From: Octopus bimaculoides
Taxonomy: Eukaryota
Direction of reading: 5' to 3'
Length of the DNA stretch: 64,000 nt
Assembly: GCF_001194135.2 (NCBI RefSeq)
Contig: NC_068982.1
Span: 128,975,852-129,039,851, forward strand
In this document: positions 1-64,000 of the stretch, piece after piece
How the letters are laid out: each line of letters begins with the position of its first letter
How positions within the stretch are numbered: position 1 is the stretch's first letter
Position numbers and translations under genes: made by a program
The notes under the pieces: model-generated
Databases searched by the model: none
Seen by the model: only the letters and a program-made list of their open reading frames with translations
Told to the model about the DNA's origin: nothing

Positions 1-37
1 CTCTAGGAATTCAACCAATGCACAACCTCAAGCTATA

Positions 38-137
38 TCATCATCATCATCATTATCGTCGTTTAACGTCCGCTTTCCATGCTGGCATGGGTTGGACGGT
101 TTGACTGAGGACTGGCAAGCCAGAAGGCTGTACCAGG
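38..137. mobile_element. SINE-like repeat family A, with a (CAT)n end
   Basis: catcatcgtttaacgtccgctttccatgct...ttggacg...gactgaggactgg recurs at about 18262-18447, 25671-25835 and 55026-55330, and inverted at 25840-25960, 40835-40980 and 58760-58900. Confidence 0.85.
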
Positions 138-1233
138 TAGAATAAAATATATTACTTTAAGAAATTTTGCCTCAAAATTAAGTTTTTAGGCTCGTGATAA
201 ACATACTAATTAAGTTTTAATTATTGATACCAAAATATTAAAAGTGTAAACCAACAGTTTAAATTTAGAAATCACGTTTTATACAATCACACATCCTGAT
301 CTGAATGTAATATAGATTAAGAATTCACTTTCATGCTAAATATTTCAACATGCAAAATATTTTCTACTGAAAATGATTGCAAAGCAGTTTTAAAATTAAT
401 AAAGTATAAATCCTTTTAGTATACTGAATAATCAACATTTAAATTCTTTAAACTACATAAATGCAATACTTACATTATTAGATGGTACATGCATATGGAA
501 TTCTTAGTATATAGCAGTGATAATCAAACTGTTTAGTGGTGTGTTCAAAGAGAAGAGCTAAATCAAAACTTATGAAATATTACATGCAACTTTTCTAAAA
601 TTAATAAGTAATGGTAAATTTTTTCTTTATTTCAATATATAAACATTGAATAAAAATCATGCATTAAAATGTAAATATAAAATTTTTCCTTGGATTTTAT
701 TCAGATTACAATCAAACCAATTCATAAAAAACAAAATGACCATGCAGTTTATAAATCTCACAAAATTTGTTACACACTCAATTATTAAATAATTATATAC
801 TGTATAAAATTAATAATACAAAAATGTTAAAAAAATATGAAAAAATATTAATATTTTTTAATTTGTTTACACCATTAAAAAAATTCAGTGACAGTTTTTT
901 TGCCTTTTTCAAGACCATAGAAGTATATAAAGTGTGAAAACATCAAGGATCAATGTAATAATATAAATATAATACTAAACACCATTACTAAATCAGAATT
1001 GAAAAAGAAAAAGACCATGCAATATATATATATATTATGGTTTATATAATTTATGGTATAATATTTATAGTGCATAAAATATATAAAAGCATATAATTTT
1101 AAAAATACAAAAATAATGCAAATTTCCCATGCAGTTAAAATTTTAATCCTAAAATATAATATTATACAATGAATACTTCATGCTCTGTTTCTAATAAAGT
1201 TATTTTTAAAAGAATTGAAGATATTGTACATAC

Positions 1234-1363
1234 CTTGAACGTAGAATTCAGCAGAACATTCAGCAACACCAGCACTGTTCCTTGCACGACAAGTAATAAG
1301 ACCACTATCTTCAGGAAATGCTTCCCTGATAGACAGTATTGTTGTCTGACCAACTCTCTCAAT
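1234..1363 (-). CDS. Exon, Ig C-half (gene continues beyond window start)
   Basis: Phase 0-1; IERVGQTTILSIREAFPEDSGLITCRARNSAGVAECSAEFYVQ. Confidence 0.95.
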
Positions 1364-4300
1364 CTAAAATATAAGGGAAAAGATTATAATAATATAAAAA
1401 CATGTTCAGTGAGAAATGAGATGTGACTCTTCAAATGATGAAGAAATGAGATAAGCCATTAAATTATATATTCATTTACAATGCAACAAACTCTTTTAAT
1501 GGTTCTAACATTTATTCTTCTGTTCCTGATATGTGGTATGTTAGTTTATACACATGCTTTGTGGCAATAGCAAAATAGTTTGTTTTTTTTAATTTTCAGT
1601 ATGAGATTTTCCCATCCATTAATGTAACTTTTATTACCTTAAAGTCTCTGGTGTTCTTAATCTTTTTACCATTGCGAAGCCAAGTAATTTCTGGATCAGG
1701 TTCTCCTGTAAATACTGCTTCAAAGTATGTTGGATAACCTTCTTCAATAACAATGTTAGAAATTGGTTTAATAAAACTGGGTGGTGAAACTGGAACTTCA
1801 GGAGTCTCTGGTTCTGTTTCACTTTCAAGACCTAAATACAAAACAATCATTAAATTAATTCATTTTATATTTATTTATATTTACATAGAAAAATACTCTT
1901 CTTTCAGAAATATATTTTTTTAAGAATAACATAGGTAAACTTACAAATAAGATGACTCACATTAAAATATTATAATTACATTAAATACTAAATAAAATTT
2001 ATTAGCAGCTGCCCCATAACAACTGTTTGCCTTTTTGTTATTGTATCAAATTAAATAATTTTTGCCAATTATGAATAATATGCTAAAGGATAATTAAGAA
2101 AATCTGTATCAAGCACACATGTATGAAAACTTATGTAAATATCAATTATGTAAATAATTTGACTCAAAATTATTTACATAATTCATATCTATACACACAC
2201 ACAAACACACATTTTAACACTCATGCTGAAACAAAAATGTGTATCAATATAAGTTTGAAAATAACCCACCGATAACATTGAGATAACAAACACAGGAAAT
2301 TTCTCCAGTAACATTTCGTGCCACACATCTATATTGACCTCTGTCTTCGGGAAATGCTTCCAACAGAGTTAGAGTATGGACACCATCAGGAGTAGAAGTC
2401 ATGTTGAAATATTTTGAAGGTTTCACAAGGTGATTATTACAGTACCATGTTACGACCGGAGCTAAAATGTTAAATATGTAAATCAATGTATGTTAAAAAA
2501 TATCAAATATTTTATTATTGGTATTGGAGATTTTAATAAGAGTCCTATTTAAAAAAGAATATCTAGGATGTTTCAATATCTACTTGGATAGAGTATAAAT
2601 AATGAACTTTAACCCTTTCATTGGCATTGTGTTCTTTGTATTAGCTGTTATATGTTTTCCATGCTAATGAGTGCCTGATGGTTTATTACATTTATGTAAT
2701 AAACTACTAAACATGGTACTTCAATTATGGTCAACAACTTTGGGCATGTTTTAATCTTTTTCTGAAATCATCAGCAAAATATTGCCTTTACTATACTTGA
2801 TAAAAGAAGCACTCTGTCGGTTACGATGATGAGGGTCCCAGCTGATACGATCAACAGAACAGCCTGCTCATGAAATTAACGTGCAAGTGACTGAGTAATC
2901 CACAGACACGTGTACCCCTAACATAGTTCTCAGGGAGACTCAGCGTGACACATAGCATGACATGGCTGGCCCTTTGAAATACAGTTACTACTCATTTTTG
3001 CCAGCTGAGTGGACTGGAGCAACGTGAAATAAAGTGTCTTGCTCAAGGAATCGCCGGGAATCGAACTCACAACCTTACGATCGTGAGCCAAATGCCCTAA
3101 CCACTAAGCCATGTGCCTTCACAAAGTTAAAAGAATTATTAAGCAAATGCCTCAGATTTGTCATTTATTGGCAGAAGAAAATAACATTGCTTAAAAATTA
3201 AAAATAGTTCAGAAATAATTTAGAATAAAATAATTTACACATAAAAGAGTTTAGAAAATTAAACATTAGAGTAAATAACTGATTTTAAACATTTTTATGT
3301 TGTATAATATAAATAAATGTTTAGAAATACGTTAGATATAATTTTTTAAAACACTTACGTGGATTAGAGGTAATTTTGCATGAGAAACTAACACTTTCAC
3401 TCTCTGGAACAGTTTTATTTTCTGGCCTTTTCATAATAGTTGGTGGAGTAGCTTTTACTTGTTTGGCCAACTTCAGATGTGCATGTGATTCTTTGGTAAC
3501 ATCTGGTTCTATAAAAAAAAAGCGAAACAAATTAACGATCTCACCTTCATTTCATTTCATTTTTACATTCTATTTTTTATGAACAGAATAACAAAACTAA
3601 CGTTCCATATATGTACATAGAAATATCTAAAAAAAAAATCACCCTGGATCCCATATGTGAAGAAGGGCCAACATTACATGTTTTGATGCACCAAAAACTT
3701 TTCTTCTGAATATGCACAACTTGATTTGGGGTGCATCTGATATGTCTGTGCAGCTTTTATGTCACCAAAACTCTCAACATATATTATCTTTAAATTTTGA
3801 TCAAATTACTTGTAAATTTGCAGCTCAATTTTTCTTTTAAGTTTCCTATTCATAACAAATGTATTTTGTTACAAATACTGACTAAATACTAATTTCTCTT
3901 TTGCATGTCTTTTGTTTTGTTTTTGATCACATTAATAGCATTTTTTCTCTTTTGTGTTTAACTTACATTTTTTCTATAATAACTCATATTCATAGAGATC
4001 ATCTGAAGAAATATTTATCTTCAATTCCCAAAATGAATTGCTTTGAATATAGATGAGCACAACTGGCATTAACCTTATGTTGAATTTTTAAAGGTTTTTA
4101 ATCATGTTATCTCGATGATGAGCAAACAATACTGCATAGAATAAACCTGTTATTGTTAATATCCTTGAAACAAAAAATGTTTACATACCATCAACAATCA
4201 GTTTAGCAGTACATGTTGACTTTCCATTTGTGTTAATGCTAACACAAGCATAAGTTCCAGCATCTTCAGGCTGAACTTCAAAAATAAGGAGAGTGTAGTG

Positions 4301-7300
4301 GTTTTCTTCATGAATGAATTTCCACCGTGGACTTTCAGGCATATTTTTGCCATCCTAGAGAAAAGAATGCAAAAAGTTACAATTGACACCAACTCCAGCA
4401 ATATTACATATATTACATTAAAAAAATTAGTTAAATGAAAGTAAACATACCTTTTGCCAGTGAACTTTGGGCTTAGGTTTCCCAATAACTTCACAATCAA
4501 AGGTTGCAGGTTCTCCAACAACAACTTTGGTATCACGAAGTAAGTTACGAAATTCAGGAGAAGTTTCTTTTGCAGCTTCTTCTTCTTCTGTTGAACCAAA
4601 ATAATATATGATTTGAAATTAACATAACCTATATTTATTGCAGTATTTGTAACATTCTACTTTAAATTGTCAAAACATTTTCAGTATAAACTACGACAAA
4701 TATTGAAAATTTATAATATACTTCTAGCAATTACATATGTATTTCCTTTTTGTCATTAACAATGATATTTTTAACACGACTCAGTTTGTTAAACTGTTAT
4801 TTCATAATCTAATTTTTTTGTTTCTAGAATTTAAATTTACCAAATTATTGTCCACCTTACCCATTTTCTGGCAAGCCTATTCTATGTTCATTTCCTGCCA
4901 CCCACCTATCAATGTCTGCAATTTTAATCTCATCACATCTAATGTGTATAACAAATCATGTTTTATTTCACTTCATTTTAGATCCAAATTGCTTATCTTA
5001 CTTCTTAATATATGAATCATAAATATATGAAAAAAAAATAGTTCTTTAACTTCAGTTGGACTAGAGTACCCTAAAATGTTACCATCGTATGGTTACTGGT
5101 TTGTGAAAGTCACTTCTACAAACACCAGCAATTTGATTTACATTATTAGAGAATAAATACATACATATGTTGTTTCCTTATACATTATTAGTTATTTTAT
5201 TGCAAGTAGTAGAAATACTAAACTCACCCATAACAGTCATCTTTGCTTTGCATTGTGTCATGCCATATTTATTATAGGCTTTAACTGTGTACATTCCTGA
5301 GTCTTCTGGGAATACTTCAGAAATATGTAAAGTACTGCAAGTCTCAGTAACTCGAATCTGGGCAAATTAAAAATTGGATAAAATGATAAATTATCCAGTA
5401 ATTCATAATATGAATAAAAGAAAAAATATTTTAAAAGAATTTAATAATAATCAATTTCATACAATTAATTAAAAAACACAATAACGTAAAAAGTAGGAGA
5501 TTTCTCTAATGATAATAAAATTCATCATTGTACTCACCTGGAAATCCCATGAATTGTGAATTTCAATGCTATCTCTGTACCAGGTAATAATAGGAGGTGG
5601 ATTACTAGTGAAATGCACTTTGAGTCTGTAATATGAGAAAATATGAATAGAAATTTAAGCTCAAGATTCGTAAGGATTTTTACAGTTTCTATAAAAACAC
5701 ATTTTTTAAATAAAAAAAAAATTATGATTTAATCAATGTTATTGATCACTAAAATTATCACTTAATAACTACTGGCTCACTGTCAGTTATGACAATGAGT
5801 GTTGCAGATGATCTGATCAGTGCATCAACCTGCTTGTGAAATTGACATGTAAGTGGTTGAATACTCCACAGATATGCATACCTTAACACAGAATACAAGG
5901 CTGGACCTCTGAACTACAGGTCCAACTCATTTTTGCCAGCTAAGTGGACTGGAGCAATATACTATAACCCCAGGCCTACCAATGCCTTGTGAGTGATTTG
6001 GTAAACAGAAACTGTTTGGAAGTCTGTTGTATATTTATGTGTTTGCCTTCACAACTGTTTGATGATTGGTACTGGTACTGGTTTGTTTACATTCCCATAA
6101 GTTCAGTAAAACAGACCAATAGAATAAGTTTGAGGCTTAAAAAAATAAGTGCAGAGGTTGATTTGTTCCACTAAAAATAATCTTTTCTACTTTGGGTACA
6201 AAGCCCAAAATTTGGTGGGAGAGGCAAGTCATTTACATTAAACCCAGTACCTGACCCAGTACTGATTTCATCAACCCCAAAAGGATAAATGGCTAAGTCA
6301 GCTTTGGAGAAATTTGAACTCAGAATGTACAGCCAGAAAAAATATTACTAAGCATTTTGTCTGATATGCTAACAATTTTGCCAGCTCAAAATTAGTAAAA
6401 ACGTAGATTTATTCTTTATTTTCTACTTACGTTACAGAAGTACCCTCCAGAACTTTGACTGGGCAAAGTGGAATACCAAAAACAGGAGGCTCTTGTTTGA
6501 CTGGTTGTTTAAATGTTATTGTTTGAGTGGATGTCTTTTGTATCCTCTCATATTGTTCATCTATAAGTTGCTGTCTCAATGCATCTTGAGCAAGAAGCTT
6601 CTGCAAGTTAGCATCAGTTGTGTCTTTTCGGAAAGTGGTCTCTGTTTTTTCAAATATTGAATAAATATTTTATTAATGAAATAATTTTTAGCATGGATAA
6701 AAATTAAGGTTCTCTGTAAATTCAGTAATAATGACAAACTGTCATTTTTGAGTTATAGATTGAGGAAAAAGCATATCATGAAACTAAATTACTGTATTTA
6801 CTCATATATAAGTTGCACCCATGTATGAATGGTACCCTATATTTAGTTATGCAACCATAATATACTATAAAGTATAATGAAATACTGTGTACCTACAAGT
6901 CATTAGCCTATATTTAGTGTTAAATCTTGGTACAAAATTTTTCTCTTCATAGTTTTAGCTTTGCACTGAGTATAAGTTAAACTCCAGTTTTTTCAGTTAA
7001 AATCAAGTTCATACATCTATAAAATGAAATGGCTGCTGAAGAGGGTGGAAACATTAAATTGCTACACTAAAGCTTGCAATAGTTGATTCTGTCCCCAACC
7101 TTACCCATTTCAGGACCCAAATTCTACCAGGTTTGTAATTATTTGCCAGCTCTTGAACTTTGATAAAATAATAAGAGTAAAATTCTTAAATTATAAAATT
7201 ATCTTTACAAAACTGAATTTTTGTCAACAGAAAAATTATAATTTATTATTTTAGCAACAGCCATTCCATAAAAAGTAGCTGATCACATAAAAAAATACAT

Positions 7301-10300
7301 GAAAAATATATTTCTATTACATACCATGCTTGAGCATTCCCAACTCGAAAGATGCCAATGAACTCTTCATCTGAGCCATTTTAAGTTCAGCACTGCGAAG
7401 TTCCACTCTCTTTCGGCGTTCCAGTTCAATCTGGAGATCGCCTGAAAAGATAGTTATAACATAACATATTAATTTCTCAAATTAGCTTTTATATAGATAT
7501 AAAGAGAATTTAAAATAATAAAAAAAGACAACAATCATCATCATTTTGACATCCACTTCTTCCATAGTTGCATGTGTCACAGAATTTGTTGAAATAGATA
7601 TCTTATGACTGAAATCCTTTCCTGTCACCAACTCTCACCTGTTTCTAAGTAAGGTAATATTTCCCCATGGCTGGATATGTTTCCATTGAAGGTTGGAAAC
7701 AAGGGACACCACATGTATGAGAGTGATGCTCGTTTATATAAATACATACATACATATATATATTTATATATATATTGGCCTGCCCTCCTAACCAGAAGAA
7801 TGTCATCAATTAAAAGCTACAACAATGTGAGGAAGTACACTGTAACCAGTACTATATAGTAACATCACATAATCTGGTTGATACAGTGATAAAATGCTAT
7901 GTATACACAATGGGCTTCTTTCAGTTTCCCTCTACGAAACCTAATCACAAGATTTTGGTCAGCCTGGGACTATAGCAAAAGGCTCTTGCCTAAGGTGTTA
8001 CACAGTGGGACTGAACCCAAGCCACATAGTTGAAAAAAACAAACTTTGTAATTACTCAACCATATCCATGCCTATGCTATACTTTAATACTTGCATATTT
8101 AATTTAACTACAATTTTTGTTTCTAAATTAATAATAATAATTAATAACATGAAAGAGCATCAACAACTGCATTTTATATTTCTATATTTCCAACCATCTG
8201 TTTAGTCACTACATATATAACATGATAAATTAAGGTAGTATACACAAATGATGAAAGAAAGAAATTCAGGTTAGCATTGTTAATTTTGTAAATAATAATT
8301 ATTGTGAGCCTAAGCTAGCAATGTTTAACATACATAACATAAAAGATAAGCCATCAAAGTTGTATTCTAAGAATTGTAGTCAGTTTCAATAGATCACAAG
8401 CAGAAAATAGTCAGCAAAAGAAATTTCTTATAATCAAATCAAATTTTTTAAAAGCGAAAAGTATTTTTTTAAACAAATGAGATTTATAACATAAGTGATA
8501 TTTTACTTTCCCTTATAATGAAAAATACACAAGTTGTAAGAAATAGTATTGGATAAAGATGAAACAAGACAATTACTTTTAGGAGCATGTCGCAAATGTG
8601 AACGCCAATCCTCCTTTGGAATTACTTTAAGTGTAGTAATACATTCAGCTTCACCTTGTTGATTTTTGGCTAAAACTCTTATTTGGCCAGCATCATATTC
8701 CCTCACACGAGGAATTTCAAGATAATGTATCACACCATCATATCTTACTTTAAATCTGCTTCCCTGAAAGAAAGAAAATGGTTATAAAAATAATTGCTTC
8801 AATTGTAGAAATGTTATAAATAGGAAGTTAATTTTCTTTATAGACATTATAAGAAAACATAATTCAACTTTTATTATTATTATGATCAACACTTACTCCT
8901 GCAACAAGGCTTCCATTTATCCACCAAGTAACTCTTGGTCGGGGATAACCACTAACATTAACAATAAATTTAGCAGTTTCTCCTTCATCAATTTCAACCG
9001 GTTCTGGTTTAATTTCAATAATGGGTGGTGCAGGTTCTGATGGAATATCTGCATCTTCAGCATAGTTTCCAACCATAAGAGAACTACAAATAAAAATATT
9101 TTATTGGTAATGAAAGTGAAAATCATATTTAAAAAGCAGCAAATTCTTGTCTTGTTATAATCAGAGAGTGATGTTCTGCCAATAAAACACACTTGGTGTT
9201 GCTAAAGTTCAATTCTTTATTAATTACTTGATTGAATGATAATTAAGTTGCTGAATTCACATTGAAGAAAATATTGTTTCCTGTGAATGGTTTGTATATT
9301 TCTGAAGATAAAATTAAGATTCTAGCCTAAATGCACACATGCACAAAGATACTGATATAAGTTATAAATATGGAATCATATGGAAAGAATTCTTAATATT
9401 TATATCAAATGTACATTCTCTTTAAAATTTAGACTAAAAGATATAAAAGAAAAATATTAAATATATAAATGACAATGACATTTTTACATCAACAGTTTTT
9501 TGATTAAAAAGAAATAGGAGTTAATATTGATTTTATATTAACTCATAACAGAAACTTACATATTTTTGTAACTCTCCAACTGACGTAAACGGGCAATTGC
9601 TTCTTGGCCTTCAGGAAGTTGAGTTCCAATAATAATAGATGTTTTGTCTACAAAATCATAATAGAAATTTATAGTACATATACCAAGTATTGGTTTTAAA
9701 TTTGTGTACACTTACAAGAAGTGCATATTAATTTACATAACAATTAAAAAATATTAATTATATTTTATATCTTCATAAATTATTAAATGAATTATAAAAT
9801 AAATAAATTTCTTAGTACTTTTAAAGAAAATCATAGTGCTAACAAAAGCTCACATAAATCTTTCTGCTATTTACTTACGTTATAAATTTTAGTTGGATGT
9901 TTTAACAAAAAATTTCAGAATATAGATTTGTACATAATGATACATACTTAGACAAACAACTTCTGCATTTATTGTTGCTTCACCATATGCATTTGTAGCT
10001 TTTATAGAATAAATGCCTGAATCCTCTGGGATGGTGAAAAGAAGATCAAGCACAACATAGCCAAATTCATATACTGGTCTGTAACGATGACCTGCAAGAT
10101 TTTAAAAGAAAAGCATTAATTAGTCATGGAAAAATATAACATCAAAATAAAATAATTTTCATTTTTAAAGCCATTGCATAAAATGATATGAGTTCAGGTT
10201 AGCTCGACATCTATCAGCATAAAATAGTAATAAATATTGAAGAGTCAGAGGAGAATAAGTAAATAAAGTGAAGCTGAGGATGAAAACAAGTTGCTTAAAT

Positions 10301-11712
10301 TTACTAACCAACACAAAGGAATGACCGAAAATAAAAGCTAGAAATCTTAAGTGATTGCAATTTCTTATTGTAAGAAGTCACTTTAAATATTTCTTTATCC
10401 TATAATAAAAAGTTATTTCAGCAAAACTTGAGATAAATTCATGAGTGATCTATTTAAAGGATTTGACTTAATTCAAAGAAAAACTAATACTTTCAGGGTT
10501 ATATGCTCATTTATATTCATGAGCACATGCAGGTATACATGTACATGCACACACACACACACGCACACACGCACACACACACACACACACACACAAACTT
10601 ATATGCACACATATGTTATCACATATATATACAGAAAATATTCTCATACATTTGTGTGCATACAAATGCACACACATGTCATACAGTTTCAGATAAGGTA
10701 AGGTAAAAATATAAAGGAAATACCATAAGGTAAAGGTTGTCCATTCCTTAACCATTCCACTTTCATTGTGGGATCATTAATAGGAGTCAGCAGACATTCC
10801 AAATGTGTGCGGTCATATTCAGCAACTTCAACATCTTTCAGTTGAGTTCTGAAAACAGGCCTCTTTTTCTTGCTTTTATTGTATATAATTTCAGTTGGAT
10901 GTACACTGCGTCGGCGTATGTGAGATTCTTGTTTCATTTTCTGTAATTGTCTAAAATTTAAAAAAAGGAGAAAAATATAGTCAACCTTTCTATTCCAACA
11001 TAGGTAAACTAAGACATATCAAACTTAATAAGATTGACATTATGCAGAATATTAACCTAGTCTTTCAAGATGCATTAGTGGCCTTGTAGATAAGAATATT
11101 ATTACCATTTGTTCATACACAGAAGTTCCTAGCTCGTTCAAATCTACTCAAGTACTTTGAACACATCCAAGATCATAATCCTGATTAAAGATCAGACCAA
11201 TGGAAATGCAGTGTAAATTTAGATATCAGAAAAATTTTCAAATTTAATGATGAAGTTAATAGTACAAAAACTTTTAATTTTATTAATATTTCCTCTTAGA
11301 TATTTAGATATTCATAAACTTGAAGATATTAAAAAAATTACTTACATCTCAGCTTCCATCTTGAAAAGATCATCATGTGATACTCTGAAATTTTTTTAAA
11401 AGTTCATATATTAATATTTAGAAACAATGACAATAATTAATTTGAGAAAATTCATATATAGAATATGTAAAGTATGCATTGCATATTTTAAATATTGTAG
11501 TAGTTAGAGAATATAAATGTAGAATTCCAAATATATGAATTCAGGTTCAGTCAGGAGAAAAATGTTGAACTTTTTCTTTGTAGTTAGAATATATTCTTGG
11601 ACATACTTTAATCAGTCAAACTTAAAAACTTGTATTCAACAGTTATTGAGTGTCTAACATTAGGAATAGTTCCTTTCAAGTGTAAAAACAGCACCTCTAT
11701 AAAATTAATTCA

Positions 11713-11783
<71 letters not shown>

Positions 11784-14700
11784 GGCAGCAAAATAGCAGA
11801 ATCATTAGCATGCTGGGCAAAATGCTTACTGGCATTTCATCTATCTTTATTTTCTCATTTCAAATTCTGCCAGGGTCAACTTTGCCTTTCATCCTTTTGG
11901 GGTCGATAAATTAAGTACGAGTGAAACACTGGGGTCAATGTAATCGACTAGTCCCCTCCCCTAAAATTTCAGGCCTTGTGCCTTTAGTAGAAAGGATTAT
12001 TATTATTATCTCTTTATCACAGGTTTTGTTGGAGCTTCTAGAGTCTTACATGCATAGTGGGCTTGCTACCTGCAGCCTACGGTATCATGCTATCCATTCT
12101 TTTCAGCTATCTAATACTTTTATGATTATTCTGGCCATGCCAAGGAGGCAAAACTCTTGTAGCTGTTCTACTGGGCACTCTATTCCAATTTACATTGTAT
12201 TTCCCTTGATGTCTTCTGATACTGTTCTCAAGAACCTAACAATAATTGGCACTATCTTCACCTTCTTCATTTTCCATAGCCGGCCTACTTCATACTTAAG
12301 AGGGTTGTATCTATCTATTTATCTTTTCACCTTCCTTCATGACTATTCGTGGGTCAAAGAGGCATGCAGCATCAAGTATATAACATATGTGGCACATCTT
12401 GTCCACCACCACTAGGTCCAGTCTGTTATGCTCTAGCACCTGATCTGTTTGGATTGGGAAATCCCAGAGGATTTTGCCAATTTCTGACAGAATAGTTTTA
12501 ATGTCATTTTAATTTTTAGGTGTTGTTTGGATGGAACCAAAATGGGGGAATCATAATAGTCAACTTTTGTAAGTGCAATGGATATTTTTTTTACTGAATT
12601 TGTTTCTATTGAATGCTACATATACATTATTATAAGTTTAATCAGCTGTTTCGAATAAGAATTTCTTAACTAGATATAAAGCTTTTAAAAACCATACATA
12701 TGCACATGACAAAAATTCAAACTCACAGATCTAACATGCAAAACAAGATTAGAAAAGTCAGTAGCTCTTAAACAGATATGGAAATGAAGTGGATACAATT
12801 AGAAAACAATGCATAAAAATTATCTGTTAATATTCAAGGTAGCCTTATCACATAGAGTAAAATCCTACTTGTTGGTCTTTAGTTATTTCTTAAGCCTACA
12901 CCATTCAAAATAACCATGCAGTCAGTACTGTCAAAAGACTAACAGCAAAATAATGTCTATTGAAATACTGATGAAAATATTAAAAATATATTAATAAATG
13001 TATTAGATTTCAATTCATAAGTGTAATAATTTCATTTTATTCCTATACTGGCAGAGGTTGGATATAGCATCCATTTGTGTGCTTTAATCTTGTCTTGGTT
13101 CATAATATATTGTTCAAATGCATAGATCTGATCCAATTCATCACAACCTCTTTGACTTCTATATACCACAGTAAGTTACCATCAACTCAACAATCTTTTA
13201 GGCATCACTCATTTAAATTACATAGTAATGTATTCAACTCAGCAGCATAAATTATGTCAATCTTCATTACAAGTTCACATCGCACCTCCAAAGGACCATA
13301 CACCAACTTAATCTTCTCTGTCTAATGCCTTTTTTATGTTGCATTCCATACTAAATATTGGACTCATAGAACACCCAAGTAGTCCATAATTGTGCATACT
13401 GTTGTTTATTCAAATTCACATGATGTACCTATCAATTTATCTGAAATCTTGCTGCATCTTTTGTACATATATTGCTTGCACATATTTACACAACATATAA
13501 CTGCTATCTAAATGTATTCTATTTTGTCCAGCAAGGCCAGTTTTCATATTATTGCCCAGTAACATTATTATGTTCACTTTTATGTTTTTGGCTCAAACCA
13601 CTTGTTCAGATTTTAAACTTCTTCCAAAGACTTTGAATTCATTATGCAATAAACAACTATTTCTAAACTTCCTTGTGATGGCTTTAATGACTTGAACAAA
13701 GGAAATATGGCTAACAACAAAATGTAAGTAAACACCTAAGTAATCATTAAATCCTTTACTTAAATTTCATAGCGGTCTTAATACCTCTCATGAACCATTC
13801 ATCTATATCTAGTAATGTGCATAGCTATTCACTCACAAGTGAGTATGACTTAATAATTGTTTCTAATTGTGAGCAGACAGAGACACCTCTTCTGCCCCTC
13901 CACCCTTGACCCAATGGAACATTAAGAATGTGACAGCTGGAAAGAGAGTGCTGTCCCAGTGCTTGACTTGTACACAATTTCAACTGAGGAAAGTGGAGTA
14001 ATGTAAAACAAAATGGATCATGATTCCAGACCAGTAATGAAACTCTTGACCTTCAGACTTTCAGACTAAATTAATTCATGCCCATAACAAGTAATATGAG
14101 GCCACAAAATGATAGTTTTTTTTTTTACTGCGGATGTATTTAAATTTATACTTAAAAAAAAGCAACATTCAAAAGAGTTGAATTAGCTGTATTAATGGAA
14201 AGTATTAGTTTTTTCACAAAATAATGTGTGAGTGTATATATACATATGTATATACGTATATACGGTGGCACTCCATCAGTTACGACGATGAGGGTTCCAG
14301 TTGATCCGATCAACAGACCAGCCTGCTCATGAAATTAACGTGTAAGTAGCTGAGCACTCCACAGACACGTGTACCCTTAATGTAGTTCTCAGAGAGATTC
14401 AGCATGACACAGTGTGACAAGGCTGGCCCTTTGAAATACAGGTACAACAGAAACAGGAAGAGTGAGAGAAAGTTGTGGTGAAAGAGTAAACCACCCCCAC
14501 CCCACTGCCACAGCCTCATGGAGCTTTAGGTGTTTTCACTCAATAAACACTCACAGCGCCTGGTCTGGAAATCAAAACCATGATCCCACGACCACAAGTC
14601 CACAGANNNNNNNNNNNNNNNNNNNNNNNNNNNNNNNNNNNNNNNNNNNNNNNNNNNNNNNNNNNNNNNNNNNNNNNNNNNNNNNNNNNNNNNNNNNNNN

Positions 14701-17700
14701 NNNNNNNNNNNNNNNNNNNNNNGAGAGAGAGAGAGAGAGTTTGGGTTTTGGAAGTGAATAGAAACCAATTTTAAGGAGGGTTTTTTTAAGAAAAGTTAGG
14801 TTAGTTTTTCTAATAAAGTAAATGAACAGGTTATTACAGAAAGCTGATGAAAAGCTGAAGTTAGAAACTTGAACTAACAGTTAGAAAATTGAAATGCATG
14901 AGTAGTAGGATGGATATTCCAAAAAAAAAACACTTTACACACATTTTAAAAACATGGACTTTGGAAGAATAACAAAGAGGATACAACAAAATGCATAGAA
15001 ACAAACATAATGAATTTTACTATACAATGTCATGATATCAATTTTGGCTGATGCACATGAAGAAACGGTATATAAATTAACCAAATGTCAGACTGATATG
15101 AAAGCTTCTCACCATTGCTAACACTAAATATAAGGGTGATATTTATAGAGAATTTAATATTGTTTAGTGATGCAAAATATTTTGCTCTGGAAAGAAAAGC
15201 AATTCTACATGAATCCATAATTACATTTATTATATGAGGTCACCAAAAGATGATTTTTTGTTTTTCTTCAAAAGGTATTACTTTGTATGCTCAAAACAAG
15301 ATCTTTCAGTTGGGTATTATTTTGATGCTTTGAGAATACAAAATAACAATCATCTATTTGTATTCATGAAAAAAAAAAGAAAAAGGACTTTGAGGATACA
15401 GGAATAAAAAGGTAAACTACACTATTCAAAATTTACAGTAACATTATCATAAGTATCAATATTTATTTTGATTAGTTGTCAAAAATGTTTGGTTAAAACC
15501 CAACAGTATTGGTGTTATTGTGTTATAGGTCATTGCACAAATTATATTAGACACAGTGTTTAAAACTGACTGATACTGTTAACTGTATCAGTTAGAGTGC
15601 CTTATGCAAAAGTTCAAACCTTGCAGTCTTTTCTTCCATTAGTGCTTTATAAACTTCACTATTTGCAGCATTCCATGGAGTTTTCACATTTGCATTAGCA
15701 ACTTTTTCATTGTCTGTTACCGGTTTGGGGCTTCTTTTCCTATATAAGGGAGATAGTGAGGCAATTCTAATATTTTTTTTTGTTTTGTTTCTTTTATTAT
15801 TTTTTTTTCACACTACTGACATTTGTAAGATTTAAGAAATGTTTTCAGACTTTAATGAAAATATTTTCTAAAGTGTGATACAACCCTACATTCATTTTCT
15901 TTGTTGTTCGTATTTCTAAAAGATAAGCAAATATATTGCTCTTTCTCAAATTCTTGAATATATTCTGTATAACAGAAATATTTAGGTATAATTCAAGAAT
16001 CTTTGAAATCTAATATTTTGATTTCAGTATCTTTATACAGATGTCATCATAAGTAGAGGTTTTGGAGTAGCTAGCAGTAAGAGCAACCATAAAATAAATT
16101 CTTTCTAATGTTTTGAAGGTTCACTAGTAGTTGTTAATAGCTCCCATTATCAAAGTCACCTAATTAGTAGGTGAGGAAAGTGTTTGGAAGCATATTAGCA
16201 AGAGTAAGAACATAATGGAGAAAATTTGGGGAGCTATTACTTCTGCTGACAACAAGGAGATCCTTTCTTTCAGTATAGGGTAGATTGTATGATGCTTCTG
16301 TAGGTAGAGTGATACAGCATGAAAGCAAAAGAAAGGCACTGACTGAGGAAGATATGCAGAAGCTGAAAAGAAATGAAGCATGTATCTTCCACAGGATATG
16401 TAATGTTGGTGTACATGAACTACAGAGCACAAATGAGCTGAGAGAAAAACTGCGTATAAGAAGAGTCAGACATCATGTACAAGACAGTAGAATGCACTGG
16501 TACAAGCAAGTGATGTATATGGAGGGTGACAGCTGGATAAAGAACTGCCAAGCGATCCAATTGGAAGGAACCTACAGAAGATTACTGAGGCCATCCAGCC
16601 ATGCAAGCATGGAAAAGCAAATATTTAAACAATGATAATGATGAATGAGCAGTGGAAACATCATTACCATTCAATGTTATAATTTAATTAAAGCTGCTCA
16701 CATTATAAATATAACAGAAATATGCAGCTATTGAGGCAAATAATATTAGTAAATATAGCATAAGAAGCTAAACTCAATTTTTGCTTAAAATATGAATTAA
16801 AGATTCAGGTTCTAAGCATTTCTGTTATAAATACAATCTTATTTATGAATTACTTTTTGTTTTAGTAACAAGTATTCAATGAATTTACCTTTGAGGTGGT
16901 TTTGCAACTGGTACTTTTGCAACTGGAGTAATTGGTGGTGGCTTAGGAGCTGCTGGTGGCTGTACAGGCTTCTTGGATAATTTTGGACTTTCAACATGCT
17001 TAATAACTGGAGGTGCTGGAATAATAGGAGCTGGTTTTGGCTCAGGAACTGGTGCAGGTTTTGGTGCAGTATATGGTTCCACTTTGCTGTAATGTGATTT
17101 TAGTTGCATTTTAGAATATTTATTATTTAGTACAGTCACTTAAAAACAAATATTTCATGGAGACTAAACTCACTGAATTTTAAACTAAATTAAGGGATCT
17201 TATAAATTTTAGATAGATAATGTCAAGACTTTAAATTGAAGAAATCCCTAGCTATGGGTTGTGTACAATTCATGATCATTTTGCTTCAACAAGCCAATAG
17301 AACTATACATTACAACATTTACTTTAAACACACTTATCTGAACCAAGAAAACACAAACATACGAAAATACCTGCAACATTGTTCCTATAAACCATAAATT
17401 TATAATAGACTTGAAACATTTTATAATGAACTACAAGTAAATTCTGGAGCTCTCTACTATCTAAATTCACTTTCATTGAGGTCTGCATGCAAGCCCTTGA
17501 AACAAAATCAAACTACAAAAGAAAATTTGATGTGACATATTCTGATACTAACACAAACCTTCATACAAATAAAGATGCATACAGTAACTGAAGATATCAA
17601 ACTATTGGTTTACATTGGTTAATATTTTTATTATTTCATTTCCAAATAATCATTGCCATCCTCACCTTTAATGTCCACTTTCCCATGCTTGCAAGAGAAG

Positions 17701-20700
17701 ATGAGTTTATTGAAGCAAATTTTTATGGCTTGATGCTCTCCTCACCTGTTTCCAAGCAAGGTTATAATTGCCGGTGGCCAGATATGCTTTTGCAGAATAT
17801 CAGAAATGAATGATACTTCTTGTATGATAGGTGGTACTCGCACACTATGTCAAGACAAGGACACACACACATTTATAATCTTCTGTCTACCAAATCTGCT
17901 CACAAGGTTTTGGGTCAGTCCAAGGCTATAGTAGAAGATACTTGTCCAAGGTATCATGTCAGACTAAAACTGAAACCATATGGTTGGGAAGCAAACTTTC
18001 TCAACCACACCTTTTTACAATCTTTTCATTCTATTGTGATAGACCTGAATTTTATTTAATTACGTATTAAATCTTAAGTTTTAAAGTTTTTAGAGAGTTG
18101 TAAATATTAAAATAATATTATTTTATAATTTCAGATTTAGTGTCTTGTTAATACTAGTAGACATTAGGGATCTATATTTTTCTTTTGTTCATATGAATTA
18201 TTTTATTTGGTAATCTGCACTATTTTTTATTTATCTGGATTTTCTCATTAATTCTTCCTTAACAACATCGTTCGTTCGTTTAACGTCCGCTTTCCATGCT
18301 AGCATGGGTTGGACGATTTGACTGAGGACTGGTGAACCAGATGGCTGCACCAGGCTCCAATCTGATTTGGCAGAGTTTCTACAGTTGGATGCCCTTCCTA
18401 ACGCCAGCCACTCTGAGAGTGTAGTGGGTGCTTTTACGTGCCACTGGCTATTTAGGGTTGCAACTCTAGCAAAACAATCACCATCATCATTGTTTTAATG
18501 TCCACTTTTCCAAGCATGCCTGGGTCAGACAGAGTTTATTGAGAGAGATTTTCTATGCCTGGATGCCTTTCATGTTGCCATTCTTACCTGTTTTCAAGCA
18601 AGGTAATATTTCCCCATGGTCAGACATATTTTCGCAGAATATTGGAAATGTATGACATTCATTTACAATAATCATGTGATGTCAAGACAAGGAGACACAA
18701 ACATACACACACATATATCCATATGTATGTATGCATATGTGTATGTGTGTATGTATGCATGTATGTACATGATGGGCTTCTTTCAGTTTCCATCTACCAA
18801 ATCCACTCACAAGGCTTTGGTTAGCCCAGGACTATAATAAAACACACTTGCTCAAGATGTACCACAATGAGACTGAACTCAAAACCTTGTGGTTGAGGGA
18901 CAAACTTCTTAACCACACATCCATGCCTGTGCCTACCCAGGAAAAAACACAAAGTGTTTAGATCCTTATTCAGTGATCTTGAAATGTTAATACTATACCT
19001 TTAAAAGATTATTGTGCAAGTGTTATACTTTCACTGCTTGCCATGTTATTATATTTCCATTATTAATTACTAATCCACTGAATAAAACAACATTATTTCT
19101 TTGAATAAAAGAAAGTATTTAAAACTTTTGGAAGGCATGAGACCTTGTGGTTATGGTGGTGCACTCGCTATTGTAAGATTGTTGTTCAGTTCCCAGATTG
19201 GGTTGTACTTTTGTGTTCTTGAGCAAAACACTTCATTTCACATTGCTCCAGTTCACTCAGCTGTAAATAACTTCAAGCAACAGCTGGGAAGTAAACCCTG
19301 CAACAGACCAGCATCCTGTTCAGGGGTCAGTTTTGTTATCTCAGTTCCTTATATGCCTTGGGAACTGGGTTAAACACCTGCCTTATGAATCTTTAAGACT
19401 CATGACAGATGTATGTCTAAGTAAGTTCCATATTTATTCTTATAACAATTAAACCTTATGTATATGTTGCATCAATATGCAACTGTCATGAAATCCACTG
19501 TTAGTTTTTCAAATATCAGATAAAAAGGTATCCTTTAAGAAAATAGCCTTCATGGAAATGTAAACATGCTTTTGCTTTTGTTTCGTTTTGGTGCTTATTG
19601 TGTTCTTATCCATAGATTCTTCATCAAGTAAATTGTTTCTTATAGAATACCTTATTCTATTGTATATCTCTGTGTGCATCTCAGTTTTAGAACAGGTACC
19701 CCACATTCTTGTATGTCAGTAGTGGTGGATAAAATTTTTGACATCAGGAAGAGTAGCCAACCGTAAAGCACTATCTTGAAAATGTTGATGATTATAATTT
19801 CGGAAGGTTTTTTTTCTTATGGTAATAGAAATTTCTATGCATAAAAATGTTCCTTCAAGAGTCACAATATTCTATCAATACCTCAAAGTAGCAGACTGGT
19901 AGCATTGATAGATCAATAAATAAACTGCTACATGATATTTAGTTATGTTTGTTTTTGAGTTCAAATACCCTCCTAGGATAACTTTATGTTTAATCTTTGT
20001 TGAAAAAAATAAGTACCCATCAAATACTAGGTTTCAAGCCTTTTCACTACTCTTAGAAATTTTATGACTACCTAGCCAGATTTCCTTAAGTCAGATGCGC
20101 TCTCTGTCATCAATCCTTGCCTGTTTTCAAGCAATATGATTTCCCCATGGCACGTTTTCATTAAATTTTGAAGAGTTTGATGATGATGCTTATTTACAAC
20201 TATTGTGTAATGACAAGAAAAGAAAAACACACACACACACACAAAATAGGCTTCTTTTACTTTCTGTCTACCATATCTACCACTTACCAGGCTTTAGTTG
20301 GCTCAAGGCTATAGCAGATGACACTTGACTAAGTTGCCATGCAGCGGGACCAATCCCAAAACCATGTGGTTAGAAAGTAAACTTCTTAACTGCACACCTA
20401 TGTTTGCACTTGAAGTATGTCTATAGATATTAGGACTTCATTACATTGAACAAAGCAAGCCAACTGTGTTTACACTAATTATGCTTTTTTATAAGAATTA
20501 AATTCAGAAACTAAAAGAGAAGCTTAAAAACTGATTGTAACCACTCCAAATAAATGAATAACTAAGTTTTGCCCATTAGTTTCAGCATCAAGTGCATAAA
20601 CAAACACATTGTAATAGTTGATAAACAATCTCTATTGTTGATAAAAATTTATGCGCTTATGCCTTGACAGTTTAAATACTACACCTTCACTGGCATGGAT

Positions 20701-23700
20701 TTTAACAATTAAATTATTATTTTAACGTCTAGGAGAAAGTAATACAGAGCATAATTTGATAGTTATCTGGTCGTAAGATTATATTTTGGTTTAAAATTTT
20801 GGAACTATGAAGTATCAGGTGACATAACATCTACTATTCTTTTTTATGTGAAAGACTTTTAAAAAATAAGGAAAAACAACAGAATAATATGTTGCTTAAT
20901 ATAATAATTGTTTTATGTTGCCATTTAATTTTCTATCATTTTATATGCTCTTAAGAAAGCATGTTTGATTATAATGGGCTACTCACACTTAAGAAATATA
21001 TTTACTTTGTCTTGCCACAAGATTTTTATCATAACTTGTGTAATTTTTCATATTTTTTTTTCAGCATTTACTTTTCCATTCACTATTGTGGCGATGTATA
21101 GCTGAGTAGTAAGGGTGTTGCCCTTATGACTAAGATCGTGACCTTGATTCCCAGACCAGGCAGTGCATTGTATTCTAGAGCAAAACACTTCATTTCATGT
21201 TGCTCCAGTCCTCTCAAGAGTAAACAAGTTCCAGCAATACCTGAGAAGTTAATGATGTGATTGATGGACTGGCATCCTGATCAAGAGGGAGTGGTGTAAT
21301 CTCAGCCACTTATATATCATGGAAACCTGGATAAGCTTTGACTTTATGAGACCTAGCACTTATAACAGGCCTAAGTCCTAACTTTTCCTTGCTTGCATAT
21401 GTCAGTACACTGTGGCAGAGTTTTCTAAGGTCAGAGCCATTCCTATCACTAACACCCACTTATGTCCAAGGGAGGTAATAATCTCACAGTCTCGACACAT
21501 TTTGTGTAGAAAACTGGAAACAAATGATACTGTATGAATGAGGCTCTTGTTTCAAAGGTTACAGGACAAGTCAAGAAGCCTAGACATGTCTTTGCAGAGA
21601 ACTGCAAGCAAACACCATTAGCTAAACAATTGTTTACAATCAGTGAACAAGAATACTGTCTCCTATCTTTTCTATTACTACTGTAATAGTCGCTGTTCTC
21701 AGGAGCTGGCTGATCTTCTACTTCTGCCCTTTAGGTACTGTTATCTCACTTGTCTCTGCATCTCCCATTAGCCTTGGTGCATCCAACATCCTAGCCCTTT
21801 GTAACCACTATGCCCTAATTCAGTAAATGAAAAAAGTAAGACATAAGCTGTTTCTTTTCATTAACAGCTTAGAATAGATATCTATGTGCATTTTTTAAAA
21901 CCTATCAATATATATTGCTTTAATGTATCTCTTTTATAATGGCATATCATTTTGAACATGCACACACTGTTTATGTTTGTGTAGTTAATACTGAATGCAT
22001 ACAGTCTTCCATGTCACTTACTATAGAAAATATAGCAGTGGGTAAAGACACTTACAAATATACACTATATATTTTTTTTAATGTGAACTTTTAGTCAACA
22101 AGGCCAGGAAAATATATTTTATCCCTTTCTTAACCTAGCTCTTTTCTGTTTTCCAACTATTTTTTTTTCTGGCCCTGCCTCCCTATCCTTTCTCTCTCTC
22201 TACAACTAAGTCAGTATCATACACACACTCAAACACAATCATAAATATATGATAGGTGATACAAATAACTAAATTGAAATCACTCTTAACATTGTGATGA
22301 GATGACTGACAATAGCTGTTTGGACGCTGGTGATTTAGCATGGTTGACTGGATACTGAACCTGTTTTTGGTGACAGTACTATTTAGCACTGGAGACAAAC
22401 ACACACATACATATCAAAATATACACATAGTGTGAGAGAGATGGGGAGAGAGAGATTATAATTTATTAACTGAATAAGATTGACACTAACTCTTTCCCTC
22501 TCTTCATGCACACAGAGAAGTATGCTGACACACACACACAGTGAGAGAGAGGGGGGGATGAAAGTAACATTAAAATGTTTGATGTCAAATAAGTCAGCAT
22601 CGAATCAGCAATGCAAAATAGACTGGACCAAAAAGGGCTGTGGCAAAGCATCTCATACTCCTCAGAATTAATGGAAAAACATTTTTGATTGACGCTCTAT
22701 TATAGTCAACCCAATGAAAGATAATTTATGTAAGAAAAATTAAATAATAACCTTGGTTTAGTCAATTCAGGAGCTGGAGTAGGTTTTCTCACTGGCTTAT
22801 CTTCATCCCTACATAGAAAAGATAATCATTTCATCAATGTATGTGAACCATTAAATGAACTTGCAATACACATGGAAATTCCATGGTTATTTTAAAAACT
22901 ATAAGACCGTTGAAAGTTTATAGAAAACCATGAATTACGTAATTTCTTTTAAAATTGCATGTTTTCTTGAGATGGTGCGAAGTCCACATAGGTAATACTG
23001 AAGGTGAGTCTTAGGATAGAACACCTTTGAAAACTAAATTCTTTGTTACACACTTGTCACTTCTTCTAACTAGAAAGTTATCTATCTTTACATCAAGAAG
23101 TGAATGTATTCTAGAAAGAGTTAAATACAACTGTCCATGAGAAAATACTGGTTCACTTCTCTTCATGTTTCCAATGTAAATCATGTTATGAAAATTATTT
23201 AAAATGTGTTGAAAAAATAATGTAAACAAACTAGAAGAAATAATTTATCTAAATATTATTCTGCTATAGTATGGTTACATTGGTAACACATTACCAAATA
23301 TCAATACACTGTACTACAGCTTTATTTTCATATCAGAGAAAAGTTTATATGACTGGCCTTGAACCCACAGTCTCTGTGAATGGCACACAGTAGCTGCTCA
23401 ACTGTACTGTGGATTCTAAAATAATATTTAGCAGTAATATATGTATAGATATGACAATTTAAAATTATTTATCTCTCAGTCAGTTGTTTTATGGATAATA
23501 TGTAAATGTGTCCATAATAGATTATGTTCATGATATTGTTCCATAGTTTGTCAAGTATCTTATAATATAAATGGATATTGTAAAATAGATTAATTATATC
23601 TTCAGTTTCATTCCATAGTTAAAGCTCGTATGTAGATCATAGCAGAATATTATTGAGTGTATCTAGAGCAAGATTTCAACACTGAGCCTGTAAAAGTGAT

Positions 23701-25122
23701 ATGTAAATAATATGTTGCTTTCTTTCCAAGCCTTGAAATGTTTTAATAATCCTAAGCTGATTACATGTCCATTTTATATGGCAACAAACTATTTTATTCT
23801 ACTTACAGTGTACAAAAATAATGCATACAATAACATATAAAAAATATGTAAGTATGAAAATTTGTGAACAGAAAACAGAGTTCCATAAATAAAAACACAT
23901 GCACAGATTCTCTTTTTCACTTCACACACACACAAATATATATACTGTGGAGTTTGTATGTGTTCAGTATGTATGCATAGGCACAAAGTAGTCATTGGAA
24001 AGGTTATTTTGTTAGGAAGTTCAGTTTGCAATCACATGGTCCCAGGTCTAACCTGACTACACAGCATCTTGAGGTGTCTTTTACTATATATAGCCTCATG
24101 GAAACTAAGAGAAATAATTCACAGATGCTAATGATTTGAATTTAAGTAATTAAGTTGAAGATGGTGAACCAAATGTTGTACTATTGTATGTAAGAAATCT
24201 ATTCATCAGTAATTTCTAGTAACTCCCAAAGAGTAGGTCAGATAATTTTAAGAAATTAAGAATAAATTTTCAGTTAACTTATATGGTTAGAAAAAATTTA
24301 CCCTTATTTCTGTTCACAAGCAAGGGACCACTATGGACATATGCTTTGGTCAATTGACCTCATCGTCACAGTGCCATTTAACAAACACTGCAGATCAGTG
24401 GATAGATTTTTACATAGAGTAAAAGGGCTGCATATATTTTTAACCATGTGTAATTGGCATGTCTTTAAATAAAAAGGGCTAGGGGAAACAACTCAAAGGG
24501 ACCATATATATATAAATATATATCATGAATTTGGGAAATTAAAGGGTGAATTTATTGAAATTACAAAGGAGACAATTCAAAAACCTAGTTGTAAATGTTA
24601 GCAACACTCAAAGAGAAGGGGAGGTAATTGATAATTACCCAAGTAACAGTTTAACTACTTTGAAGAGTAGTAAATAGCTGCATTAAAAATATCTGAAAAC
24701 TACTTGAAATTATCTCCCCTCCTCTTTAAAAGTTACAAACAACTAGATATTTGTTTTTTGTGTGAAATTTCAATAAATTAAGAATTTATAACAAACAGCA
24801 TTCAATAATTCACCTTATAACCTTCTCGTGAATTACTATGTAAGTGGCTGAAGAGACCACAAACATCTGCAGCCCAAACCTAATTCTCAGGCAGAATCTA
24901 TATGACACAGTGTGATGTAGCTAGCATGTACGCCAACGTTACTGACAAAATCTACCCGACAAGTTTCTATATACGATTCCTCTACCCAATTTCACTTATA
25001 AGGCATGGGTTAACTTGAGGCTATCGAAATTGTCATTTTCCCAGCATGCCCACACAGTGGAACTAAACCTCGGACCTTGTTTGCAAAACAAAATGCTTAA
25101 CCCTTCAACCATAGTGCTCCTG

Positions 25123-25203
<81 letters not shown>

Positions 25204-26860
25204 GACAGTTGCTAACAAAATCATGTTATCTAACAAAACAACACATCATAAAAATGTTAGTAATGTAATAACAGTTTAAATGTTTTAGTTTCTACGTCTG
25301 AAATATGTTTACATTACAAATAATATCAACCCTTTTCCTTTTGTATTTTCTACTTCCTCAGAAATAAAGTATGATCTGAATAATAATGTAGAATTAATCT
25401 GAAATAATGTAGAATTAATGCTGAAATAATTTTACACATTCTAATATCTCACATGAACCAATGAGGAAGCTTCTATACTACCAATTAGAAACAGAAGCTA
25501 ACTCTCCCTCACTTAACACCCATCCATCTTAAAATAAGATACATAGGTTAACTCAGTTCTAGATGACCTGTGAATGAAAATAGGATAGGAATGCCTTTAA
25601 CACAGGTCTAATCTGGTGTCAAAACAACTACTACATTATCCTCTTTCAAAAATGTATTTCTTAAATATAATCATCATCAACATCATCGTTTAATGTCCAC
25701 CTTCCATGCTAGCATGGGTTGGACGATTTGACTGAGGACTGATGACCCAGATGGCTACACCAGGCTCCAATCTGATCTAGCAGAGTTTCTACAGCTGGAT
25801 GCCCTTCCTAACGCCAGCCACTCCGAGAGTGTAAACATTTTTAGCATTAGAAGGCATCCAGCTGTAGAAAGCAAGCCAAGGCAGACAATTCCTGTCAAAC
25901 CATCTGACCTATACCAGCATGGAAAATGGACATTAAATGATGATGATGATGATGATGACACTTGTGACTCACCTAAATTAATACAAATCGTTATTTTTTC
26001 AAGAATCAAAGCACTAGAAATCATATAATTAAATATTTTAGATTCCTAAATTTCATAGAATTAAAATTACGACTTCACTCTCAATAAATGAGAGGTTGAA
26101 TCTGTGTAATATAATTCATAAACAAAAAAATATGAAAATGAAACAAAAAATGGTTAATACATTACTCATTACTTGATTGGCTAATAACTAAGTTTATATT
26201 ATTTTCTCATTAATGTAAATGCTAATAGACACTTGCATGGACACGTAAAGTGATCCAAATGGAAGGAATCCTTGAAAGAGGAAGTCAGAGGAAGAGAGAA
26301 ATAAGTAGATCTGTTGTGGCTAAACCTCACAAAAGGACATAATAAATGACTGCAACAAATGACTAGCCACAGACCCTGTAAATGCTCATCCAACACAAAC
26401 AAGTAGGAGTAAATGGACATGTTGGTGATAGTGGTTGCAGTGATAATGATGGTGAGGATGCTTTTAAAGTATATTCTACTACATACTGAGAGTATATCAA
26501 GAATAATGAGAATATAACAAGAATTGGATTTTTAGATTAAAAAACCGGCTACTACATTTGAAAATATTAAATTATATATATTATGAAATAATTCAAATAT
26601 AAAATAAATGCATTTATATATGATATATTCAAATTTAAGCATTGTTATGTATGGCAACTATCTAGTTTGTGTCAGTTTATGCAACACTTAGTAACTACAA
26701 CGTCATGCTTTAATTCACAATACTGAAAACTAGATTGCAAAATCAAAAACAAAAACATTTTATAAAAAACAATATCCAAGTATAAAGAAAATTCAAAATG
26801 GGTGAACATGAAATAAAAAACAAACTTTATTGAAGTTTTTTATTGCAATGTACATACAAC

Positions 26861-26898
<38 letters not shown>

Positions 26899-27132
26899 AT
26901 ATATATATATGTGTATTCTTTCTTTTTTATTCTTATATTTGTTTCAGTCATTTGACTGAGGCCATGCTGGAGCACCGCCTTTAGTCAAGCAAATCGACCC
27001 CAGGACTTATTCTTTGTAAGCCTAGTACTATACTATTGGCCTCTTTTGTCAAACCGCTAAATTACATGGATTAAACACACCAGCATCAGTTGTCAAGCGA
27101 TGGTGGAAGAACAAACACAGACACACTAACAT

Positions 27133-27183
<51 letters not shown>

Positions 27184-27344
27184 AGGCTTCTTTCAGTTTC
27201 CATCTACCAAATCCACTCACAAGGCTTTGGTCGGCCCAAGGCTATAGTAGAAGACACTTGCCCAAGGTGTCATGCAGTGGGACTGAACCTGGAATCATGT
27301 GGTTGGTAAGCAAGCTACTTACCCCACAGCCACTCCTGTGCCTA

Positions 27345-27375
<31 letters not shown>

Positions 27376-28514
27376 GTAACTTGAATCAACATGAGACAAA
27401 TAGAGAAAACTCAATACACAGAAAAGTAATTATTTTCATATAGATTTCAAGGTGGTAAAACTGAATAACATAATATTCAAGATTATTAAGTCTCAAAAGG
27501 GCTGTTTAGGTAGTGTCTGTACCACTATTTCCATTTCATTTCAAACTTTCATGAAACGAGTGACTAGTTTCTGTCATGCACCATCTAAAGCAATATAAGA
27601 GTGATACTTTATGGCTAGTTTATTGAGATTATTTTCCTTTAGCTGGCAATGAAGTAAATAGTGCTGAGTAGCTTAAATAGATCTTTTTAATTTTTACAAT
27701 ATTGGGAGCAGAGAAGGGGATGGGTAGTCTCATATGTCTATGAATCAGATATAAATGAGTTAACTGTGGCTGTTTTTGCTTAATTTTGTTGCATGAAAGA
27801 TTTCAGAATTTTAATAAATACTTGTCAAAATGGTAGTATCTACCACAAAATTCTAATAGCACGTTTAAATATTTAAATGAGGTTTCAACGCTGTCAAATA
27901 GTAATCTTTTCTGATGTGCATAACTGAATAATAATGAACAGCATTAAAGCCTCAATTAAGTATTTAAACATAGAATCAGAATCTTTGACAGATGCAACCA
28001 CTTTAGTAAGTACCTTTTAGCTTGACTACTTGTAACTAAATGATACTGTTCCAAATAATCTTGTTAAACTTTCAAGTTCACCTATAAAGTGCTCAGTACT
28101 GTGTGCCCCCAAAGGAAATGATTCCAACAAGCTAGCTATGAATTATTCCTCCTTACATTACATTGAGTTTAACAGGAATCTAATGAAATATTTGTCTTTC
28201 AGAATTTTGAAATGGAATGGAGATGTACTGGTATATAAATCTGTTTAAATGAGCCTATTGAAACATAATAATCCTGGATATTGTTATGCTATTCCACTGG
28301 TGAAACTTTAACAATTGTAACCATCCTGAAAGCAATATTAAATAATATTGATAGAAAGGTCAACAAAAGAAAGAAATAGACCTTGATATTATGTAAATAG
28401 AGGAATTAATCTGTAAATAATATGTGACAATTATTCGGTAGCCATGATAAACCTCCGAGTTTTGGATACCGGGGTTTTATCATGGCTACCGAATAATTGT
28501 CACATATTATTTAC

Positions 28515-28552
<38 letters not shown>

Positions 28553-31500
28553 TCCAAACCAACAAACGAAATATATATACAATTAGTTTTGGAAAATGTT
28601 ATGGTCATCATAAACACAAATAAAACTATGTTATTTCATATTTTTTTCACATAAACATGCAAATTTGGTTTCTATAAATGTAAACCGAATTTTATTAGAA
28701 AAAATTTAAAAGACAATGAGATAAAAAAAATCATTGGGAAAAGCCACACATAAAAGAAGCAGTCAATGAAAATGAGAGATCAACATGACTTCCTAAAGCA
28801 GGTTGTGAAAGATAGAAGTCTTGAAAGGAAAAAACTATCTACTTTAATGGGAAGAGTACAGTATTATTTAGTAGGTAAGTTTTCTAAATATATATACTAC
28901 AGTGAACTAAATAATGCATTACAAAACATGTTACAATTCAATAAGTATACTTTGATATAATAAATCTACTGTTATATAACAAAATATCAATTCAAGCATT
29001 CCATATGTTACAATTAATATTTGTTATTTCTAGCAATTTAGATGTTATAAAAAAAAATAATAGACAATTTATAAGAGAAATATTATGACTAATAAAAAGT
29101 CAATATAAACTAAACAGTATTCATTCCAGGGTGTAAAAAATGTCAGTTCTAATGCTGAAATGTTGCATATAGGGAATATATTACCATATTCTGTTTATTC
29201 AAATTTGAACATTTGATGTTTTCAAGAAGTCTACTTTTTGATAAACAGAATGCAATTATTGATGCAACTTTGCATTAAACTAATAATATTAAAAGGATGG
29301 AATAAAGTTATGGTTATGGATTTGGAGGGAAACCTGCTTAAGGGATGAAAGTAGCATGTTTCAACAAGATGGATTTGTTTAATGTTAATTAAGGATCATA
29401 CAAAATATTTTTCAGCATGAATAGCACTAACATCTAGATCCATCACAATATGAAACAAACCTCATTATATCCACTTGATCAACAATTTTGAGCACAGCGC
29501 TTCCTATCTCAGAAGCATAGCTAATCTGTTGTACTGGTCCTTCTTCCTGAATTTCATAGCTGTTGTTGGAAGAAAGATATTTGCTATCATAAATAATTAC
29601 ATTCTCAACTAAATAATGTTTAATATTAAACATGCTTTCCATTGATTAGATGATATTTTTATTGTGATTTGAAGAACTACTTCTACTACTCCATTTTGAA
29701 AAGTTATGAAACAATTTTTTAATAAAAGAATAATAATATTGTGACTAAATGAATAGAACCATTTATAAAAAGATTAACAGTTTAATTGTGCTTTTGTAAT
29801 ATCATGTGCAAAAGTAAAATATGTATATAAATGAGAAAAACAAACAGATTATGAAATGGACATAATGTATTTATTATAAATAAAAGTAATCTACAAAGTA
29901 TGAATAATGAATTATTATAAATTAGATTCCTTAATGATTTACACTCAAACCATCAATATCTAAATGTTGACAAAATATTTTTATATTGTTTTGTAACTAC
30001 ATCAACATGCATGTGTAATAAACTGCTTATGAACCTTGGTGGTGAATCTCCACGTGGCAATGTTGATTCAGCTGGAACTGGAACTGGAACAGGAACAGGA
30101 GCTTTAACAGGTTTCACTTTTTTGTCGGGTGAAATTAATTTCTCCTGAACTGGTGCAGGTTTTGGTACAGGTTTTGGTATGAATTCTGGTTTAGGTTGTA
30201 CTCTTGGAAGTGTTGCTGGTGGAGGCAGTGGTTTGCCAGATTGATCAAAAATCAACTTCGCCTCTGCTACAGATGGAGGTTTGAATGCTGGTTCGTCTTC
30301 AGTAGGCTGACCGTCAACTGGTGTTTCAGTTGTTGGTGCTGGTGCACAAACAACCATTTCATCTATAGGAGCTGGAATCTCCTCACTGTGAAATACGATA
30401 GACATTTTTTAAAATGCATTTTATTGTTTTATTAACAATATTTTCATTAAAATAACAACTAATCATTTTTCATTTCAAAATAAATAGAATAATTTAAACT
30501 TAATATTAAAGTAACTTTGAAAATAAAATATAACCTTAGAGATAATCTTAAAGCATTTTTAGTGCTCACCTAAATAGAATAATTGTAAAGAAGCTCTAAC
30601 ATATATACACATGTAATTTAAAATAATATATAGTATAGAGTCACAAAGTTGGCCAATTATTGTAATAACATATAATAGCATTCTGCTATGTTTTGTTATC
30701 ACAATCTTATGGTAATTACTTGGCATAAATAGTGACAGTCTTGGTCAAAATTATTGTTTTACAAGTCAATAAATTTATTTTTGTCTGTGGTTGGCTAATT
30801 CCCAAAATAAACATATTCTAACTGATTTGTGGCTAGCCAATAAATACTATATCATTAAGGTAATAGAACATATTAATTAGAACTATCAAAAGTTACTTTA
30901 TAATTAAAAAATATTTTTTAGATATAAAACAATGCATGCATTCTAAAGTTTCAGAATAAAATCATTCATGCTGTAAGTCAAACTTATTCACCTTTTTTTG
31001 ATCATTAGTAATAATTAAATTGTTTTAGCTACTCATTTACAATTGTCAAATGAAAATTATGCTATATTTTACTGTGTTTGTTAGATAAGTAAAATATAAT
31101 TAAACATTTGTTTTTATTTTTCTATAACATAAAGTTTCAGCTACTAAGATATTTTTCAAGGACTCCACTAGGACTACTAGTAAACTATTTTCTTACATAG
31201 AATACAAAATTACTTCTTATCTTAGGAAACATGAAAAACAAAATAAGTTACAATTGTTATTATGTAAGACTTTGATATGAGATAAACATGAAAAACTTCT
31301 TGAAAAAAACTACCTTTTTATTAATTACATTCACCTGAAGCTAAATATTCCTCACTGGCTAGACCATTCTTGTTGCATCATACCTTAAGTCATTAAGAAT
31401 GTTTAATCTACTAAACATTTATGTACATGTGCAATATACATTATTCTATTAATGTATACTATTAAGAATGACTTAATTCAACCTTCATTTGAAAATAAAA

Positions 31501-34500
31501 TCAATACCATTCATATGAGGCAAGCAATAGTTTTCAATTTGTGAAGTGGTTATAATTAAACTATGAAAAATATTGACTAATTTCAGGTATCAAGGCTGAC
31601 AACAGAATATTTTAATTTTCAAATATTTTTCTTTGGCTATAAATGTGTTCTACTCTTTTTGCATAATTCTAAGTTCCTTGACTACTGGAAATAAGGTTAA
31701 CCAATTATCATGCTGATAAAACCTATTGAAGCAGAAACATGTGTCCATAATTGTCCTTTTATCTCCACACAATAAGCCTGTCCTTTTCATTAATGGCATA
31801 TTAACTTTAAACAATTCTTAATTCTTGAGATTAGCATGTATTCTTATATGGAATTGGTTTTAAATAACTTTTGGTAATTATGACACATCCTCAATAGGAT
31901 AATTCTAATAAATCAAGAATTTATATTGTATGGTATTTAGTATGCCTGTATTGTCTATGTCATGTTAAATGTATAGTTGGAGACAATAATCAACACATAA
32001 GTTATATGAAGCGAATTACTTTCAAAGAGAGTTTCACATATAGTATTGAATTTTTTAATTATTAAAGACTTTCTAGGGTATGTTCCACAGTTAAGTGATT
32101 AATGATACAGAGAAATGTGTTCAATCACCTCTATTGATTGTTTTTCTTGATAAATCTTCAGTCCCCCAATTACAACAAATCAGAAAAATATGAAAATCCA
32201 GCAATGCTTTGCTAATCTTTACATATGTACAGCAAATAGCTTTGAATCTAAAATATGTCACACTGAAACAATTGACTAAATTGGTTTTAGTATGATGTCC
32301 CAAATGTTGCAAAACATTATCATTTGTTCTAGTAACATTTTGGTAACATGGGTAAATAAAGAAAACAAAGGCTAGAAACAAATATAAAGGGCTATTGGTA
32401 TATATTAGCTGGTACATAAATGATGTGCAACACAATTAATATGTAAAAACCATAAAAGAATCACAAATAAACAAATCATCAACGAGTTTTATAAAAAAAA
32501 TAACTAAACTAAATTTTAAACTGTTGGTACTAAAGCTGATTAATAATTAAATAAGCTTCTGAACAAAACTTTAAAGCTTTTCTCATTAAACTTCTATAAA
32601 AAAAGAAGACTTTCAAACTCTAGAAAGTATTAGTACAAAGTTTAAATTAGTTTGAGTTTTAAATAGTTAGCATTTTTAAATCAATGGACTATTTCAGATG
32701 GTAAAATTACTTTAGCATACTACTTCTAAGTCCATCTTTATGTCAAATAACAAAAGTTCTCTAAATGTACAGGTTTAGAAATATAACAACTTTTATAAAA
32801 TTTTAGTAAATATCAGTGAAATAAGACAATATATGGAAAAAGTAAAAAATTAATATATTTTGTTAATTTATTTGAGATGTTTCTATTATCCTAAAAATTA
32901 AAGATTTTAAAATGTTCTTACATACTTTGTAAGAGTTTTAATTTAATTAGAATTAATATTATGTGTGTGTCACACACACCTAATTAGAGTATACTATGAC
33001 ACTAAATTAATGAGAGTTAGTGTCACCAGTCTTTAGATGTTGTAAATTGAATGTAAATTAGATATTTCTTTTACTTCACCATAGAATGAATATTTGCCAC
33101 AGTCTGCTACATAAATTATATTTAGCAATTTTCAGATTTCATCCAGATTTCTGTCAGTCTCTACAATTTGATGCCAACATATTCAAAATTTCTCACATCT
33201 GAAAGTGCACATAAACTATATCTAAATCAGTGTAATTTTACACTCACGTTTCCATGCCTGCATGGGTTAGATAAGTCAGTTCTTATTTGGAGTTACTAAG
33301 TCCACCACCACTACCACCACCCCACTGATGGACCATGGACCATGTCTCACTCGTAAATTTTATAAATCAATATCAAATATTAAAACATTAAGCAAAAACA
33401 ATATTGTGGGAACATAATTCCATTAACGGTTTTAAAGAATGTCATGGAATAAAGAATTTCACAATATTTGAAAAGCACTTATTGAATTATCAATCTGTAA
33501 CTAAAATTATATAGTAACAGAATTCACATTTCAAATTTTTTGTTAATTTAACTATTAAATAGTTAAATCAATGATAACTGAATTATGTTAAGTGGCTGCA
33601 TGTAGATATGAAAATATATGAGTTAGTAGCCACTAACTCATATATTTTCATATCTACATGCAGCCTAACAATAATTTAGATACATAAGCCCAATAATAAT
33701 TTCAAGAATCTGCTTCACATATCATTTATCTGTTATGGATTCATTTATAAGAAGAGAAAGGAGGAAAAAATAAGAAATCCTATTTTCCTCTTTAATCAAT
33801 TATTTGTTTTTTTTTTGGGTTTTTTTTTTTGAAGCTACAAAGAATGTGTAGAATTTGAAAGAATGTGTTTGGAAAATTTTAAATAAGAAATTTAAATTAC
33901 TTTCTATGCAATTAGTGCAAGTAATTAAAAAGTGTTTCATTGCCAAACAAATCCTATTTATATTATATACTTTAACTGTTAGTTTATAATGTGGTAAAAC
34001 AAAAAGAGTAACAAACAAATGAGCTGAAATAGTTAAACTAACACAAGAAAACAACAGTTTAAACTAAAACAAAAACAAAACTGTCAAGCATAAAAACATG
34101 AAGAAATAAGATAAAATAAAAGCATGAAGATATAAAATTCAAGAAAACAAAACGATTTAAAATCTATTTAATAAGAATTAGCTGATTAAAAAAGATTACT
34201 AAATAAAATGACTCAGATGGAACTTCTTTCTGAATTAAAAAATGTGGTCATGTAAAACCTCTTATAAATGAAAATCTTTCTTTAGTGGTTGGATGGAATT
34301 TTAAATAGAACAGAATTATCAGAGGATATGTTTGCACTGCTTTAATCAATATATGTGTTATTATATTCTGTTCTCTGAATAGAATTGTAATTCTATTTTT
34401 CTTTGATGATTCCATGAGTCATTTTATTTACTCAGAACAAATAACACCAAACAAAATATTTTGTTTAAAACTGAACACAACATTCCCAACTAAAGATTCA

Positions 34501-37116
34501 GTTCGAACCTTCTGAGAGGATCTTCTCTCAAAAGTCGCAGAGTTGCACTGTCATGTTCTGTTGCATAAGATATTTGTTGAACAGGACCAATTGGTTGAAT
34601 TTCATATTTGCTAAATGGAAAAATATTAATAATTAACTTTCACTGCAATATATTCTACTTTCAATGCTCTCAAATAATAAGATTTACAATGAAAGTCATT
34701 CCTGATTACAAAACACAAAGCAATATTTTTTAATTATTATTTCTATGATATATTTAAAGAAAATTTCATAGAAAATGCTAAGCAGACTATATGATAATTA
34801 CCTACAACTTTTAATTGATGAAACAACAATAATCTGGTAACTGATCATTTCTTTCACATTAATGGCAAAGATGGAAATATTAAAGAAATATAAGTTGATA
34901 ATTTAAGCACTATTACCAGACGACAATTACAGTAAAAAAAACTAGAAAGTGTTGAGAAATCAAAAGGAAAATAAATCAAATCTATTTAATTTCACTTATA
35001 TATTACTCAGCAAGGAAATATTTCCGTCATAATCTGAATTAGAACATAATGTAATTGAAAAAGACAGAAATTTTTCCTGTAACTAAAAAGTAAACAATCC
35101 CAAACAAAATTGCATGGTATTGTTAAATAACATGAGTTTTATTTAAATTGAAGATCATAAGCTAAATTACATAAGGAAACAATCCTCCAAAACATCAAAA
35201 AATAACAAACAGAAAATATAGCAATGCTGATAATGATACTAATAACTGCCTTATTGTGAATTCAGAGTTTTGTTTTAAAATTCTTTTTGGTTAATAATGT
35301 TGCTGAAGGTAAGGAAAAGAAATATAGCTCTCGTCATATCTACATATAGCTAAATATAGAAATAAACAAAACAAAACCTTTACATAATTATTAATGAAAT
35401 AACAATATTTGTATTCAAATCCCTTATGCAGCCTCTGAGGTTCTGAAGTACCATGTTATTTGCTTATATAATTTCCAAAAGTATTTATAATAAAATAATA
35501 TAGAGAATAGTAACTTACGGAGAAGTACTCCTTCTAACTCCAAACATTGGTGCTTCTGGAGTTGTAATTGGTTGTTGTGGACCTTTTCCTAAAAAAAATG
35601 TGACAAAGTTTTAATGAAAGACAAAAATATGACATTAACTGGATAAAATGTGTAAAACAATATGCATTAAACAAATGTAGTGTCAGTGTTAGTATAAGTT
35701 AATTAACTATATAAAATTAATGTAGTAATGTTAAGCTACCTTAATAATGGATAATTTAAATTTTTTAACACACAATCATGGAATTTAACAAACATTTTGG
35801 AATTCAAAATTTAAAAAGATACTGTGAAATAATATTTAATGTAATTTATATAAATCAAACTTGTTACTGATGTGAAGGAATTCATAATTATCCTAGAAAG
35901 AGACCCAAACAATGGACTAAACTAATTATTGTATTATGAGAAAGACTTGTGATCACAGAGTTGTTCATCAGAAGTAACAAACTTGGCTCTATTTTGTCAT
36001 TTTTTTTGTATTGTCTGCATTATTGGTTAAGTGTTATTAGTTCAGAAGGTTTAAAAATTTCTTTAATTCTATCTCAAGACAATCTGGACAAATAAACATT
36101 GTGGCATCAGAAAGGTACCAAAACTATCTATGAATGTACTACTTATGAAAATTGTTACGGTCTTGCAAACACAATACATAAAACCTACCAATGAAGTTTT
36201 TACACATTATTATTTTATAATTAACACAATAGTAACAGATTGAAGAGTCTTTAGAGTATCTGTAACCATAAAAGCTTATAGTTTGTGACTGCAGTTCAAT
36301 ACTGAGAAGAGTTAATTTGAGATGCCCGTCTCAATAGCCTGGGGTTATTGATCTGGCTACATGTATTGGAAAACCAGGTTTAGATTTGTCAACCATGTTT
36401 GATTAGGCAAGAACTTTTGATTCAGTTCACAGAAATTAAGAGTTGTACAACAGGCTGTAGTTAACCCATCAAATTGGAGGTTTACCTCATGTAAAAGTAT
36501 ACACCCTATTTTAGTGATAGAAGCATTCAATGAAAAATGTTTTTTTATAGGTTTTTTCATTATGTTCATGTTCATTACCTTGTCAGCAAATATTTGGCAT
36601 CAACAAAAACTACCCCAAGAACATTATCTCAAAATAATAATGGAAATAATGGGTTGACTGACTAAAGAAAATGTTGGTGCTAACTTCAGAGAAGATGAAG
36701 CAAATACTCTTTTGAATCACTTTGTCCATGTATGAAATTATATATACATTTGTAAAATGTTTTACTATTAGAACTTTTGCAAAAATATCATATAAAAGAA
36801 AATTAGCAAGTAACAAGTTATAATAGATTACCAATAACATTGAGTCTAGCTCGTGTAAGGGCAGATCCAGCAACGTTGACAGCAGAACATTGAAACCAAG
36901 CTGAGTCAGCTGGTGTGGCATTTTTAATGGTCAATGTAGAACGGCCATTTTCAGTAGATATACTGTGGATTAAAGAGGCAAAAATTTTTTGAATTTGAAT
37001 ATGATGTTTCCAGATTATTAAAACTTAAGTTGTTAGATACTGTTACATAAACTACTTCTGAGTAAATTTAATTACAATTTGATATAACTATATGTCTTCT
37101 CTCTCTTTCATAAACA

Positions 37117-37176
<60 letters not shown>

Positions 37177-40100
37177 CAAACACATTTCTAGATGATCATT
37201 CATTTTAGAATTAAACATAACATAGAGTATACTGTAAAATATTTTGAGAAAATATGAAACAATTTGAATAACATAACTTGAAGAAACATTTCGACAAACT
37301 TTTCTTTTTTTCTTTTCAAATTAATTACAAAACAATAGCTATCATCCTTAATGTAAACTGATTCAAATATCAACATGGTGTGTTAAATTTGCTAAAGTAG
37401 TGTACACTAGTAAAAATAACATTTTACATCTATATTGTTTTGGAATGTTTGTTTTTTTTTTTTTTCTTAAATCAAAATTGGAGAAAGGTTTAAAGAAAGT
37501 ACTTACTCATAATCTTTAGAGGAAAGCATCCTGGCATCTTTTTGCCAACTCATCATTGGCAATGGGCAACCAACTGCAGTACAAGTCAAAGTGACAGTTT
37601 GATTTTCTTTAGCATTATAATTTTGAAGACGTTCAACAAAATGTGGTGGATGTATTTCTTGTCGTTCTGTAATTTTAAAAAAGAAATGTTTTGATTATCT
37701 CATGCTAGAACGTAGCATATCAAAAATATGAAAATGAAATTTCATAAAAATACAGACAACACTAAATATTTGTGCTACAGGCAACTATAAACTCTTCTAT
37801 ACAAAATATAAAGCTAAAATTATTACAAAAGCGACAGTAATTCTCTAATTCTCTAATAAATGTTGATAAAAATTTTCTTGTACTGTAATGACATTGCAGA
37901 TTTTTTTTAAATACCTTATTAGTGCAAGCTGTAACTGAGAAACTTGACAAAAGATCTTTAATCCAAGAAATGAGACAGATAAAGTTAATAAATGGCAATT
38001 AAGAGAAAGATATCTTTTGCTTTCCTGATAGTCGACACACTAATTGAAAACTTAACACTAATCCATGGTAGTTGTCACCTGTACATATAACATGTAAATG
38101 AGGTAAAGACCCCCTTCGGTCATGAACGACCATGAGATTGCACCTAGAAAGTTATCCTCTGAAGCACAAGTCTGGGCAAGGTTGTTTATGGAAGACCAGC
38201 AGTCACCCTTACATACCAGCCTTCCTTCTCCACACCACCAATATTGTCCAAGGTAAAGGCTGATACAGCTTGACACTAGTAACATTGCAACTCATTTCTA
38301 CAGCTGAGTGAACTGGAGCAATGTGAAATAAAGTGTCTTGCTCAAGAACACAACACACGGCCCAGTCCAGGAATTAAACTCACTACTTCATAATTGTGAG
38401 CCTGATGCTCTAACCACTGAGCCATGCACCTTAACTTGCATGTTATATTTTGTTTTTAAGGTTAAAATATCAAATGTTCAAGCTTTATTAACATACCCAT
38501 AACATTTAATGTTACGAAGAACACTGCTTCACCAGCTTTGTTTCGAGCAACACATCTATATTGTCCATGATCTTGTCTTGTGGCAGAAAGAATTATCAAG
38601 GAATGTATTCCATTTTCATTCACAACCACCTGAAGAAATAGTGAATAATTTACAGATTATAATCAAAGGAAAAAAATGATAACAATGGACATGTTTCATT
38701 AGAATATGAATGAATTGATTATGACACAGAAATTAATCTCAATACAAATTTTGTTCTAGAGTAATTTTAAGGCAATGAATTTGAATAGACATCGTTATAA
38801 AATGATTAAAACTTCAGATAGATTAAAATATTTATTTTACAAACGCCTTCAACAATTGTTTTAGAATTAAGCACAGTGGTTATTTAAGTTCAGTGAAAAC
38901 ATCTTACCTTGTGGTAGTCATCACTACGCATTTCTATTTCATTTTTGTACCAACTAATTTCAGGATACGGTCGTCCAGTCACAAGGCAATCAAATCTTAC
39001 AGTTTGACCATCACGGGCTTCTTGGTTTTCTGGTATAACTTGGAAGGCGGGCTTTGAAGCTTTTTCAAAAACTCCACCGCCACCAGCACTTTGATTAATT
39101 TTATCTTGGTCTCTATCAAAGAAAAAATAATAATTATAATTTAAAGACAAAAATTATAAAATTGATGGGAGTTTTATTAGCTTGTAGTGTTTGAGTTATG
39201 GAAAGTAGATGAGGTGAATGTTTGGCTAGCAGCACATTTCAAAGGGATATGCAAGTTCTAAAGAACTTTTAATAGGTAAATTAAGAAAGGGATAAATTTA
39301 TTAAATTTACTGTCTATGGATTATTTAATTGGATCAATTACTTTCAACAAAAATAAAATTAACTGTTGCTTTAATGGGTTAAATTAAAATATAACAGTGC
39401 AAATAAAATAATTTTATGATTTTTGTTCAAATCAGGTAAAAATGTAATATTTGTCACTTGCTTTCAAACAAAAATATAATTAACTTTGAAAAGTTATATT
39501 AAGATATAAAAGAACTAATATAATAATTTTGTGATTTTTTTTTATATAATCCATTAAAATATCATATCATTTTATACCTTTTGAGCATTCGTTCTAGTGT
39601 TTCTGGTTCAACAAATGAAGTGGCATCAATAGTTCCTACAGAATCTACATAGAGTTCTGCAGAACATGTGTCCCTTCCTGTTGAGTTCACTGCAAGCACT
39701 GTATAGTGGCCAGCATCTTCTGGTATGGCAAGTCGAATTTTTAGAGTACAGTAACCATCATGAGTATATTTCATGTCACAACGTCCTGAACGCTTCATTC
39801 TTACACCATTTTTGTACCAAGCAATCTAGATAGAAATATAGAAAAAAATTATATCATTGTTGTCTCTTTATAAAACACCAACAAACAAGATTTGTAGCTT
39901 TGTTGTACAATGGAAACAGTTTCATTTGTTATACTTATGATCAGTGGAAAGGGATTAATTCTAAAATGTTTTTTCCACTTCTCAGTAACTCTAATAATTT
40001 ATGCATAATTGAGAAACTCGTTATTGTCAATATTACACAATTACAGCAAGAAACTTAAGAATCTGATTCAGTGAATGACTATTATATTCAACAATACATT

Positions 40101-43100
40101 TTACTAATATATTTCTCATCCTCTAAAAGCAACAGATGAAAGTCAATACTTTCTCTGGTATATCTGTCAGGTCAAGAGACTACTTAGAGGCTCCCTTGTT
40201 GCTTCACAGAAATAGTATTATACAAATGAAATGAGAATTTTTAAAAATGGAAATAACTATAAAGCACCTATTGCTTCACAGAAAAAATCTTTGAATTCTT
40301 TGATATAAAAATATTATTTTTTTAATTTGCAGTACGAAAGCAGAAATTATATTCAAAAGTAAAAGCATAGTTGAGGTAAAGAAAGTAAAATGTTACAGGT
40401 TCCCAGCTATTTGTTGAAAGTGAGTGGTATAAAACTGGCAAGAGTGATTTGTTAAGGTGCCTCTGTTTCACAAATGGGAAGATAATAAATATCCTCTACT
40501 TACACGCTTGCAATGACTACCCACCCACCCATCTAGTTCTTCTTCTCCCAGAGCCCCACTCTGGTACCATATCATCATCATCATCATCATTTTTATTTCT
40601 CTTCCAGTTTTACCCGATTTACTCCTTCCCACTTTTGTATAATATGAGCAGCTTTGTATCATCTCTGCAGCAAGAAACCTGTTCTAGTCCCTTCCGTTTA
40701 TCATCTAGCATAAAATTTTCCACCTTCTCTACTGTAGTCCTACTCAGTCAAACAGAATCCTACTATTGTGAACCACATGGTGACTCACTAATGCTGGTGC
40801 CACAAAAAAGCACCCAGGACACTCTATAAAGTATTCGATATTAGGAAGGGCATCCAGTAGTAGACCCATGCCAACACAGACATTGGAGCATGACATAGTT
40901 TTCTAGCCTGTTAGATCTTGTCAAACATCCAACTCGTGCCAGTATAGAAGACAGACATTTAAAGATGATGAAGCTGAACCCCTGCATCAGATCTGAGGAG
41001 TTAACACAACAAAATAAGCATTTCATTACACAATCAAAATATATTCAAAACTAATAAATTTTTAAAAACAAACCTTTGGTCTTGGTTTTCCAGTTACTTT
41101 GCAGACAAATGTTACATCTGAACCTTCAATTAAACGGAAGTTTTTCAGTGTCTGTGTTATTCTGGGATGTTCTTTACCAACAGATACTTTATCCTCGGGA
41201 TGTTCTGAATCATATTCACTTGTACTTCCAACGTCACTAGTGAAATGAATCTTTCCCTCACGGAATTGAATTTCCTGCTTCAGACGTTCCTCAAAAGCAG
41301 AACTCTTGAAATCCTATGAATACAAAGAATTGAAACTTAATGTAGTTTCTAGAAGAAAATCAAATATTACATAGATAAAAATACAATTTTTCATCTCAAT
41401 AGAATTTTAAATTAATTATTTGTGCAACATGAGGTATTTCTCTTGCACAACATCAGCAGTGTGGAGAGAGGGGACTTGCAAACATAAGCAACTGCTTGTC
41501 TTCCACGAAAATAAAACATTCCCCAGATTTCCATAGACATAATTAATTCTGACCAGAGTCTTATATATATATATATACATATGTTTGTATGTGTGTGTGT
41601 ATATATATATATATATATACACACATATGTATATATGTATGTGTGTAAGTATACAGAGAGAGCACATGAAGCATATATGCTACAAATACTTACAAATTTA
41701 AAAGTGAAACAAAATATGAAGTACCTTGTATCTTCTGTGATATTTTAAACCATGTACTAACTTTTTGAAGAAATGTTTTTTAATGCTGAACTCTCATAAT
41801 GAAAACATTTCAGTCTAAAACTAATTTATACACACACACACACACTGTTTTATGTTAAACAAATGAGAAGGGAGTGTTCAAGATATGTTGTAAAGTGTAT
41901 GGTGTTTTTATTGAAATTGAAACAGAATTTGTCTTGTGACTCAAGTTTAAGTTTAAAAACTAAATTATGAATATTATGAAATCCTACTTTAATTTTTTTT
42001 TTAATTAATTTCATTTTACCTGAGGTGCAGGTTTTGCTAATTTGTCATCCACTTTCTTTACAGGTACATGTTCAGGTTTTGGTACAGGCTTTTTAGGTGC
42101 ATGGTCAATTCCATCAATCAGCTTGGGAACACTTGGTGCTGAAAAAGAAGAACAAAAATTAGTTTGTTTTTTTTAACAATTTAGGTTGCTTTTCTGATTG
42201 ATAAACCATTAATGAAACCAGTAGGATACTTTATTCTAAATATTGAATTATCAATTTCTAAAATATATCAATAAGAATTTTATATATATCAAAAGGAAAT
42301 TAATATCAAAATTAAATGCATGTATGTGTGTGTGTATGCACAATGCATATAAAAATATATTGCATCATCACTTTCATCACCACCACCACCACCACACAAG
42401 AACACATAATCATGTATAACCAATCCAACAATGGTGACTGCAAAGTACTTTGAGGATAATGTTTCCAAATTTTTTTAATTCTAATTCGATAACAGAATGT
42501 TTTTTGACAAATAGATAAGGAAAAGACAACTCCTCATTTTATAAGTTTTCAACAATAGTGTTAGAGATTATACAACAAACTATCCCCGTTTACCTCAGGT
42601 GCTTGGTTCCAAAAAGATACCATTTCTTATAAATGAATAATAGAACATATAGAAAAGAAACAGGTTTTGTTTGGAGGCCCCAAGTTGTCCTGAGCAAGTA
42701 GAATGATAAAGTATTTCTCTGTATATTGCAGTGTATGCAGTAAAGAAAGCACTCAATAAAATAAATCTAGGTGTACAACAAAATTAGGAAGAAATACTAT
42801 GGTTTACAAAACAAGAAACACCCATGTAATCTTTATTTGTAGAAACAATTAGAAACAATTAGATTTAATAGTGTCTTCAGTTGATATAATAATGAAATAG
42901 GGCTAAAATATTCTTATTTATTAGAATTTAATAATGGGAAATTTGCATTCCAAACCCCAAAAATGTTCATCAGTAATTATCCTATATCCTTCGTTCCACA
43001 TAATAATTACTTCAAATATTTAGGTTCAAAGCTGCTGTGATTAAACAGTCATCAAAGGTATTATATAATATTACAAAAAAATTTAATTGCCCGAGCTTTC

Positions 43101-46100
43101 TTTTTACTGCATAAAAATAAAAGCCAACAAGGTAATAGTAATAACATTTCAATACTTGACAGAACTATAAAGTGAATCTAATCCACGAGATCCAGGCATA
43201 AAAAAAAAACCAACAACAAAAGTAAATACACTAACCAAGAGCTTAAAAGTGAAAGAAAGCAGCATTAGCGAGTCAGAAGTCAATACTATTACTGAAGTTG
43301 TGACATCCAACTCTAGAAACTTAGGCAGATCTTGCTATCTGGTTTTTATAGAATTAAGTATTTGTACATATGGAGAGAAATGATTTATCATCATCCTCTA
43401 CTAAACTGATATTATCTTACTTTAGAAGAAAGTGTAATTCTACTTGAGTTAATTGTGGTGAGCAGTAGAATTCCAAACGCATTCATATTTTCACAATTTT
43501 CTTTCACAAAATATCAAATGCTTACCTTCAACAAGAACTGCACTTGTAGCGTCTTGACCAGCTATATTCTGAGCAGTGCAAGTGTAATCACCTTTATCTC
43601 TTAATGTACTTTTAGAAATTAAGAAGGTACAACGGCCTGTAACTACATCAGTATAAACATGGTGGCTAAAATAGAAGAAATATAAAAATTTGAATAGAGA
43701 CAAATAATAGATAGGTTTAATGAAAGAACAAACAAAAGAATGATTAAAAATTAAATATCCTTCAACTGAATACAAAAATTGCTCTAATGAATGCTAGATT
43801 ATTTTTTCCAATAATTCTTAAGTAATATATTTATCATGAAATAACATGGCCTTGTAGTTAGTGTGTTTATCTGGTGATGATAGGGTAATGGGTTCAACTC
43901 CAGGACCAGGAAGCATGAGTTGTCCTTAAGCAAAGCATTTCACATTGTTCCAGTCTACTCAGCTGTAATGAGTACCAGCCATGAGCCAGTGCATCACTCT
44001 CTCCCTCCAGCTGTCATATTTTGAACTTTCTGGTGGATCAAAGGTGAGGAGGTCAAGAGAGTGCCTAGGTCTGCTCCCAACTACACAGGCACTTAAAATA
44101 AGTAGCGAAAGCAAAATACATATTTCCATGCCATACCCGCTTGTAGGTCACATTTGGCTGTACTGTACTAGTATGTTCTTCAGGCAATGTTTAAAAACAA
44201 TGGTTTGATAACTAGAAAAAATATATCTAAGAACTACAATACTTATCTAAGAGCCATGATGAAATACCAAGTATCATTGTGATTTTATATAGCTGTATGG
44301 AATTTTCTTATATTCTTACATTTATTTACAAGTAAAACTTATAATCATTTGCAAACAATATATAAAAAATTATAAAAAATATTCTTAAAATTATATTTCT
44401 TAAGCTTACTTTTCGTCTTCAATAACTGGAAGTCCAAAATGTGTCCACATAATCTGTGGGAAAGGCTTTCCAATCACAGTACATTCAAGCATCACATTGA
44501 TACCTTCAATTAGCATGGCATTCTGTAATGGTTCAATGAATCTTGGAGGCTGTGTAACAGGTGCACCAAACTTCACTGTTGGTTTTTTCTTTGGTTCTAA
44601 AAATGGTTCCTCAGCAACAGGTGGTGGTGGTGGTGGCTTGGGAACTGGAGCAGGTGATGGTATTTTGAAAGGAACTTTTCTAACTCCCAGAATTGGTGAT
44701 GCAGTAGGAACTTGCACAACTGGTACAGGTGTTAATACTGGTAATTCTTGAGGTACATTTGCAGAAACTGGAGGAGATTCCTCTGATGATGATATAGGTT
44801 CTGGAAAAAAAAAAGGCAAGAATTGGAAATTGGTAACATATATTGCTGATATCTGAAGAAATTTTAGGAAGAAATGTGCAAGAAAAATCATTACCAGAAA
44901 GAAAAAATACCTACCTTTTACATCTAAGTAAGCAGTGGATGTGTTAGTACCTTGTACATTTGTAGCAACACATTTGTATTGGCCAGAATCTTCAGCAAAT
45001 ACCTCAGCAATTACAAGTCTGCTGACACCATTGATATATGTGATTTCAAAATCTGGAGAATTGTGTATGATCTTTTCATTTTTAAACCATTTAACAACAG
45101 GTTCAGGGTTTCCAGTGATAATGACTTCAAAGATTACTTTTTCACCTTCATTGACAGTAACATTCTGAAGTGGCTATAAAAAATGAATTTAAGAAAATAA
45201 AATTATTACAATTAATTAACCTTACTAGTGAGTGCATAATAAAAAAAAATTATCTTAAACAATTAATTGTACCACATAATCATTCTATATAAGAATAGAA
45301 ATAACTTAATGACATTTATTGCATATTGCAGCTTTTGGTGATCTTGTTCACACTAGGCATGAGGCTGGTATTAATATTTGACTTCCTACTTCTCTGCATT
45401 GAGAGGTCACAGCTGAAGTACTACAAACATGTGGTTAGAATGTTGTAGGAAAGAATCAAGTCAAGCCATTCAGCAAGAGACTTAGGAATAAACCAAGAAC
45501 AAGATGTTTGGTTAATATCCATAGTCTCAGTTGGTCATGCTTGGTATTCCAGCCCAAAAGTTTAATGATGTTTGCTTCTGATAGGATCTTATGAAGGAGG
45601 TGCTTAAACAGCCCTCTCAGGAATAGTGGGCGAAGAAGATGGAAGGGTGGATATTTTTCAGATTTTTATTCAGTTAATTCATATCAATAAAGATATCACT
45701 CCTCAATAATTTTTCAATTATTTTGTTACAGTTAAAATAAATAATTTCAAATTAGAAGTTATAATGGAATGCTGATAATATAAGTGATTTTCAATTCAAC
45801 ATTTAAAACTATATAGAACTATATGCCTCAGCAATTACAAGTTTTATAATTTTTCCTTAAAAATGGCAAATTTCGCAAATTTTTTATTGTTAAAGAATTA
45901 TTTTACAAAGATAGCCTTTAATCATGAATTAGAAGTTCAAATAAAAGAACTAAAAGTAAACAGTACCTTAGGGAAAGACGGCTTGAGATGAGGAGCAGGT
46001 TTCATCTGTGGTTTAACTGCAGCTGGAATCACAGGTTCTTGTACTTCAGCTGGTTGGTCAAAAAGTTTAAGACGTTTTTCAAAGGGTGGCAAAGTTTGTT

Positions 46101-49100
46101 CCGGTTCATCCACATCCATTTTAATATCAGCTGGAGGAACAGGTACTGGAGGTTGTACACTTTTTATTGGAGAAGGTTTTTCAGGTTTCTCTTTATGTGT
46201 AGGTTTGAGAGCAGGTTCTTGTGCAGGCTTAGGAACTGGTTTAGGAACAGGAGCTTGTACATGTCTAATTGGTGAAGGATGTACAGGTTCTTGAATCGGC
46301 TGTGGTGGTTCAACTGGGCGCATGTAAACATCTGCCTGATGTGTAGGCACAACAGGTTTGATATGCGCAAAACTCTCCACTACTGGTGGTGGTGGTGCTA
46401 TATTAAAGAAAAGAAGTTCATTATAAAAATTTGATCAAAATATATATTTTTGCAAAAATATAAACGTACATTGAATGTGAACATTGGCAAATAAACTTTA
46501 CTAATTTTATAAAAGCTATTCTTCTATATCTGTAAAGCTTTTATTTTATTTTGTTTTTGTATCTGGTTTGCAAGATTCTTTACATAAATTCGTGTGTTGA
46601 AGCAAATTTCGTTGTGTTCAGGGAGAGTCATTATGCCAATATTATTAACACACACACACTGGTTCAATTTCACTCCTTTATTATTAGTCAATTGGTTAAA
46701 TATCCAACTAACTAATCAATTAACCAAATTGAACAAACAGCTAGATATTTAACCAACTGACTAATAATAAAGGAGTGAAATTGAACCAGTGTGTGTGTTA
46801 ACAATATTGGCATAATGACTCTCCCTAAACACAACGAAATTTTATTTCATTTATATAGGAAATAGTTAAGCAATTGTATTAGAAAGCTACATTTAATTTT
46901 TAGGTATTATATGATGAAATAAAAGTGTTTTTTGAAAGATAAGGAAATCTAGATTACCTTGCACTCTCAATTCAGCCATACATTCTGCTTCTCCAGCAGG
47001 ATTTTTAGCCTTGACAGTAAATTTTCCTGAATCTTCATAGAAAACCTCTGGAATGTAGAGAGTATGAATATCTCCCTCTTGGATGATTTCAAAATCAGGG
47101 GAACTAACAATGCGGGATCCTTCCCTATACCACATGACTTGTGGGGCAGGTGTGCCAGCAACACGAACTGTTAATTTTACAGATTCTCCTTCTTTAACTT
47201 GGCGTCTTTGAAGTCTTTCAGTGAAAGATGGTGGTATCATGGAAGCTAAAAAATATAAAATATGAAAATCATTAGACATAAATTTATTAATAACTAATTA
47301 TATACACAATTTATTTTAAAAAAATTATACAAATTACAATGTAACTTTTGAAAATTTTTAAGTACTTGTGTCATCATGAATGATGAATTTTTGTTAATTA
47401 AAATGTAAGATAGACATCCTCCACTATCCCCACATTGCAGAAGCATTGCATTCTTCAAAATTGTGCTCTGTCATAGAATTTCATAATGTAAAACATACTT
47501 CCCATTTACTTCCATGAACATCAAAGTTAATAGAAAATATGTTTCATGTTAAGATAAGATATTCAGGGATGCAATGTTTCAATAAGTAAAGGTGCATGGC
47601 CTAATGGTTAGAGTGTTGCATTCATCACTGGACAATTGTGATTTCAATTCCCAGACCAGACAATGTATTGTGTTCTTGAACAAAACACTTCATTTCACAT
47701 TGCTCCAGTCTACTCAGATCAGGAAAATGAGTGATCTTGTGATGGACTGGCATCCCATCCCATTCAAGAGGAATGTTATGATTTTGATCACTTATACACC
47801 ATGAAAGCACGGTAACCAACCCTATAAGTCCTTGGACATGAGATAGTAATGTCCAGAGATTGATGGTGAATGTTTCCTTAATATAGGGGATGTCTCTTTT
47901 GTAATTTAATTCCTTTTTTCATTATTTTTATCAAAGACAAATAAAAACCATGTACCAAAGTAGAAATTTAGTTAATATAAATTTATAATACTTACCTCTA
48001 ACAATCAGTTCAGCAGTACTTGATGCACATCCAACATAATTAGATGCTGTACAAGTAACTTGGCCTGATTGCTCTTCAAGAACTTCTGGTATGGTAAGAG
48101 AAACACGGCCATCTTTGTATGAAATTTCAAAGTCTGCTCCGTCAGTAATTTCCTTATCTTTCTTATACCATTTGATACTGGGTTCAGGTTTACCTAAAAT
48201 TAATTTTGAGTATTTTGTTAGCTTGAAGTAAAACAAAACCATTCAAGCAAAAATTGAAATGTTTGAACTTTTAAATATCATAATAAGCCAAAGATTCTTA
48301 TTAGATTGCTTTCCCAAAAGAATTAATATTCTATTTATTAATGTTCTATATATAAGCTTTATACAATCCCTATAGGTACAAGATCCATTATAATATTTTA
48401 TGGAATGATCATTGTACTAAATTTCAAACCATAAGTGAAGGAGACTACGAAAGAGAGAGAGTCTGTGATGATTCTAGGTTGAGAGGAACATATTTTTTGT
48501 TGTATGAGCATAGAACTGGAGAGTGTAACAAAGTAGACACTATTGCAGGTGGATATATGGAAGGAACAGTAGTAAAAGAAGGGAAAATATATATTAATTC
48601 TTATGTATGAGTTCCTTGAAACATGGAATATCTTTCAAGAGTTCACCAAGAGTAAAAAGATTAGGAAATGCTATAATCCAGAGGGTTAACAGACTCACAA
48701 CTGTAGTTTTATTTTTTTTTTATAGGATATATTAAGTCTATTTCAGAGAAATTTTGCATACAGAATTTTGTTGTTTTGTGAAGATTATTAACAGTTTTCA
48801 ATGAAGTCATTAGGCAAAAAGGAAACAAAACATTTCACCTACATAACTAGTTATTAAAAAAGCATTAAAATTACATGGAGATTACAACTGTTGAGTGAAA
48901 AATTTGGAGGCAAAAGATTTATTTAATGCTTTTCACATATATCTAAAAAAAATTCAAGGTTTATATCTTGAAAATATTTTAAATATTAACACTATTTAGT
49001 ACTACTTTATCAGTTAATTTTTGCTGTGTTGAATAGTTTAAAGATATTTCAATTTAAAATTATCAAATTATTAAATGATATACAAATGAATTAAAATCTA

Positions 49101-52100
49101 CCATTGAAATGCAATTCTTACCAGTAACAACACCATCAAAAGTGACTTTGGTGCCTTCAAGAGCAGTAATATTTTTGAGGGCTTGAAGGAATTTTGGTGG
49201 TATGGGAACTTCAATCCTGAGATCTACTTGTTGATATTGTGGGGCGAGATCAGTTGTGATGGAGGTAGCAAATCTATCATGTGTAGCAACAGGTGCACCC
49301 ATTACTTCGAATTTTGGTGGTACTTGTGTAGTAATGGTAGTAGAATGATGTTCCATTCCTGACATGCTCTTTTCTTGCATATCAGCAATTATACGGCTTA
49401 ATCTTGTTTCTGATTGAGTGACTGTTCGAGTACTGTAACATCATAACAATATAACATATTACTCAAAAGGTTTATTTCTTTTAGGTAAATAATCTTAAAA
49501 ATTCAGCAAAGAAGATTTTTACAAGCAATTTTATTAAATCAGATGTAATCATTTATACTTTAGAGTAAATTGAAAAGAATTTGATTAATCGCTATATTTT
49601 TCAAGTTAGCTAAACCTACTAAATCTATAGATTCAACTATATCTAAAGCTTTATTTACATTTTTTTTTCTATCTAAACATCAGTCCTTCCTTCCATTTTG
49701 ATTGTTGATCAATAAGTTAAACCAGTACATATAAAATATATGTTGCATGTATAAGTTTGTCCTTCTACACTGATAAATAAGTTAATTTGGGATTAGAATT
49801 CAAGTTATTTTTCTCTAAATGAAATATGCATGAATTAGGACTGTGATATGTAGTGGTAAGCATGAAGGAATTTAGCATTAAACTAGTGTGTACTTATTGG
49901 AAAATTAAGGGATACATTGATTTTAAAACTATATAAGCTAAGGAAGCAGATAAATATAGCATGGAGAAGTGTTCACTTTGTGACTGACATCAGTAACCAA
50001 AGTCACAGACAGAGTGTGAGAGAGAATATTGAAAATGCTGTTGTAAGCCAAAAGAACACACGTAAATGATTGAATCTGGGCTTAAAGTTTACCATTACTT
50101 TGTTCATCTCTTGCTTAAAAAAAGAGCTACATTTTCTTTATGTTCAAAATATTCTGCTAAAACTCAGTATTTAGAATATGCTTTCCTCAAAAGCTACAGT
50201 ACCAAAGTTTAAGAGAAATGATTGATTACCATTTAAAGAAAGGGATACCTTATAGTGACTAACTAAATAAGTGATTAAATACTGTTTAATAAATACTACA
50301 TTTCATAGTTGAAAACGTACAATTGAGATTGGTAACTAGCTTCCATTGGGACTGGTAGAACTTTCTCAACAATGACTCGTGCTGAACATGTTGCTCTTCC
50401 TGAAGGATTCTCAGCTGTAATGGTGAATCTTCCAGCATCACGTTCACTAGCTTTTGGAATGATCAAACGATATTTGTCTCCTTCCATACATGGTTGATGT
50501 TGTCTTATATCAATGAGGTCTCCATTGTATTGCCAAACAACCTAAAATTTAGAAACAAACACAATAAGGAAATATAATTGCTAAATAATACCAATTGCAC
50601 ATTAAATAAGTTTTGTTTACTTGCCTACATGGGATAAAAATATAAAAAAACTCAGCAATAATTAAGTCATAATATTTTAAAAGTTATATTACTGTTACTA
50701 ATTCTATAGCCTTTGGAGGGATAAAATGTGAAGTCGATCTTGGAAGGAATTGAACACATAAAATAGAAGGATGAAGTTAAACATTGTAAACTATTTAATT
50801 CAAAAATCAAATTGATTAACTCACAATAAGCAATACAACAGCAGCCGTAGCAATGCAATTAAATGAGTTTTTGAGGTTTAAAATCTAAAATTGTTTTCAA
50901 TTTGGAAGAAAAATGTGTAATAATTACTTTTGGCTTAGGTGTTCCAGTAATTATGCACTCAAGCATAACTGGCTCGCCTTGTTTCACTGTAACATCTTGA
51001 AACAATTTAGTAAATTCTGGAGGTGACTGTTTAATTTCTTCAGTTCTTGTAACAGTAGTTACTTTCTCAACTGTACGACGAACCATAGTTAATTGTTCCA
51101 TTCCTGGTTGTTTCTCAGATTTAACTAACAATTTTCCATAACATTTGGCTTCTCCGGCAGGATTGACAGCTTTTACCATGAAAGTGCCACTATCTTCTCC
51201 AAAAGTTTCAGGAATTATAAGTGAATGCACATCGCCATTACAGACGGTCTGAAAGAAAAAAATTATTTGAATTATATTAGAACTAGTCATTAAATATTTA
51301 ACTTTCAAATCCTTTAATAAGAACTGTCAAAATTAACTAACTTCTTCAGAATTGTATACAATTTTATATGAAGAATGTTTTTCTTTGGTTTTGCTCCTGT
51401 AACTCTAAAACTGCTACCTTCAAATAATGAAATATGGGTTAAGAAACACAATACAATTTCTATCAATAATGATCCCAATCACGTTCTCTCCAGCTTGATG
51501 CTTTTAAAATCTCTGTAGCTAACTTTAAAGGATCTGTATTTTTCCCAATATTTATACCCTTAATTGCTTTATTCACTGCTTCACTAATGGTCTCTGTAGG
51601 TGATATCTCTGTCTCTTTATCTAAAGAAGAGTGTCTGCTATTCATATTTTTGCTCAACAACAAACATCTCATTAATTTTACTCCCATGAATTTTTTTCAT
51701 TGTAGAAATTCATATGATTGAATAGATTTCTTCATGATATCTTGACATTACAAACACACGATCTCATGGTTACAAAGTTTTGTTTCTCATTTTCTCATCA
51801 CAGAACATTTCAATTATCCAGCCACATAGCTTGTGTTAACTGTTCTCATCTATTTACATCTTTTCTGCTCTTTTCTGGCATGTGAAATATTTCTTACAAT
51901 TTAATTTACTAACTATTCTCATGGGACTGCTTCATATCCATTACTGCTTGCAATAAATCAACCCTATCAGTCTCTATTGCTTTACTAAAATTAAGTATTT
52001 TCTAGTACTATGTAAGAGCTAATCTACACTATAGCCTCTTTAAGATTTTGCACTCTTCTCTACTTATTTATAGTTCTTCCTAACTTTGTGATTTACAAGC

Positions 52101-55100
52101 TGAATTCAGTAACATCGAGTGGGAGAACTTCTTCATAAGTAGTACACTTAGTCATCACAACCATTTGGTTCAAAGGTTCACTTAACTGGTAATTTGGTTG
52201 GCTTAGTTTCTAAAATTTAGGTCCCAAATAGTAAATTTGTGTAAATCCCAGCATTCCAGAACCTTCATTCAATGTTCAATCCTCATGACATATATAGCTT
52301 CTAACAACATCAGTGTATCCATCTCAATGATTTTCAATGTGATTATTAGAATTCTTTATAGCAATCATATATCTGCCATCTACCTTAGAAGTAGTTGTCA
52401 CAAGGAACTCATCCTTTAGCTCATCTGCTAATCTTATTTACATAAAGATTAAAGTGAGTATCATCTTACTTATCCCAGCTCTAAGTTTAACCATCCTGTA
52501 ATCTATCCCGACAATCTCTATTACAGAATTTATCTACTTTTCTACAAAAGCATACCTACACCTTTAAAACTGACCCACAGAACTTATTCTATTCTCCTCT
52601 CTAAAATTGTTGTATCTAATAATAGCCCTTCTTCATTTTGTACCTGAAATATAATATTCACCTCTGCTATTTCATCAGTTTCCATCATGGTACAAATTAT
52701 ACTAACTAATGTAAAACAAATTTGCTGAATTGACTAATTTCTAGAAGTGAAATTATTTGATAATTGTCAAACTCATAAATGACAACATCCGTAGGTATGT
52801 AAGTGCTAATAATGTATTTGGTGACATTTTGAATTTAACAAGTCATGAAGGGTAATATGAAGCTTTCATATTTTAGCATAGAAGTTTTATGTAATATCAT
52901 TTTGAACCTTTGTAATAAATATCATTCATTATTCACAAAAATGCACCTTAAATTATACACATATCATTATAAATATTACTAACCTTATATTTAGAAGATG
53001 GTTCAATCAATATACCTTCTCTAAACCACTGAACTTCGGGAATTGGCATACCATGAACAGTACATCTCAAAGTAACATTTTCACCTGGTTTGCTGGCTAC
53101 ATCAGTGAGCAGTTCTGGGAAAGTTGGTGCAACCAAATCTGTACCAGAGCCGTCACTCATTTCACTCAGAGCTGAAAAATATATTGATTTTTATGATGTG
53201 AAGATCATTTTCTCATTAGTAATAAATATATATTAATGGAGGATTAACTTTTTCAATTGTCTTTAAGTGATAAAAGAAATTAGCAGACTACTCTGTGGAA
53301 TAACATAAAACAAATCAAATTAAAAATAACTTTTAAATAATTATCTGAAGCTTTTGGTAGTTTCCATGTTTTGTAAATTTAATCTCAAACAGTCAATATA
53401 AATAATAACACTTTAAGATCTTCCATAGACAATATCTTATCAATTTATGTGTTGACAAAAAAAGAACTTTAGAATATATTAATTTAATTTAATAATAAGG
53501 TTGATATATTCTACATTTGTATTCCAATAGCAGTAATGATGATGCATGTAATAGTTTTATTGTGAAGGGGTCATAGAATGAAAGCTTATCAAAAGTAATT
53601 TTTATTTTCAAAACTAATTCTATTTTAATGTAAAGACTAATGAGGAACAAATCAAGAGTAAATACACCTTCAGTTTTAAAAAATATATCCAGCTATATGT
53701 ATTTTCCACTAGAACATATTATTTTTAAATAGTAAATCTCATACTCTGGGGAATAATTTTCTGTATTAAACTTAGCAGTTCTTTTTAAATCAGCTCCAAA
53801 ATCATTTTTGAAGAAAATTATGATATATATCAGGCTATACATAATATGTTGAAAAGTAGATAAGGGCTGATGTAAATAACAATACAGAAACAGTTACTGA
53901 ATTATAGCTAATCATGATAAAAAGTGAAAATATTAAAACAGTTAATTATAGAGCATCTTAATTACCCACCATGTCTAAATGTTTCCATTAATGCTTAAAA
54001 AGGAAAGAATTTGTTTATATTAATTCTAGATTTATTGTTTTAAAGATATATTTTAATATTTTTCAAATATAACCTTAGCTCAAAGTTAATTTAAATATTA
54101 GATGAAAAATAGAAATTCAAAAAATTTAAATACCTTCAACAATTAGTTTGCAATGACTTTCAGCAACACCATGAGGATTACGTGCTACACATCTATATAG
54201 ACCTGCATCTTCTAAATACACCTCTCTAATGACAAGAGTACATCTATCACCTTCAAATAATAACTGTATGTCCTTTGATTCTTTCACTGGCTTATCATTA
54301 TGATACCAGATCACCTAAAATTAAATAGAAGAGATGTTAACATGATTCTTTAAAAGAATATTTCATTTAGAGATAGTTTGAACAGTTTCTGCTTTTAAAT
54401 TTTGTGACATTTCCAAAACATTGTATCTATTTCCAGATAATACAATTAACATTTCATGACCATTGGGTAAATTACTATGAAATAAATAAACCAGATTATT
54501 TAGCACACTTTTGTAATTTGCAAAAATGTTAGAATCTAACATGAGACATACAACACTTATATTTTTTTGTTCTATACACCTTTGTAATCATAGGAACTTA
54601 TTTAATTACTGTTAATTCAATAGTTACAAGGAACATTGGTGTGAATATTTAACATGTGCTTCTAATGTGCTAAAATTTTCTTATGCTACAAAGATAAAGT
54701 TAAATACTTTATTGTTAGGTCTTATGCAACTGGAAAGAAAACTTTATCATAGATTGTAAGAGTTAATGAAATAGAGCTTTCTCACCTCAGGTTCGGGATT
54801 TCCCACAATAATGCAGTCAAGCCGAACTCGGCTTCCTTCAATAACTTCAGCAGTTGCTTGAAGAAGCTGAGAGAAAAATGGTTTTACTGGTTCAACATCA
54901 GTTGATGACTGAGACATCTCCTCTCTGCAAATAAAAGTAGAGACAAATTAAGAATTAAAACAGTTAATTATCATACATAATGAAATATAATTTTTAGAAA
55001 TATTTTAATTAAAACTTGCTTACACCATTAGCATATATTTATATATCATCATCATCATCGTTTAATGTCCGCTTTCCATGCTAGCATGGGTTGGACGATT

Positions 55101-64000: not shown

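Follow-up and report, generated by a model that had tools for sequence, protein, structure and literature searches.

The window analysed here, a 64,000-nucleotide stretch of DNA, probably carries on its minus strand the inter-domain linker of a molluscan giant muscle gene of the connectin/titin-sallimus type, encoded as a run of mini-exons (Table 1). The linker array is real and its kind of design is ordinary for titin; the motif that it carries is uncharacterised.

Judged by its sequence, the gene appears to belong to the connectin/titin-sallimus class ("connectitin"), in which spectrin repeats are followed by Ig arrays and PEVK. Our spliced model of the 64-kb window comprises 51 exons on the minus strand, encodes 3072 aa without a stop, and stays in frame with the full linker included. 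Its first 678 aa gave Pfam matches to I-set and to Spectrin (40.1 bits against a cut-off of 29.9), and the open frame of the upstream spectrin repeat continues without a break to the Ig exons. I-set was also matched on both flanks of the linker, and titin Z1Z2 and I65-I70 were the closest PDB relatives of both flanking Ig domains in a sequence search. At a PEVK threshold of more than 40% P+E+V+K per 250 aa (10.1101/2024.09.30.615857), the model protein reaches a maximum of 55% in a segment that starts at aa 2063 and lies inside the linker. I-set Igs nearest to titin, an upstream spectrin repeat and a PEVK-rich linker thus bear out the titin-like gene proposed in an earlier sequence-only reading. 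The names "Z6-like" and "Z7-like", which that reading gave to the flanking Ig domains, serve as labels only; by our own count on the model protein, where Pfam was applied to the first 678 aa only, these are Ig domains 13 and 14 when numbered from the spectrin repeats onwards. The same count gives the window gene at least 20 Ig domains.

In Haliotis, the upstream gene model contains Spectrin_SESTD1, Spectrin and Spectrin_7, followed by I-set. The "connectitin" arrangement has been described for SESTD1-CCDC141-titin and CG15822-zormin-sls (PMC12198301), and the upstream spectrin and titin-like Ig domains of the octopus gene appear to match it. An identity with palladin or myopalladin was considered and rejected: P0002, a fragmentary Haliotis gene model, carries the NCBI name "myopalladin-like", but the Haliotis locus extends upstream to the spectrin and Ig model and downstream to a 6121-aa model. 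Scans of the window for Rfam families and tRNAs returned no matches.

Table 1. Exons of the linker array, the Ig exons on either side and the assembly gap, in window coordinates.
Feature	Position	Strand	Properties
Upstream Ig ("Z6-like"), first exon	37507..37666	-	I-set Pfam match on spliced product; orthologous HSPs to P0001/P0002
Upstream Ig, second exon	36832..36962	-	phase-1 end TTATTG|gtaatc; phase-1 end also in Haliotis
C0 adaptor exon, 70 nt	35519..35588	-	phase 1 in, 2 out; encodes GKGPQQPITTPEAPMFGVRRSTSP; ends CC|gtaagt
C1, 102 nt, phase 2-2	34509..34610	-	type-A YEIQ motif (KYEIQPIGPVQQISYATEHDSATLRLLREDPLR); Haliotis orthologue 102 nt, phase 2-2
C2 proline-rich spacer, 351 nt, phase 2-2	30035..30385	-	conserved core SVAEAKLIFDQSGKPLPPP; ends RGDSPP + AG|gt
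C3, 99 nt, phase 2-2	29461..29559	-	type-B YEIQ motif (YEIQEEGPVQQISYASEIGSAVLKIVDQVDIM); donor AG|GTTTGT
C4 micro-exon, 57 nt, phase 2-2	22752..22808	-	DEDKPVRKPTPAPELTKP; 58% P+E+V+K
C5 PEVK-like exon, 198 nt, phase 2-2	16889..17086	-	67% P+E+V+K
C6, 120 nt, phase 2-2	15620..15739	-	KRSPKPVTDNEKVANANVKTPWNAANSEVYKALMEEKTA; helix-prone by prediction
Assembly gap	14607..14722	.	within C6-C7 intron; between (CT)n run and dispersed-repeat copy
C7 candidate micro-exon, 39 nt, phase 2-2	11346..11384	-	VSHDDLFKMEAE; doubtful
Downstream Ig ("Z7-like"), first exon	10724..10950	-	phase 2 in, 1 out; orthologous to P0003, P0004, P0005
Downstream Ig, second exon	9948..10091	-	orthologous HSPs; model junctions

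The coordinates, lengths, AG acceptors, GT donors and phase 2-2 that had been claimed for the seven minus-strand exons were all reproduced, as were the flanking positions (Ig exon end at 36832, 70-nt exon ending CC|gt, next Ig exon start at 10950). All AG..GT stop-free candidates of any phase between 10951 and 35518 (24.6 kb; 7456 candidates) were scored with splice-site matrices, built from only 44 self-inferred junctions, and a codon model derived from the remainder of the gene. The highest-scoring six loci that do not overlap were, in rank order, C2, C5, C4, C1, C6 and C3, at 25-114 bits; C5, C4 and C6 scored 76.4, 33.8 and 28.9 bits, respectively, against 17.1 bits for the best decoy. C7 reached 16.6 bits, and 4 candidates equal or exceed it on all three scores. 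The claim of seven real exons accordingly stands for C1 to C6, which are well supported and lie above the decoys, and fails at C7, which is at decoy level and doubtful. A prediction artefact, in which some or all small exons would be random open stretches that happen to be bordered by AG and GT within AT-rich introns, is very improbable. The interval does supply 612 phase 2-2 candidates, a decoy outranks C7, and neither C4, C6 nor C7 has a homologue among gastropod proteins. Yet the top six loci are all phase 2-2, C1 to C3 and their boundaries are conserved across molluscan classes, and C4, C5 and C6 attain 1.7 to 4.5 times the score of the best decoy in a scan that was free of phase, all of them in the fitting phase.

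In each of C1 to C7, a split codon contributes 1 base at the start and another one 2 bases at the end. Together they measure 966 nt (322 aa), and as all are symmetric and of one phase, any subset keeps the frame and makes no stop. The sequence-only reading was right on this point, the possible split codons being CC+N (Pro), AG+N (Ser/Arg) and AT+A (Ile). Of the 42 exons that the gene model has outside the linker, 12 are symmetric, and phase 2-2 does not occur among them. An array of symmetric exons in one phase, in which a motif alternates with proline-rich spacers, makes exon skipping structurally possible. The large linker introns measure 4123, 6652, 5665 and 4235 nt, and none of the 44 others exceeds 1735 nt, as had been noted before. 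Dispersed-repeat detection within the window assigned 3-29% of the large introns to repeats, which is a lower bound, with 1640 of 5665 nt in the C4-C5 intron. The view that these introns are mere repeat filling was not adopted, although a fraction that is a lower bound is not decisive. Four intronic ORFs showed no transposon domains in Pfam. Because the assembly gap lies inside the C6-C7 intron, the reading frame is not affected by it, and order and orientation across the gap agree with orthologues (P0001/P0002 align to 41313-29460, P0003/P0004 to 10979-1235). The gap may hide a further exon.

C1 and C3 encode a 33-aa motif, (S/H)YEIQxxGPVQQISYxS(D/E)xExGxLRL, hereafter the YEIQ motif. A profile search against 1.84 billion representatives yielded 55 matches, about 45 of them genuine, and across about 45 sequence clusters the motif has an exon to itself. 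The matches P0008, P0052, P0053 and P0061 were discarded as repeat or bacterial-type proteins with a chance resemblance. The borders of the YEIQ exon are constant, with the acceptor immediately before (S/H)YEIQ and the donor after the terminal R, and the exon always follows one that ends in R-x-x-S-P. With E values of up to 10 allowed, C1, C3, C2 and C6-C7 matched no family in Pfam; the whole Ig-linker-Ig segment matched Ig families only, and the motif-bearing proteins P0054, P0007, P0038, P0033 and P0028 had no Pfam match either. In the PDB sequence search the Ig parts alone were matched, and the motif had no solved relative. According to these searches, the YEIQ motif appears to be previously undescribed, with no entry in Pfam or PDB. 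AlphaFold2 predicted neither helix nor strand for the C1 motif (39-sequence alignment, pLDDT 72), and helices at residues 9-19 and 24-37 for C6 (single sequence, pLDDT 73). The description of the short exons as helical motifs is therefore retained for C6, with its two predicted helices, and dropped for C1, whose motif is shared with C3. C2, C4 and C5 are PEVK-like spacers as described, with 56-67% P+E+V+K.

C0 to C3 are orthologous to exons of gastropod genes, and gastropod counterparts of C2 were found; for C4 to C7 no matches in other species were obtained. In Haliotis, 10 or more phase 2-2 exons follow one another in the linker. Among them are YEIQ exons of 102, 108, 102 and 99 nt (four copies vs two here), spacer exons of 150, 387, 123, 111 and 168 nt, and a large PEVK exon of about 490-520 nt with ambiguous ends (acceptor 20471 or 20492, donor 20980 or 20989), all of them phase 2-2. 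C0 counterparts that end in R-x-x-S-P with CC|gt are present in Haliotis and in a third species (L006), which retains the order Ig6a-Ig6b-C0-C1. In a contig of the sister species (L003), the frame, splice sites and core of C2 are kept despite 30 substitutions and a 3-nt deletion; identity to the sister species, in a single pairwise comparison, is 97% for the C2-C3 intron vs 91% for exon C2. The orthologue in a compact genome (L002) is without the YEIQ motif. P0001, a continuous 597-aa MetaClust ORF, spans C0-, C1-, C2- and C3-like parts, and if it represents a spliced transcript, the equivalents of C0 to C3 would occur together in at least one related mollusc. Word-indexed protein searches with Ig-linker-Ig, with the linker devoid of PEVK and with C6-C7 plus Ig7-Ig8 gave gastropod, bivalve or unidentified matches only, at 47-57% identity, and no cephalopod or transcript-derived product. 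The phase 2-2 design of the linker appears to be old, inherited from before the split of gastropods and cephalopods. Its presence in Haliotis as well marks this layout as a legacy of exon duplication, which by itself is no evidence of regulation.

We posit that the C0 adaptor shifts the frame to phase 2 and that the run of phase 2-2 mini-exons then encodes the linker. Two kinds of modules alternate in it, the conserved 33-residue linear motif (C1, C3) and PEVK-like disordered spacers (C2, C4, C5), in addition to the helix-prone C6. The array probably expanded through duplication of exon units made up of a spacer and a motif, which would explain the single shared phase, the AG| ends and the differing number of motifs among molluscs. 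The predicted product is an extensible tether with a contour length of up to about 113 nm if fully extended, possibly carrying docking motifs for a putative partner. Certain exons are probably skipped in certain muscles, as is the case with spring exons in vertebrate titin and in the sallimus gene of Drosophila.

On balance, we lean towards regulated skipping of at least one exon. Five of the seven linker acceptors score 1.2-3.5 bits, whereas the other acceptors of this small training set, scored by leave-one-out, have a median of 8.6 and their 10th percentile at 3.5. GTT donors are found in 5/7 linker exons vs 4/44 elsewhere (Fisher p ~0.001), and donors of the form GTT(T/G)GT turn up again in other species. 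The weak acceptors and the conserved GTT donors are a hint of regulated splicing, although false exons would look alike. A constitutive linker, in which every real exon is always included, phase, AG| ends and odd donors are relics of duplication and the long introns are merely repeat-laden, is a credible reading to which we give less than an even chance. The phase 2-2 layout predates the gastropod/cephalopod split, so it needs no current function; P0002 of Haliotis includes each exon within its span, P0001 adds a continuous frame over the C0-C3 equivalents should it be a spliced transcript, and dispersed repeats do fill part of the big introns. On the other hand, these repeats account for only the fraction given above, the splice sites of the linker tend to score lower than those in the rest of the gene, and the sub-optimal GTT(T/G)GT donor has been retained in very distant species. 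Moreover, comparable arrays of same-phase spring exons in titin and sallimus are alternatively spliced, and flight muscle omits the PEVK exons of sls, which larval muscle keeps (10.1101/2024.09.30.615857).

The sequence-only reading went further than regulated skipping and proposed an anchor-and-spring module of up to 128 isoforms, with motif exons that bind a Z-disc partner such as alpha-actinin and with a composition tuned between cephalopod muscle types. We consider this full model improbable. Titin Z-repeats bind alpha-actinin as helices, and full combinatorial exon use is rarely realised, even in titin. In the linker there is no likeness to Titin_Z or any other Pfam family at E up to 10 and none to solved structures, the YEIQ motif is predicted to be neither folded nor helical, unlike the Z-repeat helices, and C7 is doubtful; the proposed Z-disc anchoring and the analogy with the alpha-actinin-binding Z-repeats thus found no support. 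What speaks for the model is that every exon subset stays in frame, that motif copy number differs between species, and that skipping of C1 and C2 together would restore an identical R-x-x-S-P|YEIQ junction. The motif also lies near the N-terminal zormin/kettin-like part, which in insect Sls is Z-disc associated (PMC12198301; PMC2196178). We find it doubtful, too, that the YEIQ-GPVQQISY exon is an ancient docking module with a copy number varied by duplication and possibly by skipping, and a lophotrochozoan functional counterpart of the titin Z-repeats. If it were, YEIQ copies would set the number of partner molecules per titin in different muscle types, and the conserved weak AG|GTT(T/G)GT donor would help regulated skipping of the YEIQ exon within a species. 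Even with splicing left aside, the conserved motif of 33 aa is a candidate for a novel binding site on a giant protein of the sarcomere.

Among known systems, vertebrate titin Z-repeats resemble the YEIQ exons in being a short motif of variable copy number between N-terminal Igs, with one copy per frame-neutral exon, and they are differentially spliced. They share no sequence similarity with the YEIQ motif, which is 33 aa long, not predicted to be helical, and present in copies set apart by proline-rich spacer exons. Palladin, myopalladin and myotilin are scaffolds of the actin cytoskeleton and Z-disc with short docking motifs in their linkers, and like the window gene they have intracellular I-set Igs with proline-rich linkers between them. 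Unlike this family, the window gene combines its many Igs with spectrin repeats and PEVK, and its continuation in Haliotis into the 6121-aa model is of titin/sallimus scale. Drosophila Sallimus is likewise a giant Ig-rich muscle gene with zormin/CCDC141-like spectrin repeats directly upstream (PMC12198301) and has proline-rich spring segments as separate exons between Ig domains. The PEVK exons of the fly are, however, few and very large (exon 32 with about 1,700 aa), whereas the spacers here have 19-117 aa and are interleaved with a conserved non-PEVK motif. With the PEVK of vertebrate titin, the linker shares disordered sequence rich in P, E, V and K that is encoded by many small exons of the same phase. 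The resemblance is compositional only, with no match of the titin PPAK repeat profile (Pfam) in the linker, and the PEVK sequence amounts to about 200 aa here vs up to about 2,000 aa in titin. It is also located between the 13th and 14th Ig, by our count, and not in a defined I-band segment. In the heart isoform of titin, PEVK sequence is lost through splicing (10.1101/2024.09.30.615857).

Muscle-type-specific splicing of titin springs is already established in vertebrates and insects, and no comparable splicing in molluscs was found in the literature searched. The muscles of molluscs include types as different as obliquely striated arm muscle and fast tentacle fibres, and a cassette array, if true, would offer a direct way to study what determines sarcomere extensibility in these animals. 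Among the ORFs of the window that were looked up by exact sequence in the protein collection, the C2 ORF, the C3 ORF and one intronic ORF were present, and those around C4, C5, C6, C7 and Ig7a had no exact match. Public annotations split this gene, and some of their stand-alone "proteins" are built from single exons or even from an intronic ORF.

The eukaryotic DNA of the window is AT-rich (31% G+C) and has a single run of N (14607-14722). Its minus strand carries a large gene, which we reconstructed by combining homology with stop-free segments and splice signals; the 51 exons join into one stop-free frame of 3072 aa. A spectrin repeat opens the model (Pfam score 40.1 bits; cut-off 29.9), which continues as a long series of I-set immunoglobulin (Ig) domains with proline-rich interruptions; the solved structures closest to these Ig domains are those of titin. 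In Haliotis, the model next upstream combines Spectrin_SESTD1, Spectrin and Spectrin_7 with subsequent Ig domains, and a 6121-aa model lies downstream. SESTD1 and CCDC141 (spectrin repeats plus Ig) are located upstream of titin in vertebrates, as are CG15822 and zormin upstream of sallimus in Drosophila, and the ancestral unit has been named 'connectitin' (Hanashima et al., PMC12198301); the gene arrangement in the window and in Haliotis matches the SESTD1-CCDC141-titin and CG15822-zormin-sallimus order. The PEVK peak of the model (55% P+E+V+K over 250 aa) is the linker between the 13th and 14th Ig domains by our own count on the model protein, and exceeds the PEVK criterion of 40% (10.1101/2024.09.30.615857). 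Titin-closest Ig domains, connectitin-like arrangement and PEVK-rich linker together therefore make 'titin', as proposed in the sequence-only reading, a reasonable identification; its labels Z6 and Z7 for the flanking Ig domains have no homology content.

The spectrin-repeat exons (62421-59371 (-)) lie at the gene's 5' end within the window and continue in frame into the first Ig exons; they make up the CCDC141/zormin-like portion of a locus of the 'connectitin' type. Three proline-rich exons upstream of the linker (46397-45967, 44800-44410 and 42138-42020 (-)), of 431, 391 and 119 nt, differ from the linker exons in being asymmetric: skipping any one of them would shift the frame. Three window ORFs also stand as separate proteins in UniRef/MetaClust (29427-29642, 29953-30405 and 34248-34415, all (-)): two consist of one exon extended into intron sequence, and the third is wholly intronic. 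In the source genome's public annotation this gene is evidently broken into pieces.

The linker is bounded by an upstream Ig exon ending at 36832 in phase 1 and a downstream Ig exon starting at 10950. Between them, an adaptor exon (C0) precedes seven exons (C1-C7), which we confirmed at the positions first proposed. All seven show AG/GT borders, each with one base of a split codon at its start and two at its end. The only possible junction codons are CCN, AGN and ATA; a stop therefore cannot arise from any choice of exons, and the claim that every combination stays open holds. The gene's longest introns were likewise correctly placed here (4123, 6652, 5665 and 4235 nt), the largest of the 44 other model introns being 1735 nt. 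Of the 42 model exons elsewhere, 12 are symmetric, close to the expected third, with no phase 2-2 exon among them.

Linker exons of the window and phase 2-2 exons of the corresponding Haliotis linker
Feature	Position	Strand	Length (nt)	Remarks
C0	35519-35588	-	70	phase shift to 2; end CC|gtaagt
C1	34509-34610	-	102	
C2	30035-30385	-	351	
C3	29461-29559	-	99	
C4	22752-22808	-	57	
C5	16889-17086	-	198	
C6	15620-15739	-	120	
C7	11346-11384	-	39	
Haliotis YEIQ-1			102	phase 2-2
Haliotis YEIQ-2			108	phase 2-2
Haliotis S/P exon			150	phase 2-2
Haliotis C2-like exon			387	phase 2-2
Haliotis YEIQ-3			102	phase 2-2
Haliotis YEIQ-4			99	phase 2-2
Haliotis spacer exons (three more)			123, 111 and 168	phase 2-2
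Haliotis large PEVK exon	acceptor 20471/20492, donor 20980/20989		~490-520	phase 2-2; ends ambiguous

In order to compare these exons with chance, all stop-free AG..GT stretches of any phase in 10951-35518 (7456 candidates) were scored with donor and acceptor matrices trained on the 44 junctions, and a codon log-odds model trained on the 42 exons, outside the linker. The best six non-overlapping loci were C2 (114 bits), C5 (76), C4 (34), C1 (32), C6 (29) and C3 (25), all in phase 2-2, a phase found in only 612 of the 7456 candidates. The seventh was a decoy (25331-25375, 17.1 bits), followed by C7 (16.6 bits). Six loci are thus clear of the background, and C7 is at decoy level. Independent criteria mark C1-C6 as real exons and leave C7 doubtful; the original seven-exon observation is largely right.

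Protein searches found no cephalopod protein over the linker region. The closest relatives were P0002 (a Haliotis rubra gene model under the name 'myopalladin-like'), P0001 (a MetaClust ORF), P0003 and P0004 (fragments from Candidula and Pinctada, respectively) and P0005 (a Logan sequence). Past the orthologous Ig, P0001 and P0002 show the window's succession of an R-x-x-S-P end, a 33-aa element that we call the YEIQ motif (encoded in the window by C1 and C3), a proline-rich stretch whose core reads SV(A/S)(E/D)A(K/R)x(I/M)F...PPP, and another YEIQ. Each of these pieces is an exon of its own in the Haliotis genome, phase 2-2, ending AG|gt in nearly all cases and CC|gt at the C0 equivalent. This shared layout is therefore older than the gastropod/cephalopod split, and the array is best explained by duplication of a [spacer + motif] exon unit. 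In a third species (L006), whose introns are shorter, both exons of the upstream Ig are followed by C0 and C1 in the same order. In a sister-species contig (L003, ~93% identical), 30 substitutions and a 3-nt deletion have left the frame and both splice sites of C2 intact, and C3 carries 3 differences over its 99 nt. The Haliotis rubra locus (QXJH01000091.1, 943143-972010) is split into at least four models (2602, 399, 649 and 6121 aa); P0002 ends by read-through into an intron (..RPRFVS*), and the acceptor of the first downstream Ig exon is apparently phase 1, a mismatch with the preceding phase-2 donor.

C1 and C3 are paralogues. A seven-copy profile of their motif gave 55 matches among 1.84 billion representative proteins, of which ~45 are clearly the same element (consensus S-Y-E-I-Q-E-E-G-P-V-Q-Q-I-S-Y-V-S-D-T-E-x-G-Y-L-R-L-V), mostly short ORF calls around one exon in many separate assemblies. 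The residues before (S/H)YEIQ and past the terminal R are unrelated intron read-through, and the exon borders are therefore identical everywhere. Pfam searches relaxed to E 10 gave no family for the motif, and no solved structure matches it. AlphaFold2, run on a 39-sequence alignment, predicted neither helix nor strand (pLDDT 72), and by this model the motif looks like a linear docking element. The description of the short exons as helical thus fails for YEIQ and stands for C6, with two predicted helices. The window has two copies and Haliotis four; the orthologous locus of a compact genome (L002) has none. That contig (Logan SRR23372229, 18.5 kb) covers the orthologous Ig6 through Ig8 and further with very short introns, and its Ig6-Ig7 linker is S/T/P-rich without the motif. 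A 2123-aa single ORF with many 'WKPTPF' repeats and no Pfam domains (P0054, on a 55.9-kb contig of ENA ERZ26168041) contains three degenerate copies of half the motif, ..(I/V)HY(A/V)S(D/N)xExxxL(R/K)(I/L)... A second conserved linear element lies within C2 (30157-30255 (-)), SVAEAKLIFDQSGKPLPPP; the sister species has it unchanged, and it can still be recognised in Haliotis (SVSEARKMFDKPDGAPLPPP), P0001 and Candidula. The polyproline run at its end could be an SH3/EVH1/profilin-type ligand.

The design of the linker exons permits skipping, and several indirect signals lean towards its regulation. Acceptor scores of 1.2-3.5 bits were obtained for five of the seven exons (leave-one-out median of the gene's other acceptors 8.6, 10th percentile 3.5), and five of the seven donors have T at +3, as do 4 of 44 elsewhere (Fisher p ~0.001), in a comparison with a small training set and with weak sites expected of false exons too. 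The C3-type donor AG|GTT(T/G)GT (29455-29460 (-)) recurs in the sister species, Haliotis and most single-exon ORFs, where it is translated through as R-F-V or R-L-V; it is a sub-optimal 5' splice site, present in nearly every species sampled and thus retained across very long evolutionary distance. The C2-C3 intron (29560-30034, 475 nt) is 97.0% identical to the sister species, versus 91.4% for C2 and 88.9% and 94.9% for the adjoining intron parts, in a single pairwise comparison. Against regulation counts the continuous ORF of P0001 across the C0-C3 equivalents, which, if derived from a spliced mRNA, would have these included together. PEVK exons of sallimus are left out in flight muscle and retained in larval muscle (10.1101/2024.09.30.615857), and by this analogy we slightly favour regulated skipping of at least one exon.

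The array belongs to a known class, the same-phase spring/motif exons of titin-type genes. The proposal of a combinatorially spliced anchor-and-spring module is plausible in kind and unproven; in its full form we consider it improbable, and its link to the Z-disc and alpha-actinin has no support. Taking 0.35 nm per residue (10.1101/2024.09.30.615857), the 322 linker residues would add at most ~113 nm, and the three PEVK-like exons alone ~71 nm, which would be a modest spring compared with fly and vertebrate PEVK regions. The most worthwhile subject for follow-up is the conserved, unannotated YEIQ-GPVQQISY exon with its conserved weak donor.

The gap at 14607-14722 lies inside the C6-C7 intron, leaving the reading frame unaffected, with a (CT)n run before it and a dispersed-repeat copy after it on the gene strand; such surroundings are a typical spot for an assembly break. 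Both sides match orthologues in exon order and orientation (P0001/P0002 collinear on 41313-29460, P0003/P0004 on 10979-1235), and a small exon may be hidden in the gap. Short dispersed repeats without a tRNA-like or Rfam match, of one or more kinds with three to five copies each in the window, occupy introns at 40-137, 2809-3122, 18276-18935, 25667-25833, 27111-27344, 38290-38437, 47584-47732 and 55045-55231.
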